A stretch of DNA of 64,000 nucleotides from Candidatus Aminicenantes bacterium. Its GTDB lineage: Bacteria > Acidobacteriota > Aminicenantia > Aminicenantales > JAFGBC01. Location of the stretch: contig OY969696.1 in the NCBI GenBank assembly GCA_963702005.1, positions 736,001-800,000 of the forward strand. Reading direction: 5' to 3'. The translations under genes were made by a program, and so were the position numbers. The notes under the pieces are model-generated. The model was not told where the DNA came from. It ran no database searches and saw nothing but the letters and a program-made list of their open reading frames with translations. Below are positions 1-64,000 of the stretch, in pieces (positions within the stretch are counted from its first letter, which is position 1; every line of letters begins with the position of its first letter).

Positions 1-597
1 GGGGAGCTCAGTCTCAACCGGGAACAGGGGCGCCTCATGGACATCGTCCTCAACGAGTCGAACCGGGTCTCGCAGACGATCGAGCAATTCTTGACCCTAG
101 CCTCTCCTGAGCGAGTCGCCTTCACGGTCCTGAACCTTTCCGAGCTTTTCCAGGAGACGCTGACCATCCTCCGGGCGGGCGGCGAGTTGGACGGCGGGAT
201 CCGGATCGAAGGGAACTTCACGGAGGGCGGCGTCTATTACTATGGAAACAGCAACCAGTTCAAGCAGATTTTATGGAATCTGACCAAGAACGCCGTCAAG
301 GCCATGCCCCAGGGCGGAAGCCTGACGATCGACTTCCTGCGCCCCCGGGAGACCGAGCTCCAGATTCGGTTCTCCGACACGGGGCGAGGCATGACCGACC
401 AGGAACGGGCCCGCATGTTCCTGCCCTTCCAGTCCGGGTTCGATACGGGCTGGGGCTTGGGCATGGCCCTCGTCCGGCGGATCGTCGAAGACTATGAGGG
501 GACGATCGACGTCGTCTCGAGTCCCGGCCGGGGGACCGTCATCTCGATCATCCTGCCCGTCCGGGGGAGAGCGGCCCGCGAGGCGGCCGCTTCCTGA
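1..597 (+). CDS. pilS: PilS-like sensor histidine kinase, C-terminal HATPase part (5' truncated by window)
   Basis: N-box QILWNLTKNA, G1 DTGRGM, G2 GWGLGMAL; frame open to window start; directly upstream of NtrC-type regulator and pilin. Confidence 0.8.
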   Translation, partial: GELSLNREQGRLMDIVLNESNRVSQTIEQFLTLASPERVAFTVLNLSELFQETLTILRAGGELDGGIRIEGNFTEGGVYYYGNSNQFKQILWNLTKNAVKAMPQGGSLTIDFLRPRETELQIRFSDTGRGMTDQERARMFLPFQSGFDTGWGLGMALVRRIVEDYEGTIDVVSSPGRGTVISIILPVRGRAAREAAAS

Positions 598-604
598 GGA
601 TGCC

Positions 605-2014
605 ATGGAAACGATCATCATCCTCGACGACGAGAAGAGCATCGTCGAGCTGTTGACCATGGTCTTCGGCAAGGAGGGCTACGCCGTCAAGTCCTTCGTC
701 CCCTCGGCCCGGGTCATGGACAGCCTCGAGAAGGAGGATTTCGACCTCCTCATCACCGACATCCGGATGCCCCAGATCAGCGGGATGAAGATCCTCAAAC
801 ACATGCGGGCGGCCAAGCCGGATGTCCCGGTCATCGTCATCACGGCCTACGGCAGCATCCCCCAGGCCGTCGAGGCCCTCAAGGAAGGAGCCCTCGACTA
901 CGTCGTCAAGCCCTTCAATATGGATGAGCTCAAGATCATCGTCCAGAACGGCCTCGAAAAAAAGCGGCTCAAGGATGAGAACGTCCTCCTCAAGAAAGAC
1001 CTCCAGGAAATCTACAGCTTCGAGCAGATGATCGGGAAGAGCAAGGTCATGAAGGAGATCTACACGCTCATCGAGAAGATCGCGACGACGGACTCGACCG
1101 TCCTCATCTCGGGCGAGAGCGGGACGGGCAAGGAACTGGCCGCCCGGGCCCTTCACTTCCAGAGTCGGCGCCGCAACGGCTCGTTCGTCTCCTTGAACTG
1201 CGCGGCCCTTCCCGAGAACCTCCTCGAATCGGAGCTGTTCGGCCATATCCGGGGGGCCTTCACCGGAGCGGTCGTCGACAAGCGCGGCATGTTCGAGGTC
1301 GCCCAACGGGGGACTTTGTTCCTGGACGAGATCGGGGAAACGACGCCCTGGACGCAGGTCAAGATCCTGCGGGCCCTCCAGGACCGGAAGATCCGCCGCG
1401 TCGGCGGGACCGAGGAGATCCCGATCGACGTCCGGATCATCTGCGCCACCAACCTGGACCTCAAAAAAAGAATCGAGGAGGGCAAGTTCCGGGAGGAGCT
1501 CTTCTACCGGATCAACGTCATCTCGTTCGAGATGCCCGCCCTGCGCCGGAGGATCGAGGACATCCCCCTCCTCGTCTCCCACTTCCTCCAGAAGTATTGC
1601 CAGCGGATGAACAGGCGCATGAAGCGGGTCGCGCCCGAGGTCATCGGCTTATTCGAGGCCTACGGCTGGCCCGGCAACGTCCGGGAGCTTGAAAACGCCG
1701 TCGAGAGGATCGTGGCCATCGAGGATCGGGAGACGATCACCCCGACCTGTCTGTCGCCCGAGATCCTCCATCCCGGCCAGCCGGCCGAAGCGCCGACCGG
1801 GCTCGAGGCCGGCTTCAACTTGACGGCCCACATCGACGAGATCTCCAAGAGGTACCTCCTCCAGGCCCTCCAGGCGGCAGGATCCAACTTGAAAAAGGCG
1901 GCCGACCTGCTCGGCCTCAGCTACCGCTCCCTCCGCTACCTGATCGACAAATACGGCCTCAAAGACCATCCGGAAGAGCCCCAGGCGGGGAAGACCGCGG
2001 AGGGGGCCAGATGA
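605..2014 (+). CDS. pilR: Sigma-54-dependent response regulator (PilR/NtrC family)
   Basis: Receiver (DDE, DIRMP, KP), Walker A GESGTGKE, GAFTGA, WPGNVRELEN, Fis-type HTH; ATG at 605 after GAGGA. Confidence 0.9.
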   Translation: METIIILDDEKSIVELLTMVFGKEGYAVKSFVPSARVMDSLEKEDFDLLITDIRMPQISGMKILKHMRAAKPDVPVIVITAYGSIPQAVEALKEGALDYVVKPFNMDELKIIVQNGLEKKRLKDENVLLKKDLQEIYSFEQMIGKSKVMKEIYTLIEKIATTDSTVLISGESGTGKELAARALHFQSRRRNGSFVSLNCAALPENLLESELFGHIRGAFTGAVVDKRGMFEVAQRGTLFLDEIGETTPWTQVKILRALQDRKIRRVGGTEEIPIDVRIICATNLDLKKRIEEGKFREELFYRINVISFEMPALRRRIEDIPLLVSHFLQKYCQRMNRRMKRVAPEVIGLFEAYGWPGNVRELENAVERIVAIEDRETITPTCLSPEILHPGQPAEAPTGLEAGFNLTAHIDEISKRYLLQALQAAGSNLKKAADLLGLSYRSLRYLIDKYGLKDHPEEPQAGKTAEGAR

Positions 2015-2031
2015 CCAAATATCGGCACGTT

Positions 2032-2135
2032 GAGACATTTATTGTCACAATGCAGAAGGGAAGAAGGATTCCGAAGTTTTTAAAATTAGATTTATCAACG
2101 AGTTACGTTATATTGCTTTTGGCACGGGGATTGCA
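2032..2135 (+). promoter_or_regulatory. Sigma-54 promoter of pilin with candidate enhancer and IHF site
   Basis: TGGCAC-N5-TTGCA at 2120-2135; IHF consensus TATCAA-cgag-TTA at 2093-2105; imperfect inverted repeat TGAGACA-n5-TGTCACA near 2032-2050. Confidence 0.85.
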
Positions 2136-2211
2136 TAAAATAGGTGCGTCTGCACTGATTCTAAATAGTATCCTTGCTCGATGAGAAGTCAGCAAGGAAA
2201 AGGAGGTTTCA

Positions 2212-2775
2212 ATGTTTAAGCGGATGAGAGGATTCACCCTCATCGAGCTGCTGATCGTCGTCGCGATCATCGGGATTCTGGCCGCTCTCCTTATCCCCAA
2301 CGCCATCACGGCCATCCAGAAGGCCAAGCAGAAGAGCACCATGAAGGACATCAACACGATGTCGACCGGATGCGCCGACTACATCACGGACCATGGCTCT
2401 TGGGATGCCTTCACCCAGGACGGGCAGCTGACGGCCAACAACGAGTGGTTGCAAGCCATCGCGCCCTTCTACGTCAAGATCCTTCCCGTGGGCGACGGCT
2501 GGGGCAACGGGTTCTATGTCTATGTCGGCCAGACCGCTGTCCAGGGCAACGGCGCCATCACCAGCCTGAACTCCGGGGACGTGGGCGAGGATGACTTCGT
2601 CTGCGCTTCGGCCGGCCGCGACAAGACGCTCGAGGGCTTTGCTTTCGATGAGACCAATCCCGAGAGCGGTTTCTACGAAGTCAACAGCCTCGCCGATTTC
2701 CAGAACGACCTGGTTCAGTGGAGCGGCTCTTGGGTTCGTTGCCCCAGAATCGCTCGGGCCATCGCGGGCACCTGA
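2212..2775 (+). CDS. Type IV pilin / pseudopilin-like major subunit
   Basis: Class III signal G|FTLIELLIVVAIIGILAA with E5; strong RBS AGGAGG; sigma-54 promoter. Confidence 0.9.
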   Translation: MFKRMRGFTLIELLIVVAIIGILAALLIPNAITAIQKAKQKSTMKDINTMSTGCADYITDHGSWDAFTQDGQLTANNEWLQAIAPFYVKILPVGDGWGNGFYVYVGQTAVQGNGAITSLNSGDVGEDDFVCASAGRDKTLEGFAFDETNPESGFYEVNSLADFQNDLVQWSGSWVRCPRIARAIAGT

Positions 2776-2813
2776 TCCTGAACTGATCGCAGTCTGAAGA
2801 CAGGCCAAACGGA

Positions 2814-2852
2814 AGGGGCGAACCGCCCAGGGCGGTTCGCCCCTATTTTTTT
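2814..2852 (+). terminator. Intrinsic terminator after pilin
   Basis: AGGGGCGAACCGCC / GGCGGTTCGCCCCT stem followed by T-run. Confidence 0.85.
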
Positions 2853-2872
2853 ACCCCGATCTTAATCTCGGC

Positions 2873-4826
2873 TTAGAATCCCCGCTCGGGGAGGATATCG
2901 TAATACTTCTTAGGGTTGTATCCGCTGTCCATCATCCTGCGCCGGATCCGGTCGGCCTCTTTACGGAAGCCGAGCTTGAAGTAGCAGGACAGAAGCCGGT
3001 TGAGAAGCGTATCCCGCCAGAGGGGGTCCGTTTCGACCTGAAGGGCCGCCTCGTAGGAATAGGCGGCCCTTCGGTAATCGAGCCCCTTCATATAGGCGAG
3101 GCCGCGCTCGATGAGATGGGGGACGTCCCAGGCCGTCCAGTCCGCGGAACGAGCCACCTCGTCGAGAAAAGACTGGAAGTCTTTAGAGTAGAGCTTAAAC
3201 AGATCTTGGGGGCGACCGACGAGCCGGACCCGGCCCCGTCGGTCCGGATTGAAGATCAAGGGCGGGCCGGCCGATACGGCTGAGCCGCTTCGCTCCAGGG
3301 GGATTAGCAGGCCGCGCTCCAGAGTTCCTAGATAGATGAAGAAGCGGCGGTCCGGGTGGCAATCCAGGAGACGGACGTTGTCGGCGCCCTGGTCTCGGGC
3401 GTAAATAATGTCGGCTTTAAGGTCGGGATCATTGAAGAGAAACCCCGAGCTCCAAACTCCGGCCGGATAGAACCGGCTCGGCGAACGGAGGATGCGCATG
3501 AATACGACGGCCCGCCCAAGGGAAAGCGAGCGGAGGGTGCGGCCGATGGCCGGGGACGTGCCGGCCAGGTCGTGACCGATCGTGTCCAGGGGATAGCCCG
3601 AATCTTTGGGCCATATCCAGCGTGGGAAACGGACGAAGAAACCGTGGCCGATGAAGAGAATGAGGAGGCCGGCCGTCAGGGCTTGGACCGCCCGGGGCTT
3701 GAGCCCCCCTCCCGAGCGGAGGAAGCGCTGGAATTCGAGAACGCCGCGCGCGCTGAGGAGAACGAGAAGGACGACGGTCTCGAACATGAGCCTGGGCCCG
3801 AGGGCGATAAGCGTTCCCCAGAAGAAGAAAAGGCCGACGAGCATCGAGAGAATCCCCGAGGCCAGGAGCAGGTCTTTGCGTCGCTCCTCGGCGGGGCGCT
3901 TGAGAACGACCAAGGGGAGAAGCGCCCACAGGGACGAGAGGGGCCATCCGAACAAGTCCCGGTTGAGCGCCTTGAGATAGGCGAAGATATTGTCCCAGCC
4001 CTGCAGCATGGTGAAGGCAGTGCCGGCCAAGCCCGTGTTTCCGAAGCCGGGAAGGATCTTGTCGCCGAATACGACCGAATATCCCATCCTGAACGGAGAA
4101 CCGTTGGTGATCTGATTGTAGGCGCCCAGGACGGCGATGAAGAAGGCCGCCCCGCCGGCGGCGGCCAGGATATTTCCCGCTCGCGACTTCAGCTCGGGCA
4201 GGGTCTTCCAGGCGTAGCTGAGAAGAAAAAGGAAGCCCGAAAATGAGGGCATTGTAAGGACGAATCATGATCATGAAGCCGAGACCGACTCCGGCCAGGA
4301 GCCCGTTGAGGAGGGTCGGCTTTGAAAGCGAGCGGATGAAAAAGACAAGGAACAGGGACGCGAAAAAGAGGCTGCTGGTGTGGTTCATGAAGCTCGAGGA
4401 CATCAGCAGAAACCAGATCGAGGCTGCGCCCAGGACGGCCGCCAGGGTTCCGGTTCGGCGGTCATAAAGCTCTACGCCCAACGCGTAGAAAAGGAGGATG
4501 GTAAGGGCCGCCAGCAGGGGGTTGACTATCCAGGGCGCGCCCAGGATGATGCCGATGGCCAGCAGGAGGGGATAGCCCGGCGTGTACATGCTGTACCAGC
4601 GGCCGTTGTTGATCGTGTGCGGGAAGGCAAAAAAATCCCTGGCGCAGGGCGATGGGGCGTAGAGGCGGCCCGACGCGAACAGACGGGCCTGGAACAGATA
4701 ATCGATCTCGTCGTGGATACGGGGCGTGTGTTCGAAAACGACCCAGGAGAAGACGTTGCTGAAAATGAGCACGAAGGCGGCGGCCGCCAGGACCGGCCAA
4801 GGGATCTTATTCCATCCGTGAACCAT
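2873..4826 (-). CDS. ArnT/PMT-like (GT-C fold) membrane glycosyltransferase with C-terminal TPR-like tail; single +1 frameshift near 4226-4230
   Basis: DE motif (RIHDEIDY), YTPGYP, many TM segments; two overlapping ORFs join as RPYNALIFGLPFLLSYAW if one base of the A5 run is removed. Confidence 0.75.
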
Positions 4827-4956
4827 CGGTCCCTTTATAGTTCAAATCCGTATCCGTTTCAATCCCCTTCGCGGGATCCCACGGACGTAAGTCCGTGGAG
4901 CTTCAGGCCGGAGTCGCCGGCGCGGTCATTTGTGCTATAATCAAAAACCGGACCCG

Positions 4957-5658
4957 ATGAGAACGATCGTTTGTCTTGGCGTCTATGTGCTGGCCGTCCT
5001 GATCATCATTCCCTTTCTCCTCGTTTGCTTTGTCTTCGGGCTGCGGGAGCCGGTCGCGGCGGCCGGGAAGGCGGCCCTCAAGCTGGGGCGGCCCATCCTC
5101 GGCCTCAAGCTCAAGGTCGCGGGCCTGCAACGCCTCGACCCGGGGACGCCCTACGTTTACATGGCCAATCACCTGAGCTTACTGGACGGGCCGATCCTGT
5201 TCGCCGTCATCCCCCGCCTGGTCCGGGTCATCCTCAAGAAGGAAGTCTTCCGGATTCCGGTCATCGGCCAGGGCATGCGCTTCGTCGATTTCGTGCCCGT
5301 CGACCGTAAGGGCTTCAAGGCCGGGAAGAAGAGCATTGAAAGGGCCGTCCGGCTCATGGCTGAGCGGAGATATTCTTTCCTCGTCTTTCCGGAGGGGACG
5401 CGGAGCCGGGACGGGCGCCTCCAGGCCTTCAAACGGGGGGGATTTTTCCTGGCGCTGGCTGGCGGCGCCCCGATCGTCCCCATCACCATTCGGGGCAGCT
5501 ACGAGCTCATGCCCCGCGGCCGATTCTTCGTCAAGAAGGGCCCCGTCGGGGTCGAATTCCATGAACCCGTACCGGTCGCAGGATACGGGCCGGAAACCCT
5601 GTCCGCCCTCGTGGACAGGATTAGGGACATCATCCGATCAGAGGGAGGGGAGGATTAG
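4957..5658 (+). CDS. plsC: 1-acyl-sn-glycerol-3-phosphate acyltransferase
   Basis: NHLSLLD (HX4D) and FPEGTRS motifs. Confidence 0.88.
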   Translation: MRTIVCLGVYVLAVLIIIPFLLVCFVFGLREPVAAAGKAALKLGRPILGLKLKVAGLQRLDPGTPYVYMANHLSLLDGPILFAVIPRLVRVILKKEVFRIPVIGQGMRFVDFVPVDRKGFKAGKKSIERAVRLMAERRYSFLVFPEGTRSRDGRLQAFKRGGFFLALAGGAPIVPITIRGSYELMPRGRFFVKKGPVGVEFHEPVPVAGYGPETLSALVDRIRDIIRSEGGED

Positions 5659-5660
5659 CG

Positions 5661-6224
5661 ATGAACTACATGGCGGCGATCGAAAACCTGGGCCTGGTCG
5701 CTCAGGGCTTTTTCGAGACCAAGCAGGGACCGTTTGAAAAGGTCGTCGACGTCTGCGTCCGGAGTCTGCTGGCCGGGGGGAAGATCCTTCTGTTCGGGAA
5801 CGGCGGGAGCGCCGCCGAGGCCCAGCATTTCGCGGCCGAGCTCGTCAACAAATTCTACCGGATCCGCTCCGCCCTGCCCGCCCTGGCCTTGACGACGGAC
5901 GGCTCGATTTTGACCTCGATCGCCAACGACAGCTCCTACGACAAAGTTTTCAGCCGCCAGGTCGAGGCCCTGGGGATGCCCGGGGATGTCGCCATCGGCC
6001 TTTCGACGAGCGGGACGTCGGCCAATGTCGTGGAGGGGCTGCGCACGGCCAAGGCGAGGGGCCTGGTGACCGTGGCCTTGACCGGGAAGGGCGGCGCCGA
6101 GATGGCCGAGCTCGCCGACCATCTCCTCGACGTGCCCAGTAAAACGACTCCCCGCATCCAGGAGGTTCATCTGATCATCCTGCACCTTCTGGCCGAGCTG
6201 CTCGAGGAGAGACTTTCGAGTTGA
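5661..6224 (+). CDS. gmhA: Phosphoheptose isomerase (SIS domain)
   Basis: GNGGSAAEAQH, ANDSSY, STSG, RIQEVH motifs. Confidence 0.92.
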   Translation: MNYMAAIENLGLVAQGFFETKQGPFEKVVDVCVRSLLAGGKILLFGNGGSAAEAQHFAAELVNKFYRIRSALPALALTTDGSILTSIANDSSYDKVFSRQVEALGMPGDVAIGLSTSGTSANVVEGLRTAKARGLVTVALTGKGGAEMAELADHLLDVPSKTTPRIQEVHLIILHLLAELLEERLSS

Positions 6225-6244
6225 GATAGGCGGGAGGGCCGGCT

Positions 6245-6603
6245 CACCCGTTCGCCGACGCTACCCCGCCATGAAAGGCGGGGACGAGAAGCGTGGCTCA
6301 GGGTTAAACCTGATCAAGCCCAGCCTTGCAGTACACACGAACCGGGAACGGTTCGTGGGTGCCGGCATTCAGCACTCATAAGCCGTAAACGGCTTATGAG
6401 TACAGTCGCTCCAATGCCTGTAATGCGCGGTTCCCACAGAATTGAGTCCATGGAGCTCCGGGCCGGCGAGCAGCCTTGCAGCACTCATGACCCATAAACG
6501 GGCCATGAGTACTGCGAAACGCCTGCACTCATGACCCATAAACGGGCCATGAGTACTGCGAAACGCCTGCACTCATGGCTTCCATGAGTGTCGAGGGTTT
6601 GAC
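6245..6603. repeat. Cluster of REP-like palindromic repeats including two exact 44-bp tandem units
   Basis: Units GCACTCATGACCCATAAACGGGCCATGAGTACTGCGAAACGCCT at 6481-6524 and 6525-6568; related hairpins near 6331-6362 and 6371-6404; homologous pieces at 38910, 41922, 54232, 62662. Confidence 0.8.
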
Positions 6604-8942
6604 TTTCCGGAGGTCACGATCTCCTTGATTTTATCGGCGCCGGCGACCCCGCTGTTGAGCCAGATACAAACGGTTTTTTCCAGAAGCTTCCGGAAGAACG
6701 CCCTGTGCGCTTCCAGCCTGTCGGGCGTCCCCGGAAGAAGGTGGGGGTTGAAGAAAGGCTGGTTCCTGGACGGCGTCAGGTGTTTCCCCGCTCCCGAGGT
6801 CTCGCCGGTTTCAAGGATGCGGAGGGCCTCTTCGGCCGGAAGCGTGACGGCCTCGGGCGAGAAGGCGTCTCGGCGCAGGATGAACAGCCAGCGGAGGGTG
6901 GTTCGTTTGGCGTAGGCCGCGCTACCGCCCAGCCAATGGGGGTCGAGGAGGGCGTGGGCGTCTTTGGAGGCTTTGTAGCAGAACCCCGTCCCCCGGTCGA
7001 GCCGGCATTCCTGGAGCCGCTGGCAGTCCGCGTCCTGACAGTCCTCCTTGCGGATGATCACGTTCTCGCACTTGGAATTGTCGAAGAGGGAGGCGAGCCG
7101 GGGGAAAGCCTCGACAGCCGCGGTCGGGAGATAGAGCTTGCGCTCGACGTTGTCCGATTGGGGTTCGCCGTCGCTCATCCGGACGAAGGCGAGGTCGGTC
7201 GCGTGGAGCCGGAAGCGGGGGTCTCCGAGGAGTCCGAAGAAAAGCTCGGTCTTGGCGGTCCCCTTGGGGCCGATCAGGATGAGCCCCTTCCCCCCGCAAT
7301 CGGCCGCCATGCCGCGGACGGACTGCGCGCCCGACAGCCGTTCCGCGATGTCGGCGACCAGGCCGAGGGCCAGGCTCCGGAGCGGACCGTAGCCGTCGCT
7401 GTTGACGAGGACGCCCGTCTGAGTTTCGGCGTTGGTGAAGGCGCGCGGCTCCCGGCCCGGAATCCCGTCGACGGCATAGATGACGGCGTGGGGTTTCACG
7501 TCGGCGTCCAGCTGGGCCGGCGACCAGTTGTCCATCCAGAAGTCGTAGAGATGGGCGACGTTGGTCCGGAGCCGAACGATCAGGCCGTTGATGTTCGCGT
7601 TCCACTCGAAATCGCGGCCGGGACCGAGCCGGCTCTCCGCCTCGGCGACCAGGCCTTCGCGGACCGGAAGCGGAACGGCCGCTTCGACGGGGACGGGCTT
7701 CCGGACCCGGGTCAGGACGTTGTCGAGGGCGATCCGCTTGACCTTCTTGGCCGCCCTGAGCCTGGACATGGCTTCGACGATGCGGTCCATGCCCTTCTCC
7801 AGGTTCTCCATGGACGTCGCGTAGGAGAAGCGGATGTAGTCATCCGCCCCGAAGGCGTCGCCCGGGATAAGGGCGACCCGGGCCTGCTTGAGGAGATAGT
7901 ACGACAGCCCGTACGAGTTCCGGATCGCCAAGCCGTCGCATTCCTTGTCGTAGTAGGCCGAGACGTTGGGAAACAGGTAGAACGCGCCCTGGGGCTTGAA
8001 GCAGGAGACCTGGGGGACGGCCTGAAGGCGCATCAGGCAGTAATTCCGGCGACGCTGGAATTCGGCGACCATCCGCGAGACCTCATGCTGAGGTCCGGCC
8101 AAGGCTTCCACGCTCGCCTTTTGGGAAATCGAGCAGGCGTTGGACGTGCTGTGGCTTTGGATCTTGGCCATTCCGGCGATGACGTCGGCGGGTCCGGCCG
8201 CGTAGCCGATCCGCCAGCCCGTCATCGAATAAGCCTTTGAGACGCCGTTGATCAGGATCGTCTTTTTCTTGACGGCCTCGCCCAGGGCGGCGAAGCTCGT
8301 GAACTTGAATTCGTCGTAGACGAGGGCGGCATAGATCTCGTCGGCGATGACATAGATGTCCTCGTCCTTGATGACCGCGGCCAGGGCCTCGAGCTCCTCC
8401 CGGCTGTAAGCGGCGCCGGTCGGGTTCGAGGGGTTATTGAGGAGGAGGGCCTTGGTCGCCGGCGTGATGGCGGCCTTGAGCTCCTCGGCGGTCAGCCGGA
8501 ATCCGTTCTCCTCGCGAGTCGGGACGATGACCGGCTTCCCCAGGGCCAGGGCGACGGATTCGGGATAGGTCACCCAGTAGGGCGCCGGGATGATGACTTC
8601 GTCGCCTTCATTGACGAGAGCCTGGATAAGATGGTAGAGGGAGCTTTTTGCGCCGGAGGACACGATGACCTGATTCATCTCGTATCCGAGCCCGCAGTCC
8701 TCCTTGAGCCGGGCCAGGACGGCCTTCTTGAGGGCCGGAATCCCCTCGTTCTCGGTGTACTTGGTGAAGTTCTGCTCGATGGCCTTGATGCCGGCCGCCT
8801 TGACGTTGGCCGGGGTCGGGAAGTCGGGTTCGCCCAGGCTCAGGTCGACGACGTCGATGCCCTCGGCCTTCATGGCCATGGCCTTGGCCGAGATCTTCAG
8901 GGTCGGGGATGATCCGATCTTGCTGGCCTTGTCGGAGATCAT
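6573..8942 (-). CDS. aspC: Aspartate aminotransferase (class I/II PLP) fused to a C-terminal P-loop HPr-kinase/PEPCK-like domain
   Basis: GEPDF, NNPSNPTG, DEIY, SKAYSMTGWRIG in first ~395 aa; C-terminal ~390 aa has GLILIGPKGTAKT and a Cys-rich stretch. Confidence 0.8.
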   Translation of the reverse strand: MISDKASKIGSSPTLKISAKAMAMKAEGIDVVDLSLGEPDFPTPANVKAAGIKAIEQNFTKYTENEGIPALKKAVLARLKEDCGLGYEMNQVIVSSGAKSSLYHLIQALVNEGDEVIIPAPYWVTYPESVALALGKPVIVPTREENGFRLTAEELKAAITPATKALLLNNPSNPTGAAYSREELEALAAVIKDEDIYVIADEIYAALVYDEFKFTSFAALGEAVKKKTILINGVSKAYSMTGWRIGYAAGPADVIAGMAKIQSHSTSNACSISQKASVEALAGPQHEVSRMVAEFQRRRNYCLMRLQAVPQVSCFKPQGAFYLFPNVSAYYDKECDGLAIRNSYGLSYYLLKQARVALIPGDAFGADDYIRFSYATSMENLEKGMDRIVEAMSRLRAAKKVKRIALDNVLTRVRKPVPVEAAVPLPVREGLVAEAESRLGPGRDFEWNANINGLIVRLRTNVAHLYDFWMDNWSPAQLDADVKPHAVIYAVDGIPGREPRAFTNAETQTGVLVNSDGYGPLRSLALGLVADIAERLSGAQSVRGMAADCGGKGLILIGPKGTAKTELFFGLLGDPRFRLHATDLAFVRMSDGEPQSDNVERKLYLPTAAVEAFPRLASLFDNSKCENVIIRKEDCQDADCQRLQECRLDRGTGFCYKASKDAHALLDPHWLGGSAAYAKRTTLRWLFILRRDAFSPEAVTLPAEEALRILETGETSGAGKHLTPSRNQPFFNPHLLPGTPDRLEAHRAFFRKLLEKTVCIWLNSGVAGADKIKEIVTSGKSNPRHSWKP

Positions 8943-8971
8943 GGCAGACTATTCCGTCGGAGTCCGGGCCC

Positions 8972-10387
8972 TCAGCCGGCTTTCTCGCCTTTCTTAGGCT
9001 CGGGCGTGAGCTTGTCCTTGAGGAACTTCTGGAAGTCGACCCCGGTCAGGGTTTTGACGACCTCGGGCATTTGGGCCAGGATCTGGCCGACCTGGGCCGT
9101 CAGCTTGGTCGTGCCTAATTCTTTGTCTCCGCCGACGATAACGATCTTGTCGACCTTGGACAGGGGCTCGGCGATGGACTTGGCGAGCTGGGGCAGGACG
9201 CGGAGGTACATTTCGAGCAGGGCCGCATCGTTGTATTGCTTCCAGGCCTTGGACTTCTCGACCATGGCCTCGGCTTCGGCCAGGCCCTTCTGGCGGATCT
9301 TATCGGCCTCGATCCCGCCCTCGAGCCGCAGGGCCTCGGCCTTGCCGCGGGCTTCGGCCTGGATCCGGAACTCCTCGGCCTCGGCCTCGGCCCGGATCTG
9401 GTACTTGCGGGCGTCGGCCGTCCGGATGACGCTCGCTTCGAGTTCCTTCTCCTTGCGGCTGATCTCGAGGGTTTCGATCTGGATGGCCTGCTCCTTCTCG
9501 ATGATCAGGACCTTGGCCTCCTCCTTCTTGATCTCCTGGTTGAGCCGATGGCGCTCGAGCTCGTAGGCGAAGTCGGCCTGGGCCTTTTTCTGGTTGACGG
9601 CGGTTTGGGACTCGGCTTTCTTGGCCTCGTTCTCCCACTGGGCCTTGGCGATATGGGCGTCGGACTGGAGGCGGGCGACCTCGGCTTCCTTACGGGCCTG
9701 GCTGGACCGGATGACGGCCTCTTTCTCCGTCTCGGCCTCGGCGACCGCGGCGTCGCGCTTGGCGGCCGAGATGAGGGGCCGGGATAGGGAGTCGATATAA
9801 CCCTGGGTGTCGCTGATCCCCATCAGGGAGAAGGACATCAGGGTCAGGCCCATCCGGGACAGGTCGTGAAGGGCGGCCTGGATGACGCGGTTTGCAAACT
9901 CTTGCCGTCCCCGATAGATTTCTTCGACGCTCATCGTCCCGATGACCTCGCGCATCTTGCCCTCGAGGATCGCCATCGAGATGTGACGGATGCCGTCTTT
10001 GCCCAGGCCGAGAAACTGTTCGGCGGCCAGGCGAATGCCCTGGTCCGAGGAGTCGACCTTGAGCTGGGCAACCCCTTCGGCCATGACCGGGACGCCGCCG
10101 TGGGTCAGGACCTCGGGCGTCTTGATCGTGAGGGGGATGACCTCCAGGGGCAGGACGTTGACGATCTCCAATAAGGGCCAGACAAAAGTCCCTCCGCCCA
10201 GCCGGCAACGGTAGCCGACCTTGCGCTTGGCGCCGTCCGGTCCGACGACCGTCCGTTTCCGGCCGCCCGAGACGATCAGGGCCTCGTTGGGGCCGACCTT
10301 CCGGTACTGTTTGGACATGACGAGGGCGATCAGGATCAGGACGACGAGTATGATACCGGCGATGATAAGCTTGGCTACGATGGTCAT
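8972..10387 (-). CDS. Flotillin / SPFH domain protein
   Basis: N-terminal TM, SPFH domain (AAEQFLG), AEAEA coiled-coil repeats, LSKVDKIVIV. Confidence 0.9.
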   Translation of the reverse strand: MTIVAKLIIAGIILVVLILIALVMSKQYRKVGPNEALIVSGGRKRTVVGPDGAKRKVGYRCRLGGGTFVWPLLEIVNVLPLEVIPLTIKTPEVLTHGGVPVMAEGVAQLKVDSSDQGIRLAAEQFLGLGKDGIRHISMAILEGKMREVIGTMSVEEIYRGRQEFANRVIQAALHDLSRMGLTLMSFSLMGISDTQGYIDSLSRPLISAAKRDAAVAEAETEKEAVIRSSQARKEAEVARLQSDAHIAKAQWENEAKKAESQTAVNQKKAQADFAYELERHRLNQEIKKEEAKVLIIEKEQAIQIETLEISRKEKELEASVIRTADARKYQIRAEAEAEEFRIQAEARGKAEALRLEGGIEADKIRQKGLAEAEAMVEKSKAWKQYNDAALLEMYLRVLPQLAKSIAEPLSKVDKIVIVGGDKELGTTKLTAQVGQILAQMPEVVKTLTGVDFQKFLKDKLTPEPKKGEKAG

Positions 10388-10483
10388 GACAACCTCCTAA
10401 ACGCGTCTCCCCGTGACGAGAAGAAACCTAATCTATTCTAAACCTGCCCCGTTCGTCAAGCGACCGGCCCGGACGGCCCCGCC

Positions 10484-11227
10484 TCATCCGTAGGCCATGA
10501 ACAGGATGCTTTTCTTCTTGAGGATCTCCCGCTGGGCCTGGATGAGCTTGGCGATCCCATCGTCGGCCAGCTTGAGAAGGTTTCCCAGCTCCTTGCGGGT
10601 GAAGGGGTTCCGCTCGGCGCCGGCTTGGATCTCCACGAGCTGGCCCCGATCGGTCTCGACGACGTTCATGTCCAAGTCGGCCCGGGAATCCTCGCCGTAG
10701 TCCAGGTCGAGGAGGGTCTGGCCGGCCACGATCCCGACGCTGACCCCGGCGACCAGGTGGCGGAGGGGCATCTGGTCGATGACCTTGTCGTCCATCATCT
10801 TCTTAAGGGCCAGGGCCAGGGCGACGCAGCCGGCCGTGACCGAAGCCGTCCGGGTCCCGCCGTCGGCCTGGATGACGTCGCAGTCGACGATGATCGTCCG
10901 TTCCCCCAGGACGGAAAGCTCCGTGACCGATCTCAGGACCCGCCCGATCAGGCGCTGAATCTCCTGGCTGCGTCCCGACATCCGCCCCTGGTTCCGCTCC
11001 CGCTGGGTTCGTTTTTCGGTCGAGCGGGGAAGCATGGAGTACTCGGCCGTGACCCAGCCCTGTCCGCTGCCCTTGAGGAAGGGCGGGACCTTATCGTCGA
11101 CCGAAGCGGCGGCCACGACCCTCGTCTTCCCGACCTCGATATAAGCCGACCCCTCGGCAAAGTCGAGGTAGTCCGTCTTGATCCTGAAAAGCCGGAGCTC
11201 GTCGTCGGCCCGGTTGTTGAGTCTCAT
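10484..11227 (-). CDS. rph: Ribonuclease PH
   Basis: GWVTAEYSMLPRST, GRSQEIQRLIGR, DCDVIQADGGTRTAS. Confidence 0.95.
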   Translation of the reverse strand: MRLNNRADDELRLFRIKTDYLDFAEGSAYIEVGKTRVVAAASVDDKVPPFLKGSGQGWVTAEYSMLPRSTEKRTQRERNQGRMSGRSQEIQRLIGRVLRSVTELSVLGERTIIVDCDVIQADGGTRTASVTAGCVALALALKKMMDDKVIDQMPLRHLVAGVSVGIVAGQTLLDLDYGEDSRADLDMNVVETDRGQLVEIQAGAERNPFTRKELGNLLKLADDGIAKLIQAQREILKKKSILFMAYG

Positions 11228-11248
11228 GACCGTCCTTCCTTCGCGCCG

Positions 11249-12145
11249 TCAGGGCGCTCCGGCCGGCCGCGACTTCCAGCGATTGTGAAACCAGAGCCAC
11301 TGGGCCGGCCGCTCGCTTATCTCGGCCTCGATAATCTTAGTGCAGAGCTGGGTTATTTTCAACACGTCCCGGTCGAAGTCGCCCTCGGAACGGACCCGGA
11401 CCGGAGGATGGATCTTCAGGCGGTAGCCGCGCGGCGGGTCGGACGCGCAGAAGACGGGGAGGAGGGGGGCGCGGGTCCTGAGATGGAGGGCGGCCAGGGC
11501 CGGGGTCGTGGCGGCGGCCTTGCCGAAGAAGTCAACGAACACGGCCTGGCTGCGGAGGACGTTCTGGTCGATGAGAATGGCCACCATCTCGTTTCGACGT
11601 AGGGCCTGGAGGATCGGCCGCGACGCCCATGTCTTGTAGATAACCTCGGCGCCGAGCGCGGCGCGGACGGCGGCCAACTCCTTTTCCAAGAGCGCGTTAT
11701 CGAGTGCGCGGGCCACGACCTTGAGCCGTCCCCGCCGAGAGATCGAGGCGGCTCCGACCTCCCAATTTCCGAAATGGGCCGTGAAGAGTAAAACCCCTTT
11801 CCCTTCCCCGAGGGCGGCATCGAGATGCTCGGCGCCCTCGACCGAAATGCGCTTGGCGACTTCGTCGGGTCCGAGCTCGGCCAGCTTGAGGATGTCGAAC
11901 AGGATCGCGCCGAAATGCCGGAAGGAAGCGCGGGCGATCCGGTCGCGCTCGGGGACGGCCAGATCTCGGCCGAAGGCCGTCCGGAGGTTGTCCTTGGCGA
12001 GCCGGCGATGCCGGGCGTCCAGGCCGTAGGCCAGCAGGCCGAGGCCGCGGCCAAGAGCCAAGCAGATCGGCCTGGGCAGGATACGGATGAGGCCCCTCAA
12101 GGCCCTGAAGGCTAATAACTCGAACGGGCTTCGCTTTTGGGCCAT
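11249..12145 (-). CDS. Lipid A biosynthesis late acyltransferase (LpxL/HtrB family)
   Basis: HFGNWE, LIDQ, FVDFFG, QWLWFHNRWK motifs; adjacent to lpxK. Confidence 0.88.
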   Translation of the reverse strand: MAQKRSPFELLAFRALRGLIRILPRPICLALGRGLGLLAYGLDARHRRLAKDNLRTAFGRDLAVPERDRIARASFRHFGAILFDILKLAELGPDEVAKRISVEGAEHLDAALGEGKGVLLFTAHFGNWEVGAASISRRGRLKVVARALDNALLEKELAAVRAALGAEVIYKTWASRPILQALRRNEMVAILIDQNVLRSQAVFVDFFGKAAATTPALAALHLRTRAPLLPVFCASDPPRGYRLKIHPPVRVRSEGDFDRDVLKITQLCTKIIEAEISERPAQWLWFHNRWKSRPAGAP

Positions 12146-12148
12146 GAT

Positions 12149-13144
12149 TCAGGTCCGCGGAAAGAAGGGCTTCAAGGCCGTCTTGACCCGCTCGAAAAAT
12201 CCGCTCTCGAGCTCGATCCTGATCTTGAGGGCGAAGACGGGAAGCCCCGCCAGGAGTTCGCCCGGGGGATCAAGCTTGACGGCGTCTTTTTCGGTCGTGA
12301 CCGCAAGTTCCGCCCCCGATTCTTCGTACGCAGCGCGGAGGTTCTTTCGGCCGGGCGGCGGATAGCTGAAATGGTCGGGAAAGGCGAGGCGGCGCCGGAT
12401 GAGGGCCCCCGATTGCTCCAAAAGCTCGAAGAACCGCTCCGGCCCGGCAATACCGCAGAAGGCCAATACCTTTTTCCCGTTAAGCCGGTTCGCCGGGAGC
12501 GTTTCCTTCCCGTCCAAGCTCACGAGCCCGTCGGGACGGACCCGATAGGGCAGAACCTTTTCCGGCGCCAAGAGTTCGTCGGCTTTGCCGAGCCGGAGGC
12601 GGTTTCGGACGAGGACCAGATCGGCTCTTTTCAGGGAGGAGAGAGGTTCCCGGAGGATCGGGGACCCCGCCGGGTTGACCAGGACGATATCCAGATCGCG
12701 GTGAAGGCGGCGGTGCTGGAAGCCGTCGTCGAGAACCGCGACCTGAAATCCCATTTCTCGAGCCTTCCGGCAGGAGTCGAGGCGGCGCTTGCCGACGAAG
12801 ACCCCCGCTGCGGGAAGCTTGCGGGCGACCAGGGCGGGTTCGTCGCCGCCCTCCCGCCAGCCGGCCGGGAGTCCCTTGCCGGCCGACACGACCCCCCCAG
12901 GTCCTTCCCAGCGGCCTTTATACCCCCTGGAGATAAGCGCGGGCCTTAGGCCGAGGCCGAGGAGCCAGGACAGCAGCTCTATGGCCAGGGGTGTCTTTTC
13001 CGTTCCTCCGAACGAGATATTTCCGACGCTGATAACGGGAATGGAGGACCGGGCCGGCCGCCTGATGCCCCAGGCGTAGAGCCTGTTCTTGATCCGGCAG
13101 CCAGTCTGGTGAAGGAAGGAAAAGAGACCCCGAAGAACGACCAT
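12149..13144 (-). CDS. lpxK: Tetraacyldisaccharide 4'-kinase
   Basis: VISVGNISFGGTEKTP, SRGY, GDEP, LDDGFQH, TTEKDAVK. Confidence 0.92.
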   Translation of the reverse strand: MVVLRGLFSFLHQTGCRIKNRLYAWGIRRPARSSIPVISVGNISFGGTEKTPLAIELLSWLLGLGLRPALISRGYKGRWEGPGGVVSAGKGLPAGWREGGDEPALVARKLPAAGVFVGKRRLDSCRKAREMGFQVAVLDDGFQHRRLHRDLDIVLVNPAGSPILREPLSSLKRADLVLVRNRLRLGKADELLAPEKVLPYRVRPDGLVSLDGKETLPANRLNGKKVLAFCGIAGPERFFELLEQSGALIRRRLAFPDHFSYPPPGRKNLRAAYEESGAELAVTTEKDAVKLDPPGELLAGLPVFALKIRIELESGFFERVKTALKPFFPRT

Positions 13145-13258
13145 TCAGAGGGGACTATACATCATTCCCCTCCCTGATTCAACCGATCCCGGCCCTTTAC
13201 ATCTCGCTTGTATTTTCCTATAATACGTCGGTAGTTTTTCGTTGAACGAGGAGGAACT

Positions 13259-14125
13259 ATGAGGAGTAAGGCACTTATCGCGCTTCTCGCCGTCGGGATG
13301 GCGCTCACCTTCATCTCGTGCCAGAAAAAGGCCAAGGTCGAGGGCGTCGATCTGGCCGTCAGCTTCGCCGATCAGCCCCTGACCGACAACCTGATGACGA
13401 ACGTCACCTACGCCTGGAAGACGGCCGCGGGCTTCAAGAAGATGTCCCAGGACTTCATGGTTTTCGTCCACTTTTGGCACAACAACAACCTTCTGGTCCA
13501 AGACGATTATAGCCTTGAGGTTCCGACGACCAAATGGGAGCCCGGGAAGGAATACAAGACGACCCGGCGGATCTACATCCCCCGCTTCATAGACGAATTC
13601 GATCCCCAGTTCAAAGGCCAGGAAAACTTGGTTCTGGCCGTAGGCCTCTATAATCCCTATGACCGGACCGGCAAGTCCGAGCTCGAAGTCTACCGCAAGA
13701 AGCTCGATGTCCTACCGCCCCCCGTCGACACGCCCGAAATCATCTACGAGGACGGCTGGTACGACAAGGAGACCAACGCCGAAGCCGCCCTCAAGGAATG
13801 GCGCTGGACCGGCAAGGAAGCCAAGTGCCTGATCGATAATCCTCACCGCGACGCCCTTCTCGTCATCCAGGGCGGGGTCAACCTCGAGGCCGTGCCGGGC
13901 CAAAAGATCATCTTCAAGATCAACGACACGGTCCTTGATGAGTTCGCCCCTTCCTCGAGCGCCTTCGACAAGACCTACCGGATTAAAAAGGAAGCGCTCG
14001 GCGACAAAGACGACTTCGTCCTGACCATAGGCGTCGATAAAACCTTCGTCCCCGGAAAAATCTTTCCCCAAGCGGGAGATCAGAGGGAATTGGGCGCCCA
14101 GGTCTCTTTCATCTATTTCCGCTGA
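13259..14125 (+). CDS. Hypothetical lipoprotein
   Basis: Lipobox FIS|C, strong RBS GAGGAGG, high-GC3 codon usage, downstream terminator. Confidence 0.75.
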   Translation: MRSKALIALLAVGMALTFISCQKKAKVEGVDLAVSFADQPLTDNLMTNVTYAWKTAAGFKKMSQDFMVFVHFWHNNNLLVQDDYSLEVPTTKWEPGKEYKTTRRIYIPRFIDEFDPQFKGQENLVLAVGLYNPYDRTGKSELEVYRKKLDVLPPPVDTPEIIYEDGWYDKETNAEAALKEWRWTGKEAKCLIDNPHRDALLVIQGGVNLEAVPGQKIIFKINDTVLDEFAPSSSAFDKTYRIKKEALGDKDDFVLTIGVDKTFVPGKIFPQAGDQRELGAQVSFIYFR

Positions 14126-14140
14126 GCTGAATCGACTTTT

Positions 14141-14181
14141 AAGGCCGGCCTCCCGCCCGGAGCGGGAGCCGGCTTTTTTTT
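14141..14181 (+). terminator. Intrinsic terminator
   Basis: GCCGGC-CTCCCGC...GCGGGAG-CCGGC stem plus T8. Confidence 0.75.
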
Positions 14182-14267
14182 ATCTCAGGCAAGACAAGAC
14201 AAGATGAATGGAAAACAAGTCGGCGATAAAGGGCGAATAAGCTTAAAAACCTTGAAGGTCAGCGGAT

Positions 14268-14849
14268 TCAGAGAGGCGGCGCGTTCTCTTTCCCGACCCG
14301 GGCGATATAGTCGTCGAGCTCTTTTTTAACGGCGTTTTCTTCCCCCCGGGCCTTTTCCATCTTGTCGAAGGTCAGGGCGATCTCCTGTTGGATCGTATCC
14401 CGGGGCGTCATATCATCGAGGCTGTAAAATTGCTGCCAGAGGGCGGCTATTTTCAGCTCCAAGAGGTCGGCGTATTCCTTAGCCTGGGCGTATCTGGCCT
14501 CGAGGTTGGTCCGATAGCCGTCCGCCATCCCGGGAATCGCGCCCGGTTCCGAATCCAAGGGAGGCCCGTTAAGAGCCTGCTCGGCCTCTCCCTGGCGATA
14601 TTCCGTGGACTGCTCCCCTTCAGGGGCGGATTGGCCCGCCGTTTCCGTCTGGGGCGGGGCCGGCGGAGTTTCCAACCCGGCCTTCTTCTTATTTTTGCCC
14701 AAGTCGGCATTCGTTATGGCGACGGGCCGTTTTCCCTTGAGGCCGTCGCGACGTTCCTTCTCCTTCTTGGAGAGCTCGGACAGGCTTTGGGCGGCAAGGA
14801 TCGAAACAAGGAATAGGGGCAGGATCAGCATAATAAACGCTTTTTTCAT
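14268..14849 (-). CDS. Exported coiled-coil hypothetical protein
   Basis: Signal peptide MKKAFIMLIL..AQSL, helical C-terminus; TTGACA and TATAAT boxes upstream. Confidence 0.65.
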   Translation of the reverse strand: MKKAFIMLILPLFLVSILAAQSLSELSKKEKERRDGLKGKRPVAITNADLGKNKKKAGLETPPAPPQTETAGQSAPEGEQSTEYRQGEAEQALNGPPLDSEPGAIPGMADGYRTNLEARYAQAKEYADLLELKIAALWQQFYSLDDMTPRDTIQQEIALTFDKMEKARGEENAVKKELDDYIARVGKENAPPL

Positions 14850-14908
14850 TCCCATATCGCCTATAGAAATTATAGGCATGCCTCCGGTCTTTGTCAATCC
14901 GCCCCGCG

Positions 14909-14993
14909 AATTCGGGGGACACACGACTTAATTCCGGACTCCTTCTTTATCGACAATAGCAGCTTGAGAATTAAGTCGTGTGTCCCCCGAATT
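14909..14993. repeat. 26-bp perfect inverted repeat (MITE/REPIN-like) overlapping comEC 3' end
   Basis: AATTCGGGGGACACACGACTTAATTC (14909-14934) and exact reverse complement (14968-14993), 33-nt spacer. Confidence 0.8.
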
Positions 14994-17363
14994 TTCATGG
15001 GTGCGGATGGAGACGGACCGGCCGTCAGCCGTGATCTCGACGGCGCCGTCAAGGTCGGTCCGGTACAAGCGCACGCTGGCGTTTCTATACCTGGCCAAGA
15101 CGTCCTCATTGGGCAGGCCGTAGCGGTTGCCGCTCCCTACCGACAGGACTGCGATTTGGGGCCGGACCGCCTCTAAAAAAAGCGGGGAGCTCGAGGACCG
15201 GCTTCCATGGTGGGGGATCTTTAGAACCAGGCTGGCCAGATCGGGAAAGGCCTTGACGATGCCTTCCTCGGCCGCCGTGCCGACGTCGGCTGCCAGCAGG
15301 CAGGAAAAACCGGTCATTTTAAGCCTTAGGACCATGGATAGGTCGTTGTCAGCCGGAGCCGTTTCAGGAAGCGGCTCCGCCGGATGAAGGACTTCGACCA
15401 GGACGGCCCCTTCTCGAAGAGTCTTCCCCCTCGACCAAACGGTCTGCACGGTTCCGGGCGAGAGAAGCCGTTTGAATTCCGCGTAGGAAGGATCGCCGGC
15501 CGACCGGACCGCTTCATGGAACTCCTTGACCTTGAAGTTGCGGACCACGGCTTTGAGTCCTTCCAGGTGATCGGGATGGGCGTGGGTCAGGACAACATGG
15601 TCGAGGGTCTTGATCCCCTTCCTCCACAGGAAGGGCGAGACGATCCGCTCTCCGATGTCGAATCCGTCCCCCGGGATGCCCCCTCCGTCCACGAGCATCT
15701 TCCTGCGGCCGGGGAATTCGACCAGGATGGAGTCGCCCTGGCCGACGTCGAGGAAGGTGATCCGCAGCCCGGGCGAGTAAGCCGGCGGGAACGGATAGGT
15801 GACGATGAGGATGAAAAAAACCGCGAACCCGGTTAAAATCGCGGCCTTGGCCCTCTTGCTTTTCAGGGGCGCCAGGAGGGCCAGAAGCAGGAGGTAATAG
15901 GCGATGATGAGAAGGGGATGGGGCGCGGGGATGCGGTAGGACATGAAATGGACCGGGTCGAGGAGGCCGGCGATCCAAACGAACCCTTTCAAGCCGAACC
16001 GGAGGGCGGCGGCCAGCCACCCGGCCAGCGCAGTTGAGACAAAGGCCGTCAGGAAAAAGACGTAACCGGCCGCCATCAGTGCGGCGACCAGGGGGATGGC
16101 CGGCAGGTTGAGGAGGAAAGATGAGAACGTGACTCGGTTGAACGATGCCGCGATGACGGGAAGGACTCCGAGCTGGGCCGCCGTCGTCAGGGCCGTCATT
16201 TCCCCGAGTTTGAATGGGAGACGAGGCATCCGCTTGAGGAGAGGCTTGTAGAATAAAAGAATGCCTAAGGTGGCGAGATAGGTCAGCTGAAACCCGGCGT
16301 CGAAGACCTGGAAGGGATTGAAGAGGAGGATGGCCAGGGCGCTGGCCGCGATCGTGTTGAGGAGGTGGACGTCCTTCCAGAGGAGCTTCCCGATGAAGAA
16401 GGCGGCGGCCATGACCGTGGCCCTGACGACCGATGCGTTTCCTTCGACGAGAAGGGCATAGCCGGCCAGAATCACGGTCAGGATTAGGTAGGAGGGGCGG
16501 GGAGAGACGCGAATGAGGCGGAGCAGGAAAAAGAGCAGGACCGCGATAATCCCGATATGGGCGCCCGAGATGGCCAGGAGATGGTAGAGCCCGGAGCGCT
16601 GGAGGACGAGGTTGACGGATTCGTCGAGACGTCCCCTCTCGCCGATGAGCAACGCCTCGAGAACGCCCCCTTCGGTCGAGAGGCCGGGCGGAGGGCCTTC
16701 GCCGAAATGCGCCTCGACCTTGCGTTGGAGGGCTTGCCGGGCCGATGAGATGGGCCCGAAGAAAAACGCCCAGGGTCCGGTCCCGATCTTCTTGACGAGA
16801 AGAGGGCTCTTGGAGAAGGCCGAGGCGTGGATCTTCCGGTTGCGCAGGATCCGGAGGTAGGGAGGAACCCTGAAGTTTCGGTCGGACGATGATACGCCGA
16901 GCTGGGCCGAAACCATGATGCGATCGCCGGTCCGGAGGGGAGGGAGCGGGTTCTCGGCCGAGAACGGAACGGTAACCCTCAAGGTTCCGCTGACGGCCGA
17001 CTTGTCCGTCCCGGCCACGACCTCATCGACCTTGAGGTATAGCGTATCTTTGTCCTTGCCCCTTCCCGGCGATTGGGTCAAGGTTCCGTAGAAATCCGCA
17101 AACGCCGCGAGACGCAGCCGGTGCAGGCCGTTTTCCTCGTAGTTGCGCTCCTGCCAGACGAAGAGCAGCCCGCCCAGGACGAGCGAAGCGGCCCAGATCA
17201 TCCCCAGGCAGGCCTTGTCCTTCTTTCGCCAAGAAAAAATCCAGGCCGCGGCCAGGGAAACGCCCAGGGCGCCGGCCCAAGCTTGGAGGGGAAGAGGAAC
17301 GGATGAGGCCGTCACGATTCCGAGAACGACGGCCGCCGCGACGAAGAGAAGGGGGAAAGCCAT
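14928..17363 (-). CDS. comEC: DNA uptake competence protein ComEC/Rec2
   Basis: HLLAISGAH, GFQLTY, FLDVGQGDS, THAHPDH, HHGS, YRTD motifs. Confidence 0.93.
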   Translation of the reverse strand: MAFPLLFVAAAVVLGIVTASSVPLPLQAWAGALGVSLAAAWIFSWRKKDKACLGMIWAASLVLGGLLFVWQERNYEENGLHRLRLAAFADFYGTLTQSPGRGKDKDTLYLKVDEVVAGTDKSAVSGTLRVTVPFSAENPLPPLRTGDRIMVSAQLGVSSSDRNFRVPPYLRILRNRKIHASAFSKSPLLVKKIGTGPWAFFFGPISSARQALQRKVEAHFGEGPPPGLSTEGGVLEALLIGERGRLDESVNLVLQRSGLYHLLAISGAHIGIIAVLLFFLLRLIRVSPRPSYLILTVILAGYALLVEGNASVVRATVMAAAFFIGKLLWKDVHLLNTIAASALAILLFNPFQVFDAGFQLTYLATLGILLFYKPLLKRMPRLPFKLGEMTALTTAAQLGVLPVIAASFNRVTFSSFLLNLPAIPLVAALMAAGYVFFLTAFVSTALAGWLAAALRFGLKGFVWIAGLLDPVHFMSYRIPAPHPLLIIAYYLLLLALLAPLKSKRAKAAILTGFAVFFILIVTYPFPPAYSPGLRITFLDVGQGDSILVEFPGRRKMLVDGGGIPGDGFDIGERIVSPFLWRKGIKTLDHVVLTHAHPDHLEGLKAVVRNFKVKEFHEAVRSAGDPSYAEFKRLLSPGTVQTVWSRGKTLREGAVLVEVLHPAEPLPETAPADNDLSMVLRLKMTGFSCLLAADVGTAAEEGIVKAFPDLASLVLKIPHHGSRSSSSPLFLEAVRPQIAVLSVGSGNRYGLPNEDVLARYRNASVRLYRTDLDGAVEITADGRSVSIRTHENSGDTRLNSQAAIVDKEGVRN

Positions 17364-17366
17364 GCG

Positions 17367-18698
17367 CTAAGAGCCGATTTTGGAAGGGGCGGGCTCGACC
17401 CTGCTTTGGAGCTCGAGGCCGTCGAGAACGAGATGGCAGAGGAGCTTGATGGCCAGGGGGAGACTACGTTCGTCGGGGTTGAACAAGGCGCTGTTGAGAG
17501 GGGCCGCGCTCGAGAGTCGCGGATTCCGGACGCCGAGGAGGAAGAAGAAGCCGGGAGCCTTCTGGGTGTAGAAGCCGAAATCGTCCGAGATCGTCTGGGG
17601 GATGAGCGGAAGGACGTTGTCCTGTCCTTGGAGATCGACCAGGGTCGGCAGGAGGCTTCGAACGAGGTCGGCCAGGTTGACGACGGGAGGGATCACCGGC
17701 TTGATATCGAAGGCATAATCCGCGCCGAAGGGAGTCACGACGCCCCTGACGATGCTTTCGATCAGGCGGGGCATCCGGCGCCGGTTGGCCTCGCTCAGGG
17801 TTCGGACCGTGCCCTCCAGCACCGCCTTGTCGGCGACCATCCCGGCGCTCGTCCCGCCTTCGATAAGGCCGACCGTCAGGACGATTGGGTCCTGAGGATC
17901 GGCCGTCCGGCTGGCGATGGACTGGAGGGCGACGACGATTTGGGCGGCCAGGACGATCGCGTCGATCCCTTCATAGGGGCGGGCGCCGTGGGCCGTCCGG
18001 CCCTTGACGGTGATTTGGAACCAGTCGGCGCCGGCCAGGACGGGGCCGCTCGAGACGAAGACTTGTCCGAGCTGCTCGGGCCAGACATGAAAGCCGACGA
18101 TGGCCCTGACGGTCGGGTTTTCGAGAACGCCCTCGGCGATCATGGCCGCCGCCCCCGATTCGCCCCCGTCCGTTCCTCCCTCAGAGGCCGGCTGGAAGAT
18201 GAACTTGACGTTTCCCGGAATGATATCCTTAAGGCCGGCCAGGACCATGGCCGTCCCCAGGACGGCCGAGATATGGATATCGTGGCCGCAGGCGTGCATG
18301 ATGCCGGGATTCAGGGATTTATAAGGAAGGTCATTGGCCTCCTGGATGGGGAGGGCGTCCAGGTCGGCCCGCAGGGCAAGCGTGCTCCCGTGGTCGCGGC
18401 CCCGGAGAAGGGCGACGACGCCGGTCTTGGCGACGCCGGTCTTGACTTCGAGGCCGAGCGAGACGAGCTTGGCCGCGACGAGCTTGGCCGTCTCGACTTC
18501 CTCCCCGGCCAGCTCGGGATTCATATGAATGAAGCGGCGGATCTTGATGATTTCGGCCCGGCCTCGCTCGACGGCCTCGTCGATCCGCTGGGCGGTCGGC
18601 TTGTCGACGGCCCGGGCCGGTCCGGCCGCGAGGGCGCACACGGCCAGGGCCGATAGCATGGACGGAAGAATCGCCGCCGCTTTCCCATTCCCTCTCAT
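17367..18698 (-). CDS. M20D family amidohydrolase with signal peptide
   Basis: HMNPEL, LRADLDALP, MHACGHD, HGARP; several canonical residues altered. Confidence 0.82.
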   Translation of the reverse strand: MRGNGKAAAILPSMLSALAVCALAAGPARAVDKPTAQRIDEAVERGRAEIIKIRRFIHMNPELAGEEVETAKLVAAKLVSLGLEVKTGVAKTGVVALLRGRDHGSTLALRADLDALPIQEANDLPYKSLNPGIMHACGHDIHISAVLGTAMVLAGLKDIIPGNVKFIFQPASEGGTDGGESGAAAMIAEGVLENPTVRAIVGFHVWPEQLGQVFVSSGPVLAGADWFQITVKGRTAHGARPYEGIDAIVLAAQIVVALQSIASRTADPQDPIVLTVGLIEGGTSAGMVADKAVLEGTVRTLSEANRRRMPRLIESIVRGVVTPFGADYAFDIKPVIPPVVNLADLVRSLLPTLVDLQGQDNVLPLIPQTISDDFGFYTQKAPGFFFLLGVRNPRLSSAAPLNSALFNPDERSLPLAIKLLCHLVLDGLELQSRVEPAPSKIGS

Positions 18699-18762
18699 AG
18701 ACGCCTCTTGCGCCGCCCGGTGGCCCGGGCGGAATCCGAAACCGAAGCCGGACGCGCCGGCG

Positions 18763-19083
18763 CTATTTGGGCTCGTCCTTGGCGGGGCCCGGGGTCTTGG
18801 TCATCTCGTCGCGCTTTTTCTCGATGAAATCGCGGATGGCCTCGACGCCGTCCTGGGTCTTTTCCTTCACATACTGGACGCCCTTCTCGGCCTCCCGGGC
18901 GATCTTCTCGTAGTTCTCCTTGGCCTTTTCGCCGGTCTTGACGGCTTGCTCCTTGAGCTTCTTCCGGGTCTCCTTGCCGCTGGCGGGGGCGAACAGGACG
19001 CCGAGCACGAAGCCGGCGGCGGCCCCGATCAGGAACGAAACGGCGACTTCAAGGGCGCCCGACCCTTTGTGATCGTCTGCCAT
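18763..19083 (-). CDS. YtxH domain protein
   Basis: FLIGAAAGFVLGVLFAPASGKETR signature. Confidence 0.85.
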   Translation of the reverse strand: MADDHKGSGALEVAVSFLIGAAAGFVLGVLFAPASGKETRKKLKEQAVKTGEKAKENYEKIAREAEKGVQYVKEKTQDGVEAIRDFIEKKRDEMTKTPGPAKDEPK

Positions 19084-19084
19084 T

Positions 19085-19444
19085 TCACTTCTCCTTTCGC
19101 TTCTTGAATTGCTGCCACCCCATGCGAAGGAGCGGGAAGAGGAACGGCCACCACTTCGAGGAGGGGCGGATGACTTTGGTCGTCACGAACAGGGCGATCT
19201 CCGAAGCGGACTCCGTCATCTTCCGGGTGGCTTGGATGGTCCCGGCCAGGTCCTCGACGGCCAGGTTGACCTTGCGCTCGGTCTCCTGGAGGTTCCGGAG
19301 GAGGGCCGTCGCCTCGGCCATGGCTTTTTGGGCCTCCCGGGCCGTCCGGCTGAGCTGGAGGAAGAGCCGGGCCAGGAAGGCGAGGGCCACGACGGCCGCG
19401 ACGGTCAAGACCAGCCACAGGGCCTGGCTGAGGGTGATCTGCAT
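19085..19444 (-). CDS. DUF948-like membrane-anchored coiled-coil protein
   Basis: N-terminal TM then coiled coil; typical partner of YtxH. Confidence 0.65.
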   Translation of the reverse strand: MQITLSQALWLVLTVAAVVALAFLARLFLQLSRTAREAQKAMAEATALLRNLQETERKVNLAVEDLAGTIQATRKMTESASEIALFVTTKVIRPSSKWWPFLFPLLRMGWQQFKKRKEK

Positions 19445-19490
19445 GGTAACCTCAAAAATAGACCAAAAAGGGGGGCTTTGTCAATCGACG

Positions 19491-20108
19491 TCAGACGGCA
19501 GGCTCGGAAGGGACCGGTGTTTTTTTGCCGGGCGGCCAGAGCACCTTGTTGAGGCCGGTCAGGCCGAAGGCGGCCTCCATCCGTTCCAGGAGGTTGGGGT
19601 ATAGGCCCTCGGCTCCGGCCTTGACCGCGTCCTCCCACTCGGCGAGGAGCTCGGAAACCTCGAAGTCGTGCCCCTTGCGGCCGAGATGCTGGAGGCCCCG
19701 CAGGGCCTGCCAGTGGGTGATCATGATAAGGGCCAGGGCGCCGAAGAAGACGTTGGGGCCGGGGAGAAGCGTGGCCAGGCCGCTCAAGGGGAGGAGCAGG
19801 GTTTCTCCGACGAGGAGCAGGATATGGCGGGTCCGCTGCTTCTGGAGGAACAGGAAGAAGCGGAAGCGGACCTTCTTATCCTCGGTCCGGGCGGAGACGA
19901 GGATGCGGACCGAAGGACCCTCGAGCCGGGCGACCCGGGCCAGGGCCTGCTCCTGACGCAGGGAGCGCTGAGGGAGGAGGAGAAGCTTGGCTTTGGCTTT
20001 GTCCCAAAGCCTTCGCCAGCGGGTGGTACGGACTTCGATCGGCCGAACGGGCTCGGTCGAGAAGAAGCTGTACTTATGGCCGGCGTCTCGGACGAAGAAG
20101 AATGTCAT
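19491..20108 (-). CDS. Hypothetical membrane protein (LPGPN motif; resembles K+/H+ exchange-related family)
   Basis: ATG at 20108 (MTFFFVRD), hydrophobic hairpin with LPGPNVF. Confidence 0.55.
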   Translation of the reverse strand: MTFFFVRDAGHKYSFFSTEPVRPIEVRTTRWRRLWDKAKAKLLLLPQRSLRQEQALARVARLEGPSVRILVSARTEDKKVRFRFFLFLQKQRTRHILLLVGETLLLPLSGLATLLPGPNVFFGALALIMITHWQALRGLQHLGRKGHDFEVSELLAEWEDAVKAGAEGLYPNLLERMEAAFGLTGLNKVLWPPGKKTPVPSEPAV

Positions 20109-20149
20109 GCATTCTCTGGTACGCGCCGCCGCCGCGAAAGTTGGCCGGC

Positions 20150-22184
20150 TCAGAAGCTCCGCGCGCAGATCCCGCCGCCCGCGGTCCCGACGTAGATCTT
20201 GCGGGCGGCGCCGTCGACCTGGATCGAGTTCACGCTCTTGACCGGCAGGTCGCCGGAGAGGTCCGTCCAGGTCGCCCCCTTGTCGGCGCTGTGCCAGAGG
20301 CCGTTCCAGTTCCCGACAAAAAGCTCGTTCGGATTGAGCTTGTTGACGGCCAGGCAATCGCCGGAATAGGGCGCGTTGGCGAGCTTGGTCCAGGAGCCGC
20401 CGCCGTCCGTGGAGGCGAAAATGCCTTCCCACCCGGTCGCGGCATAGACCGTGGCGGGAGAGCCGCCGGACACGGCCAGGGCGTCGATCGGGCACCCGGT
20501 CGAGGGCGGGCTCAACGAGGTCCAGTTGGCCCCGCCGTCCGTGCTTTTATGCAGGACCGGCGAGCCGGAGGAGGTCGTGCCGGCGACATAGATCGTCCGG
20601 GTATTGGAGGGGTCGAACGCGGCGGCGCAAGCCTGGCTGTTTTCATCGGTCCGAATCCGGACCTGGGTCCAAGTCAGGCCGCCGTCGGTCGAGATGAAAA
20701 CGCCCATGTAATTTTTGCCGCCGACCACGATGTATCCCGCCGCCAGGACGCGGTTGGGAACGGCCGGGTCGACGACCAGGATCAGCCCCTGGCAGCCGGC
20801 GCCGGGAAGAAGCTGTTGAAAGTTGGCGCCTCCGTCTACAGACCTGTAGACGCGGGGGGTGCTTCAGCCGTAGGTCGAGAGATAAACCCGGTTCGGGTCC
20901 GCGCTGGGGACGGCCAGGTCGGCGATGTTGTCGCTCCCCAGGAAATCGGGGAGCTTCGTCCAGCTCGCGCAGGCGTTCGCGCTCTTGAAAACCCCGACCG
21001 ACGTCGCCGCCGCGTACGCCGTGGCCGGAGCGATCGCCGAGGACGAAGAGCCGGGCATCCGGAACCCCCCGATGTTCGTCGCCAGGATCCCCGCCTGGGA
21101 CGGCAGGAAGGTTTTCCCGGCGCTGGTGCTTTTAAAGACCCCCGCCGTCGCGGAGACGTGAACCGTGCTTCCCGAGATCAAGACCTTCGACGCGAGTCCG
21201 GCGAAGCCGGTCCCGCATTTGGTCCAATCCGTTCCGCCGTTCGTGCTCTTCCAGACTTCCTTGGACCCGCCGCCGTACACGATGCTGGGATGGACCTTGT
21301 TCGAAGGCCAGGGACTCCAGGTAAGCGATATAAGACGGGCTGTTCTGCTTCTTCCAAGTGGTCCCGGAGTTGGCCGATATCGCCACCCCCGCTACCGTGT
21401 TTTGGTAGGACACCAAGATCCGGGAGGGATTCGAGGGGTCGATGGCGACCGTGTAAGCATAGTTGACTATGGTGTGGAGATCGTTCATGAATGCGGGCGT
21501 GACGTTCTTCCAGGCCCCCCCGCCGTTCGTGGAGCGGAAGACGCGGGCGCGATAATTCGAGCCGTCGTAGAAGTACCCGCAGAAGAAAATGGTGGACGGA
21601 TTCTTGGGGGAGATGGCGATATCGCGGCCGTAGGCGTAGCTCGACGTCGCCTCCATCGTCTTATGGCTCCAGGTTTGGCCGCCGTTCGTCGTCATGAAGA
21701 CGGCGAGGCATGTCTTCCAACTGGACGTGTCATAGGTATAACTCCCCGCGACGAAAATGACCTTGGGATTTTGGGGGTTGATGGCGATCCTCCCGGAATA
21801 GCCCTGCCGGTATTGGCCGAACGGAAGCTTCGTGAAGGTCGACCCTTGATCGACCGATTTATAAAGTCCGTCCGAGGCCAGGATATAGATCGTCCGCGGA
21901 TTTTTAGGGTCCAGGACGAAATCGTAAGCGTAATCGCCGAGGATGGACTTGAGGGTCCAGCTCTTGCCGTTGTTGACGGACCGGTACACCAGCCCGCGCT
22001 CGGACACCGCATAAAGCTCGGAGGGCGATTTGAGGTTGCGGGCGATGCCCATGATGTTGCCGCCGGTGGGGCCGAGCTGGGTCCAGACCGCCGCTTGATC
22101 CACAGGGCGGGCGGCGCGCATGCCGGGGCCGCCGATGAGAAGGGCGCCAAGGATTGCCCAGATATAAACGGCCGGTCTTTTCAT
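20150..22184 (-). CDS. Putative selenoprotein 1: exported Asp-box/BNR beta-propeller (~677 aa, Sec at TGA 20864-20866; one extra base near 21300)
   Basis: Reads ...LSTYG-U-STPRVYRSVDGGANFQQLLPGAGC... in frame into ORF 20150..20728; SECIS hairpin 11 nt after TGA; removing one base at 21300/21301 restores AFDKVHPSIVYGG. Confidence 0.85.
20833..20852 (-). promoter_or_regulatory. Bacterial SECIS-like hairpin
   Basis: CGUCUACA-GGUC-UGUAGACG, 11 nt after in-frame UGA. Confidence 0.88.
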
Positions 22185-22323
22185 TCTCCCTCCTCCGGAA
22201 AAATCCGCATTTTCCCTTCTCGGCCATTATAGCGGGGGGTGTCCCGGCGGTCAACAGAGGTTGAGGCTCGGCGTCCGAGCCGCTGGGAGGCGACTGGTCG
22301 TCACCCCGGCGCCGGCCCGCTCC

Positions 22324-24345
22324 CTAAAACGTCCGCTTCCAGATGCCTCCACCTTGGGTCCCGACGTAGAGGGTGTGGTTCGTCGCGTTGAAAACGAGCT
22401 GATTTACGTACGGAACGGGCAGTCCCTGGCTGACGTCGGTCCAGGTCAGGCCCCGGTTCTGGCTGTAAAAAACGTTCTGGTTGTTTCCGACGAACACTTG
22501 GTTGGGATTGTTCTTGTTGACGGCCACGGCCCGGAAACCGTAGCTGTATGTTGTGAAGGTGCACTTGGTCCAGGAGGTCCCGCCGTTCGCACTCCGCCAG
22601 AGCTCACTGTTGGTCCCGACATAGACGATATTCGAGTCCTGGGGATCGACGGCGATCGCCTGGGGCGGGTATTGAATCCCGTTCGTGATCGCGGTCCAGT
22701 TGACCCCCCCATCCGCGCTCCTATACACGAGAGCGCTAGAGTTGGAGGTATATCCGCCGACGTAGAGGATGTTCGCGTCGCCCGGCGCGACCGCCACCAC
22801 GGTCGATTGGCTGCCCTCTTGGGTGCTGATCCGGATGGGCGTCCAGTTCGTCCCCCCGTCCTTGGAGACGACGATTCCCATCGACGTGACGCTCCCTTGT
22901 TTGACTGATCCGGTAATGATAAGTTGGCTGAAGTTCTGGGGATTCGCGTAGAGGCTTCCGTATCGGCACTCGTAGAGATCGTAAATCTGTTGGAACGTCC
23001 GTCCTCCGTCTACAGACCTGTAGACGAATTCGCCCTGCGGTCAGCCGCTGGGCTTGACATAGATGGTATTGGGATTCGTGGGGTGAACGACGATGCTGGC
23101 GACGAGCGTGCTGCCCACGAATGTTCCGCAGGTCGTCCAGGCCGATCCCCCATTGGCCGTCTTAAAGAGGGCATATCCCGTGATCCCGGCGTAGATGGTG
23201 CTCGGCGAAGAAGGCGAGACGCCTAAAGCCGCGATGTTCGAGCCGCGGATGCCGGCGTGGCTGGGATTCCAGGTGGAGCCGCCGTTCTTGCTCAGGAAAA
23301 TCCCAACCTGGCTTGCCAGGTGGACATTGGACCCGGCGGCCAGGATTATGCGGCTCTCTCCATGGATGCCGTCGCTGTAAGCTTTCCAGGTGATCCCGCC
23401 GTCCGTGCTCTTGAGGACGCTGTAGACGTAATCGAGCTCGCCTCCGGCATAAAGGATCTTGGAGTTGGCGGAATCGGCCGTGATGGAGTACACATACGTG
23501 ATCCCTGGAGTCTGTTGGGCCTTCCAGCTTCCGCCGGCGTTCGTCGTCCGGGCGATGCCGTTGTTGTGGGCCACCCAGGCTTTTTTCGGGTCGTGGGCGT
23601 CTACATAGATGGCGTTACAGGCGGGATAGGTTCCGTCGAAAATCGCGGCGCCGCCGACGCTCGTCCAGGTGCTTCCTCCGTTCTTCGAAACGTAGGCGCG
23701 GCCGGTATCGACGCTGTTCTTATAGTCGTAGCCGCATAGATAAATGTAATTGGGGTTGGCCTTGGCAAAAACGACGTCATATCCATAGCCGGAATCGGCC
23801 GAGTTCGGGAACCTCTTGACGGTCCAAGACGCGCCGCCGTTCGTCGTTTTAGCGACGGCGATATCGCTTTTGTAGTTCACGTTGTCATACCGGTATGACC
23901 CGGCGATCATAATGATCTGGGGATTGGCCGGGTGGACGGCGATCCGGCCGTACCAGCCGGTAAATCCGGCCGGGAATGCGCGAACCGTGAAATTTTTGCC
24001 CTTGTCCGTGCTCTTGTGAAGATAGCCGTAGCTGAGGACGTAGATCGTGCTCGGGGTCTTGGGATCGACAGCGAGGTCGTAGATCGCCTGGGAGACGATG
24101 GATTGGCGCGTCCAGCTCGCGCCGCTGTTCGTGGATCTCCAAACCTGACTCGGCCAGCTCGAGCTCGCGGCATAGAGCTCGGCCGCCGACTTGGGATTCC
24201 GGGCCAGGCCGCGGATATCCCCTCCGTAGGGGCCGACCGGGGTCCAGGAACCGGCCCGGTCGGGCCGCTCGATCGGGGCGGAGCCGCGCCCGAAGAGGAA
24301 GACGGCGCACAGGACCGCCAGGATGATGACGACGGCTTTTTTCAT
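22324..24345 (-). CDS. Putative selenoprotein 2: exported Asp-box beta-propeller (673 aa, Sec435 at TGA 23041-23043)
   Basis: MKKAVVII signal peptide; ...VKPSG-U-PQGEFVYRSVDGGRTFQQIYDLYEC... in frame into ORF 22324..22881. Confidence 0.88.
23007..23026 (-). promoter_or_regulatory. Bacterial SECIS-like hairpin
   Basis: CGUCUACA-GGUC-UGUAGACG, 14 nt after UGA. Confidence 0.88.
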
Positions 24346-24387
24346 AGGCCCTCCTCCGGGGTTCGAGCTCGTTGCATCCGTGACCGG

Positions 24388-24417
24388 ATTATAGGCAATT
24401 TCCCGCCCGGCGGTCAA
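24388..24417 (-). promoter_or_regulatory. Sigma-70 promoter repeated upstream of each tandem propeller gene
   Basis: TTGACC-N18-TATAAT here, at 26506-26535 and at 28721-28750; TTGACC-N17-TATAAT at 22226-22254. Confidence 0.75.
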
Positions 24418-24441
24418 TACAAAGGGTTGAAGGGGGGCTGC

Positions 24442-26463
24442 TTAAAACGTCCGCTTCCAGATGCCTCCACCTTGGGTCCCGACGTAGAGGGTGTGGTTCG
24501 TCGCGTTGAAAACGAGCTGGGCTACGTACGGAACGGGCAATCCCTGGCTGACGTCGGTCCAGGTCAGGCCTCGGTTCTGGCTGTAGAAAACGCCCTGGCT
24601 GGACCCGACAAACACCTCGTTGGGGTTGTTGTTGTTGACGGCCACAGCATCGAAATTGTAGGCGTTGGTCGGGAACGTGCATTTCGTCCATGAGGCCCCG
24701 CCGTTCGAACTCCGCCAAACTTCCCAAAAGGTCCCAACATAGACGATGTTCGGATCCTGGGGATCGATGGCGATAGATTGGGGCACGTATTGGATTCCGT
24801 TCGTGACGGAGGTCCAGTCAACCCCTCCGTTCACGCTCTTATAGACAAGCCCGGTATAGGTAGCGCTCTGGCCGCCGACATAGAGGAGGTTAGCGTTGCT
24901 GGGCGCGACCGCCGCGACGTTCGATTGGCTGCCGTCCTGGCTGCAGATTTTGACCGGCGTCCAACTCGACCCCCCGTTCGTCGAGAACACGATTCCCATC
25001 GAGGTTACGCCCCCCTGCTTGACCGAGCCCGTGATCAGGAGGAAGTTGATGTTCTGGGGGTTCGCGTAAAGGTTTCCGTACCGGCATTCGTAGAGATCGT
25101 AAATCTGCTCGAATTTCCGTCCTCCGTCTACAGACCTGTAGACGAATTCGCCCTGGGGTCAGCCGCTGGGCTTGACGTAGATGGTGTTCGGGTTCGAGGG
25201 ATGGACGACCACGCTGGCGACGAGATCGCTGCCGTAGAATTCGGTACAGGGCGTCCAGGCGGAACCCCCGTTGACCGTCTTGAGCAGAGCGTAGCCTTGG
25301 ATTCCGGTGTAAATCGTGTTCGGCGAGGAAGGGGCGATGGCGAAGGCTTTGATATTTGCCGCCCGGATTCCGTTGTGGCCGGGGTTCCAGGTCGTGCCGC
25401 CGTTCTTGCTCAAGAAGATTCCCGCTTGCGTCGCCTGGTGGACCTTGGAGCCGGCGGCCAATATTTGGCGACATTCTCCGTAGAGGCCGGTGCTCGAAGC
25501 CTTCCAGGCATTACCCCCGTCGGTGCTCTTGAGGCTGCTGTAGACCAAATTGTACTTGCCGCCCGCGTAGAGGATATTCGGGTTGGAGGAATCGGCCGCG
25601 ATGGCCGTAACATGCGTGATCTGGGGCGTCTGCTGGGCCTTCCAGCTCCCGCCGGCGTTCGTGGTCCGGGCGATGCCGCTGTCATGGCCCACCCAGGCTT
25701 TTTTCGGGTCGCGGGGATCGACGTGAATGGAGTAGCAGGCAGGGTAGCTGTTGTTGAAGACGGCCGACGAGCCGACGCTCGCCCAGGTGCTCCCGCCGTT
25801 CTTGGAAACGAAGACCCGCGCGGCTGTGACGCTGTTTTTCTGATCATACCCACAGAGATAAATGTAATTGGGGTTGCTTTTGGCGAATACGATGCCGCGG
25901 CCATAACCATAGTCGGTCAGATTGGAAAGTCTTTTGAGCGTCCAGGTCGCGCCGCCGTTCGTCGTCTTGGCGACGGCGATTTCGGAATGCCAATCGGCGG
26001 TGTTGTAATAATAAGACCCGACGACCATGATAATCTTGGGATTAGCCGGGTGGACGGCGATCCGGCCGTTGTAGGACTGGAAATCGTCCGGGAACCGATG
26101 GTTCGAGAAGGTCTTGCCTTTATCCGTGCTCGTGTAGAGATAACTTTCGCTGAGGAGGTAAATCGTGCTCGGGGTCTTGGGGTCGATGGCGAGGTCGTAA
26201 ATCCATTGCATGACGATCGATTGGCGCGTCCAGCTGGCGCCGCTGTTCGTGGATCTCCAAATCTGGCTCGGAGAACTCGAGCTCACGGCGTAGAGTTCGG
26301 CCGCCGACTTGGGATTCCGGGCCAGGCCTTGGATATCCCCTCCGTAGGGGCCGAGCGGGGTCCAGGAACCAGCCCGGTCGGGCCTGTCCGCCGGGCCGGG
26401 GCTGCGCCCGAATAGAAAGACGGCGCACAGGACCGCCAGGATGATGACGACGGCTTTTTTCAT
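24442..26463 (-). CDS. Putative selenoprotein 3: exported Asp-box beta-propeller (673 aa, Sec435 at TGA 25159-25161)
   Basis: Same length as paralog 2; ...VKPSG-U-PQGEFVYRSVDGGRKFEQIYDLYEC... in frame into ORF 24442..24999. Confidence 0.88.
25125..25144 (-). promoter_or_regulatory. Bacterial SECIS-like hairpin
   Basis: CGUCUACA-GGUC-UGUAGACG, 14 nt after UGA. Confidence 0.88.
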
Positions 26464-26642
26464 GGGCCCTCCTCCGGGGTTCGAGCTCGTTGCATCCGCG
26501 ACGGGATTATAGGCAATTTCCCGGCCGGCGGTCAAGAAACCGCGGTAAAAAGGCCATCCTCAGAACTTCCTCCACCAGATCCCCGCCCCCTCGGTCGCGG
26601 CAAAAACTCTCCGGCCGGCCGCGGAATCGGCGTCAGCGCCGA

Positions 26643-28679
26643 TTAAAAATCCCTCCGCAGAATGCCGCCCCCCGATGTTCCGACGTAGACCTGGCGGGCG
26701 GCGCCGTCGATCTCTATCGATGTCACGCCCCTGACGGGAAGACCCTCCGAAATGTCCGTCCAGGTTGCTCCTTTGTCGTTGCTGTAGGAAAAGAAGCTCC
26801 AGTTCCCCGCGAATATTTCGTTTGGGTTGGACTCATTGATGGCGATGCAATTGCATCCCCAGGGGCCGTTCTCGAGCTTGGTCCAGGTGTCCCCGCCGTT
26901 CGTGGAGACGAAAATACCCGCCCAGGAGGTTCCCAGATAGATCGTGCCCGAGACGCTCGGATCTACGGCGATGGCCTCGATCCTGGCTGAGGACGAGGGA
27001 GGAGTCAGCTCGGTCCAGCTCGCGCCCCCGTCCGTGCTCTTGTGCAGGGCCGGGGCATAGGAGGATTTATAGCCGGCGACATAGATCGTATTCCTGTTCG
27101 AAGGGTCGAACGCCGCGACTTCCAGGCAGCTGCCCGTATCGTTCCTGATCTTGATTTGTTTCCAATCGGATCCGCCGTCCGTCGACAGGAAAATCCCCAT
27201 TACATATTGACTGCCGCTGACGACATATCCTCCCGCTATGATGTGCTTCGGATCCGCGGGATCGGTCAGGAGGATGAGTCCTTGGCAGCCGGCTCCGGGC
27301 AGAAGTTGCTTAAAGCTTTTGCCTCCGTCTACGGAACTGTAGACGCGGGGGTTGCTTCAGCCGTAGGTCGAGAGGTAGACCCTGTTCGGGTCCGCGTTCG
27401 GAACGGCGAGATGAGCGATGCTGTCGCTTCCCGCGAAATTGCCGAGCTTCGCCCAGCTCCTGAAGCCGTTCTCGGTTCTAAAGATGCCGTAATTGGTGAC
27501 CGCGGCATAGGCTGTGTTTGCGGAGGCGGCGCTCGCCGATGAGCGGGGATATTGGAAATCCGCTATTTCGGCGGCTTGAATTCCCGCGTGGGAGGCTTTA
27601 AAAGAGCGGCCCGCGTTCGTGCTCTTGAAGACGCCCGCCGTGGACGTGACCTGAAGCGTATTCCCCGAGGCAATGATCCTCGATACGGTGCCGCAGAGGA
27701 CGTTCGAGAATGGCGTCCAATGATGTCCGCCGTCCTTGCTTTGATAGATCGTTTTATAGGCTCCTCCGTAGAGGACATTGGGATTGGTTTTGTCGAGGGA
27801 AAGGGACTGGATATTATAAAGGCTCTGAGGATTCGTCTGGTTCTGCCAACTGACCCCGGCGTCGGCCGTAAAGGCCACTCCGCCATAATACGGGACGAAC
27901 AATCTCGCGGCGTTCGAGGGGTCGACGGCGACGGCGTAGGCCTGGCCGTAAAATCCCGAGCCCGCGTTCATGAAGGCGGGAGTGATGTCCTTCCAGGTCC
28001 CGCCCGTATTCGTGGAGCGGTAGATGCGGGCGATGCAGCCCGTGCCGGCCCAATAATAGCCGCAGAAATAGACCGTGGACGGAGCCTGGGCGGGAATGAC
28101 GATGTCGCGCGCGCAGCCCGAATCCGAAGTCGTGTCCATCGTCTTCTGGGTCCAGCTTTTGCCTCCGTTCGTCGATTTGAAGACGGCCAGGCACGATTTG
28201 TTGGCGCTTGAATTGGTGGTATAGCTTCCCGAAACGAAGACGATATTCGGATTTTGGGGGTGGACCGCGATTCGGCCCAGAAAGGCGTATCGATGGCCGC
28301 CGAGCGGGAATTTCGTGAATGTTGTTCCTCTATCGGCGGACTTATAGAACGCTTCCGAGGATAGGACATAGACTGTCCGCGGATTCTTCGGGTCCAGCGC
28401 TATATCGGAAGCATCGATGTCGAGGTGGGACTGGCGTGTCCAACTCCCGCAGCCGTCGGCTGACCGGAAGACTTGCCCCTGCTTGGTTAGGACGTATAGT
28501 TCGCTCGGAGATTTCGGGTGGCGCGCGATGGAGATGATATTTCCGCCGTTCGGCCCGAGTCCGGTCCAGACCGAAGCGGCCTCCGGAGACGACGATGGAG
28601 AGGGCTCCGGTCCGCGAAGGCGGCCGTAGAGCACGGCGGCGCAGAAGACGGCTAAGATGACCCCCATGGCTTTTTTCAT
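26643..28679 (-). CDS. Putative selenoprotein 4: exported Asp-box beta-propeller (678 aa, Sec441 at TGA 27357-27359)
   Basis: ...LSTYG-U-SNPRVYSSVDGGKSFKQLLPGAGC... in frame into ORF 26643..27200; variant hairpin. Confidence 0.82.
27326..27345 (-). promoter_or_regulatory. Variant SECIS-like hairpin
   Basis: CGUCUAC-AGUUCC-GUAGACG, 11 nt after UGA; 7-bp stem intact, apex altered. Confidence 0.72.
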
Positions 28680-28819
28680 GGACCCTCCGTCGGAAGCCGC
28701 GTTCCTTTTATCCTGGCTGAATTATAGGGAATTCTCCGCCCGGCGGTCAAGAAACCGCGGAAAAAAGCCGTTCTCTCCTCTTGACAAGCCGCGGGGGTTT
28801 CAATAACTTAGGTAAAGCC

Positions 28820-29386
28820 ATGAGAACCAAGACAGTCCTATCCACCCTGTTCTTTTTCGCGGTTTTCTGCCTTTTGTCCTCGGCCCTCGCCTCGGCCCAG
28901 CTCGAAGTCCCCAAGGTCGTGACCGCGCGGGCCGTCTTGTCCAAGAGCGCAGTCCACGCCGGTGAGACGGTCAAAATCGCCGTCGTCCTCAAGATCGAGA
29001 AGGGCTGGCACATCAACTCGGATGATCCCGGCGACGAGTTCCTGTTCCCCTCGTCCCTCGCCCTTGACGAGGTCGCCGGCTTCGAGGTCAAGGCTTTGGC
29101 CTTCCCCAAGCCCAAGCAGGCCAAGTTCGAGTACTCCGACTTCGAGCTCCGCGTCTACGAAGACGAGGCCGTCGTGGGGGCGCTCCTCCAGGTCGCGGAG
29201 AGCGTTAAAGCCGGCGCCTACAGCCTGACGGGAGTGTTCAAGTACCAGGCCTGCAACAATACGTCGTGCATTATGCCCCAGGACCTCCGCCTCGAGATCC
29301 CGGTCGAGGTCGTGGCGGCGGGCGTCGAGACCAAGGACGTCGAGCCCGACCTCTTCGCCAAGATCGAATTCAAGGACAAAAGCTGA
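28820..29386 (+). CDS. Stand-alone DsbD N-terminal (alpha) domain protein, periplasmic
   Basis: Signal peptide, GWHINS, YQACNNTSCIMP (Cx4C); TTGACA-N17-TAACTT promoter at 28781-28809; first gene of sel operon. Confidence 0.85.
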   Translation: MRTKTVLSTLFFFAVFCLLSSALASAQLEVPKVVTARAVLSKSAVHAGETVKIAVVLKIEKGWHINSDDPGDEFLFPSSLALDEVAGFEVKALAFPKPKQAKFEYSDFELRVYEDEAVVGALLQVAESVKAGAYSLTGVFKYQACNNTSCIMPQDLRLEIPVEVVAAGVETKDVEPDLFAKIEFKDKS

Positions 29387-29400
29387 GGCGCGGGCCGCGA

Positions 29401-29422
29401 TCGGAGGCTCGGTCGGCTCCGA
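29401..29422 (+). promoter_or_regulatory. SECIS-like hairpin in selA leader
   Basis: UCGGAG(G)C(U)C-GGUC-GGCUCCGA with GGUC loop, 14 nt after the upstream UGA stop and next to the selA SD. Confidence 0.5.
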
Positions 29423-29432
29423 ACGGAGACGC

Positions 29433-30842
29433 ATGAAAGAATCTCTTTTTCGGCTGATCCCATCTGTGGACGCCCTCCTCAATCATCCGGAGGCGCGCCG
29501 GCTCGCCGAGGCGTACGGGCGGCCCTTGGCCTTGGACGCCGTCCGCGACGAGCTCGAGGCGGTCCGGGCCGAAATCCAAACGGCCGGCGCCGCATCATCC
29601 TTGGCCGAGAAAGACCTTGCCCCGGAGGCCTTGCTCGACCGAGTCCGGGCGCGGCTCGAGCGGAAGCTCGCCCCCTCGCTGGGACGCACGATCAACGCGA
29701 CCGGGATCGTCATCCATACCGGGCTGGGGCGGGCCGTCCTGGCTCCCGAGGCGCGGGAGGCCCTGGCGCGCGTGTCCCAAGGATACTCGCAGCTCGCCGT
29801 GGATCTTGAGACAGGTCAGCGCGGCCATCGCGACGTCCATTACGCCTCCCTTCTCCGCGAGCTGACCGGCGCCGAGGCCGGTTTCGCCGTCAACAACAAC
29901 GCCGCGGCGACCGTCCTCCTTCTCAACACCCTGGCCAAAGGCAAGGAGGTCATCCTCTCGCGCGGCCAGCTTGTCGAGATCGGGGGTTCGTTCCGGATGC
30001 CCGACGTCATGGAGACGTCGGGGGCCGTCCTGCGCGAGGTCGGGACGACCAACAAGACCCATCTCCGCGACTACGAGGCGGCGATCTCGGACCGGACCGG
30101 CATCCTCCTTCGCGTCCACCACTCGAACTACCGGATCATGGGCTTCGCCGAGGAGCCGGGGATCGAGGAGCTGGTCGAGCTCGGCCGCAAGCACGGCCTC
30201 CCCGTCGTCGACGATATCGGAAGCGGGGCGCTGGTTGACCTCAAAGATTACGACCTCGAGACCGAGCCACTCGTCCAGCGGAGCGTCCGGGCCGGCGCCG
30301 ACGCCGTCTGCTTCTCGGGCGACAAGCTCATCGGCGGGCCCCAGTCGGGGATCATCGTCGGCAGGGCCAAGGTCGTCGGGCGCGTCAAGAAAAACCCGCT
30401 GGCCCGCGCTTTCCGGATCGGGAAGCTGACCGCGGCCGCCCTCGAAGCGACCCTCAAGCTCTTCCTGGACCCGGACCGGCTGAGGGACCGGCATCCCGTC
30501 TACCGGATGCTGGGGCTGGACGCGAAGGAGATCGAACGGCGGGCGCGCGCCGCGTCGGATACGCTGGCGCTCGGCCTGGCCGGGCGGGCCCGCGTTTCGG
30601 TCGTAGAGGACCGGTCCCAGGTCGGAAGCGGCTCGGTCCCGGTTGAGACCCTCCCGACCTTCGTCCTCAAAATCGAATCCGCGTCTCTTCCGGCCGAGGA
30701 GCTGGCCCGCCGGCTGCGGCGCGGCGCCCCGCCCGTCTTCGGCCGCGTCCACAAGGACGCGCTCCTTCTCGACTTTCGGACCGTCTTCCCCGAAGAGGAC
30801 GGCATCGTCATCGACGCCGTCCGGGCGGCCGTCGAACCTTAA
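29433..30842 (+). CDS. selA: L-seryl-tRNA(Sec) selenium transferase
   Basis: [54 protein letters not shown]. Confidence 0.97.
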
Positions 30843-30857
30843 GGGAGAGAACCGGCC

Positions 30858-32063
30858 ATGGTCGACCTCGAAAAGCGCCGCCGGATCATGGGGCGCTCCA
30901 TCAAGCTCGGGCACTGCATCTGCAACCCCAAGGACCCCTGTCCCTGCGACCTGTTCAAGCGGAAGAACGTCTGCCTCTGCGCGGGCGAGCGCGAAGAGGA
31001 GGCGGCCGAGGACGTCGCCCTGACCAAGCTCGTCGAGAACGCGGGCTGCGCCTCCAAGGTCTCCCAGGAATTTCTCAAACAGGCCCTCGAGGGGCTGCCC
31101 GCCGTCTTCGACCCGCGGGTGCTCGTCAGCTCCTCGACTTGCGACGACGCCGGGATCTTCAAGCTCAACAATACGACCGCGCTCGTCCAGACGGTCGACG
31201 TCTTCTCGCCCTGCGTCGACGACCCCTACGTCTTCGGCCAGATCGCCGCGGCCAACTCCGTGAGCGACGTCTATGCCATGGGCGGAAAACCCCTGACGGC
31301 CCTGTCCATTATCGGATTCCCCTCGGACCGGCTCTCGCCCCGGATCATGAACAAGATGCTCCAGGGCGGAATCGACAAGCTCGGCGAGGCCGGGGTCCCC
31401 GTCCTAGGCGGCCACAGCATCAAGGACGCCGAAGTCAAATTTGGGTTCGCCGTCACCGGGGTCGTCCGGCCCGATCGCATCCTGACCAACGACAAGGCCC
31501 GGCCCGGGAACGTCCTTGTCCTGACCAAGCCGATCGGGACGGGGCTGGCCTGCTTCGCCCAACAGCTCGGGAAGGCGGACGCGGCGCTCCTCGAGGCGAC
31601 CGCCCGCTCCATGACCGAGCTCAACGGCCCCGCCGCCGAGGAGGCCGTCAGAGCCGGCGTGCGGGCCGCGACCGACGTGACCGGATTCGGTCTCCTCGGC
31701 CACTTGGCCGAGATGGCTGTCCAGAGCCGGGTCACGGCCGAAATCTGGGCCGAGGAAGTGCCCCTGTTCAAGGGCGTCCTCGACCTCGCCCGCAAGGGGG
31801 TCGTCTCGGGCGCCGTCGAGCGGAACCGGGAATACGCGATGCGCTTCGTGACCAAGGCCCCGGACGTCGGCGAAGAGTGGGAGGCGGTCCTCCTCGATCC
31901 CCAGACCTCGGGCGGTCTTCTTCTTGCCGTTTCCCGGGCGCGCGCGGCCGGGCTCCTCAAGAGGCTCGCGGCGCGGGGGATCGCGTCGGCGCGGATCATC
32001 GGGCGCATCGCAGAGTCGTCCGAGGGAGCGATCCGTGTCCGACTCCGGCCGGAGGGTTCTTAA
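30858..32063 (+). CDS. selD: Selenophosphate synthetase (Cys form) with Cys-rich N-terminal extension
   Basis: [52 protein letters not shown]. Confidence 0.95.
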
Positions 32064-32074
32064 GGGGAGAGGTC

Positions 32075-33998
32075 ATGGCCGGGCTCGACAAAGACCACGT
32101 CATCTTCGGCACGGCCGGCCACATCGACCACGGCAAGAGCTCGCTGGTCAAGGCCCTGACCGGGACCGATCCCGACACGCTTCCTGAAGAAGAAGCTCCG
32201 GGGGATGACGATCGAGCTCGGGTTCGTATTCCTGGACCTCCCCGACTACGAGAAGCAGATCGTCTTCATCGACGTCCCCGGCCACGAGCGGTTCGTCAAG
32301 ACGATGGCGGCCGGGGCCTCGAACATCGACGCCGCCCTCCTGGTCATCGCCGCCGACGAGGGCGTATCGGTCCAAACCCGCGAGCACTTCGACATCCTCC
32401 GTCTCCTCGACGTCCCGCTCGGGATGGTCGTCCTGACCAAGGCCGACCTGGTCGACGCGGACCGGATGGCCGAAGTCCGCGGCGACGTCGTCCGTTTCGT
32501 CGCGGGCTCCTTCCTCGAGGGCGCTCCCCTTCTGGCCGTCTCGTCCGTGACCGGCGCCGGGATCCCCGAGCTCAAAGCGGCCCTGGTTGAGATGGGGCGG
32601 AAAGTGCGGCGGCGGAGCGACACGGGCTTCTTCCGGATGCCGGTCGACCGCGTCTTCACCATCCAGGGCTTCGGCACGGTCGTGGCGGGAACGGTCCTGG
32701 GCGGCGCGGTCGGCGTCGGCGACCGGATCGAGGTTTTTCCCGATCGGCTTCCGGCCCGGGTCCGGGGCGTTCAAGTCCACGGCCGCGGCGCCGAGCGGAG
32801 CGGGATCGGGACACGGACGGCCCTCAACCTGATGGACGTCAAGAAGGAGGATCTGCGGCGGGGACAATGCGTCGCCGCGGCCGGCAGCCTGACGCCGACC
32901 AACCGGCTCGACACGGAGCTTCTCTTGCTGGCCGACGCCGGCAAGGAGCTCAAGCACCGCGAGCGGGTCCGCCTCCACGTCGGGACGGACGAGGTCATCG
33001 CCCGAGTCGTCCTTCTCGACCGGGCCGCGGTCCAGCCGGGCGAGAAGGGCTTTGTCCAGTTCGTCCTAGAGGCGCCGACCGTGGCGCTTCCCGGCGACCG
33101 GTTCGTCATCCGGACCTTCTCGCCGCTGATGACGATCGGAGGAGGCCGGGTCCTCGACCCGACGCCGGGCCGGCACAAACGGTTCGACGATCAGGTCATC
33201 CAGGGGTTGGGCCGGCTCGAAGGGAGCCTCGACGAGGTCGTCGAACAGCTTTTAGTCAAGGCCCGTTTCGCGCCCCAATCTCTGAGCGAGCTGGAGTTGA
33301 GCCTGGGCGGCCGCGCCAAGGAGGTCAAGGAATCCGTCGCCGCGCTCGTCGCGGCGGGGAAGACCGTCGCCGTCCCGTTCGAGAAGGAGGAGCGCTACCT
33401 TCACGCCGGCGCCGCGGCCGAGCTCGCCGGGAGGCTCGTCGGACTCGTCAAGGACTACTTCGAGAAGTTCCCCCACAAGCTGTCGATGCCCCTCGGCGAC
33501 CTCCGCTCCCAGTTCCTGAAGCTGAGCGAGGCGGCCGTCTTCCGGAAACTCCTGGAGGAGCGGGCGGCCCAAGGCGCCTTGGACGCCCAGGGGACCGAGG
33601 TCCGCCTCCCCGAGCGCGGCGTTCGGATGACGGCCCGCGAGCAGGAACTGGCCCGCCGGATCGAGGAGGCCTATCTCAAGGCCGGCTACGACAGTCCGCT
33701 CGATGACGAGCTGTGCCGGACGTTGGGCGCCGAGCCGCCCCTGTTCGAGAAGGTCCTGTTCAGCCTCTACGACCAGAAAAAGCTGATCCGTCTCAACCCC
33801 AAGGTCACCTACCACGTCGATACGGTCGCCAGCATGAAGGCGCTCGTCCAGGAGCACCTCAAACGGAAAGGGGGCATCACGATCGCGGAGCTCCGGGATA
33901 CGATCAAGCTTTCGCGCAAGTACGCGCAGGCCGTCCTCGAGTATTTCGACCGGGTCGGGTTGACCCGGCGCGTCGAGGACCGCCATGTGCTAAAATAG
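32075..33998 (+). CDS. selB: Selenocysteine-specific elongation factor; +1 frameshift near 32186-32194
   Basis: [11 protein letters not shown] in frame from 32075; [20 protein letters not shown] and C-terminal winged helix ([13 protein letters not shown]) in next frame; one extra A in GAAGAAGAAG. Confidence 0.93.
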
Positions 33999-34010
33999 AC
34001 GACGACCCGC

Positions 34011-34106
34011 GGGAGGGTATAGGTTCCGGTGGGCCTTCTGGACTTCAAATCCAGCACGGGGCCGTGAAACGTCCCGGGTGGGTTCAACTCCCACACCTTC
34101 CCGCCA
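34011..34106 (+). tRNA. selC: tRNA-Sec (anticodon UCA)
   Basis: 8-bp acceptor GGGAGGGT/ACCTTCCC, anticodon arm CTGGA-CTTCAAA-TCCAG, long variable arm, T arm GTGGG-TTCAACT-CCCAC, G discriminator and CCA; 96 nt. Confidence 0.97.
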
Positions 34107-34134
34107 CAGCCTCTCTCAGGGGGTAGGGGGGAGC

Positions 34135-34539
34135 TCATCCGGCCAGAAAACGGGCCGGGGACAGGGCCGTGTCGGGGAAGCTCTTGAGGAGGGCCTTGTC
34201 CGTCGTGACCAGGCGGACGTCCAGTCCCCGGGCGAGCGCGACGAACTCGCAGTCGTAGGCGGAGCATTCCGATCCGGCCGCCAGGCTCAACACGTCGAAG
34301 GAATCCACGGCGAACTCGTTGCCCTTCATCAGGGACTCAGCTTCCTTCATAATCCGGGCCGCGTCATCCAGCCCGAAGAATCTCTTTCCGAGGCAGGCGG
34401 CCAGGACGCTCCGGAATTCGCTCCGCCATAGAGGGGGAGCCGCCCAGATCGGATCCTTGCGCAAAACCTTTTCGGCCGCGCCGCTGTGCTCCCCTTTGAT
34501 GAACAGATAGGCGACCAGGTTCGTGTCGACGGCGATCAC
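34135..34539 (-). CDS. vapC: PIN-domain VapC toxin
   Basis: IAVDTN, SEFRS, SAYDCEFV, LVTTDK acidic PIN residues. Confidence 0.9.
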   Translation of the reverse strand: MIAVDTNLVAYLFIKGEHSGAAEKVLRKDPIWAAPPLWRSEFRSVLAACLGKRFFGLDDAARIMKEAESLMKGNEFAVDSFDVLSLAAGSECSAYDCEFVALARGLDVRLVTTDKALLKSFPDTALSPARFLAG

Positions 34540-34781
34540 GGGCGCCCCCGTCGCTTGGCCCGGTCGATAAAGTCTTGGTCCAGGACGCGGCCGGCGGTTT
34601 TATTCCTAAGGACCCGTGCTCTGGCCAGGACATCGTCCGGCTCCAGGCGGCGGGCGGTCAAGGTCTCCTCGAAGATCGAGAGGATTTCGCCGTTGATGCT
34701 CCGGCGGTTCCGACCCGCCCGGGCCCTGATCTTGTCGAACAGCTCCTGGGGGATATTCTTGACGGTGAAGTTCGCTGGCAT
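34536..34781 (-). CDS. Arc/FitA ribbon-helix-helix antitoxin
   Basis: FTVKNIP..RA.RNRRSINGEI; 4-nt overlap with vapC. Confidence 0.85.
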   Translation of the reverse strand: MPANFTVKNIPQELFDKIRARAGRNRRSINGEILSIFEETLTARRLEPDDVLARARVLRNKTAGRVLDQDFIDRAKRRGRP

Positions 34782-34902
34782 CGCTCCGGACCGTTGGTTG
34801 TAATCTGGTTCCATTATGGTTCTTTCAAGACTAAAAGTCAATACGGATCTCCAGCGGTTGTCGATCTCCGGGAGATGTCCTCTTCAGGAATGACGCTTCG
34901 AG

Positions 34903-36264
34903 TCAGGGGGCCGTCTCGCCGCCAAGGTAGCTTCCGACGATCTCCCGCCCCGCCCGCATCAGCTCGTGGATCCAGGAGTAGGCGAAGCGGCCGCCGCGGC
35001 CGGCGAGCCTCAGGTTGCCGAACCGCCCCAAGTAGGAGAGGACGGTCTCGACGTTCTTCGCGCTCTCCCTCTCCAGGATGGGATAGGCATGAGAGAGCCG
35101 GCTGACCTCGGCGTCGATCGGATCGCCGCTTCCGAGCCAGCCGATATTGCGGAGGAGCGACGCCGTGCGCTCGACCAGGGACCCGTCCCCTGAATTCCAA
35201 ATTTCGTCCCCCCGCTGGCAGGGGATCTCGGCGACGAGCGAAGTCCTGCCGGCGGGCGCCATGCGCGCGCTCCGGTTCTTCGGTTCATAGACCCGCGTGA
35301 ACGGGAATTCTTTGTCCGGGAAATAAACGGTCGCCGCCTTCGTCACGGAATCGCAGCCGAGAAACAGGGCGACCAGGACGAGATCCCTGAAGCGCAAGAG
35401 AGAGGCGCTCCGCAGGACTCCGTCGGGCGGCCGGGGCGCCATCATCCGGATGAATTCGGGGAGCGGGAGGGAGCTTATAAACTCGTCGGCTTGGACGGTT
35501 GCGCCGCCCCCGGTTTCGACGGCCATAATCCGTACGCCGTCGTGGATGACCCGCGTCACGGGAGCGTTTGTCCGGATTCGCTCCTTTCCGCAGAATTCGA
35601 CCAGACGCTCGGCGAGGGCGCCGATACCCGGACGCGGATAATAAAAAGAGCCGTCGACGTGCTTGGTGCCCGCCTTCCGGCCCAGGAAGGCCTCGATCAG
35701 GACGGTGCCAAGGGTCAGCCCGTTCATGCGCCGGCCGGAGACCTCGGGAGACAGCTGCCGGCAGGGGACGCCCCAAAGCTTCTCGGAATAATTCAACAGG
35801 AAGCGCTCGCTGATCGTGTCGCCGTACTTGTTCCGGGCGAACGACTCGAAGTCGTCGCTCCGCCGGGCGGCTTTGAGCCGGCCGGACATGACCTGGACCC
35901 CGGATGAAAGGAAGGCCGCGGGACCCAGGCTCCTCATCAAGTTGAGCGGCAGGAAGGGGAAGTCGATCAGGATCCCCCGCCGGTAGATCTTGCTGGGGAC
36001 GTGGATCATTTCCAGCTCTCCGTCAAGCAGGGATCGAATCTCCGCCGTCGCTACGGGGTCCTTGTCGTGAATGCGGTGCGCCCCCGTGTCGTACAGGAAT
36101 TCCGTATGCTTCAGGGTCCGGGCGTTTCCCCCGCAGCGATCGCGGGCTTCGAGGACGATGAAGGGCAGTCCATTCTTCCTGGCGTAAAAGGCCGCCGACA
36201 GTCCGGCGACTCCGCCGCCCAAGATGGCGATCAGCCCCGGCCTTTGTCTCCGTCCGTCCTGCAT
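34903..36264 (-). CDS. FAD-dependent oxidoreductase (protoporphyrinogen oxidase / UDP-galactopyranose mutase-like)
   Basis: ILGGGVAGLSAA, CGG, DTGAH, YSEKLWG, HAYP, GRGGRFAY. Confidence 0.82.
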   Translation of the reverse strand: MQDGRRQRPGLIAILGGGVAGLSAAFYARKNGLPFIVLEARDRCGGNARTLKHTEFLYDTGAHRIHDKDPVATAEIRSLLDGELEMIHVPSKIYRRGILIDFPFLPLNLMRSLGPAAFLSSGVQVMSGRLKAARRSDDFESFARNKYGDTISERFLLNYSEKLWGVPCRQLSPEVSGRRMNGLTLGTVLIEAFLGRKAGTKHVDGSFYYPRPGIGALAERLVEFCGKERIRTNAPVTRVIHDGVRIMAVETGGGATVQADEFISSLPLPEFIRMMAPRPPDGVLRSASLLRFRDLVLVALFLGCDSVTKAATVYFPDKEFPFTRVYEPKNRSARMAPAGRTSLVAEIPCQRGDEIWNSGDGSLVERTASLLRNIGWLGSGDPIDAEVSRLSHAYPILERESAKNVETVLSYLGRFGNLRLAGRGGRFAYSWIHELMRAGREIVGSYLGGETAP

Positions 36265-36367
36265 TGTCGCCCCGCAGCTCCCTTGCTTGGGACGCCTTGC
36301 GCTCGTTCGTTTGACAATAGATGATAGACGGCCCGCGGCGAGTTGTCAAACGCGTCCCGGACTCAGC

Positions 36368-38833
36368 TTATCGTATGGTCACGGTCGCGGGCGGGCCCTC
36401 GCGGCCCGTTTCCGGATCGACCGCGACAAGCCGGTACGTGTAGGCCTTGGTCTTGTCCACGCCGCGCTCCCGATACTCGAATGTCGCCGCGTCGAGCGAA
36501 GCGACGAGGCGCGGCGTCGTCCCCTCGACCAGGTAGAGCCGGTAGGTCAGCCCGGCGTCGTTGGCAGGATTCCGCCGCCAGTTCAGGACGTTGACGTACT
36601 CGACGAAGAGGAGCGAGCGGTTTTCTTTCTTCGTGCCTTTGAAGTCGAGCGGTTCGTAGATGGTCCGCTGGAATTCGGCCCGGACGGCCAGGTCGCGGTC
36701 GACGGTGACGGTCAAGGGATTCGTCGTCCCCGATGCGTCTCCGCTCCAACCCATGAAATGATAGTTCGAGGCCGCCGTCGCCGTGATGGTCACTTGACTT
36801 CCCGGGCTATGTTTATAGGTTCCGGGAGCGGGCGTCGTCGTGCCGCCCGAGGTCGCGCTGATGACGAGGGCGTACTGGCCGCCCGGCCGGATTTGGCAGA
36901 GGCCTCCGCCCGGGGTCGCGGCGACGAGCGTGCCGGTCCCCTTGACGAAGTCGAGGGCGCTGACCGTTTTCACGATCAGGCCCAGGCTGTAATCGGACCA
37001 GGAACTCCCGAAATCCACGCTCTTCCGGACGCCGGCCCAGCCGCCCGCGTAAACCTGGTTGGGGAGGGCCGGATTGACCGCGATGGCCGTCGTCGAGGCG
37101 GTCAGGCAATGGGTCCAGGTCGCGCCGGAGTCCTCGCTGCGGAAGACGCCGTCGTCGGACGCGGCGTAAATACGGAAGGGCGAGACGGGATCGAGGACGA
37201 GGGCGGTGATGGGAGCCGAAAATACGTTGGTCCCCAGCCCCGTCCAGGTTTCGCCTCCGTCCGATGTCCGGCAAACCGAGCCCAGGCTGTTCTGAGTGCC
37301 TCCGACATAGATGATCTGCTCGTTCGTAGGATGCACCGCGATGGCGCAGACCATCCCGGGATCGGGCAGGAGCTTGGACGCCCAATTGGCCCCTCCATCC
37401 GTCGAGATATACAAGGTGACATTGCTGCCCGGCGGACTGCCTCCCGCGTAAAGATGATCGAAGTTCTGGGAATGAACGACCAGAACATCGAGCTGGCCCT
37501 GCTGCAACAGGCTCGTCCAGCTGTTGCCTCCATCTACAGACCTGTAGATGTAGTCTCCGGACCCTCAGCCCTGGCCGGGCGCGATCATATAAACGGTCCG
37601 GGGGTTGCCGGGATCGACGGCCGCGATATAACCCTGATCGTCGCAGCTGTAAAAATAGGGGAGGAGGGACCAGGTCCGGCCGAAGCTGTCGCTCCGATAG
37701 AATCCGCAGTTGGAAACATTGGCATAAAGGACGTTGGGGTAAGAGGCCGGTACATAGAAGGACGGGACCCGGCAGGCCCGAACCCCGGTTTGACTGGCCG
37801 CCCAGGTCGCGCCCGCGTCCGTGCTGCGGTAGACTCCGGCGTCCGAGCCGAAGAAAACCGAGCTTCCCGCCACGGCCATGCGGCGGCAGTCGCCGAGAAG
37901 ACCCGTTTCGGCGGACGTCCAGTCGATGCCGCCGTCCGTGCTCTTGTAGACCCTTTTCTGATAGCCGGCATAGAGGACGGAGGAATTCGCCGGGTCGATG
38001 GCCAGCCCGTAAGCGCAGCTGGTGTTGGCGCTGCTCTGCCAGGTCTGTCCCGAGTCCGAGGAGCGATAGACGCCCCCTTCGGTCGCGGCGAAGACCCGGG
38101 AGGGATTGTTCGGATCCGTTGCCAGGTCGTAGATCTGGGTTGAGAGCCCGCCCGTGATGTCTTGCCAGGAATCGCCGCCGTTCGTCGTCCGGTAGACGAA
38201 GAATTTAGCCGTCGTGGCGGTCCGGTAAATCCCGCTGACATAAATGACGGCCGGATTCCCGAAATTGACGCAGAGGCTGTGGCTCTCGGCGAGATCCGCG
38301 CCGGGCGAGATTCGCTTGGACGTCCAGGTTTGGCCGCCGTCCGTCGTGCGGGCTAATCCGACCGAGGCCGTCTCGGACGTTATCTGGCCGAGGATGAACA
38401 GGCTGTCGGGATCGCTGGGATGGGCGGCCAGCCGTTCGAAGCTGGTGAAGCCGCGCGGATTCGTGAGCTGCGTCCAGGACGAGCCGCCGTTTCGGGATTT
38501 GAAAAGGGAGAGCCAGCTCATGGCATAGAGGCCGCCGCTTCCCGGAGGGCCGAAGGCGAGGTCCGTGATGGGATCATTGAATAACCCGATCCTCTTCCAG
38601 GTTTTGCCTTCGTTCGCGCTCCGGTAGACCTGGGCCGGCGTCGAATCGAAGACGGCCATGAGATCGTTGGCGTTCGCGGGATTCACGGCCAGGTCGCGCA
38701 GGCCGCCGCCGTCGGGACCGATCGATTTCCAAGCGGGGTTGTCCGCCCCGGCCGGCCGCGGCCGGGTTGGAGCGGCGGGAGGGCCGAGGATGAGCGCGGC
38801 TATCAGGATCGAGAATCCAATTCCTTTTTTCAT
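36368..38833 (-). CDS. Putative selenoprotein 5: exported Asp-box beta-propeller with C-terminal InlB B-repeat-like and Fn3-like domains (821 aa, Sec423 at TGA 37565-37567)
   Basis: ...APGQG-U-GSGDYIYRSVDGGNSWTSLL... in frame into ORF 36368..37507; FMGWSGD and YTYRLVAVD tail. Confidence 0.88.
37531..37550 (-). promoter_or_regulatory. SECIS-like hairpin with compensatory pair
   Basis: CAUCUACA-GGUC-UGUAGAUG; G-C to A-U change on both arms; 14 nt after UGA. Confidence 0.9.
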
Positions 38834-38909
38834 AAAAACACCCTCCGCCTGGAATCAGCAGGGTCCGAATCTGATTCCCGATTATTTTATATAGGAGGGC
38901 GGTCGGGGA

Positions 38910-38966
38910 GTCAACCTTTCGACACCCATAGCCGTTTCCGGCTTAGTATGAGTGCTGCAAGGCTGC
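38910..38966. repeat. Copy of dispersed palindromic element
   Basis: Reverse complement GCAGCCTTGCAGCACTCAT..AGCCGGAAACGGCTATGGGTGTCGAAAGGTTGAC matches the 6470-6603 motifs. Confidence 0.7.
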
Positions 38967-39050
38967 TCCCCGGCCCCGGATTGATTTGTGGAAGCTTTTC
39001 TGGTAAACAAGGGAGACAGGAACCGACATCGCGGGAAGGAGGTAGGGCTC

Positions 39051-41033
39051 ATGCAGGCTTGGAAGCGCCGATTCCCGGCGGCCCTCATCAAGATCCTGAT
39101 CCTCGGCGCGCTCGCCTTTCTTTCGGTCAAGCCGGCCGCCGCCCAGAATCCGATCGACTTTACCCTCAAGGACGCGGACGGCAATGACGTCCACCTCCGC
39201 GACTTCCTGGGCAATAAGGTCGTCCTGGTCGATTTCTGGGCGACCTGGTGCGTCCCCTGCGTCAAGGAGCTGTCCCACTTCCAGCGCTTCTACGAGTCCT
39301 ATAAGGACAAGGGTTTGGTCGTCCTGGCCATTTCCGAGGACGGCCCCGAGACCGTGGCCATGGTCAAGCCCTTCCAGCGGCGCTACAAGTACACCTTCAC
39401 CATCCTCCTCGACTCCGAATCCAAGGTCCTGGCCCTCTACAACCCGAGGGTCGTCTTGCCCTACACGCTCCTCATCGGCCGCGACGGCCGGATCGCCAAG
39501 ATCCACCAGGGCTACAGCCTGGGCGACGAGAAAATGCTCGAGCAGGAGATCGTCGAGCTTCTCGAGCCCAAGGCGGAAGTCAAGGCGAGCCGGATGTCGC
39601 TGAGCGCCAGCGAATCCTTCCTGTACCGCCATTTCACCGACAAGGATTATGTCGACGACTCGCGCGAGGGCCGGCCCAACCAAATCCTCAACAAGTTCGA
39701 CCTGACCCTTAACGCGGGCGATCTCCTGGTCGGGATCAGGGCCGACGCGAACCTCGACTTCTCGCCGATGCGGCACGATTACAGCCTGGCCAAGCGGTTC
39801 GTCGAGTTCAACAAATGGAACTTCAGCCTGCGGGCCGGGGATTTCTATTACTCGGTGGGGCGGGGGCTCGCCTTCAGCCTGCTCAAGATCTTCGAGAAGG
39901 AGGGCCTCGAGTACATCATCGACACGACCATCGAGGGCGGGAAGCTCAGCTACGGCGGGAACAAGTTCGAAGCCTGGGGGGGCTGGGTCGAACGCGAGCG
40001 GACGTCGCGGGAGGCGCCGATCGTCCGGGACCTGGTCGGGGGGCTGAGCGTCGGGACCCGCGTCTTGAGCTTCGCCGACGTCAACCTCAACGTCGTCGGG
40101 GCGCGGCTCGAGCCGGGCTCCGCGTTGGGGAGCCGGAACGTCTCCATGGAAACCCTGACCTTCTCGGCGGCCAAGATCGGCAATTTCGCCAAGTTCTACG
40201 GCGAGGGCCTCCTCATCCAGAAGGAAAAATTCTATGTCCCGAACACGATCTACGGCCACGGCGTTTATCTCGAGTCGGGGCTGTTCTTCGGGAACCTGAC
40301 TCTTTTATTCGAGTTCAAGGATTACCAGGACCTCGACTTCGAATACAACCGGCCGCCCCTGCTTGAGAGCGAGCAGCTGGCCGTCGTCGCCAACCAGTTC
40401 GTGACCTCGGCCAAGGACTCGACCGGCGCCGCGATCCGGGCCGATTGGTATTTCCCGGGGGCCTCGACCCTTCTCTTTGCCAAGGGCAGCTGGATCGACG
40501 ACCTGCCCGGCCACTTTCCGCGGACGATCACCCATTTTTTCGGGGGCGTCGAGAAGAAGTTCAAGGAGACGGGCTGGCTGACCCTGATCGGCGGCTACCG
40601 AAACGAGCAGGCGAGCTCCCTGGTTTTTTACTATACGGCGGGCCGGACCTTCCATTGGCAGGGGAATCTCAGCTATCCCCTGACCAGGCGTCTGAGCCTC
40701 GAGCTCGACATCGAGGCCAAGGACTTCGACGGAACGGTCCCCTTCGGAGGGAGGTTTACCGATTATTTCGAACGGCGCTCGTACCTGTCCTTGAGCTACT
40801 CCCCCCGTCTCATCCTGACCGTCCTCTACGACCGGACGGACGACCCCGAGATCCTGGCCGTCAAGAACAAGAAGGATTGGTGGGGGACGCAGCTCGAGAT
40901 CAAACTATCCCACGCCAAGTCGATCCGGATCTTCTACGGGTCCAACAAGGGGGGCGTCAAGTGCGCGGGCGGCGTCTGCAAATTCTTCCCGCCCTTCGAA
41001 GGGTTGAGGATCGACGGCGTCCTTAGGTTCTGA
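39051..41033 (+). CDS. TlpA-like thioredoxin (WCVPC) fused to outer-membrane beta-barrel with C-terminal Cx4C (DUF6029-like)
   Basis: Signal peptide, DFWATWCVPC, alternating beta strands, GGVKCAGGVCKF, terminal Phe. Confidence 0.78.
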   Translation: MQAWKRRFPAALIKILILGALAFLSVKPAAAQNPIDFTLKDADGNDVHLRDFLGNKVVLVDFWATWCVPCVKELSHFQRFYESYKDKGLVVLAISEDGPETVAMVKPFQRRYKYTFTILLDSESKVLALYNPRVVLPYTLLIGRDGRIAKIHQGYSLGDEKMLEQEIVELLEPKAEVKASRMSLSASESFLYRHFTDKDYVDDSREGRPNQILNKFDLTLNAGDLLVGIRADANLDFSPMRHDYSLAKRFVEFNKWNFSLRAGDFYYSVGRGLAFSLLKIFEKEGLEYIIDTTIEGGKLSYGGNKFEAWGGWVERERTSREAPIVRDLVGGLSVGTRVLSFADVNLNVVGARLEPGSALGSRNVSMETLTFSAAKIGNFAKFYGEGLLIQKEKFYVPNTIYGHGVYLESGLFFGNLTLLFEFKDYQDLDFEYNRPPLLESEQLAVVANQFVTSAKDSTGAAIRADWYFPGASTLLFAKGSWIDDLPGHFPRTITHFFGGVEKKFKETGWLTLIGGYRNEQASSLVFYYTAGRTFHWQGNLSYPLTRRLSLELDIEAKDFDGTVPFGGRFTDYFERRSYLSLSYSPRLILTVLYDRTDDPEILAVKNKKDWWGTQLEIKLSHAKSIRIFYGSNKGGVKCAGGVCKFFPPFEGLRIDGVLRF

Positions 41034-41111
41034 AGCCGGGAACGGGCCGGACGTTATCGCCTATCCGTTCCAGGGGGGATTTGAAAAAGTGACAAAGTGT
41101 AGGTTTGACCC

Positions 41112-41867
41112 TCACAAGTATTTTTGGATGATGTTATCGACCTCGGCTTTGATGTAACCCTCCCGCTTGTAGCGGATGGTCCGGTTCCGGTCCATGATGT
41201 GGGGGAGGGGGATCGAATTCCGCCGGAATTGATCATAGATGGCGTGGCTGTTGTCGTCCAGGACCGGGAAGGTCAGTTTATAAGTCTCGGACCAGGTCTT
41301 GGCGCTCCCCTCGATGACGCATAGGATGTACATGAATCCCTTGCCCTTGAGGCTCTGATAGAAGGACTCGGCCGTTTCGGCCTTCTCCCGGCAGGGGCCG
41401 CACCAGTCGGCCGAGAAATCGAGCAGGATGACCTTGCCGTGGTAGGCCGAGAGAGTCACGTCGGCGCCGTTCTGGTCCTTGGCAGTGAAATCGAGGGCGA
41501 TAGACCCTTCCTCGGTCCCGTAGGTCGCGGCCGAGGCCGTGAAGGCCAGGTCGCTCCGCGAAGCCGACCCGACCTCATAGTCGGAGGGGCTGAAGGCGTA
41601 GCCGAGCCGCGAAGGCGTGATGATGTACCCTCCGCCGGGAAGATCGCTGAAGCTGAACCGTCCGTCGCTTCCCGTCGTCGTGGACTTAGAGGCGTCCCAG
41701 GACAAGTAGACGTCGATACCGGGAAGGGCCTGGCCGCCCTGGCTGACGGGGCCGCTGAAGCTCAGCAGGGACCCCTCGGGCCCGGTCGTCGTGGAAGTCT
41801 TGCAGGCCCCCAAGGCCAGGAGCCCGATCGCGAGGGCGAGAATGGCGACCCGGTTCGTCCCGTTCAT
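41112..41867 (-). CDS. Lipoprotein with carboxypeptidase-regulatory-like domain and TlpA/redoxin domain
   Basis: Lipobox LGA|C, TGSDGRFSF, DFSADWCGPC. Confidence 0.82.
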   Translation of the reverse strand: MNGTNRVAILALAIGLLALGACKTSTTTGPEGSLLSFSGPVSQGGQALPGIDVYLSWDASKSTTTGSDGRFSFSDLPGGGYIITPSRLGYAFSPSDYEVGSASRSDLAFTASAATYGTEEGSIALDFTAKDQNGADVTLSAYHGKVILLDFSADWCGPCREKAETAESFYQSLKGKGFMYILCVIEGSAKTWSETYKLTFPVLDDNSHAIYDQFRRNSIPLPHIMDRNRTIRYKREGYIKAEVDNIIQKYL

Positions 41868-41921
41868 GATGACTCTCCTTCGGGGACTTTCGCTCTCCAG
41901 TATAGGTCAAGCTTCCGGCTT

Positions 41922-42000
41922 GTCAACCCCTCAACACACACGAACCGTTCCCGGTTCGTGAGTACTGCAAGGCGGGCTTAACGTCGGCGAACGGGTCAAC
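41922..42000. repeat. Copy of dispersed palindromic element
   Basis: Reverse complement GTTGACCCGTTCGCCGACG..AAGCCCGCCTTGCAGTACTCACGAACCGGGAACGGTTCGTG..GGGGTTGAC, near-identical to parts of 6245-6362. Confidence 0.78.
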
Positions 42001-42009
42001 CGGCCGTCC

Positions 42010-42903
42010 TCAGCCGGCTTTGTCCGGGGCCGGCGCGGAAGCGGCCGGAGCCCTGGCCCCCAGGAATTCGTATTGGATCGAGCCCATGGCGCAGGAGTCC
42101 ACGCATTTGAGGCAGCGGATGCAGTCCGGCGAATTGGGCCGCTTGTAGACCTCGATGTCCAGCGGGCAGGACCGGGCGCACTTGCCGCAGGAGGTGCAGG
42201 TTCCCTCGTCGATCGTCATCCGGAATACGGAGGCCTTGTTGAAAAGCCCGAAGATGGCGCCCAGTGGGCAGGCCGTCCGGCAGAACGGCCTCATGCTGAA
42301 GACCATCCAGATCAGGAACAGTACCAGGACGCCCATCTTCCACTTGAACATGAAGGCGAGCTGGGCCCTGATCCCGGCGTTGAGGGCCGCGAGGGGGATG
42401 CCGGCGATCAAGGTCCCGTCGGGGCAGATCCACTTGCAGAACCAGGTCTGGCCGTAGCCGAACTCGTCGACGAGGAGGAGGGGCAGCGCGAAGACGAACA
42501 GGACCGTGATGATGTAGCGGAGGTAGGTCAGGACGCGGGGGATACGGAGCTTGGGCGATGGAATTTTATGGACGAGCTCTTGGACGAGGCCGAACGGGCA
42601 GAGCCAGCCGCAGGGAATGCGGCCGACCAGGCTCCCCACGGCCCCTAAGATCCCGAGGACGTAGAAACCGAATTGGTGGACGGCGACCGAGAGGTTGAAG
42701 CGGAGGGCCCCCAGGAAGTTCTGAAGGGAGCCGACCGGGCAGGCCCCGATCGCGGACGGGCAGGAGTAGCAGTTGAGGACGGGCAGGCAGATCCCCTTGA
42801 TGCCGCCCTGGAAGATCTCGCCCTTGAGCCAGTTGGGGAGGTAGGCGTTGAAGCCCAGGACGGCGGCGGCTTGGACCCATTTCCGGGTGCGTTGTCTGGC
42901 CAT
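42010..42903 (-). CDS. Membrane 4Fe-4S binding protein (NapH/RdxA-like)
   Basis: CxxxCP motifs (CGWLCPFG, CKWICP, CRTACPLG), TM helices, two CxxCxxCxxxC ferredoxin motifs. Confidence 0.9.
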   Translation of the reverse strand: MARQRTRKWVQAAAVLGFNAYLPNWLKGEIFQGGIKGICLPVLNCYSCPSAIGACPVGSLQNFLGALRFNLSVAVHQFGFYVLGILGAVGSLVGRIPCGWLCPFGLVQELVHKIPSPKLRIPRVLTYLRYIITVLFVFALPLLLVDEFGYGQTWFCKWICPDGTLIAGIPLAALNAGIRAQLAFMFKWKMGVLVLFLIWMVFSMRPFCRTACPLGAIFGLFNKASVFRMTIDEGTCTSCGKCARSCPLDIEVYKRPNSPDCIRCLKCVDSCAMGSIQYEFLGARAPAASAPAPDKAG

Positions 42904-42925
42904 GGTCGCGCTCCTCGGACGGGGC

Positions 42926-43060
42926 TCAGCCGATCCCGATGCAGTCCAGGCAGATCGTCACGGCCTTCTCCAGGACGGTCTGGAATTCGCCGAGCTTGAG
43001 GCCGATCAGGATCAGGACGACCGACGCCGCGAACAGGATCCAGGGCAGCTTCCGTTTCAT
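42926..43060 (-). CDS. Small CXXC membrane protein (CD1871A-like), 44 aa, below ORF-track cutoff
   Basis: MKRKLPWILFAASVVLILIGLKLGEFQTVLEKAVTICLDCIGIG; ATG overlaps upstream stop; sits before 4Fe-4S gene as typical for the family. Confidence 0.85.
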   Translation of the reverse strand: MKRKLPWILFAASVVLILIGLKLGEFQTVLEKAVTICLDCIGIG

Positions 43061-43674
43061 TTACCGCTCCCCTTGACGAGAGCGCCGATGATCTCGTCAA
43101 GCTCCGTGATGTGCTCTTTTTTAAACCCGATATGGGCGTGACTGATGACGCCGGTTGCGTCGATGAGATAGACGACCGGAATTTCCTGGACCTTATAGCG
43201 GCCCGCCATGTCCTTGGTCGTCTGGATGACGTCGGCCGCGGCCGCCCGGTCGGGGGGATCGGCCAGCATCGGGTAGCTGATCTTGAGCTTCCCGTAGAAG
43301 GGCTTGACGACCCTGGACCCCTTCTGGTCGAGGGCGATTCCGAACAGTTGAAGGCCGCCCTCGGCCTGGCCGGGCTTGGGCTGATACTTTTCGTAGAGTT
43401 GCTGCATATAGGGCATGGCCGCCCGGCAGGGGACGCACCAGGTCGCCCAGAAGTCGACCAAAACGCCGGCCGGGTAGGTCTTGGCCTGTTCCGGCTTGCC
43501 GTTGACGACCTTCTCGGTCAGCAGGCAGAGCCGGCCGTTTTCGAGGAAGACGGTATAGGTGACGTCGTCGACGCCCTTGAGGCTGAAGGGAATGAGGCGA
43601 TCGCCTTTGGCCAGGATGCCGAATACGGCCGGGGCCATCGCCAGGACTAGGGCGAGGATGATGAGCCGCTTCAT
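43057..43674 (-). CDS. TlpA family disulfide reductase, exported
   Basis: Signal peptide, DFWATWCVPC, EIP cis-Pro loop. Confidence 0.88.
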   Translation of the reverse strand: MKRLIILALVLAMAPAVFGILAKGDRLIPFSLKGVDDVTYTVFLENGRLCLLTEKVVNGKPEQAKTYPAGVLVDFWATWCVPCRAAMPYMQQLYEKYQPKPGQAEGGLQLFGIALDQKGSRVVKPFYGKLKISYPMLADPPDRAAAADVIQTTKDMAGRYKVQEIPVVYLIDATGVISHAHIGFKKEHITELDEIIGALVKGSGK

Positions 43675-44261
43675 GAAGGCTCCTTGGGGACGGGGGTTTG
43701 GGACCCGATATTGAAACCGATCCCCAAGGCGAGCTGGAAACCTCCGATATCGGCTTTGATGTCCTGTGGCTTGACCTTGCAGCGCGTGTAGCCGGCCTGG
43801 ACGTCGACGAGGACGCCGCCCGGGATCTCGAGAAAGGCCCCGGCCTTCAGGCCGACGCCGAGGCTCCCTTTTTCGACGACCCCGATGACGCTCTTTTCTT
43901 TATACTGGAAATAGCCCAGCCCGGCGCCGACGTAGGGGCGGATAAAGCCGGTCAGCGGGATCTGGTACTTGACGCCGGCCAGGATAGGAATGATCCGGAG
44001 CTTGGCCTCTTCCCCGGTCAGGGTCAGCGCTCCCGTTTTGCTGAAGTAATCGGCGCTCGCCCAGATGGCGAACCGGCCCGCCAGTCCGACCGTGACTTCG
44101 CCCCCCAAGCACAAGCCGCCGCCGTAGATGTCCTTGAAGGCGGTCTCGGTCGGCTGGAAATAGACGGCTTTGGCCTCGATGACGAAGGCGTTCGCCGCGG
44201 GGGCCGCGGCCAGGAACGCCAACCCCAGGCACATAAGCGTCGCCAGCGTTTTAATTTTCAT
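43671..44261 (-). CDS. Small outer-membrane beta-barrel (OmpW/OmpA-like)
   Basis: Signal ANA|F, RPYVGAGLGY, alternating strands, LGIGFN. Confidence 0.8.
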   Translation of the reverse strand: MKIKTLATLMCLGLAFLAAAPAANAFVIEAKAVYFQPTETAFKDIYGGGLCLGGEVTVGLAGRFAIWASADYFSKTGALTLTGEEAKLRIIPILAGVKYQIPLTGFIRPYVGAGLGYFQYKEKSVIGVVEKGSLGVGLKAGAFLEIPGGVLVDVQAGYTRCKVKPQDIKADIGGFQLALGIGFNIGSQTPVPKEPS

Positions 44262-44278
44262 GGTTCCTCTCTCTTCCT

Positions 44279-46771
44279 TCAGCGGACCGTGATCGTAGCT
44301 TCCTGACCTTCGCGGCCCGTCTTATCGACGGCCAGGAGCGCGTAGGTATAGGTCTTGTCCTTTTCGACCCCGCGCTGCCGGAACTCGAGGATGGAAGAAT
44401 CGAGCTCGGCCAGGAAACGGCGCGTCCCCCCTTCGGCGAGGTAGATCCGGTAGGTTCGGATGTCGACGTTGGCGGGGTTGGCCCGCCAGCTCAGGACGTT
44501 GATGTATTCGGCCGAGATGACGCCGCGGTTGATTTTTTTGACGCCGGTCGCGTCGAGGGGCGGATAGATGCTTCGGATGAAACCGGCCGCCAAGGACTTA
44601 TCGGAGTCCATCAGGAGCGTCAGGGGATTAACCGTCCCGGTCGCGCTCCCCGTCCAGCCCGTGAACTCGAAGTTGGGTTCGGGGAGGGCCGTGACCGAGA
44701 CCGAGCTATTCATGTCGTAGGAATGATTCCCCGGCGCGGGATCGGTCGTCCCGCCCGTCGTCGCGCTGAGGCTGAGGACGAAGCGGCTCGACTGACGATA
44801 GCGGAAGACGCCGCCCCCGTTCGTCCCGACGAACAGGGTTTTGGTCGTGGGATTGACGCCCAGGGTGAGAACGTTCCGGACCGGCAGGGTGGCATTGAGG
44901 TCCGTCCAGTCCAGGCCGCGGTTCGCGCTGGCATAGACGCCGTCCGTGCCGGCGATGGTGATGGAAGAGGTCGCGACGGGATCGATATAAATGCAGGTCA
45001 CCGGAGTGTCGGCCAGTTTGGTCCAGGTCGCGCCGCCGTTCTCGCTCCTGAACAAGCCCCCGTTCGTGCCGGCGTAGATCGTCGCCGCAGCAGCCGGATC
45101 GACGGCCAGATCCTGGATCGGGTCGGCGAAAATTCCGGCGGCGAGTTTGGTCCAGCTCGTCCCCCCGTCGAGCGATTTATAGAGGGCGCCGGCCGAGTTG
45201 ACCGTGCCGCCCAGATAGACGGTCCTGTCGTTCGCCGGATCGATCGCGACGGCGAGCGCCGCCGCGGGGGTCGAACCGGCGACCGCGGAATCCGAGACCA
45301 AGTACGTGTCCCAGGTAGTCCCGGCGTCGAGGGTTTTATGCATCGCCATGACCTGAACCCCCGACACGCTCGTGTATCCGGCGATGAACAGGTGGTTGGG
45401 ATTGCGCTCGTTGAGAAGAAGGTCCTTAAAGCTCTTGGTCAACAAATGCTCCCAGCTCTTACCGCCGTCTACAGACCTGTAGACGTCATCCGCCCCTCAG
45501 CCTCCGGCCAGAATGTAGAGCTTGTCCGGATTGGTCGGAGTGACGACGATCCGCAGGACTTTGTCGCAGCGATAGAAGTCCGGCAAGCGCTGCCAGGAAG
45601 TTCCGCTGCTGAGGCTCCGGTAGAAGCCGTTGGCTTGGAACTCGATGTAGATGGTGCCGGCCGCGGAGGGGGCAACCCCCAAGGCCGGGATGAGGGACGC
45701 CTGGATGCCGGAATGGGAGGCTTCCCAGGTTTGCCCCCCGTCCGTGCTCTTATAAACGCCGCCCGTGGAGCCGAAGTAAATCGCCGAAGCCGTGATAACG
45801 ATGGCCCGGCCGGCTCCGTAAAGGCCGACGCCGAACTCCGTCCAGTTGACGCCGCCGTCCACGCTTTTATAGCACTTCTTATCGTACCCGGCGTAGAGGA
45901 CGTCCGGGTTGGCCGGGTCGACGGCCAGCGTGTAGCCGAAGGCGAAGCCCTCGTTCCTCTGCCAGGACCGTCCGCCGTCCGTGCTGCGGTAGATTCCCCA
46001 GCTCGTCGCCGCCCAGACCTTGTCCGGGTTCGTCGGGTGGACGGCCAGGGAGGTGACCAGGTCCGTGATCTCCGTCCCGATGATCGACCAGGACGTCCCT
46101 CCGTTCACCGACTTGTACATCCGATAGATGGCGGCGACCCCGGTCGTGAGCGAGCCGGCCAGGTAGAGGGTCGACGGGCTCGAGGGGGCGACGGCCAAAG
46201 CCGTCGCCGAGCCTGTGTCCGAGCTCGGGCTGAGCTTGACGGTCGTCCAGGTCCGGCCGCCGTCCGCGGTCTTGAAGAAAGCCATGCAGTTCTTCCCCGC
46301 TAAGGCGCCGTAGGCCCCCGTGGCGTAGACGATATTCGAGTTCGAGGGGTGGATGGCCAGCTTGCCGCCGACGGAGAAGCGGTTGGCGCCGAAGGCAAAT
46401 TCGGACCAGGACACGCCCTTGTCCTCCGATTTGAGGATGCCGGTATCGGTCAGGATGTAAGCGATGTTGGCGTCGCGATTGACGGCCAGGTCCAGGGCCG
46501 TACGCTCGAACGTCGCCCGGCGTGCCCAGCTCCGGCCTCCGCTTGTCGTCCAAAAGACCTGGCTGAACCCGGTGAGCCCGGAGAGGGCCAGAAGCTCGCT
46601 TTGTTTTGAGGGGTTCAGCGCGAGCGTCGTGATGCTCCCCCCTTCCGGTCCCAGCGCTTCCCAAGCGGCGGCCGCCGGCCGGAATCTCGGGGTGGATACC
46701 CTCTCCCCCGCGCCGAACGCGAGGCTGAAGAATACCGAGAGACCGATTCCGATGGCGCCGATCTTTCTCAT
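44279..46771 (-). CDS. Putative selenoprotein 6: exported Asp-box beta-propeller with InlB B-repeat-like and Fn3-like tail (830 aa, Sec425 at TGA 45497-45499)
   Basis: ...ILAGG-U-GADDVYRSVDGGKSWEHLLTK... in frame into ORF 44279..45445; first gene of apparent operon with redox genes. Confidence 0.88.
45466..45485 (-). promoter_or_regulatory. Bacterial SECIS-like hairpin
   Basis: CGUCUACA-GGUC-UGUAGACG, 11 nt after UGA. Confidence 0.88.
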
Positions 46772-46888
46772 AGCTCTTTTCTCCTCAGGGGCCTCCCGCG
46801 AGTTGGACCTATTATACAGAACCGGTTTCGGTCAAGCAACCGGGTTCGCCCCGTGCCCGTGCTGCCCGTTTCTATGACTTGTGTCCGC

Positions 46889-47290
46889 TTATTTCTTGAG
46901 CTTCGCGATGAACCCGGCGTCGATCCAGTAGATGTCCGAATCCCCGTTCCGGGGGGCCTTGAAGAGGTCGAGGAGCTTCCGGGTCGTGACGGGCCCGGAG
47001 GCGAAGTCGAGCGGCAGGGCCTTGGTCGAGGCGAAGAAAAAGTATTTCCCGTCAGGGGAGAGGGAGCAGGAGCTGGCCGAGGCCCCGGCGAAATTGATCT
47101 CCGGGCCGAGGTTGACGGGCTCGCTCCAGCGATCGTCGGCGCTCCGGAAGAAGATGTAATAGTTCGGGAGGCCGGGCGTCAGACTGTCCTTCCGGCCGTC
47201 GACGCAGGCGATGAGGAAGCCCTCGTCGCGCGAGACATAGGCGTTATAAATCGTCTCTTTTCTATTCACGGGAGCGGGCAGCGGTTCAGC
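46889..47290 (-). pseudogene. 5'-truncated PD40/TolB-like propeller gene remnant
   Basis: WSEPVNLGPEIN, LSPDGKYFFFAS, DIYWIDA C-terminal motifs; in-frame TAG just upstream, no signal peptide. Confidence 0.65.
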
Positions 47291-47410
47291 CTAGAGAGGC
47301 GGTCAGGACGCCATGGATATCCTGAGCTGGACCATATTCATCTTGTTCCCGGCCGCGAGGGGCCTCTGGTTCATCGCCGAAGGCCGGAAGAGAGGTTCGA
47401 CTCGGCCGAC

Positions 47411-49498
47411 TTATTTCTTGGGGTCGAATCTGACCAGGTAACTATCATAAGAGCCCTTGAGCATCTTTTGGAATGCGCGGATGGTCGGGAAATCCGGGCT
47501 GTTTGTTAGGCCCGCGACATAGATCTTGGAATCCGGGGTTACAAAGAGCGTACCTGCTTTGTCATAAAAGGACCCACCCAAGAAGGTTGAAAAAACGAGG
47601 CTTTGTCCGTCCGCGGAAAGAACCGACATGAATGAATCGGTGGTCCCGTTTTTCTTTTTTTGAACGGCGTTCTTGAGGGGGAAATCGGCACTCGTGGTAT
47701 CTCCGCCCAGATAGACCTGCCCTTTCCCATCCAGGGCGACACAATTGAGGAAATCGTGGCCCGATCCCCCAAAGTACGTGGAATAGACGAGACTCTGCCC
47801 ATCGGGCGCAAACTTGGTCACGAAACCGTCTATCCCTTTTCGGACGGTCCGGAAGGCCTTACATAAAGGAAAGCGGCCGTTGGTAAAGCCGCTGATCACG
47901 AGGGCGCCGGAGTCGTCTACTGCGATTCCGGTGGGAGAGTCATAGCTCGAGCTTCCCAAATAAGTGGAATAGACAAGCCGCCGACCGTCCGATGCGAGCT
48001 TGGCGACGAAAACGTCATACATCCCTCCGAAGAGCTTCTGGAACGCATTTTTAACCGGGAAATTCACGCTGAACGTCGTCCCGACGATATAGGCCGCGCC
48101 GGCCCTATCGACTGCGATCCTTTCCGGCCGGTCATAATTTGAGCCCCCGAGATAGGTCGAATAGACGAGCGTTCGGCCATCCGGGGAGAATTTGGTAATG
48201 AAGACATCATCCATTCCTGCGAGTCGGCCTTGGATGGGATGGTACAATCGGAGGTTCTTGCTCGCCGTACATCCCGAAATGACGGGCGAGCCATTCGGGT
48301 CCAGGCCGATGGCGTTGATATAGTCATAGTCGGAACCTCCGAAGTAGCTGGAAAAAACCAGGCTCCGGCCGTTCGGAGCAAGCTTGGTGATGAATCCATC
48401 GTAGTCCCCACCCCCGAATTTTTCCTGAAAAGCGTTCTTGATTGGAAATTTGTTATTGGCGGTATAGCCGACAATAGTGGCGGCCCCCGACTCATCGACG
48501 GCCAGATCTAAAGGGGAACCACTGACCAAGGGAAAGAAGGCCGAATAGACAAGCGATTGACCGTCGCTAGCCATCTTGAGAACAAAGGCATCCCATCGCG
48601 CGATGTATAAAGATATGGAGTTCCCAGTGGCGACGGGAAAATCGGGGCTGAAAGTCTGACCGGTTAAGAAGACCTCTCCCGACGGGGCTGCGGCAATAGC
48701 GGTTGTGTAGTCATAGTCCTTCCCTCCGAAATAAGTGGAATAGCCGATGGTGTAGGGGTCGATGAAAAGGTCCCGGGAACGGTCATGGGGACCGACCTTT
48801 ATTCCGAATTCGTTGCGGGCGATCTCTCTGAATCCGGCCTCAACCCTGATCCGCCGGCCGGAATCTTCCTGATAGGCCGAGGGTCTTCGGTGCTCAGCTG
48901 CGCCGCGCGATGTCTCGATGACAAGATTTCCCTCGCCATCGATGATCGTCTTGTCGGCTCCCTCGAACACCATCCGGATCCGACCGGGGTCTCCTCCGGG
49001 CTTTACGATCCAGTCGTATTCGACCTCCTGTTCGGCGCTGTAGATTTTAAGGTCGATGCGGTCATAGATTTCTTTGTACAGGACGGCCGAGGAAGTCGGC
49101 AGGCCCGTTATCCAATCGGCGGGCTGGCTGCCGTTGAAATAACTAACCGTATAGTCGGCGGGGTTGAGCGCCATGATCTTGCACTTCGGAGAAAGCCCTT
49201 TGAAAATAAGCCGCGTCACTTCGCGCGTGCGGGCCGTTCCGTCCCCGGGCCCGGGTTTCAGGCTATCGAAGATCAAACCTTCCCGGGTCAACCATAGGGT
49301 CGTCCGACCCAAATTGGCATAGAAGAGGGCGCGGCCGTCCTCTTGACCTCGGTTGGCAATAAAATAGAGCGGGATCTTCGGCATCCCCGGGGCCGGGGTT
49401 TGAAAAGAATCAGCCCCTGCCGCCGGGATGGTCAGGCTCATCCCCAGATCGGTCACTGCCCAGATTACGAACAAGACAAGCCAAGCACCCTTTTTCAT
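47411..49498 (-). CDS. Exported SBBP-repeat beta-propeller protein
   Basis: FIANRGQ, LFIDP, repeated LVYSTYLGGS..D and G.T.S.DFP; visibly lower GC. Confidence 0.88.
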   Translation of the reverse strand: MKKGAWLVLFVIWAVTDLGMSLTIPAAGADSFQTPAPGMPKIPLYFIANRGQEDGRALFYANLGRTTLWLTREGLIFDSLKPGPGDGTARTREVTRLIFKGLSPKCKIMALNPADYTVSYFNGSQPADWITGLPTSSAVLYKEIYDRIDLKIYSAEQEVEYDWIVKPGGDPGRIRMVFEGADKTIIDGEGNLVIETSRGAAEHRRPSAYQEDSGRRIRVEAGFREIARNEFGIKVGPHDRSRDLFIDPYTIGYSTYFGGKDYDYTTAIAAAPSGEVFLTGQTFSPDFPVATGNSISLYIARWDAFVLKMASDGQSLVYSAFFPLVSGSPLDLAVDESGAATIVGYTANNKFPIKNAFQEKFGGGDYDGFITKLAPNGRSLVFSSYFGGSDYDYINAIGLDPNGSPVISGCTASKNLRLYHPIQGRLAGMDDVFITKFSPDGRTLVYSTYLGGSNYDRPERIAVDRAGAAYIVGTTFSVNFPVKNAFQKLFGGMYDVFVAKLASDGRRLVYSTYLGSSSYDSPTGIAVDDSGALVISGFTNGRFPLCKAFRTVRKGIDGFVTKFAPDGQSLVYSTYFGGSGHDFLNCVALDGKGQVYLGGDTTSADFPLKNAVQKKKNGTTDSFMSVLSADGQSLVFSTFLGGSFYDKAGTLFVTPDSKIYVAGLTNSPDFPTIRAFQKMLKGSYDSYLVRFDPKK

Positions 49499-49751
49499 GA
49501 ATCCCTCCCTTTATTAAAGACATTTGTTTTTTTCGCGGCGTGGTGAATCGCCGCTCCGAGCGCCGAACCTCCCCTCCTGATCACGTAAGAATAGTACTTC
49601 CGGCCGCTCGGCGAAGTCAACCCACGGACATCCCAGCTTTCCCTTTATTCGTGCCTAAGGCTATACACCATTTTCTTTTTCGCCCGGGAGGAGAGGTGTG
49701 TCGGATTTCCTGTAACATCGACAAGAAGGGAGCGGAAATGCAACAGGTTTT

Positions 49752-50744
49752 TTAAGCGCGGCGGTGGAGGAGGTAGATGAAGAAGGGCGCGCCCGCGGCC
49801 GCGGTGATGATCCCAATCGGAAGCTCGGTCGCCGGGAGAAGAGAGCGGGCGGCCAGGTCGCAGAAAACGAGGAAGACCCCGCCGGTCAGGGCCGAGAAGG
49901 GGAAGAGATGGCGGTGGTCGGGGCCGATCCAGATCCGGACCCAGTGGGGGACGATGAGTCCGACGAAACCTATGATGCCGGAGACGGAGACCGCCGAGGC
50001 GGCCAGGAGCGTGGCCAGGACTAGGAACCCGCCCCGGACCCGGTCGACCGGGCAGCCCAGCGAGCGGGCTGTTTCGTCGCCGAGGGCGAGGAGGTTCATA
50101 TCGCGGGCCAGCCATTGGGCGACGAGAAGGCCGGCTGCCAGATAAGGCGCCACGACGCCGACCTGGTTCCACTCGGCCAGGGCGAAGCTCCCCAGGAGCC
50201 AAAAGACGGCCTGCTCGAAGGAATCGGTCCGCAAAAAGAGGAGAAAAGACGTCAGTGCCGAGGCCAGCGCTCCGAGCGCGATCCCGGTCAAGAGCAGGGT
50301 TTCGACTTTGAGGATGCCCCGCCGCCGCGAGAGGAGATAGATGAAGGAGACAAGCAGGAGTCCCGACCCGAAGGCGAACAAGCTCTGGACCGAAAACCCG
50401 AAGACGGCGAAGCCGAGGCCGAGTTGGATGGAGAGGACGGCCCCGAAAGACGACCCGGACGAGACGCCCAGAACGAACGGATCGGCCATCGGGTTCTGGA
50501 AAAAGCCTTGGAGAATGGCCCCGGCCAAGGCCAGGCTCGCGCCGACGAAGAAGGCGAGCAGAGCGCGGGAGAGGCGGAGGTCGACGACGATTGCGGCCAG
50601 GTCCCGATCGCCCTTGGCGACGAGACGCCAGAGGTCGGCCGGGCCGGTCGGGACGGGGCCGATGAGAAGGGAAGCGAGGAATCCGATGAGGCCGATAACG
50701 ATCAGGCCCGCGAGGAGGATCAGCCGTTTTTTACGGGCCGTCAT
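49752..50744 (-). CDS. FecCD/BtuC family ABC permease
   Basis: LRLSRAL, QNPMADPFVLGVSSG, LGDETARSLG, IGFVGLIVPH, ELPIG. Confidence 0.9.
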   Translation of the reverse strand: MTARKKRLILLAGLIVIGLIGFLASLLIGPVPTGPADLWRLVAKGDRDLAAIVVDLRLSRALLAFFVGASLALAGAILQGFFQNPMADPFVLGVSSGSSFGAVLSIQLGLGFAVFGFSVQSLFAFGSGLLLVSFIYLLSRRRGILKVETLLLTGIALGALASALTSFLLFLRTDSFEQAVFWLLGSFALAEWNQVGVVAPYLAAGLLVAQWLARDMNLLALGDETARSLGCPVDRVRGGFLVLATLLAASAVSVSGIIGFVGLIVPHWVRIWIGPDHRHLFPFSALTGGVFLVFCDLAARSLLPATELPIGIITAAAGAPFFIYLLHRRA

Positions 50745-51649
50745 GGCTCCGCTCCTTGATGGGCGGGATGAAGGATAAGGACCAGCTCCTGAAATGTATC
50801 CACCAGGCGGGGACCGAACCGGCTCGCCTTGTTCTCGTCGAGAAAGCTCATCCGCCCCGCGGCCACGGCTCTCAGGTGCTTGAGCCTCGGCTCGGACCGG
50901 AACCAGCCGGCCGCGCGCTCGAAGTCCGCTCGGGTCTTGGCCAGGATGACGACGACGTCCGGGTCTTGATGGAGGATTTCCTCCCGGCCGAGGAGGACCC
51001 ACTTTTTGGCGATTCCGCCGGCGATGTTGACGCCGCCCGCCCTGCTAATGAGAGCGTCGAGGAAGCTCTCGCGGCCGCAGGTCCATAAGCCCTGGCCTTG
51101 AAGGCTCAGGAAGACCTTGGGCTTCTCGGCGAGACCGCGCAGGGGGGCTTCGATAGCCTTGATTCGGGCGTCGAGCGCCGCGCTGAGGGCGCGGGCGGCT
51201 TCCTCGCTTCCCGTGACGAGGCCGATCTTTCCGATCGTCTCGAGCAGGGATTCGAGCGAGGTCCCCGGCTCGAGGCTGAAGACGGGCAGGCCGAGGCTCC
51301 GCATCTTGCCGAGAGCCCGGACCGGATTCCCCCGGAAAGCCAGGATCAGGTCGGGCTTGAGGGCGCTGATCTTTTCGAGGCCGGGATCGACCAAGCCGCC
51401 GACCTTATCCTTAGTCAGGGCGCCGGCCGGATAATCGCAATAGCGGGTCACGCCGACGATCCGCTCCTCGAGGCCGAGCGCGAACAGGATCTCCGTGACG
51501 TTGGGGGCCAGCGAAATGATGCGCCGGGGCGGCGGCCCGATCGTCCATTCGCGGCCGAGGTCGTCTTTGATCGTTCGGGATTGGCTGGCGATGAAGGCCG
51601 ATGCCGCGAGCGCCAGGGCGGCCGGCCATCCTAACCTCTTCACTTGCAT
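50741..51649 (-). CDS. Cobalamin/iron-siderophore ABC substrate-binding protein (BtuF-like)
   Basis: RIISLAPNVTEILFALG, VGVTRYCDYP, RFGPRL. Confidence 0.88.
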   Translation of the reverse strand: MQVKRLGWPAALALAASAFIASQSRTIKDDLGREWTIGPPPRRIISLAPNVTEILFALGLEERIVGVTRYCDYPAGALTKDKVGGLVDPGLEKISALKPDLILAFRGNPVRALGKMRSLGLPVFSLEPGTSLESLLETIGKIGLVTGSEEAARALSAALDARIKAIEAPLRGLAEKPKVFLSLQGQGLWTCGRESFLDALISRAGGVNIAGGIAKKWVLLGREEILHQDPDVVVILAKTRADFERAAGWFRSEPRLKHLRAVAAGRMSFLDENKASRFGPRLVDTFQELVLILHPAHQGAEP

Positions 51650-52440
51650 GGAGCGTCCTCTGCGGGCGGGATGAGCGAGACCTCGGGGAGCGAAGTCCGG
51701 GCGTTCCGTCGGACGTCGACCTCGGCCCCGAAGACGTCGCGGATGAGCTTGCGGGTGACGAGGCGGCGCGGCGGGCCCTGGGCGGCCAGGCGCCCGTCCT
51801 TGAGGAAGAGGAGGCGGTCCGAAAACAGGACGGCCAGGTTGATATTGTGCTCGGCGCAGAGAATGGCCGTCCCCTTCTCGCGCCGGAGCCGGCGCAGCAG
51901 GCTGTAGATCTCAAGTTGATAAGCGACATCGAGGTGGGTGCTGGGCTCGTCGAGGAGGAGGAGCGGGGCGTCCTGGGCCAGGGCCCGGGCGATATGGACG
52001 CGCTGCCGCTCGCCTCCGCTCAGCCATCCGATCGGCTTGTCGCGGAGGTGTCCGATCCGGGCCAGGTCCATGATCTCGTCCAGGAAGCGGGACTCCGCGG
52101 CCGAAACGCGGCCGAACCGGCCCAGGTGGGCGTAGCGGCCCATGAGGACGACCTCCTCGGCCGTGAAGGCGAACGATGCGTCGGGGAACTGGGGGACATA
52201 GGCGACGGAACGGGCCATCAGACGCGGGTTGAGCCGGGCCGCGTCGCGGCCCTCGATCGCGACCGAGCCCTCGACCCGCGGAATCAGGCGAAGGACGGCC
52301 TTGAGGAGAGTCGTCTTCCCCGATCCGTTCGGCCCCAGGACCGATACAAACTCGCCTTTCCCCAGCGCGAAGGAGACGTCCTTGACGACGGGGTTTTCGC
52401 CGTACCCCGCCCCGAGGCCGCGGACGTCGAGGATGGACAA
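51640..52440 (-). CDS. ABC ATPase (BtuD/FepC-like)
   Basis: GPNGSGKTT, LSGGERQR, LLLDEP. Confidence 0.9.
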   Translation of the reverse strand: MSILDVRGLGAGYGENPVVKDVSFALGKGEFVSVLGPNGSGKTTLLKAVLRLIPRVEGSVAIEGRDAARLNPRLMARSVAYVPQFPDASFAFTAEEVVLMGRYAHLGRFGRVSAAESRFLDEIMDLARIGHLRDKPIGWLSGGERQRVHIARALAQDAPLLLLDEPSTHLDVAYQLEIYSLLRRLRREKGTAILCAEHNINLAVLFSDRLLFLKDGRLAAQGPPRRLVTRKLIRDVFGAEVDVRRNARTSLPEVSLIPPAEDAPCK

Positions 52441-52448
52441 GAGCGGGG

Positions 52449-53084
52449 TTATTCGTAAACTAAAATTTCGACCCTTCGGTTTAGAGCCCGGCCCTTGGCC
52501 GTGGCGTTGTCGGCGACCGGAGCGGTGCTGCCGAAACTGATGATTTCCATTCTGTGGAGGGGAATATGGTGCTTCTTGTAGAGATATTCCTTCACGGCTT
52601 CGGCCCGCTTCTGGCCCAGGATCAGATTCCAGTCTGCGTCTCCGGTGCTGTCCGTGTGGCCCTGGATCTCGAGATAGACGCCCTTGTTTTCGGCGATGAG
52701 GGCGGCGACGAATCGATCCAGCGTCGCCTGGGTTTCGGGGCCCAGCGCGTAGCTGTCGAACCCGAAATTGGCCCCCTTGCTTCGGTCCGTCTCGCGGAGG
52801 ATAAGCGTTCCCCGCACCGATTTTTTGATCTCGTCGATCTGGCCGTCCACGGCTTTAAGCCGCGAATCCTGCTGGGCGATCGCTTCCCCGATCGTGACCA
52901 GCTTCTCGTCGTGTTCCTTGATCCTCTTCTGATTCTCCTCGACCGCCTGCTCGACACCCTCGACCTTCTTGTCCAGGGGCACCATCTCTCCCCGGACGAA
53001 TTTTCTGGAAGCGCAGCCTGTCCCCAGGAGCAGGCCCGCGACCAGCGCGATTCCCAGGAGATAAGCCAGTCTTTTGTGATTCAT
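52449..53084 (-). CDS. OmpA-family peptidoglycan-binding lipoprotein
   Basis: Lipobox GTG|C, coiled coil, GHTDSTG, NRRVEI. Confidence 0.88.
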   Translation of the reverse strand: MNHKRLAYLLGIALVAGLLLGTGCASRKFVRGEMVPLDKKVEGVEQAVEENQKRIKEHDEKLVTIGEAIAQQDSRLKAVDGQIDEIKKSVRGTLILRETDRSKGANFGFDSYALGPETQATLDRFVAALIAENKGVYLEIQGHTDSTGDADWNLILGQKRAEAVKEYLYKKHHIPLHRMEIISFGSTAPVADNATAKGRALNRRVEILVYE

Positions 53085-53170
53085 GTCATCCTCCCGTCGT
53101 AATTAAAAAGGCCCTTTCAAGAAGCTTTATCATAATCCACTCCGCCGGCGATGTACAGCCCGGCCGGCCC

Positions 53171-54145
53171 TCAATACCCTTCCCGGGTCCTGACCCGATA
53201 ATTCTTTTTGGGCGTCGTGACCCGGATGTGCCGGTATTCATCGGTCACGTTCTTGTAGGACGTATAGCCGATGATGTAATGATGGCCCAACTCAGTCTTG
53301 ATCTCGCCCAAGACCGTCATCAGCTCCTCCGGACTCCGGACGAAGTAGGCCTTCCCGCCGGTCGCGCGCGAGAATCGCTCCAGCGAGCCCGCGATCCCCG
53401 CCGGCGTCGCGGTCGATCCCTTCTTGAGCTTTCGCAGGTCCTCGTCGCTGAGGGGGATTTTATAGCCGATCGTGTAGATGGGCACATCGACGCGGCGCGC
53501 AACCTCCAGGGCCTGCTCCGGCGAGTACTGGCTGTCGTTTTCGACCCCGTCGGTCAGGAGAATGAGGGCCCGTTTCTCGTACCGGCCCCTGTTGGCGTAT
53601 TCGGGCGAGACCCCGACGGCGTCGTTCAAAGCCGTTTTACCGTAGGGCTCGGTCTTTTCGAGGACGGTCCAGATCTCGTTCTTCCGGATGGTGTGGGGAG
53701 CGGCTACTTCGACCGCCCCGTCGGCGAAGATGAGCAGGGAAGCCTCGTCCTGGGGGATCAGGGTCGAGAGCAGGAAGGGACGGAGACAGGATTTGATCTC
53801 GGCCAGCTTGTCCTGGACGGCCATGCTTCCGCTGACGTCGAGGAGGAAGGTCAGGCTGACGGGCGCGTTGAAGTCGTGCCGGAAGTAAGTCAGCGCCCGG
53901 GGCTTGTTGTTCTCGAAGACGGCGAAATCCTTAGCGGTCAGGTCGTTGATGTACCCTCCGCCCTTGTTCTGGACGGTGACGGCGATCGTGATGGCGATGA
54001 CCGAGATATCGACCGACGCGTCTTGTTTTTGCGTCTCCTGTTTAGCGTCCTGCTGCAAGGATGGACGAGGGCCCGCGCCGGCCATAACGGCATAAAGACA
54101 CAGGGCGGCAAGGATAACAAGGGCGATCCGGCCTTTCATTTCCAT
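53171..54145 (-). CDS. VWA domain protein (acidobacterial VWFA-related)
   Basis: DVSGSM MIDAS, TALNDA, LTDG, TGG, RTREGY end. Confidence 0.85.
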   Translation of the reverse strand: MEMKGRIALVILAALCLYAVMAGAGPRPSLQQDAKQETQKQDASVDISVIAITIAVTVQNKGGGYINDLTAKDFAVFENNKPRALTYFRHDFNAPVSLTFLLDVSGSMAVQDKLAEIKSCLRPFLLSTLIPQDEASLLIFADGAVEVAAPHTIRKNEIWTVLEKTEPYGKTALNDAVGVSPEYANRGRYEKRALILLTDGVENDSQYSPEQALEVARRVDVPIYTIGYKIPLSDEDLRKLKKGSTATPAGIAGSLERFSRATGGKAYFVRSPEELMTVLGEIKTELGHHYIIGYTSYKNVTDEYRHIRVTTPKKNYRVRTREGY

Positions 54146-54231
54146 CCCCTTTTTATTGTTGTTCGGACTCGGACGGATGTCAATGCGGTTCGGAACCGGG
54201 AAAGCGGCCGGCGACGCCGCCGACGCCGGAA

Positions 54232-54300
54232 TTGACCCGTTCGCCGACGCTCAGGGTCAACTCTATACAAGCCCTGGCCTTAAGGCCAGGGGAGTTGAGA
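54232..54300. repeat. Dispersed palindromic element plus IS200/IS605-end-like hairpin
   Basis: TTGACCCGTTCGCCGACGCTCAGGGTCAA followed by CCCTGGCCTTAAGGCCAGGG palindrome. Confidence 0.65.
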
Positions 54301-54368
54301 GTTTGACAATTCTCCCCGTTGAATCTAAGATAAATGATTGATTTTGCGTCAACGGGCAAGTACAACTC

Positions 54369-56867
54369 ATGGACAACACTAAGAAGACCGAATTTTACGA
54401 TGTCCAGGCCGTCGAGGCCAAGTGGCGGAAGGCCTGGAGCGACACGGCGGCCTTCCGTGTGAGCGAGGACCCCGCCAAGCCGAAGTTCTACTGCCTCGAG
54501 ATGTATCCTTACCCCTCCGGCTACATCCATATGGGGCACGTCCGCAACTACACGATCGGCGACGTCATCTCCCGGTTCAAGGTCATGAAGGGTTTCAACG
54601 TCCTCCATCCGATCGGCTGGGACGCCCTGGGCATGCCGGCCGAAAACGCCGCCATCAAGCGAGGCGTCCATCCCCGGACCTGGACCCTGGAGAACGTCGC
54701 CCACATGAAGATCCAGCTCCAGCGGCTGGGGATCTCCTACGACTGGTCGCGGGAGGTCAACACCTGCCTTCCCGACTACTACAAATGGAACCAGTGGATC
54801 TTCCTCAAGATGTTCGAGAAGGGGCTGGCTTTCCGCAAGGAGAGCCGGGTCAACTGGTGCCCCCAGTGTCAAACCGTCTTGGCCAACGAGCAGGTCGTGG
54901 CCGAGGGCTGCTGGCGCTGCGAAACGAAGGTCGCCCAGAAGAAGATGGAGCAGTGGTTCCTCAAGATCACGGACTACGCCGAGGAGCTGCTGACCGGCCA
55001 CGCCCTCCTGGCCAAGTGGCCCGAGCACGTCCTGCTCATGCAGAAAAACTGGATCGGAAAGAGCTTCGGGAGCCTCGTCTCATTTCCGTTGGCCGGGGGC
55101 GGGCGCCCGATAGACGTCTTCACAACCCGGATCGACACCATCTACGGCGCGACCTTCCTCGTCCTGGCCGCCGAGCACCCGATGACGACCCAGCTCGTCG
55201 CCCGCTCGCCGCGCCGCCAGGAGCTCCAGGCCTGGGTATCCCGAGTCATCGCTCAATCCCGCTTCAAGAGGGACGACGCGCCCGAGGAGAAGGAAGGGAT
55301 CGACACCGGCGCCAAGGTCGTCAACCCCTTCACCGGCCGCAAGATTCCGGTCTGGCTGGCGAACTACGTCCTGATGGATTACGGGACGGGCGCCATCATG
55401 GCCGTGCCGGCCCACGACCAGCGGGATCACGAATTCGCCCTCAAGTACGGTCTCGACATCAAGACCGTCATCCTGCCCGAGAAGGACCGGGACGAAGCCG
55501 TCGAGCCGGGCAAGTCCTTCGAGGAATGGGGCGTCCTGGCCGACTCCGGCGAATTCTCCGGCCTCCGCTCGGCCGAGGCCATCGAGCGCATGAACCGCCG
55601 GGCCGAGGCGCAAGGGTTCGGCAAGCAAAATGTCATCTACCGGCTCCGCGATTGGGGGATTTCGCGCCAGCGCTACTGGGGGACGCCCATTCCGATCATC
55701 TTTTGCCCCGCCTGCGGCGCCGTCGGCGTTCCCTACCAGGATCTTCCGGTCGAGCTTCCCTTCGACGTGCCGTTCACGGGCGAAGAAGGCTCGCCCCTGG
55801 ATAAGGTTTCGGCCTTCGTCCGGACGACCTGCCCCAAATGCGGCGGAGCGGCCCGGCGCGAGACGGACACCATGGACACCTTCGTGGACTCCTCCTGGTA
55901 CTTTTTCCGTTACACCTCGCCGGAGCGGACCGACCTCCCCTTCGCCCCGGAAGCGGCCCGCTACTGGATGCCCGTCGACCTCTACATCGGCGGCGTCGAG
56001 CACGCCATCCTCCATCTCATCTATGCCCGGTTCTTCACCAAGTTCCTCCGCGACCTGGGCCTGACTTCCGTCGATGAACCCTTCCCGCACTACCTTGCCC
56101 AGGGCATGGTCACCAAGGAAGGCTGGGCCATGTCCAAATCGAAGGGGAACGTCGTCGATCCGGACGAGATTATCCAGGCCTACGGCGCGGACGCCCTCCG
56201 CCTCTTCATCCTGTTCGCCTCGCCGCCCGAGAAGGAATTCGCTTGGACCCAGGAGGGGGTAGAAGGCTGCCACCGCTTCCTGAACCGGATTTGGAGCCTC
56301 TTTCTGGAAAACCGGGATCTCTTCGACCCGAAGACCGCGCCGGCCCCGCTCGACCCGGCCGCGGCCGGACGGTTTCCGCTGGCCCGAAAGGTCCACCAGA
56401 CCATTCGCAAGGTCGGAGACGACATCGGAGTCCGCTTCCACCTCAACACGGCCATCTCGTCCATCATGGAGCTCACCAACCAGATCCGGAAGGACCGGGA
56501 AGGCCTCCTCGCCGACGCCGCGGGGCGGGCCGTCCTGAGGCAGGCCCTGGAAATGCTCGCTCTCCTTCTCGGGCCGTTCGCCCCCCACCTCGGCGAAGAG
56601 ATCTGGAGCCGGATGGGCCGCGGCGGGCTGCTGTTCCGGGCGGCCTGGCCGGCCTACGACCCCGAGCTGGCCCGGGACGAGCTGATGACGATCGTCGTCC
56701 AGGTCAACGGCAAGCTCCGGGACAAATTCGAGGCGGCGCCCGACCTGGCCGAGGAAGCGCTCATGAAGGAAGCTCTGGCCCTGGACCGGATCAAAGAATT
56801 TCTGGGCGGGCGGGCTCCCCGCAAGGTCATCGCCGTCAAAAACAGGCTCGTCAATATCGTCGTATAA
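54369..56867 (+). CDS. leuS: Leucine--tRNA ligase
   Basis: MYPYPSGYIHMGH, GTGAIMAVPAHDQRD, SRQRYWG, AMSKS, VQVNGKLR. Confidence 0.97.
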   Translation: MDNTKKTEFYDVQAVEAKWRKAWSDTAAFRVSEDPAKPKFYCLEMYPYPSGYIHMGHVRNYTIGDVISRFKVMKGFNVLHPIGWDALGMPAENAAIKRGVHPRTWTLENVAHMKIQLQRLGISYDWSREVNTCLPDYYKWNQWIFLKMFEKGLAFRKESRVNWCPQCQTVLANEQVVAEGCWRCETKVAQKKMEQWFLKITDYAEELLTGHALLAKWPEHVLLMQKNWIGKSFGSLVSFPLAGGGRPIDVFTTRIDTIYGATFLVLAAEHPMTTQLVARSPRRQELQAWVSRVIAQSRFKRDDAPEEKEGIDTGAKVVNPFTGRKIPVWLANYVLMDYGTGAIMAVPAHDQRDHEFALKYGLDIKTVILPEKDRDEAVEPGKSFEEWGVLADSGEFSGLRSAEAIERMNRRAEAQGFGKQNVIYRLRDWGISRQRYWGTPIPIIFCPACGAVGVPYQDLPVELPFDVPFTGEEGSPLDKVSAFVRTTCPKCGGAARRETDTMDTFVDSSWYFFRYTSPERTDLPFAPEAARYWMPVDLYIGGVEHAILHLIYARFFTKFLRDLGLTSVDEPFPHYLAQGMVTKEGWAMSKSKGNVVDPDEIIQAYGADALRLFILFASPPEKEFAWTQEGVEGCHRFLNRIWSLFLENRDLFDPKTAPAPLDPAAAGRFPLARKVHQTIRKVGDDIGVRFHLNTAISSIMELTNQIRKDREGLLADAAGRAVLRQALEMLALLLGPFAPHLGEEIWSRMGRGGLLFRAAWPAYDPELARDELMTIVVQVNGKLRDKFEAAPDLAEEALMKEALALDRIKEFLGGRAPRKVIAVKNRLVNIVV

Positions 56868-56883
56868 GGAGTCGGCCGCAGTC

Positions 56884-57396
56884 ATGAAGACGAAACTCCC
56901 GCTTATCCTGGTCCTGTGCGCCTTCGCCGCCGGCTGCGGCTACGGCCTGCGCGGGACCGGGACCTTCCTCCCGCCCCACATCAAGACGGTCTGCGTCCCG
57001 ATGTTCAAGAACGAGACGACCCGCTTCCAGCTCGACCTCAAGCTGACCCAGGCCGTCATCAACGAGTTTGTCTCCCGGAGCAAGGTCTCCATCACGGCCG
57101 ACGACACGAAAGCCGACGCCGTGCTGATGGGCGACGTCCAGACCTTCGTCGTCCGGCCGATCGCCCTTTCCAGCCAGGGCGGAGCCGACCGCTACAACAT
57201 CACCGTCATCGCCCGGATCGTCCTCCGCGACAAGGTCAAGAACCGGATCATCTTCGCCAACCCCTCCTTCATGTACATCGGGGAATACGAGGTTTCCGAG
57301 GGCGCCGACTTCGAGTCCCAGGAGACCGAGGCCATCGACCAGATCGCCGAGAAGTTCGCCCGAAGCCTGGTCATGACTATGCTCGAAGGATTCTAA
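56884..57396 (+). CDS. lptE: LPS assembly lipoprotein LptE
   Basis: Lipobox AAG|CGY, conserved leuS-lptE-holA order. Confidence 0.85.
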   Translation: MKTKLPLILVLCAFAAGCGYGLRGTGTFLPPHIKTVCVPMFKNETTRFQLDLKLTQAVINEFVSRSKVSITADDTKADAVLMGDVQTFVVRPIALSSQGGADRYNITVIARIVLRDKVKNRIIFANPSFMYIGEYEVSEGADFESQETEAIDQIAEKFARSLVMTMLEGF

Positions 57397-57400
57397 AGCC

Positions 57401-58543
57401 GTGCCCGGCGATTCGTTCGGCCCCGACCTCGACGCGGCCGTCCTCGCTCCCTGCTACCTGTTCTACGGCGAGGAAACCTTCCAAGCCCTGGAATTCATCG
57501 ACCGGGTCCGGGAGCGCCTCTTTGCCGGCCGGTCCGTCGAATTCGGAATCGAGCGCTTTTACATCCCGGAGACGGGCTGGCGCGAAGTCGTCGATTCGGC
57601 GCGAACGACGGCGTCCCTGTTCGCGGACTGGCGCGTTCTCGTCGTCAAGGTCGAGGCCAAGCGGTCCAAGGCGGAGGACGAGGAAGACCAGGCGGGCCGG
57701 GAAGTCCGCCGCGCCAAGGGAGGCGAGGAAGTGCTCAAGGACTATCTGGCCGCGCCCTCCGACCGGACCGTCCTCGTCATCGTCCTGGCCGGCCCGGTCA
57801 AAAAATCCCATCCGCTCGTCAAGCTCCTGTCGGCATTCCCGGCGACGACCGTCGTGGTTCGGGAGGCCAAGCCCTTCAAAGAGCGTGAGGCCAAGCCCTG
57901 GGTCGAGGAACGGGCGGCCCGGCTCGGAAAGCGGATCGAGCCCGAGGCCCGGGACCGGCTCGTCGAGGTCACGGGTTGCGACGCGGCCGTCCTGGCCGGC
58001 GAGATCGAAAAGCTGGCCCTGTTCACGGATGAGCGGAGGGTCATCAAGCTCGATGATATCGAGCGTCTCTCGGGCTGGGTCAAGTCCTTCGAGGGCTATG
58101 AAATAGAGAATGCCCTCCTGGCGGCCGACGTCCGGCAGGCTGTCGTCATCTTGGACCGGCTTTTCCGGGACGGTCACCGGGCGGAGGCGATCGTGGGCCA
58201 GATGGCGCGGTTCGTCCGGGATCTGCTCATGGCCAAGCTCAAGCTCCGCGAGGGCAGGACACGCAAAGAGATCTTCGCCGAACTCAAGCCCCACATCTCG
58301 GCTTCTTATATAAAGCTCTACGAGGAGATATCCGGCAGATTATTCGGGCTCGTGGAGCGTTTGTCCTTCGACGACCTGCGCGGCCTTCTGGCCGGCTTGC
58401 GCCGAATCGACGAGAGGATCAAGACCTCGGACAGCTCTCCCCAGGCGCTGTTGGAGAGGTTCGTGGTTGAGTACGCCGCGGCGGCCGAACGGCGGGGGAT
58501 TATTTTCCCGGGGCGGCGTTCAGGAGCTCGACCTGCCGGCTGA
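57401..58543 (+). CDS. holA: DNA polymerase III delta subunit
   Basis: YLFYGEE, SLFADWRVLVV, EIEKL, D..IKT; synteny. Confidence 0.88.
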   Translation: MPGDSFGPDLDAAVLAPCYLFYGEETFQALEFIDRVRERLFAGRSVEFGIERFYIPETGWREVVDSARTTASLFADWRVLVVKVEAKRSKAEDEEDQAGREVRRAKGGEEVLKDYLAAPSDRTVLVIVLAGPVKKSHPLVKLLSAFPATTVVVREAKPFKEREAKPWVEERAARLGKRIEPEARDRLVEVTGCDAAVLAGEIEKLALFTDERRVIKLDDIERLSGWVKSFEGYEIENALLAADVRQAVVILDRLFRDGHRAEAIVGQMARFVRDLLMAKLKLREGRTRKEIFAELKPHISASYIKLYEEISGRLFGLVERLSFDDLRGLLAGLRRIDERIKTSDSSPQALLERFVVEYAAAAERRGIIFPGRRSGARPAG

Positions 58544-58778
58544 GACGGGACTTGGTACGGCTGCCCGTATTGGCGTGGATGGTCTTTTTCTTGACGGCCA
58601 TGTCGATCGTCGAAAAGGTCTTGGGAAGGAGAGCCCGGCTCTTGTCCTTGTCCTTGGCCTGTATCGCTTCGCGGAGCTTGCGGATTTGAGTCCGCAGGGC
58701 CGAGGTGTTGCTCTGGTTGACGGCTTTGCGACGGAGGCTGCGCTTGTGCTGCCGGATCGCGGATTTGTGTCGGACCAT
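58500..58778 (-). CDS. rpsT: 30S ribosomal protein S20
   Basis: HKSAIRQ, IDMAVKKKTIHANTGSRTKSRL; TTGACA-N17-TATCAT promoter at 58803-58831. Confidence 0.93.
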   Translation of the reverse strand: MVRHKSAIRQHKRSLRRKAVNQSNTSALRTQIRKLREAIQAKDKDKSRALLPKTFSTIDMAVKKKTIHANTGSRTKSRLSRQVELLNAAPGK

Positions 58779-58899
58779 CTGTCTCTCCTTTGGGAAAGCC
58801 GTATGATAGAATACAAACCTTCTGATGTCAACAGCTTCGACGCTGCGTGGAAGCCAGCTTAGATGTTAGAAGGTAATAGCGCGTTTTAAGGTCGAGCGA

Positions 58900-59029
58900 G
58901 GGGTGCTGGGGTGAAGAGGCCCTACGAAGGGTCGAGCGGGCATGGTTCCGCAAAGCGGAGAGCGAGACCCGCAGTGGGAGCGGGTTTGACTCGCTGGGGC
59001 AAACACGCGTCCTCTGAGCCCCACGCCCC
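58900..59029. ncRNA. Candidate structured RNA or palindromic element of unknown class
   Basis: Long-range closing stem enclosing three hairpins; no known family recognised. Confidence 0.3.
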
Positions 59030-59068
59030 GAGCGAGCCCGAGGCGCGGATGAGAGGCGAGGAGCGGCC

Positions 59069-59518
59069 ATGAAAATCGTCCTACAAAGGGTCAAAGAAGC
59101 ATGGGTCAGCGTCGAGGGCCGCGAGGTCGGCCGGATCGGCCGCGGCATCTGCCTGCTGGTGGCCGTCGAGAAGGGAGACACGCCCGCGGACGCGGCGTTC
59201 CTGGCCCGGAAGGCCGTCGAGCTCAGGGTCTTCCCCGACGCCGAGGGGAAGATGAACCTCGGCCTGGCCGAGGCGGGCGGCGAGGTCCTGGCCGTCTCCC
59301 AGTTCACCCTGGCCGCCTCGGTCCGCAAGGGACGCCGGCCGAGCTTCGACGGGGCCGCCGATCCCGTTCCGGCCGAGGTCCTGTTCGATGAGTTCGTCCG
59401 GGCCGTGAGAGAGGCCGGCTTCAGGATCGAGACCGGGATCTTCCAGGCCGTGATGGAGGTCCACATCGTCAACGACGGCCCGGTGACGTTCATTCTCGAT
59501 TCCCGGGCGAAGGAGTAG
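59069..59518 (+). CDS. dtd: D-aminoacyl-tRNA deacylase
   Basis: [25 protein letters not shown]. Confidence 0.95.
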
Positions 59519-59547
59519 GGCGCGCCGGTCAAATCGGAAGTTCCTCC

Positions 59548-61419
59548 TCACAACCCCTTGAATTTGAGCTCCCTCAAATCCGGCCAGGCGAAGACGCGGA
59601 CCTTTTTGCCTTTTCGAAGGATGATCCCGGTGTCCGAGTGGTCGAATTGCTCTTTCCATTTGGTGTACGATTCCCCCTCCTGGGGCATGACAACCTCTTT
59701 GACCTTCGTGAGGGAGAAGGCTCTGAGCGGGACCAGGCGACGGCCTTCGATCCGATAGTACGTCATTTTCTTGAGAGCCGGATCTTCTTCCACCATGAAT
59801 GAGCCGAAGGCGAGGAGGTTCATAACCCAACTATTCATTCCGGCCTTGAGGGCTCCGACCTCTTCGGTCTCCAATGTTGCCAGGTCCAAACGAACGATTT
59901 GGCCGCGGCTTGTATAACAGACTTTGTTCCCGAAGGGAGAGGTCGAAACGGTTCCCGACTCTTCTCTGAAAAAATCAAAGGGAAACGAGTCCCGATCACA
60001 GGCAATAGTTTTAGCCGTCTCAATTCCCGTCCCCGTGTCTTTAAGAATGGTGATATTTTCTTTGTCCCTCGAGAAAAGCAGATGATTGAAATAAACCGGC
60101 AATATAAAGGGGGCCATGGGACTGCTTTCGACGCGGCCGTTTTCCCACAGCCTTAAAAGATATCGTTCATAACCTGGATGGGATGGCACCGCCAGATTAG
60201 CCAGCCAATATCGCTTTCCTTCGAAAACGTTCGTACCAAAAAGGTTGGGAGAGTCTTTCTGGAAAAGGACGTCTCGGAAAATGATTTCGGCCGTTTCCGC
60301 GGAATTTTCGGTCCGCTTGATGAGGCGAATGTCTTCCGTATAGGCGTTTCTCGGCTTAATATAGTAAATATCGCGGCCGTCTCGAAGGGGGAACCGGCTC
60401 CAAGCTCCATTTTCATCGGGCGGGAGATCCGTTACGGCGCCGGATTCCATGTCAAGTTTTTTCAGCTTGCCGAGGCCGTCGCGATAGTAAATAAGATTGT
60501 CTTTTTCGAACGCCGTCCATGGCTCCATCCCGTCTTTTAAGGGGTGTTTCACCTTGTGGTCTTCATGGTATACGGTGCACCTCGAATATTGATATTCAAG
60601 GAGCGTGTGATCTTGAGTGAGTTCGTAGTAGGCCTCTGGAGGCGGGACGGCGGAATTTGAAAGAACGTAGGACGAGCCGGCGGCCGCCAGGGCGACCGGG
60701 ATGAAAAACGCGGCGAAGCGACGGCCGTGGTGGACGACGGGCTTCACGTCGAGCTTGCGGGCAGTTTCAAGAAAGGCCAGGATGAACGGGACAATGACGA
60801 TGAGGCCGTCGGCCCAGAGAAGGGGGCCGAGCCATTTATCCGAGTGTAGCCACGACAGGGTGAAAACGCCCTTGAAGTGGTCCGTCCAGGTGGGATCCGA
60901 ATAGCCGGGGGAATGGATCATCCAGATGATCGTCAGGACGACGATCCAGCAGGCCGCGGCCGAGAACATCGTCATGAGGGTCAAGACGAGAAAATTCTCG
61001 ATGATGGGCGCTAGGCAGACGGCAATGACGAACAGAAAGACCAGAGTGATGGTGAAGGGATCGATCCCCATGGCCGCGATGGACGATCCGCTCGCCCGGT
61101 AAAGAAGCCAGAAAAAAAAGTATAGGACGCCGAGAACCGCGGCGCGGGGGAGGATCTTCAGCCCCAGAAGTTGAAGACGGGAATAAGGCATGGACAGAGC
61201 ATATTCAACGGCGTGTTGGTCGCGCTCCCGCGTGAGCAGAGACGCCCCCAGGAAAAGGGCCCAGAACAGCAAGGCGGTTTGAAAAACGGGAAGGAGGAGG
61301 GCAAGGTAGGACGTGCGCTTCATGAGGTGCAGGGACAGGATCACGGCCGGAATCAGGGCGACGGCCGGAAGGAAAATCGCGGTTTGCTTGACGACGTCAG
61401 TGAGCTCTTTTTTGAACAT
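59548..61419 (-). CDS. ABC-2 type permease-like membrane protein with large soluble domain
   Basis: Multiple N-terminal TMs with E..LSMPYSR motif; in operon with ABC ATPase and GntR. Confidence 0.7.
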   Translation of the reverse strand: MFKKELTDVVKQTAIFLPAVALIPAVILSLHLMKRTSYLALLLPVFQTALLFWALFLGASLLTRERDQHAVEYALSMPYSRLQLLGLKILPRAAVLGVLYFFFWLLYRASGSSIAAMGIDPFTITLVFLFVIAVCLAPIIENFLVLTLMTMFSAAACWIVVLTIIWMIHSPGYSDPTWTDHFKGVFTLSWLHSDKWLGPLLWADGLIVIVPFILAFLETARKLDVKPVVHHGRRFAAFFIPVALAAAGSSYVLSNSAVPPPEAYYELTQDHTLLEYQYSRCTVYHEDHKVKHPLKDGMEPWTAFEKDNLIYYRDGLGKLKKLDMESGAVTDLPPDENGAWSRFPLRDGRDIYYIKPRNAYTEDIRLIKRTENSAETAEIIFRDVLFQKDSPNLFGTNVFEGKRYWLANLAVPSHPGYERYLLRLWENGRVESSPMAPFILPVYFNHLLFSRDKENITILKDTGTGIETAKTIACDRDSFPFDFFREESGTVSTSPFGNKVCYTSRGQIVRLDLATLETEEVGALKAGMNSWVMNLLAFGSFMVEEDPALKKMTYYRIEGRRLVPLRAFSLTKVKEVVMPQEGESYTKWKEQFDHSDTGIILRKGKKVRVFAWPDLRELKFKGL

Positions 61420-62242
61420 AGGCGCCTCCGATGAAGGCCTTGACGATTTCGCCGAGGCCGATGTCCTTGACGGATCCTTGGATCAAACGGCGATAATTGT
61501 CCTGGAAGGGAAAGACGAAATATTCCCTGCGGAATTCCGTCTCATTCTTGAAAAGGCAGGGGATGGCTTCGGGGAGCGGCGTCTCGGAGACGATTTTCTT
61601 CATGGACCGGACCAGGTTTTCGCTCTTTTCGTCGACGATGATCCGGCCGCCGTCCATGATGAGGGCGCGATCCGGGATCTGGGCCGTATCGGAGAAGGTG
61701 TGATTAATCATGATGACCGTCGTTCCGAAGGCGTCCATGCCCTCGATGACGGTTTCCAGGAATTTTTCGCGAAGGTAGGGATCAATGGCGTAGACAATCT
61801 CGTCGATGAGGAGGATGTCCGGCTTCTGGGCCTGAATAAGGGCCAGGTGGAACAGGGTCCTTTCGCCCACCGAAAGATCCCTGATCCGGCGGTCCAGGCC
61901 GAGGTCGAATCCCGGAACGAAGGCGAGCGAGGGTTCCGCGATATGAAAGACTTCTCGGTGGAAACGCCAGGCCTCTCCGATGGTCCACCGTTCGTAGAGG
62001 CTGAGCCGGTCCGAGATGAAGCCGATTTTGTCTTTCTTGATTCCCGTCCCGTTGAGGACGCGGCCCCGGTCCGGGAGGATGACGCCCGCCAAGCACTTGA
62101 GGAAGGTGGTTTTCCCAGCCCCGTTGCTTCCGGCGATGACGACCGATTCGCCCTTGCGGAAGCCGATGTCGATGCCGTCGAGGACGGTTTTTCCTTCGAT
62201 CTTGACCATTAAGCCGCGAGTTTCGATCGCCATGTCACTCAT
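61397..62242 (-). CDS. ABC ATPase (YtrB-like)
   Basis: GSNGAGKTT, LSVGER, LLIDE. Confidence 0.87.
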   Translation of the reverse strand: MSDMAIETRGLMVKIEGKTVLDGIDIGFRKGESVVIAGSNGAGKTTFLKCLAGVILPDRGRVLNGTGIKKDKIGFISDRLSLYERWTIGEAWRFHREVFHIAEPSLAFVPGFDLGLDRRIRDLSVGERTLFHLALIQAQKPDILLIDEIVYAIDPYLREKFLETVIEGMDAFGTTVIMINHTFSDTAQIPDRALIMDGGRIIVDEKSENLVRSMKKIVSETPLPEAIPCLFKNETEFRREYFVFPFQDNYRRLIQGSVKDIGLGEIVKAFIGGAYVQKRAH

Positions 62243-62609
62243 GCCTCGTCATCCTTTCCATGGAGTTCCGGATATCTTCGAGGGTCGCGCCCAAGGAGAA
62301 CGCCCTGTCGAGGAACTCCTTGACCTCGCCGTCAAGCATGCTCCGGCGAAGACCGTCGAGGCCCGAGGCCCTTTGGGTCACCCGGTATCCGCTTCCCTGC
62401 CGTCCTTCGATGAAGCCCTCCTCGCTCAAAGTGTAATAGGACTTTGCGACAGTGTTGGGATTCAATTTAAGGATTTTGGCTAAATCCCGGATCGGGGGGA
62501 GGCGGTCGCAGGGTTTGAGCCGACCGGCCAAGATTTCAATTTTCAGCCCTCTAATAACCTGTTGATACGCTGGCAGTGGCGAATCGATTTCGATACCAAG
62601 CCTTAACAC
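62235..62609 (-). CDS. GntR family regulator, YtrA subfamily
   Basis: PAYQQ, LPPIRDLA, NPNTVAKSY, short C-terminal helix. Confidence 0.9.
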   Translation of the reverse strand: MLRLGIEIDSPLPAYQQVIRGLKIEILAGRLKPCDRLPPIRDLAKILKLNPNTVAKSYYTLSEEGFIEGRQGSGYRVTQRASGLDGLRRSMLDGEVKEFLDRAFSLGATLEDIRNSMERMTRHE

Positions 62610-62629
62610 TGGATTGTCTCCTGATAAAG

Positions 62630-62649
62630 TGTATTATTTATATAATACA
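62630..62649. promoter_or_regulatory. YtrA-type operator overlapping the promoter
   Basis: Palindrome TGTATTAT-ttat-ATAATACA; minus-strand TTGACA at 62662-62667. Confidence 0.8.
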
Positions 62650-62661
62650 ATTATTTGGCAT

Positions 62662-62759
62662 TGTCAAGCCCCCATTCTCGGGATTGAATGCCTGTACTCA
62701 TGAACCGGAAACGGTTCAGGAGCATGAAAGGCAGGCTTGGCATCGGCGAACGGGTCAAG
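62662..62759. repeat. Copy of dispersed palindromic element
   Basis: Reverse complement TTGACCCGTTCGCCGATG-CCAAGCCTGCCTT..GAACCGTTTCCGGTTCATGAGTACAGGCATTCA. Confidence 0.72.
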
Positions 62760-62798
62760 TGCCGGCGGACCCGTCCGCGAAGGAGTGGGGAGGCGGGG

Positions 62799-63575
62799 TC
62801 AGCTGAATTTCAGGTCGCTGGTCTTGCGGAGGGATTCCTTGGCCGCCTTCTTGACGTATGGGTTTTTATCGTCGGCCAGCTTGACGAGAAGGCAGAGGCT
62901 GTCCTTGCCTCCGATTTCGCCCAGGGCCTCGGCCGCCGAGCGGCGGACATCGACATTGGGGTCCGTCGCGGCCTGGGCCAGGGGCTTCAAAAACAGGGGG
63001 TTCTTGCGGAGTCCCATGATTTTTATGACGGCGCTCTTCCCGTACCAGGGGCCGCAGGCCAGACGCTGGAGGAGAAGCCGTTGGTTCAGGACATCGCGTC
63101 GGGCGAGTTCCTTGGTTAGGTAGTCCCGGACGTGCTCGGAGGGATCGGCTAGGGTCTCGATCAAGACGGCCTGGGTCCAGGGGGCTTTCAGGCCGGCGAC
63201 CGCTTTGAGGATCTTCAGCCGCCGCTCCCAATCCTCCGTCGCCGCCAGCTTCTTGATGAACGCCCGCGAGACGGGGCTGGTCCGCTTGTGGAGGACTTCG
63301 ATCTCCTTGAGGGCGCGGGCCGAGGCCTTGACCACGGCCTGATTCCGGTCGCTGAGGAAGCCCTGGAAAAGATCGGGGTCTTCGTAGCAATAGGTCTTGA
63401 GAAGCTTGAGGGCCGCCGTCCGGACCAAGGGCGAGGATTGGACGTCCTGGAGCACGGTCAAGAGGGCTCGCGTCCGCTCCGCGGCGGGAAGCTCCTGGAT
63501 GAGGCCGGGGAGGGCCTTGGCCCTGGCCCGGAGGCCGAGCAACCGAAAGCCTTCGAGGAATTCCTGAAGCGTCAT
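62799..63575 (-). CDS. HEAT repeat protein
   Basis: DPNVDVRRSAAEALGEIG, DKNPYVKKAA repeats. Confidence 0.85.
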   Translation of the reverse strand: MTLQEFLEGFRLLGLRARAKALPGLIQELPAAERTRALLTVLQDVQSSPLVRTAALKLLKTYCYEDPDLFQGFLSDRNQAVVKASARALKEIEVLHKRTSPVSRAFIKKLAATEDWERRLKILKAVAGLKAPWTQAVLIETLADPSEHVRDYLTKELARRDVLNQRLLLQRLACGPWYGKSAVIKIMGLRKNPLFLKPLAQAATDPNVDVRRSAAEALGEIGGKDSLCLLVKLADDKNPYVKKAAKESLRKTSDLKFS

Positions 63576-63603
63576 GCCGTCCCGACGGGGATCGGGTCCT
63601 CCC

Positions 63604-64000
63604 TCAGACCATATCCAGGATGTGGCCCATCTTCTCCTTTTTGGCCTTTAAATATCTCAGGTTGGCCTGGTTGGGCTCGATTTCGAGCGGGACTCGCTCG
63701 GTGATCTCGAGGCCGTAGCCGGCCAGGCCGATGAACTTCCTGGGGTTGTTCGTGATCAGGCGGAGCTTTTTGACGCCCAGGGCGACCAGGATCTGGGCGC
63801 CGATTCCATAGTCCCTCTGATCGGGCTTGAATCCGAGCCGGCAGTTGGCCTCGACCGTGTCCGCCCCTTCCTGGTCCTGGAGGGCGTAAGCCCGGATTTT
63901 ATTCATGAGACCGATCCCCCGGCCCTCATGGTTCAGGATGTAAAGGATGACGCCCCTCCCTTCCTTCTCGATCATGGCCATGGACTCGCGGAGCTGATCG
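63604..64000 (-). CDS. ribA: GTP cyclohydrolase II (RibA or RibBA C-terminal part; 5' truncated by window)
   Basis: [44 protein letters not shown]. Confidence 0.93.

Follow-up and report, generated by a model that had tools for sequence, protein, structure and literature searches.

The window analysed in this work, a stretch of 64,000 nucleotides from a Candidatus Aminicenantes bacterium, contains six minus-strand genes (g1 to g6) of one family of Asp-box propeller proteins. Each carries exactly one internal in-frame TGA, at a homologous site and with GGC before it, as the initial annotation had described. These candidate selenocysteine (Sec) codons lie at 20864..20866 in g1, 23041..23043 in g2, 25159..25161 in g3, 27357..27359 in g4, 37565..37567 in g5 and 45497..45499 in g6. 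Beyond the TGA the frame is open in all six genes and leads into the Asp-box motif [V/I]Y[R/S]SVDGG, and the offsets between the split open reading frames (138, 162, 162, 159, 60 and 54 nt) were reproduced from the ORF list. Read through, g2 (22324..24345) would encode an exported tandem Asp-box propeller of 673 aa with Sec at residue 435 (U435), and g3 (24442..26463), which shares 74% identity with g2, another protein of 673 aa (U435). The predicted products of g4 (26643..28679), g5 (36368..38833) and g6 (44279..46771) have 678 aa (U441), 821 aa (U423) and 830 aa (U425), respectively, that of g5 ending in an InlB B-repeat and a further domain. The TGA and its flanking hairpin are intact in g1 (20150..22184), but this gene is not the single open frame that had been claimed: a 1-nt frameshift near 21295-21300 splits an N-terminal ORF (21132-22184) from the C-terminal frame that holds the TGA (20150-21280). 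In relatives' contigs, one letter was left out at 21300 in those from three of four runs.

The terminal stop codons of g1 and g6 are TGA as well, and no hairpin follows either of them. Reassignment of TGA to a sense codon throughout the genome, as in code 4 or 25, has a negligible chance of being correct, since g1 and g6 terminate in TGA, family genes have a single internal TGA that is always at the same site, and a sense reading fuses unrelated frames with many odd codons.

Genes for Sec synthesis and insertion had been noted in the middle of the cluster, and profile searches together with ARAGORN and Rfam bear this out. On the plus strand lie selA (29433..30842; Pfam SelA PF03841, E 9.9e-143), selD (30858..32063; TIGR00476, 364 bits), selB (32075..33998, start ATG at 32075; TIGR00475, 278 bits) and a tRNA-Sec with anticodon UCA (34011..34106; ARAGORN; Rfam RF01852, 73.8 bits). 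SelD is of the Cys type (NAGCASK) and has a Cys-rich N-terminal extension. In this assembly the reading frame of selB shifts by 1 nt near 32186-32197; in relatives' contigs one letter was left out at 32190 in those from two of four runs, and because the contigs compared are only 90-99% alike, the break may be real in this strain. A search of the genome for Sec-type FdhA found none. At another place in the genome lies a conventional thioredoxin-fold candidate (UxxC), with a GGU-loop hairpin at an equal distance. Several other genes are interspersed with the family: an exported protein resembling the DsbD N-terminal domain (28781..29386, plus strand), a TlpA/ResA-like thioredoxin-fold domain (WCVPC) fused to a DUF6029-like region (38988..41033, plus strand), a protein combining a CarboxypepD_reg domain with a TlpA/ResA-like domain (WCGPC; 41112..41867, minus strand), a NapH/MauN-like membrane ferredoxin-type protein (42010..42903, minus strand) and a TlpA/ResA-like thiol:disulfide oxidoreductase (WCVPC; 43057..43674, minus strand). 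TlpA-like genes were found within 10 kb only of g5 and g6 and of none of the 12 other TGA paralogues, and no carbohydrate-active genes were found near family genes.

Each TGA is followed by a 20-nt hairpin, whose spacing we reproduced: it starts 11 nt past the codon in g1 (20833..20852, minus strand, as are all six; CGTCTACA-GGTC-TGTAGACG), g4 (27326..27345) and g6 (45466..45485), and 14 nt past it in g2 (23007..23026), g3 (25125..25144) and g5 (37531..37550; CATCTACA-GGTC-TGTAGATG, with a compensatory A-U as second stem pair). The stem has 8 bp and the loop is GGUC, except in g4 (7 bp, AGUUCC), and the g2 stem can be extended to 10 bp. The same RNA doubles as the coding sequence for the Asp-box VYRSVDGG. 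A published model of the bacterial SECIS element (bSECIS) specifies an apical loop of 3-9 nt, a stem of 4-16 bp, a free energy of at most -7.5 kcal/mol, a G among the first two loop nucleotides and 16-37 nt from UGA to loop (PMC13188914 Fig. 2A). The family hairpins agree with this consensus on all four of its criteria (PMC13188914 section 5), with loops of 4-6 nt (GGUC, GUUC or AGUUCC) that have a G within the first two positions, followed by G or U, stems of 7-10 bp, a UGA-to-loop distance of 18-22 nt and free energies from -9.5 to -13.6 kcal/mol. Free energy alone is not distinctive: among 198 other Asp-box windows, at least 15 reach -11.8 kcal/mol or below. The hairpin was not found in any of the six non-TGA paralogues.

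Codon choice within the hairpin points to a constraint on the RNA. Its Arg codon is AGG in 30/30 sequences, its Ser codon TCT in 31/32 and its Val codon GTA in 30/31, codons that make up 15%, 6% and 6%, respectively, of the Arg, Ser and Val codons of the family; the Gly-Gly residues just after are invariant and their codons vary freely. Judged by these sequence patterns, the rare-codon hairpin RNA is under selection. In addition, 99.2% of the stem cells are paired, versus 14-54% for displaced partner columns, and compensatory changes occur in two stem pairs (G-C to A-U in four sequences, A-U to U-A in one). None of 500 shuffles matched the covariation score, which draws on only five cells in two pairs because the hairpin sequences are almost identical.

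The prototype for such an element is UGA140 of E. coli fdhF, in which a hairpin with the apical loop GGUC likewise lies within the ORF straight after the UGA. The 8-mer CAGGTCTG is common to the fdhF SECIS and the family hairpin, and the loop GGUC, counted from the U of UGA, occupies nt 22-25 in fdhF and nt 23-26 or 26-29 in the family. The two differ in that the upper stem of the family is a perfect helix of 8-10 bp, whereas the fdhF stem has a bulged U; in that the family element encodes a propeller Asp-box and the fdhF element part of a molybdoenzyme; and in that the family element, unlike that of fdhF, is present in fourteen nearly identical copies in a single genome.

The initial annotation had counted six paralogues; the six in the window are confirmed, but the total for the genome is 14, with TGA at one alignment column in all of them. 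In a scan that accepted any stop codon, the stop at this site was TGA in 34/34 cases, always accompanied by the hairpin and corresponding to 32 distinct sites, 14 in this genome and 18 in other genomes or metagenome contigs, and the in-frame UGA with a continuing ORF was conserved in 14/14 paralogues and 18/18 distinct external sites. At the aligned position, TGA or Cys was found in homologues, and in no case TAA or TAG. ORFs ending in Gly exactly at the site account for 37 of the best 120 database matches and for 18 of the best 150 representatives at 50% identity. As had been anticipated, standard annotation misses the family, and dozens of its genes are represented in public databases solely by truncated ORFs of about 430 aa. 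We counted 53 database ORFs as Sec forms, for 35 of which TGA was assumed with the DNA unseen. Cys occupies the site in nine full-length relatives, in several of them within the same G-C context, and the Cys forms include P0027, P0030, P0039, P0040 and one paralogue of this genome. In the tree, Cys clades sit within Sec clades, and 21 of the 83 related proteins have another residue at the site (Ser, Thr, Gly, Asn, Ala and others). It looks from this distribution as if the Sec form were ancestral in this subfamily and had been replaced repeatedly by Cys or other residues, and on the same sequence comparison the Sec site is dispensable for the fold. No partner Cys conserved across subfamilies was found. 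The TGA forms also follow the Sec machinery: SelA is present in 4/4 genomes that have them, none was found in the 22 relatives without a SelA over the cut-off, and in one genome (G001) a family member lies beside selA on the same contig.

These comparisons bear on two readings in which Sec is not inserted. It is highly improbable that the UGA is a real stop, yielding a truncated protein of about 430 aa, perhaps with a separately initiated C-terminal piece, or that the genes are pseudogenes. Public gene callers predict just such truncated ORFs and selB is frameshifted in this assembly; however, 32 distinct genes at 33-78% protein identity keep the codon, always as TGA, the frame downstream is open and conserved over 230-400 codons, the rare-codon hairpin appears to be under selection, Cys forms exist at the site, and in the model the cut would land within a blade. 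Stable hairpins 3' of stop codons can stimulate readthrough, and a near-cognate tRNA (Trp, Cys or Arg) could in principle decode the UGA independently of SelB, placing a residue other than Sec. We regard this as very unlikely, given that loop sequence and spacing fit the bSECIS model as well as the fdhF element to which SelB binds, that the sel operon lies among the window genes and selA beside the G001 member, that every genome in which TGA forms were seen has SelA, and that Sec-type and Cys forms alternate, as is usual for selenoproteins.

We consider it highly likely that the propeller genes encode true selenoproteins, whose UGA is decoded as Sec by way of a SECIS; the computational checks suggested with the initial annotation all supported this. 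Each mRNA has one UGA and, 11 or 14 nt downstream, a SECIS-like hairpin with an 8-10 bp stem and the loop GGUC. By analogy with canonical bacterial Sec decoding, SelB carrying Sec-tRNA(Sec), the genes for both of which are in the cluster, would bind this hairpin and insert selenocysteine. The fourteen genes, each with a UGA and an E. coli-like hairpin, are thus very probably a selenoprotein family missing from current catalogues.

The predicted products, of 670-830 aa, have a signal-like hydrophobic segment at the N-terminus and, in the AlphaFold model (pLDDT 91.2, pTM 0.89), two seven-bladed propellers in tandem. The best PDB matches of the model are all GH74 enzymes (Foldseek E 1e-28, TM 0.63-0.67), which upholds the Asp-box propeller fold proposed earlier and makes it more exactly a GH74-like tandem of seven-bladed propellers. 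GH74 xyloglucanases (2cn3, 5fkq, 4lgn) share this fold, and a profile search connects them to the family (E 1e-46); their identity to it is just 16-17%. They have a conserved catalytic Asp pair in the interdomain cleft, and we know of no solved GH74 enzyme that contains Sec. Owing to the repeats, HMMER alignments to GH74 chains lose register, and the catalytic Asp pair is not mappable through them. In the model, the residues on the two sides of the TGA make up neighbouring strands of a single blade. The predicted position of Sec, which comes just after an invariant Gly, is the strand 2-3 loop of blade 2 in the C-terminal propeller. This loop is predicted to face away from the Asp-boxes, a geometry that would correspond to the active-site face of glycosidase Asp-box propellers. 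A product truncated at the UGA would consist of the N-terminal propeller and one and a half blades.

Databases label these ORFs after Ycf48/HCF136 or the Sortilin Vps10 domain, which have Asp-box blades in common with the family, and in family proteins the Pfam models PSII_BNR and Sortilin-Vps10 exceed their cut-offs. Those proteins are single propellers of seven or ten blades, whereas the family is tandem. We rejected identity with Ycf48/HCF136 on the grounds of this architecture and of NCBIfam Ycf48 scores of 37.5-51.3 bits against a cut-off of 326; the label 'photosystem II stability/assembly factor-like' stems from resemblance at the level of the repeats alone. The scores for NF045728 (F510_1955 family glycosylhydrolase) are 183, 187, 172, 228 and 210 bits against a cut-off of 175, and they represent repeated-blade matches because each is a sum of 5-6 partial stretches of the model, which has 246 positions. 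To our knowledge, the bacterial selenoproteins described so far are, with few exceptions, oxidoreductases or proteins with a thioredoxin fold. The claim that no described selenoprotein family has the propeller fold agrees with a 2026 catalogue of 119 selenoprotein families, none of which has it (PMC13188914 Table 1). Two of its entries, the FCYXU-type TonB-dependent receptor (NF049945) and the GSU2204/MtrB-PioB outer-membrane barrel (NF041027), are also predicted exported selenoproteins without a thioredoxin fold (PMC13188914 Table 1), but they have other folds and other Sec motifs, and no propeller.

Our preferred guess as to what the Sec would do, though less likely than not, is that it serves as a redox-active or ligand-binding residue and that a neighbouring periplasmic module keeps it in the reduced state; for this module we propose the three TlpA/ResA-like reductases, the DsbD-N-like protein and the NapH-like ferredoxin protein. 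A further possibility is that, in addition to directing Sec insertion, the UGA and SECIS act as a selenium-sensing switch, the full two-propeller protein being made when selenium is available and a shorter form with another role when it is not. Such a switch would account for the retention of a costly codon in so many paralogues although relatives tolerate many residues at the site, and one nearly identical element in fourteen paralogues would allow a regulon-like response; we nevertheless think it improbable, as the truncated product would end within a blade and would probably misfold. In its fullest and still doubtful form, the redox or ligand-binding reading would make the Sec on the active-site face the key residue of a new extracytoplasmic selenoenzyme or of a selenium-based binding site, serviced by a dedicated periplasmic electron chain running from the NapH-like protein to the TlpA/ResA-like reductases. 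The propeller family, and not formate dehydrogenase, would then be what keeps the Sec machinery in Aminicenantes-related bacteria, as its 14 copies, the failure to find a Sec-type FdhA and the Cys-type SelD would suggest.

Annotation pipelines overlook the whole family. With 14 paralogues, no Sec-type FdhA found and SelD of the Cys type, it would dominate the selenoproteome of this organism, and with a secreted tandem beta-propeller whose only Sec follows an invariant Gly, selenoproteins would gain a fold not seen among them before and, probably, new chemistry.

With the internal TGA read as selenocysteine (Sec, U), five of the six minus-strand propeller genes of the window become single open frames of 673–830 residues, in each of which that TGA is the only internal one: g2 (22324-24345, U435), g3 (24442-26463, U435), g4 (26643-28679, U441), g5 (36368-38833, U423) and g6 (44279-46771, U425). 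The initial annotation had described all six as whole through the TGA, which holds for g2–g6 but not for g1 (20150-22184), whose TGA at 20866-20864 lies in the same context as in the other five but whose frame is shifted by 1 nt near 21295-21300. Its other observations on the cluster were reproduced: GGC precedes the TGA at the homologous site in all six genes, the offsets from the TGA to the downstream ORF were recovered at the same values from the ORF list, a 20-nt hairpin follows each of the six TGAs after 11 nt (g1, g4, g6) or 14 nt (g2, g3, g5), and the Sec genes lie mid-cluster, with selA (29433-30842), selD (30858-32063), selB (32075-33998, ATG at 32075) and tRNA-Sec (34011-34106) found between g4 and g5.

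The hairpin, C[G/A]TCTACA-GGTC-TGTAGA[C/T]G, is coded by the same nucleotides as the Asp-box [V/I]Y[R/S]SVDG; in g4 it has an AGUUCC loop on a 7-bp stem. Because other Asp-box windows of this GC-rich family fold at equally low energy (at least 15 of 198 at ≤ –11.8 kcal/mol), folding energy was rejected as a discriminator, and codon choice, register and covariation were used as tests. A codon count over 32 distinct sites revealed that rare codons are near-constant within the hairpin: Arg is AGG in 30/30 (15% of family Arg codons), Ser is TCT in 31/32 (6% of family Ser codons), Val is GTA in 30/31 (6% of family Val codons) and Tyr is TAC in 31/31, while the two invariant Gly residues just after the hairpin use four different codons. 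Stem cells are paired in 99.2% of cases, versus 14–54% with the partner column slid. Compensatory changes are seen in two stem pairs, one going from G-C to A-U in four sequences with a Val to Ile change in the protein, the other from A-U to U-A in one sequence with Tyr to Phe and Val to Glu changes, and the covariation score was reached by none of 500 shuffles. The six non-TGA paralogues have no such hairpin at this Asp-box and use common codons instead, even where the amino acids are identical (LYRSVN), and no hairpin follows the TGA with which g1 and g6 end. These patterns in the aligned sequences argue that the hairpin is selected as RNA. Around position 2304 of L023, a metagenome contig, a homologue has Asn in place of the Sec and retains, in register with the family hairpins, a hairpin of 5–6 bp (GTCTCCAGGTCCCTGGAC), which may be the relic of a lost SECIS.

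The bSECIS consensus model for bacterial elements, as set out in PMC13188914, has a loop of 3–9 nt on a stem of 4–16 bp, a G within the first two loop positions that is usually followed by G or U, a UGA-to-loop distance of 16–37 nt and a free energy of ≤ –7.5 kcal/mol. The family hairpins lie within every one of these bounds, in keeping with their initial description as SECIS elements. They also resemble the prototype in E. coli K-12 fdhF, whose hairpin after UGA140 has the loop GGUC from nt 22: in the family GGUC also forms the loop, with its first base at nt 23 or 26, and both elements contain the 8-mer CAGGTCTG. When the whole genome was scanned loosely for a UGA with a hairpin behind it, 152 candidates came up, nearly all of them off-frame noise; among them were 14/14 family sites and a single UxxC candidate of thioredoxin-like type. 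The latter, an exported thioredoxin/DsbD-C-terminal-like protein on the minus strand of the source genome (G000:C1, about 2163250-2164093; locus L107, 400-1093), carries its in-frame TGA within the motif GGUGSC and has a 9-bp hairpin with the loop GGU from nt 22. We regard this protein as a probable UxxC selenoprotein of the conventional kind, and its hairpin is an internal control for the type of element that the host SelB should read.

The family extends well beyond the window, which sits on one contig of 4.31 Mb. The six genes initially reported stand, but the genome total is 14 paralogues with TGA at one alignment column. Further paralogues carry Cys (one), Ser (two), Thr (one), Asp (one) or an insertion (one) at the site, and in one more non-TGA paralogue the frame is broken within a G-run. 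Among the best 120 matches from a set of 5.8 billion proteins, 37 were ORFs of 414–462 aa ending in G at the site, 34 of them on other contigs, and 18 of the best 150 representatives of a 50%-identity library also end in G there; in full-length matches the site was located by BLAST mapping. DNA was compared in three other genomes (G001, G040, G425) and ten metagenome contigs (L015-L024), where all stops at the site are TGA codons, with GGC or GGT just before them and the hairpin after them. Scanning with TAA, TAG and TGA all allowed yielded 34 sites, 32 of them distinct, with TGA in 34/34, which extends the initial observation of TGA, and never TAA or TAG, at this position. The metagenome loci were found with a closer alignment subset (A2) as opposed to the 37-sequence alignment (A1), and are skewed to g2/g3-like and g1/g4-like subgroups because A2 was the query. 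A phylum-wide search returned 3/401 genomes at E ≤ 1e-40, with two candidates scored per genome, and is weak evidence of distribution.

The co-occurrence with Sec machinery foreseen in the initial annotation was borne out. SelA is above cut-off in 19/41 genomes of the relatives set and is present in 4/4 genomes with TGA forms (14 in the source genome, five in G001, one in G040 and two in G425), and one family query at E ≤ 1e-30 found no TGA form in any of the 22 relatives that lack an above-cut-off SelA. A family member adjoins selA on one contig of G001. Since no Sec-type FdhA was found in the source genome and its SelD is of the Cys type (NAGCASK), the propeller family may be what the Sec machinery chiefly serves. 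SelD also has an N-terminal extension of ~50 residues that is Cys-rich (...CLC). The frame of selB shifts by 1 nt near 32186-32197 (GAAGAAGAAGCTCCGGGGG). Logan contigs from wetland-metagenome runs, 90–99% alike, have one letter fewer at 32190 in 2/4 runs and at 21300, within g1, in 3/4 runs. Because these relatives lack the extra letters, the selB and g1 frameshifts are either consensus errors or strain-private, not features of the lineage; together with a third frameshift, in a G-run near genome position 1977880, they suggest residual indel errors in the assembly.

A quick maximum-likelihood tree was built from the region N-terminal to the site, with 83 rows comprising 53 ORFs ending at the site, nine forms with Cys and 21 with some other residue (filter: full-length rows only, site mapped at ≥75 bits). 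Sec-type forms occur over the whole tree, with the Cys and other forms nested within, and the starred branches force at least 12 changes at the site; four database relatives with Cys (P0040, P0136, P0027, P0030) form a clade within a Sec clade. This nesting fits an ancestral Sec that was replaced repeatedly, and the many non-Cys replacements show that the residue is dispensable for folding.

Pfam matches to the proteins are Sortilin-Vps10, BNR and PSII_BNR repeats, and the sole NCBIfam match, NF045728, is summed from partial matches. An AlphaFold2 model from a 33-sequence alignment (pLDDT 91.2, pTM 0.89) has 14 four-stranded blades, and since the solved structures that match it best are without exception GH74 xyloglucanases (E 1e-28, TM 0.63–0.67, identity 16–17%), the predicted fold is a tandem seven-bladed propeller, which agrees with the Asp-box propeller proposed initially. 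In the model, U435 lies in the loop between strands 428–433 and 439–444, which are the second and third strands of blade 2 in the C-terminal propeller; a stop at the site would therefore halve a blade. An invariant Gly immediately precedes the Sec, and the subfamilies share no conserved Cys that could pair with it in a selenenylsulfide. In glycosidase Asp-box propellers, PMC2716378 places the Asp-boxes across strands 3–4, on the face opposite the active site; combined with the up-and-down topology, this would put the 2–3 loop holding the Sec on the active-site face. Placing the Sec on the GH74 catalytic residues was abandoned, the sequence alignments being out of register. All members have a signal-like hydrophobic segment at the N-terminus, and g5 and g6 additionally carry an InlB B-repeat and another domain at the C-terminus, a long form common to G040 and G425. 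The final ~95 residues of g5 (window 36368-36950) and g6 (44279-44870), past the InlB B-repeat, have no Pfam match; their conservation extends to the long forms in G001, G040 and G425.

The genome has seven TlpA/ResA-like loci, and the interval from g5 to g6 (window 38988-44261) contains three of them, with the motifs WCVPC, WCGPC and WCVPC; a DUF6029-like region is fused to one of the three and a CarboxypepD_reg domain to another. The same interval holds a NapH/MauN-like ferredoxin protein and an OmpW-like outer-membrane barrel, and a DsbD-N-like protein adjoins selA. The TlpA/ResA-like, NapH/MauN-like and DsbD-N-like neighbours suggest a periplasmic reducing chain that could keep an exposed Sec reduced; no TlpA-like gene was found within 10 kb of the other 12 TGA paralogues. 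We tentatively favour a redox or ligand-binding role for the Sec, at clearly less than even confidence; the residue may instead be a nucleophile in a hydrolase-like cleft or part of a selenium-dependent switch. Long ORFs overlap here on opposite strands, 38943-40259 (–) and 38988-41033 (+), and the minus-strand one is probably spurious because family matches were found for the plus-strand ORF only; spurious overlapping ORFs are common in this 60% GC genome. Just upstream of g6, window 47411-49498 (–) encodes an exported 695-aa DUF7948 and SBBP-repeat propeller with no in-frame TGA.

In the literature searched, we found neither an Asp-box/BNR or beta-propeller bacterial selenoprotein nor a propeller selenoprotein from Aminicenantes. 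Propeller, sialidase, sortilin, glycosyl, Asp-box and BNR do not occur in the main text of PMC13188914 or of the deep-Sep paper, PMC12013277. The 119-family Table 1 of PMC13188914 contains no such family, consistent with the initial statement that no described family is known to have this fold. Our analysis thus predicts a new family of bacterial selenoproteins with canonical decoding, a prediction that we consider real and well supported, and what makes the family interesting is its fold, its extracytoplasmic location and the number of its copies.

Follow-up and report, generated by a model that had tools for sequence, protein, structure and literature searches.

Selenocysteine genes grouped with a putative envelope thiol-redox relay in a Candidatus Aminicenantes genome

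The window analyzed here is a 64,000-nt stretch of DNA from Candidatus Aminicenantes bacterium (GCA_963702005.1 OY969696.1:736001-800000), an uncultured bacterium of wetland, with a focus on positions 28820..46771. All of the genes that an initial annotation had named were recovered at or near the places it gave them: a selenocysteine (Sec) operon that is headed by a DsbD-alpha gene and diverges from four propeller genes, a gene run beginning with propeller P6, a TlpA lipoprotein, and a TlpA-barrel fusion divergent from propeller P5. The four tandem propeller genes lie on the minus strand and the sel operon on the plus strand. P1 (20150..22184) has an apparent 1-nt frameshift near 21280-21300, P2 (22324..24345) encodes an exported double BNR propeller of 673 aa, and P3 (24442..26463) and P4 (26643..28679; 678 aa) are its paralogs. 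P5 (36368..38833; 821 aa) and P6 (44279..46771; 830 aa), also on the minus strand, are C-terminally extended propellers. VapBC and an FAD amine oxidase are encoded between tRNA-Sec and P5.

P1-P4 each contain a single in-frame TGA at a common alignment position (20864-20866 in P1, 23041-23043 or Sec435 in P2, 25159-25161 in P3, and 27357-27359 or Sec441 in P4), and the codon is found in P5 at 37565-37567 (Sec423) and in P6 at 45497-45499 (Sec425). In total, a TGA stands at one alignment position in 14 paralogs from this genome plus 6 proteins from other genomes. A hairpin with an 8-bp stem begins 14 nt 3′ of the TGA in all five aligned paralogs and includes one compensatory pair (23007-23026 in P2, 25125-25144 in P3, 27326-27345 in P4, 37531-37550 in P5, and 45466-45485 in P6); we call it SECIS-like without comparison to a SECIS model. 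Propeller homologues that have no TGA read through the position, and among the 60 best database homologues, 5 show GC in place of the propeller GU, where U is Sec. The genome contains selA, selB, selD, and tRNA-Sec, and we read the TGA as Sec, making the propellers predicted selenoproteins. A structural model (pLDDT 89.8) places the Sec in a loop between strands 418-423 and 428-433, and a Cys at alignment column 566 occurs in 15 of 19 Sec forms versus 0 of 8 non-Sec forms. The overall fold resembles GH74 xyloglucanases (PDB 5fkq, 1sqj, and 2cn3) in having two seven-bladed BNR propellers, with Foldseek E-values of 1e-25 to 1e-26 for the top hits, TM scores of 0.55-0.62 for the best-superposing structures (e.g., 5fkq), and a profile match of 4e-41. 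In contrast to GH74 enzymes, with which identity is only 15-18%, these propellers have an inserted loop with Sec or Cys, and their genes sit among redox genes and not with genes for glycan use. As the profile alignments to GH74 chains fall in shifted repeat registers, they gave no position for the catalytic Asp pair.

The sel operon begins with a gene for a stand-alone, exported DsbD-alpha-like protein (DsbD_N, PF11412; 28820..29386, plus strand) and continues on the same strand with selA (29433..30842), selD (30858..32063; the Cys form, extended N-terminally by a Cys-rich stretch of about 50 aa), selB (32075..33998), and tRNA-Sec with anticodon TCA (34011..34106). The first ~40 codons of selB are in another frame as the result of an apparent 1-nt insertion near 32185-32205 in this assembly. 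A sequence scan, which is weak evidence, found no terminator-like site between DsbD_N and selA. The assignment of the first gene rests on a profile search (40.2 bits against a cut-off of 25, E 3.9e-10), and its product has a hydrophobic N-terminal signal and the Cx4C motif CNNTSC, which belongs to a QAC-x4-C-xxP motif that is invariant in all 12 aligned orthologues. It is the single DsbD_N match in the 4.31-Mb genome. As in DsbD, two active-site Cys are carried by an Ig-like alpha domain that is exported, and its partners are exported CXXC proteins of thioredoxin fold; in two other genomes (G188 and G194) a single operon encodes a gamma-like TlpA3, the membrane module, and the alpha-like protein. 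Unlike in DsbD, the alpha part is a separate 188-aa open reading frame rather than part of an alpha-beta-gamma fusion (full-length forms of 610-830 aa occur in other families), and its gene leads a sel operon. The Cx4C spacing also differs from the alpha motif of E. coli DsbD, which we take to be Cx5C, one residue longer.

P6 is the first gene of a minus-strand run that continues with a small OMP_b-brl/OmpW-like outer-membrane (OM) beta-barrel (43671..44261; 17-nt gap from P6), the exported thioredoxin-like protein TlpA3 with a WCVPC motif (43057..43674; 4-nt overlap with the barrel), a 44-aa CD1871A-family membrane peptide (42926..43060; 4-nt overlap with TlpA3), and a Fer4_5 membrane protein (42010..42903; 22-nt gap from CD1871A). 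No promoter-like site was found within this run by a sequence scan, again weak evidence. The peptide scores 53.8 bits against NF040920 (cut-off 32) and consists of one transmembrane helix and a C-terminal CXXC within CLDCIGIG; all 17 sequences compared share C37, C40, G42, and G44. Its gene adjoins Fer4_5 in 23 of 23 Aminicenantia loci, in a Clostridia locus, and in 29 of 29 short loci. The Fer4_5 protein has two [4Fe-4S] motifs, three CX3CP motifs, and a four-Cys N-terminal loop. The initial annotation had likened it to NapH/RdxA-type proteins; the Fer4_5 domain (67.8 bits, cut-off 22) and the 4Fe-4S motifs stand, and the NapH/MauN assignment (TIGR02163) falls away at 64.2 bits against a cut-off of 213, leaving an identification at the Fer4_5 domain level only.

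The Fer4_5 protein does resemble NapH and NosR-NosH in its PF12801 domains, CX3CP motifs, and C-terminal 2x[4Fe-4S] domain, and it shares with NosR-NosH a gene position next to an exported beta-propeller protein. NosR supports NosZ, a periplasmic propeller enzyme. The differences are a score of 41 bits against a NosR cut-off of 1000, an additional, invariant N-terminal loop with four Cys, and the obligate pairing with a CXXC micropeptide. The output of Fer4_5 appears to be thiol-disulfide exchange and not quinol or haem transfer. Disulfide reduction by Fe-S clusters is performed by ferredoxin:thioredoxin reductase and heterodisulfide reductase; the likeness to these enzymes lies in clusters near paired conserved Cys, with a thioredoxin-fold protein downstream, and unlike them the Fer4_5 system spans the membrane. 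A natural fusion in a Clostridia metagenome-assembled genome (MAG), composed of a Fer4_5 ferredoxin domain, the segment KRKRHRR, one transmembrane helix, and a TlpA domain (CTPC), has a cytoplasmic ferredoxin joined through the membrane to an outside TlpA and supports an Fe-S to TlpA electron chain. A different use of such parts would be copper handling, in which TlpA-type and CcoG-like Fe-S proteins act as reductants of Cu(II) or of metallochaperones on behalf of metalloenzymes in the envelope, with Sec as a metal ligand. TlpA reduces the copper chaperone ScoI according to the title of PDB entry 4txo, and a weak match to CcoG was obtained for the Fe-S protein. However, that match (18.8 bits) is far under the cut-off of 316.7 bits, and Sco, PCuAC, cupredoxin, and oxidase genes are absent from the neighborhoods scanned, so that we regard copper handling as very improbable.

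Between P5 and the cassette are two more TlpA proteins. A minus-strand lipoprotein (41112..41867) combines CarboxypepD_reg and TlpA (CGPC) domains behind the lipobox LGAC, and its convergent partner on the plus strand (38988..41033, divergent from P5) is a TlpA domain (WCVPC) fused to a DUF6029 outer-membrane barrel that ends in CAGGVC. The model of the fusion shows a ResA-like domain, which superposes on ResA with a TM score of 0.88-0.92, and about 24-26 long beta strands. All three TlpA proteins of the locus match PF00578/PF08534, have the motifs WCVPC, WCVPC, and WCGPC, and begin with a hydrophobic segment or a lipobox. Three of the nine AhpC/TSA-fold matches of the genome fall within 4.4 kb here, more than expected by chance, and the sole CD1871A gene is 13.5 kb from the sole selA match.

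These parts can be arranged into a putative electron relay. A cytoplasmic reductant would load the two [4Fe-4S] clusters of the Fer4_5 protein, from which electrons would move on to the cysteines of this protein that lie in the membrane or face outward and to the CXXC in the 44-aa peptide. Together these two proteins would stand in for the DsbD beta domain, and in this the membrane step departs from DsbD_TM/CcdA; the sole PF02683 match of the genome is about 520 kb from the locus. The pair would then reduce the gamma-like TlpA3, and TlpA3 would reduce the stand-alone DsbD-alpha, a hub that would serve the clients. The last leg to the propellers may run by way of the TlpA lipoprotein and the TlpA-barrel fusion. 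Since the DsbD-alpha gene is first in the selA-selD-selB operon, the hub would be made alongside the Sec machinery.

Comparison across a sample of 301 genomes of the class (Aminicenantia) bears on whether this arrangement has meaning. Conserved linkage, on which the initial annotation had staked its proposal, is upheld. In 40 of the 93 selA-positive genomes, the gene immediately upstream of selA is DsbD_N; these 40 come from 8 genera, and most of them are of a single family (f4). The count was obtained by manual comparison of the selA and DsbD_N match tables, and related genomes within it are non-independent. The gap measures 24-166 nt in 39 of the 40, and the other genome (G013) has a truncated selA match without a clean gap. 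CD1871A is present in 37 of these 40 genomes versus 6 of the 53 other selA-positive genomes, and in 12 genomes DsbD_N is within 5 kb of the CD1871A/Fer4_5 pair. The full set of genes, in rearranged order, is found again in four further genera belonging to three further families. One genome from another family (G040) has the order P6-like gene (with TGA), OM barrel, TlpA3, CD1871A, Fer4_5, and TlpA lipoprotein, followed by the TlpA-barrel and DsbD_N; every module lies inside about 27 kb in G245; G128 has propeller, OM barrel, and TlpA lipoprotein, then the TlpA-barrel and DsbD_N-selA-selB-tRNASec; one strand of G188 carries TlpA3-CD1871A-Fer4_5-DsbD_N-selA-selD-selB; and in G006 the sel operon and the cassette converge with about 0.6 kb between them. 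That the gene order varies between families and the gene set is retained argues for selection and not inertia.

The same survey bears on a generic explanation, in which Fer4_5/CD1871A/TlpA is a widespread CcdA/DsbD substitute that supplies ordinary envelope thiol enzymes without a selenium-specific task and is near sel genes through common descent, transfer as an island, or joint regulation under anaerobic conditions. The CD1871A/Fer4_5 pair does occur in 89 of the 301 genomes, selA-negative genera included, and in a Clostridia MAG; the genus g3 has selA in 8 of 8 genomes and CD1871A in 0 of 8; and the TlpA lipoprotein/TlpA-barrel pair stands alone in 8 loci. Such findings also remove the word "dedicated" from the initial annotation, given that the genus g19 has the CXXC-peptide/Fe-S pair in 22 of 23 genomes and selA in 0 of 23: the locus with its relay and sel genes is no dedicated unit, and every one of its modules is also found on its own. 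However, a generic task is at odds with the reshuffled but retained gene set, with the promoter-proximal position of DsbD_N in the sel operon of 8 genera, and with the distribution of cassette forms. The TlpA3 form is in selA-positive genomes in 25 of 29 cases and the other forms, mostly with a rhodanese, in 0 of 21. We consider the generic explanation unlikely and a functional tie of some kind between the relay and Sec use likely.

What the relay serves is a separate matter. The likeliest purpose here, which we infer at somewhat less than an even chance, is to hold the exposed Sec, and its frequent partner Cys, of the exported GH74-like propellers reduced or to resolve Se-S bonds. A related known system is that of DsbG and DsbC, which are powered by DsbD and rescue single periplasmic cysteines from sulfenylation. 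The locus is similar in encoding a hub of the DsbD-alpha type together with exported proteins that bear one reactive chalcogen residue; it is different in that the residue is a predicted Sec and no DsbC/DsbG homologue was identified. The electron chain of the initial annotation thus fares unevenly: passage from Fe-S protein to peptide to TlpA to DsbD-alpha is plausible in light of the Clostridia fusion, and exported Sec as its endpoint is called into question. The relay-sel linkage persists in four genera where our own queries, with three candidates scored per genome, did not find this propeller family (g4 0/31, g10 0/6, g5 0/4, and g35 0/1); a separate search found it in 0 of 11 genomes of f4, and the majority of genomes with a DsbD-alpha-sel operon are without these propellers. 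Conversely, an in-frame TGA occurs in propeller matches of G016, some of which contain further stops; this genome lacks CD1871A and the TlpA-barrel, and the 34 kb examined there contain no TlpA. In G003, the propeller beside TlpA3-CD1871A-Fer4_5 lacks the partner Cys, and Pro stands in place of Sec. In the genome studied here, 8 of the 14 TGA paralogs are outside the locus, and for those of them that were checked the nearest TlpA-like gene is ~46 kb off. The relay client may therefore differ from an exported Sec residue.

Reductive selenium acquisition offers another client, although we judge it somewhat unlikely. The relay would reduce or carry periplasmic selenite, elemental Se, or selenotrisulfides, which would enter via the small OM barrel and be held on the TlpA3 or DsbD-alpha dithiols, to provide selenide for cytoplasmic SelD; the propellers would be co-regulated selenium users. 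This explanation accommodates the mostly propeller-free genomes with DsbD_N in the selA-selD-selB operon. It also fits the occurrence of the TlpA3 form in 12 genera, of which 11 have selA, against six genera with other forms and no selA in the carrier genomes. In 12 of 14 loci of selA-negative g19, CD1871A is preceded by the gene for a two-domain rhodanese, which is a carrier of chalcogens, and the OM barrel belongs to the core operon of the TlpA3 and rhodanese forms alike. An excerpt of PMC9312934 presents the reduction of selenite by thiols, and selenide bound to the protein thioredoxin, as established chemistry. Against acquisition, no inner-membrane transporter is conserved at the locus, no precedent was found in the literature searched, P6 opens the cassette operon in three genomes (this one included), and the TlpA lipoprotein/TlpA-barrel pair resembles protein-directed oxidoreductases. 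In addition, the TlpA3 form is retained without a selA match in G014 (94% complete) and G020 (92%). These two genomes, with G194 (82%) and G302 (67%), which likewise have no selA match, also count against a tie of the relay to Sec use.

The gene content and conserved linkage of the locus are the established part of this reading. Because related species retain the grouping of Sec genes with envelope-redox genes, the Sec machinery and the envelope redox relay probably cooperate. Our overall interpretation, a tentative one that comes close to an even call, is that the locus is a conserved "selenium island" in which a Sec-insertion operon is joined to a DsbD-like envelope thiol-reducing relay in separate parts. 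A link of the Fer4_5/CD1871A/TlpA module to selenium was not found in the literature searched. Exported selenoproteins and reductive selenium acquisition are the leading candidates for what the relay serves. A more far-reaching possibility, which we hold to be improbable, is an envelope-wide thiol/selenol conduit that would run from cytoplasmic Fe-S clusters through the CXXC micropeptide, a TlpA anchored in the inner membrane, the soluble DsbD-alpha shuttle, the TlpA lipoprotein of the outer membrane, and the TlpA domain of the large OM barrel, which would pass reducing equivalents to GH74-like selenoenzymes that are secreted or at the surface. If true, such a conduit would be the equivalent, free of haem, of extracellular electron transfer of the MtrCAB type, and would be produced along with the Sec machinery.

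The gene order of the window, which covers positions 736001-800000 of the single 4.31 Mb contig of the Candidatus Aminicenantes genome (G000), was derived from an ORF listing with TGA read through and from Pfam and NCBIfam profile scans, and every gene listed for the locus by the initial annotation is therefore real. Four tandem propeller genes (P1-P4) on the minus strand each encode a double BNR/Sortilin-type propeller with a signal peptide and one in-frame TGA. As had been described, they are divergent from a plus-strand operon that starts with DsbD_N (28820-29386), a stand-alone exported DsbD-alpha-like protein with a Cx4C motif, and continues with selA, selD, selB, and tRNA-Sec. A VapC/VapB pair and an FAD amine-oxidase-family gene (34135-36264), which were not seen in related loci, lie between tRNA-Sec and P5. 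The minus-strand P5 is indeed divergent from a fusion of TlpA to a DUF6029 outer-membrane (OM) barrel, and after this TlpA-barrel comes a lipoprotein that combines CarboxypepD_reg and TlpA domains (the TlpA lipoprotein). P6 does head a tight minus-strand run, with gaps of 17, -4, -4, and 22 nt, that comprises a small OM barrel, TlpA3 (WCVPC), the 44-aa CD1871A peptide (CLDC, NF040920), and the Fer4_5 membrane Fe-S protein; we refer to these last four genes as the cassette, the core of a putative thiol relay.

Two details had not been part of that description, namely, an apparent 1-nt frameshift in P1 and another in selB. In P1 (20150-22184), the frame changes near 21280-21300, with the GU...VYRSVDGG motif kept and the TGA at 20864-20866. 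In selB, the first ~40 codons (32075-32205), which encode the G-domain P-loop, are out of frame with the remainder owing to an apparent 1-nt insertion adjoining a GGGGG run; selB is thus either broken or misassembled at this point. SelD has a ~50-aa Cys-rich N-terminal extension (CxC...CxC...CxC, 30858-31010) ahead of its TIGR00476 match. The extension is kept in relatives, where tblastn alignments run from residue 1, and one relative (G006) has an additional C-terminal CMD/AhpD-like domain on SelD. A DUF7948/SBBP beta-propeller protein (47411-49498) adjoins P6, and its homologue in a same-genus genome (L007 6493-8505, 39% identity) adjoins another TGA propeller. The ~170-aa C-termini of P5 (36368-36900) and P6 (44279-44800) consist of an InlB B-repeat and a beta-sandwich; in many related genomes, this unit recurs at 42-50% identity at the end of proteins that differ in their other parts, and it may serve for sorting or anchoring.

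The in-frame TGA of the propeller genes most likely encodes selenocysteine (Sec), a reading that draws on several features of the sequences. The G000 family comprises 14 TGA-bearing paralogs genome-wide (examples are C1:872130, 1221142, 2077042, 3455348, 3596379, 3598432, 3973786, and 4136115) and about 6 without TGA. A single alignment position holds the TGA in all 14, 13 of which match the GU...VYRSVDGG motif, the remaining one being that at 872130. Six proteins from other genomes have a TGA at the equivalent position, and 5 of the 60 best database homologues have GC in place of GU. All five intact window paralogs contain an 8-bp hairpin that starts 14 nt 3' of the TGA and shows conserved third codon positions and one compensatory pair. 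Paralogs lacking the TGA have a reading frame that is continuous across the site, which is occupied by Cys in the one at 2125115. A full Sec machinery also adjoins the propeller genes. Gene callers end these genes at the TGA, such that P2 is stored as a 434-aa protein. A crude G000-wide scan for other in-frame TGA genes gave nothing convincing beyond the propellers with a filter that caught 6 of the 14 TGA propellers and was thus not exhaustive, and a similar scan around the cassettes of other genomes gave same-frame gene junctions only. Searches for known selenoproteins covered G000, G045, G019, G149, and G006; across these five genomes, no Fdh-alpha match had a TGA and no member of the FCYXU TonB receptor family scored above the cut-off, with one weak TGA-bearing match in G019. 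Nor was a TGA present in the AhpC/TSA matches of four relatives. The terms propeller, BNR, sortilin, Ycf48, sialidase, and glycos- did not occur in the term-searchable part of a 2026 review of the prokaryotic selenoproteome (PMC13188914).

Within G000, the redox genes of the locus are concentrated around the Sec machinery. The locus contains the only DsbD_N match and the only CD1871A match of the genome along with three of its nine AhpC/TSA-fold matches, and all of these lie less than 15 kb from the only selA match. The genome's one DsbD_TM/CcdA match, in contrast, lies at a distance of about 520 kb. None of the eight TGA paralogs elsewhere in G000 has a TlpA-like gene nearby; among the pairings checked, the shortest distance is ~46 kb.

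Synteny was assessed by tblastn of the window proteins on regions fetched from other genomes. A same-genus genome (G001) is fully syntenic. G040 (family f3) has a TGA-bearing P6-like propeller followed by the OM barrel, TlpA3, CD1871A, Fer4_5, and the TlpA lipoprotein, after which the TlpA-barrel and DsbD_N are encoded in the opposite orientation. In G245 (f6, genus g45), about 27 kb hold a TGA propeller, an OM protein, tRNA-Sec, selB, selD, selA, DsbD_N, TlpA-barrel, TlpA lipoprotein, Fer4_5, CD1871A, and TlpA3. G128 (f4, g32) places a TGA propeller, an OM protein, the TlpA lipoprotein, the TlpA-barrel, and DsbD_N-selA-selB-tRNA-Sec within 10 kb, and its core cassette is on a separate contig from this locus. 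The TlpA-barrel, TlpA lipoprotein, and a TGA propeller are adjacent in G159 (f6, g38), TlpA3-CD1871A-Fer4_5-DsbD_N-selA-selD-selB-tRNA-Sec share one strand in G188 (g45), and the sel operon and cassette are convergent in G006 (f5). Between families, then, the gene set is kept and the gene order varies, which is the pattern expected from selection for co-location.

We next consider counts over 301 genomes of the class, in which CD1871A occurs in 89 and selA in 93. Neither requires the other: genera g19 and g15 have CD1871A in 22 of 23 and 6 of 8 genomes, respectively, and selA in none, and g3 has selA in 8 of 8 and CD1871A in 0 of 8. Of the 93 selA-positive genomes, 40 have an orthologous stand-alone DsbD_N (E below 1e-30; DsbD_N and selA tables compared by hand) immediately before selA in the same orientation; these 40 belong to g1, g2, g4, g10, g32, g35, g5, and g45. 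The gap is 24-166 nt in 39 of the 40, the exception being G013, whose truncated selA match leaves no clean gap; a tblastn re-check covered six of these operons. CD1871A is present in 37 of these 40 genomes versus 6 of the 53 remaining selA-positive genomes. In 12 genomes, some of them selA-negative (e.g., G196, G235, and G292), no more than 5 kb separates DsbD_N from CD1871A, so DsbD_N belongs with the cassette and has come to head the sel operon in Sec users. In families with selA and no cassette, the DsbD_N matches fall within 610-830-aa ORFs that represent full-length DsbD. The gene neighborhood is thus conserved, both as a gene set across families and as 40 DsbD_N-selA operons, and this part of the proposal of a dedicated selenium-linked redox system stands. 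Dedication itself does not, given that g19, g15, and g3 hold the modules apart.

The form of the cassette carries further information about selenium. Loci were collected by family searches, as a search with a single Fer4_5 protein yielded 3 loci. Among 50 genomes (window included; the counts are phylogenetically non-independent), TlpA3 is directly before CD1871A in 29, of which 25 have selA; the four others are G014, G020, G194, and G302 (94, 92, 82, and 67% complete). The remaining 21 have no TlpA3, and none has selA. Twelve genera have the TlpA3 form, and selA was found in 11 of them; six genera have other forms, and none of their carrier genomes has selA. Open frames of ~255 aa in g4 that had suggested a TlpA-CD1871A fusion are separate overlapping genes in different frames. 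The relay is probably tied functionally to Sec use, and a relay with no selenium-specific role is quite improbable. In 12 of 14 loci of the selA-negative g19 (e.g., L044 10127-11032), the gene immediately before CD1871A-Fer4_5 encodes a two-domain rhodanese instead of TlpA, and other genera without TlpA3 have DUF481 or a small OM barrel nearby. Chalcogen trafficking would account both for the variant with a rhodanese and for the presence of an OM barrel in the core operon, so a relay that serves reductive selenium acquisition is a serious rival, even if we consider it rather unlikely. That the relay specifically services exported selenoproteins is a tentative reading to which we give somewhat less than an even chance.

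How the relay probably works is suggested by its parts. A Clostridia MAG encodes a 536-aa fusion (L011 9826-11518) of Fer4_5, 2x[4Fe-4S], KRKRHRR, one TM helix, and TlpA (CTPC), with a CD1871A gene just upstream; this layout leaves the clusters on the cytoplasmic side of the membrane and the thioredoxin on the outer one. Fer4_5 proteins share 18 invariant cysteines, namely, eight in cluster motifs, three CX3CP pairs, and an N-terminal C-x5-C-x2-C-x6-CP loop, and the CD1871A peptide keeps a C-terminal C-x2-C-IGIG. Judged by hydropathy and charge, the peptide CXXC would face outward, as would two parts of Fer4_5, its N-terminal loop and its second CX3CP pair. By analogy with DsbD, whose alpha, beta, and gamma roles would here be in separate genes, TlpA3 could act as the gamma part, DsbD_N as the alpha hub, and Fer4_5 plus CD1871A as a substitute for beta. 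A predicted complex of the latter two (17-row alignment each) had a median score of 0.31 against a mark of 0.32, which speaks neither for nor against their pairing. The TlpA lipoprotein and TlpA-barrel (38988-41867), a convergent pair in 13 of 14 loci examined, would be candidate clients or onward carriers. The TlpA-barrel has an invariant C-x4-C before its C-terminal Phe, and in its model (pLDDT 72.6) a ResA-like domain (TM 0.88-0.92) precedes about 24-26 long strands with a weak match to large OM barrels (TM 0.34-0.41).

The propellers themselves are candidate clients of the relay. P6 was modeled with AlphaFold2 from 26 family members at good confidence (pLDDT 89.8, pTM 0.78). The fold is similar to that of GH74 xyloglucanases, whose two propellers are both seven-bladed (Foldseek top E-values of 1e-25 to 1e-26; TM 0.55-0.62 for the best-superposing GH74 hits). 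A profile alignment to GH74 for the catalytic aspartates paired the repeats out of register. Sec425 of P6 sits in a loop between strands 418-423 and 428-433, immediately before an Asp-box, and more distant homologues lack this loop (gap in 36 of 60). Of the 19 Sec forms, 15 also have a Cys ~24 residues upstream of Sec (alignment column 566), which none of the 8 non-Sec forms shares; this Cys and the Sec could occupy neighboring loops of one blade face and form a selenenylsulfide. Several observations argue against the propeller as client, however. G016 has TGA-bearing propeller matches and no cassette, the cassette-adjacent propeller of G003 has Pro at the Sec position, and the TlpA lipoprotein/TlpA-barrel pair stands without a nearby propeller in 8 loci. 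With the queries used and few candidates scored per genome, most lineages in which the relay accompanies a DsbD_N-sel operon also gave no member of the propeller family.

Bacterial selenoproteins are usually viewed as cytoplasmic redox enzymes. Literature searches on CD1871A and on Aminicenantes joined with selenoproteins found no paper, and one on NapH, TlpA, thiol-disulfide, and 4Fe-4S gave nothing relevant among titles and the starts of abstracts. Term searches for an envelope or periplasmic thiol relay returned nothing relevant from the searchable portions of the comparative selenium-use study of Lin et al. 2015 (PMC5322559), a 2022 review (PMC9312934), and the 2026 review (PMC13188914). 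The locus flags a large family of exported, predicted selenoproteins, with 14 TGA paralogs in one genome that gene callers cut off. If the link between relay and Sec use is functional, it would provide a physiological client for a widespread, uncharacterized alternative to DsbD/CcdA and would show how cells keep selenocysteine usable in an oxidizing envelope or how anaerobes mobilize selenium.

Follow-up and report, generated by a model that had tools for sequence, protein, structure and literature searches.

The window analysed here, a stretch of 64,000 nucleotides from the genome of a Candidatus Aminicenantes bacterium, contains a cluster of paralogous propeller genes. Midway within this cluster lie selA, a selD-like gene, selB and a gene for tRNA-Sec (Table 1). 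The gene under study is encoded on the minus strand and contains one in-frame TGA only. When this TGA is translated as selenocysteine (Sec), the frame yields a single protein of 821 residues with a signal peptide and many Asp-box blades. GC3 amounts to 0.80 and 0.82 on the two sides of the TGA, both values being of coding type. This means that the UGA lies inside an open reading frame whose coding signal runs on downstream, as is the case for UGA codons served by a selenocysteine insertion sequence (SECIS). DNA contigs from three wetland metagenome runs span the site.

Table 1. Sec machinery, propeller genes and associated elements in the window
Feature	Position	Strand	Observations
selA (selenocysteine synthase)	29433..30842	+	PF03841, E 1e-142
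selD-like gene	30858..32063	+	AIRS and AIRS_C domains; place between selA and selB
selB	32205..33998	+	TIGR00475 over cut-off; PF09107 (SelB-wing_3), E 6e-19
tRNA-Sec, anticodon UCA	34011..34106	+	Rfam RF01852, 73.8 bits
Propeller gene, very probable selenoprotein; secreted Sortilin-Vps10/BNR (GH74-like) double beta-propeller	36368..38833	-	InlB B-repeat-like domain at C-terminus
In-frame UGA, read as Sec423	37565..37567	-	Open frame and coding-type GC3 on either side
Probable SECIS hairpin, CAUCUACA-GGUC-UGUAGAUG	37531..37550	-	Codes for the Asp-box peptide (Y)I-Y-R-S-V-D(G); 22 nt from UGA to the start of the loop
Paralog, 831 aa	44279..46771	-	TGA 45497-45499; hairpin 45466-45485 (CGUCUACAGGUCUGUAGACG)
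Paralog, 678 aa	26643..28679	-	TGA 27357-27359; hairpin 27326-27345 with 7-bp stem, loop AGUUCC, peptide YSSVD
Paralog, 673 aa, closely related to 22324..24345	24442..26463	-	TGA 25159-25161; hairpin 25125-25144
Paralog, 673 aa	22324..24345	-	TGA 23041-23043; hairpin 23007-23026, stem extendable to 10 bp
Sixth paralog	about 20150..22184	-	Frame change near 21297-21301; TGA 20864-20866; hairpin 20833-20852

The propeller proteins match Pfam PF15902 with E-values of 1e-34 to 1e-47, and three of the four tested exceed the cut-off of NF045728. Together with the Asp-box repeats and a double seven-bladed fold, this places them among the Sortilin-Vps10/BNR (GH74-like) proteins. A structure prediction of residues 31-640, based on a 30-row alignment, modelled the read-through protein as one continuous double propeller (pLDDT 91.4, pTM 0.89), in which the TGA position falls inside a blade. 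The top Foldseek matches of the model are the GH74 xyloglucanases 5fkt, 6p2m, 1sqj and 2cn3 (E-values down to 1.5e-23, TMq up to 0.73), from which the propeller protein nevertheless differs considerably in sequence (15-19% identity).

The 16-mer core of the hairpin occurs in the window in five exact minus-strand copies and one variant, where 0.01 would be expected. All six genes concerned encode Sortilin-Vps10/BNR propellers, and in all six an in-frame TGA lies 4 or 5 codons upstream of the hairpin. The variant copy (27328), with its loop AGUUCC and peptide YSSVD, had been overlooked by the sequence-only reading of this DNA. Across the genome (4.31 Mb, single contig) there are 14 copies, ten with the exact 16-mer and four variants. 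A hairpin-blind search for propeller open reading frames that can be joined across one TGA returned the same 14 genes and two unrelated artefacts; all 14 carry the hairpin, 13 of them perfectly and one with seven of the eight pairs. In two paralogs GUUC replaces GGUC, and in one the loop-closing pair is lost as well. A sister genome has five such genes, and the hairpin follows the TGA in all five.

Anatomy and coding of the hairpin

Five codons past the TGA, the 20-mer CATCTACAGGTCTGTAGATG (37550-37531, minus strand) carries the codons ATC TAC AGG TCT GTA GAT for I-Y-R-S-V-D. A flanking C and G complete the hairpin, which has a perfect 8-bp stem and a GGUC loop. The sequence-only reading had described this hairpin as written by the codons for V-Y-R-S-V-D, using AGG-TCT-GTA, which is borne out, with I-Y-R-S-V-D in the copy of this gene. 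Its statement that these codons are atypical also holds. Genome-wide, GTA makes up 2.1% of Val codons, TCT 5.2% of Ser codons and AGG 11% of Arg codons, and the commonest codons in the 425 ordinary Asp-box-like motifs of the genome are AAG, AGC, ACG and GAC. TCT encodes the Ser in 13 of these 425 motifs, and other YRSV boxes are spelled with ordinary codons such as TAC CGG TCC GTC. Four copies in the window share the identical 20-mer CGTCTACAGGTCTGTAGACG, as had been claimed; the accompanying claim of strongly differing protein flanks applies only across three lineages, the copies at 23009 and 25127 being close paralogs.

The hairpin is predicted by RNAfold for each of the six copies in the window. 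Its stability compared with shuffled sequences is unexceptional (z of -0.35 to -2.6), so the evidence for the hairpin comes from conservation and context and not from folding energy. Rfam returned only chance hits and no SECIS family, both for the window at the gathering threshold and for the surroundings of the hairpin at E up to 10.

The G and U of the apical loop of a SECIS contact SelB. In our alignment of 24 elements (see below) the apical loop contains both nucleotides throughout, being GGUC in 22 and GUUC in two. Spacers of 4, 5 or 6 codons place the start of the loop 19, 22 or 25 nt after the UGA, which is inside the range of 16-37 nt given for bacterial SECIS apical loops in a review (PMC10778597).

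On the E. coli K-12 sequence, the TGA of fdhF is followed after 11 nt by GGTTGCAGGTCTGCACC, which contains CAGGTCTG; this confirms that the fdhF hairpin begins 11 nt after the UGA and has the same 8-mer, as the sequence-only reading had stated. The two elements share their location in the open reading frame directly after the UGA, the 11-nt spacing and an identical apex, CAGGUCUG, with its GGUC loop. They differ in that fdhF has a bulged U (GGUUGCA/UGCACC), whereas the propeller hairpin is a perfect 8-bp helix. The bulged U defines the E. coli fdhF element and not the bacterial SECIS in general. The frame across the apex also differs (AGG TCT in the propeller genes, GCA GGT CTG in fdhF), the propeller spacer varies between 4, 5 and 6 codons, and the propeller element encodes a structural repeat of an unrelated protein. 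To our knowledge, every bacterial SECIS sits in coding sequence and dual coding is the rule, so dual coding is unremarkable in itself here.

Pairing, synonymous constraint and restriction to UGA contexts

To compare the hairpins across genes, we aligned 24 distinct elements, comprising 14 from this genome, five from the sister genome, four from other Aminicenantes and one from Zixibacteria. The 19 elements from the two genomes of the genus were ascertained without reference to the hairpin, while those from outside the genus come from a search whose pattern kept the core fixed. Of all stem cells, 99% are paired; when the 3' arm is slid as a control, pairing falls to 15-55% of cells, and the covariation score was reached by none of 500 shuffles. 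Two of the eight stem pairs change on both sides, a compensatory pattern as found in SECIS elements: pair 2 is G-C in 18 elements and A-U in six, and pair 6 is A-U in 22 and U-A in two. Pair 5 is U-A in 23 elements and a U.G wobble in one.

The hairpin of the gene under study is an A-U variant at pair 2, and is the copy in which the sequence-only reading had noted a G-C to A-U change on both arms ('paralog 5'). In the protein tree its sister, with support of 100/100, is an ortholog from the sister genome that has G-C at this pair, so that at least one of the compensatory double changes is recent. The U-A form of pair 6 marks one clade, in which the encoded peptide changes from Y..V to F..E. 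The GUUC loop has two origins on the tree. Counting independent events on a tree whose backbone is unresolved gives at least two for the G-C/A-U exchange and one for the A-U/U-A exchange. These events are few, and the covariation is real but thin.

Synonymous sites point in the same direction. Pairwise differences at third positions are 0-0.16 inside the hairpin, as compared with 0.58-0.65 for the pair of codons that immediately precedes the stem and 0.51 and 0.71 for the two Gly codons that directly follow the hairpin. The sequence-only reading had proposed that selection acts on RNA structure, and had named synonymous-site constraint and covariation as the checks. The comparison supports such selection through the synonymous freeze, the near-complete pairing, the G-C/A-U switch between orthologs and the TGA-less homologous boxes, which do not form the hairpin.

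At the homologous Asp-box, eight contiguous pairs are found in 19 of 20 Sec rows and at most two in all 19 TGA-less rows, which are paralogs and relatives aligned at this position. None of the 425 Asp-box-like motifs without an upstream stop elsewhere in the genome forms the hairpin. The number of contiguous pairs in these motifs is zero in 323, one in 72, two in 22 and three in four, with one motif each at four, five, six and seven pairs; the 7-pair case is an unrelated motif. We also searched the 246 genomes of the order with a pattern in which the stem positions were left free (N). It matched in five genomes, pairing was kept in 20 of 20 matches, and a reversed control pattern had no match in the 246 genomes.

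The search was extended to a set with one genome per species, where 80 of 83 matching stretches were analysed. A TGA lies 4-6 codons upstream in the Asp-box frame in seven of these, which belong to Aminicenantes and one Zixibacteria genome. All seven have at least seven pairs, compared with two of 39 open TGA-less Asp-box frames. In metagenomes, a degenerate DNA pattern matched at least 125 stretches, of which 80 were analysed; among the matches listed, at least seven pairs are formed in 37 of 38 TGA-preceded cases and in none of 14 TGA-less frames. The remaining TGA-preceded metagenomic copy (L164) has an A.C mismatch at pair 2. Public genomes and metagenomes together, again among the matches listed, give at least seven pairs in 44 of 45 TGA-preceded and two of 53 TGA-less cases. 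In rare TGA-less Asp-boxes elsewhere (L151 and L124) the same hairpin is present by chance. The sequence-only reading would have been refuted by a palindrome equally common in Asp-boxes with no upstream UGA. These counts, including those from the organism's own genome, do not refute it but speak in its favour; the palindrome is essentially confined to TGA-preceded Asp-boxes.

Decoding of the UGA

We consider it highly likely that this hairpin belongs with the bacterial SECIS elements of the type known from E. coli fdhF, and that SelB delivers Sec at the UGA through it. The proposed process would begin when a ribosome reaches the UGA in the propeller mRNA. SelB carrying Sec-tRNA(Sec) would bind the GGUC-capped hairpin about 11 nt past the UGA and deliver Sec, giving rise to the full-length 14-blade propeller. 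Since a bacterial SECIS must lie directly after its UGA, the element overlaps the Asp-box, the next element of the blade. The rare codons AGG, TCT and GTA, used to write V/I-Y-R-S-V-D, make the arms complementary, and a change in one arm is matched in the other even at an amino-acid cost (Y..V to F..E). Selenium would accordingly be incorporated at the UGA of the propeller genes, and the propeller family of this uncultivated wetland bacterium very probably carries selenocysteine.

The genome is equipped for such a process, possessing selA, selB, tRNA-Sec and a selD-like gene, the latter assigned by its AIRS domains and position. The selB product includes SelB-wing_3, the C-terminal winged-helix domain family that we take to bind the SECIS. 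Within the order, selB scores over the cut-off in 100 of 246 genomes, including all five with the hairpin pattern. In one pattern-bearing genome the distance between selB and the propeller gene is 7 kb, and in a genome of the same genus that lacks the pattern (83% complete) no selB scores over the cut-off. A single Sec, a SECIS in the open reading frame and the presence of selA, selB, selD and tRNA-Sec in the organism are features that the propeller family would share with known prokaryotic selenoprotein families.

We also looked for other users of this machinery. A loose genome scan for in-frame TGAs in coding-looking sequence gave 181 candidates and was too noisy, while a stricter scan with a hairpin filter gave 34, including ten propeller copies and two thioredoxin-like proteins. 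The latter are candidate selenoproteins with a UGSC motif, and their GGU(C)-capped hairpins lie 18 nt after the UGA. A Sec-type formate dehydrogenase was not found in the genome, where the best TIGR01591 match scores 153.9 bits against a cut-off of 666 and has no internal stop. With these two further candidates and no Sec-type formate dehydrogenase found, the propeller family seems to be the principal user of the Sec machinery that this genome encodes.

Three other explanations need to be weighed against insertion of Sec. The UGA might be read as a standard amino acid, such as Gly or Trp, by a suppressor, with the hairpin acting as a general stimulator of read-through. Gly would suit the G-G-U-G context of the codon. 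We nonetheless regard this as very unlikely, given that TGA terminates other genes of the window, that the apex and spacing of the hairpin match the SelB-binding fdhF element, and that selB and tRNA-Sec(UCA) are next door, with the pattern found only in selB-positive genomes.

The TGA might instead be a true stop that separates genes for an N-terminal and a C-terminal propeller, the hairpin serving translational coupling or mRNA stability. This is how standard gene callers treat the site, and two of 29 database matches (P0003 and P0004) are gene calls ending exactly at the TGA with ...ILAGG; the lack of a Cys homolog among the sequences found would also fit. Such a stop would however fall inside a blade and leave a downstream piece without a start codon for 19 codons, whereas the frame and its coding-type GC3 run across the TGA. 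The TGA moreover occupies the same column in 14 paralogs, in other families and in a second phylum, the read-through protein is predicted to fold as one propeller, and the Sec machinery adjoins. Taken together, a true stop is scarcely credible.

Just as hard to sustain is the idea that the 20-mer is kept by gene conversion, or as a DNA-level palindrome for protein binding or recombination, with no selection on RNA: although one genome holds many copies, several of them clustered, and a palindrome is the same on both strands, third positions diverge at once to either side of the hairpin, the copies are separated by branch lengths of 0.4-2.3 changes per site, the same constraint is seen in single-copy genes of other families, in Zixibacteria and in metagenomes, the position relative to the TGA is fixed and strand-specific, and the one U.G wobble can pair only in the sense RNA.

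The proposed Sec site and the origin of the family

If the hairpin is a SECIS, the structural model indicates where Sec would act. It would be located in a blade, in the loop that joins strands 2 and 3 (model residues 390-396). Most members have a conserved Cys in the motif FYRCD, which in the gene under study is Cys397, 26 residues upstream of Sec, in the loop entering strand 1 of the same blade; the model is least confident in these two loops. Members with Ser at this position have a Cys about 24 residues downstream instead. Judging from the topology, Sec and the conserved Cys would face the same side, which suggests a selenylsulfide or a ligand-binding site. The neighbouring genes encode several AhpC/TSA thioredoxin-fold proteins, a DsbD_N-like protein and a 4Fe-4S protein. 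Thioredoxin-fold neighbours are a likeness to redox selenoproteins, many of which have them.

Selenoproteins usually have homologs with Cys in place of Sec, and nearly all catalogued families do so according to an excerpt of PMC12013277. The propeller family differs in this respect. No Cys is present at the Sec column in the 19 TGA-less rows of paralogs and relatives, which have Ser, Gly or a gap, or in any of the 29 database matches, so the usual Sec/Cys pairing is not seen here.

Prokaryotic selenoproteins have been catalogued in 119 families and subfamilies (PMC13188914, 2026). The main text of this catalogue mentions none of the terms BNR, propeller, sialidase, glycosyl, Sortilin, Ycf48, WD40, xyloglucan or repeat, and none of the accessions PF15902, PF02012, PF13088, PF14870 or NF045728; its supplements could list the family. 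A BNR/Sortilin/GH74-like selenoprotein was likewise not found in the literature searched, which included the main texts of recent papers. What looks new is therefore not the dual coding but the selenoprotein family, a GH74/Sortilin-like double propeller. We know of no member of GH74 or Sortilin-Vps10 that has been reported with Sec.

How could such a family arise? The proposal in the sequence-only reading that a protein repeat motif has been co-opted as the SECIS is a fair one, as codons for the consensus peptide V-Y-R-S-V-D can form a palindrome and the hairpin is found in L151 and L124. Because this palindrome can be perfect and GGUC-capped, a UGA arising a few codons upstream of it could be rescued by SelB at once. 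We tentatively propose that the Asp-box was a pre-adapted proto-SECIS and that the family was born without a Cys ancestor, then multiplied around the sel operon to 14 copies and uses Sec and the nearby conserved Cys in a redox or ligand site on the face of the secreted propeller. This scenario is possible, though we hold it to be doubtful as a whole.

The findings have several implications. The propeller element may work with E. coli SelB, as its apex is identical to that of fdhF, and might hence serve recombinant Sec insertion. Selenoprotein finders that need Cys homologs would miss the propeller family, and standard annotation cuts each of its genes in two. RNA pairing appears to dictate protein sequence here, as the A-U/U-A switch turns Y..V into F..E, which would make this an unusually clear natural case. 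The arrangement also suggests how new Sec sites could arise from a widespread protein repeat. Taken together, the propellers would comprise an apparently uncatalogued family of secreted, carbohydrate-enzyme-like and highly expanded selenoproteins in a phylum known only from metagenomes. If true, this expanded family would be the main client for Sec in this lineage of Aminicenantes.

Hairpin variants inside and outside the Sec propellers

Asp-boxes that carry the complete 8-bp GGUC hairpin with no TGA upstream occur at two loci, one in a Roseivirgaceae MAG (L151) and one in a Cytophagales MAG (L124). These hairpins are natural 'proto-SECIS' elements, chance products of the codons for IYRSVD/IFRSED. 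The most divergent Aminicenantes copy, found in Aminicenantes bin34 (L142; CP070750), is a member with a spacer of six codons and a Cys two residues ahead of the hairpin codons (GGGUGGNPCGIYRSVDGG).

A GUUC loop, which replaces Arg by Ser in the peptide (YSSVD), has arisen twice independently in place of GGUC, in genes that are otherwise intact. Either this loop is tolerated by SelB, or these copies are on their way to losing Sec insertion. In the sixth Sec propeller paralog, base 21300 is missing from contigs of two wetland runs (X2 and X3). This leaves two readings of the frame change, an error in the assembly or a pseudogene particular to the strain.

Features in the window and on the source-genome contig (G000:C1)
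Feature	Location	Strand	Remark
Sixth Sec propeller paralog	window 20150-22184	-	frame change near 21297-21301
GUUC-loop Sec propeller hairpin	window 27326-27345
GUUC-loop Sec propeller hairpin	G000:C1:3599661-3599680
Thioredoxin-like candidate selenoprotein	G000:C1:2163945 (L160 270-1793)	-	G-U-G-S-C motif
Thioredoxin-like candidate selenoprotein	G000:C1:1013502	+	G-U-G-S-C motif
DsbD_N-like, three AhpC/TSA, Fer4_5 genes	window 28781-29386, 38988-41033, 41112-41867, 42010-42903, 43057-43674

Further candidate selenoproteins and selB copies

Both thioredoxin-like candidates possess SECIS-like hairpins, with the GGU(C) cap 18 nt past the UGA. At least one of the two, that at L160, is secreted and has a helical-repeat part at its C-terminus. 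In G059, another genome of the same order, selB is matched over its full length, with nearly equal scores, at two separate sites on the genome's only contig, and the Sec machinery there may be duplicated.

Possible redox genes around the sel operon

The sel operon and the Sec propeller genes have other genes interspersed among them, which encode a DsbD_N-like protein, three AhpC/TSA thioredoxin-fold proteins and a Fer4_5 4Fe-4S protein. A possible role for this set is that of a redox supply line outside the cytoplasm, which would serve the Sec propellers and the sel operon.
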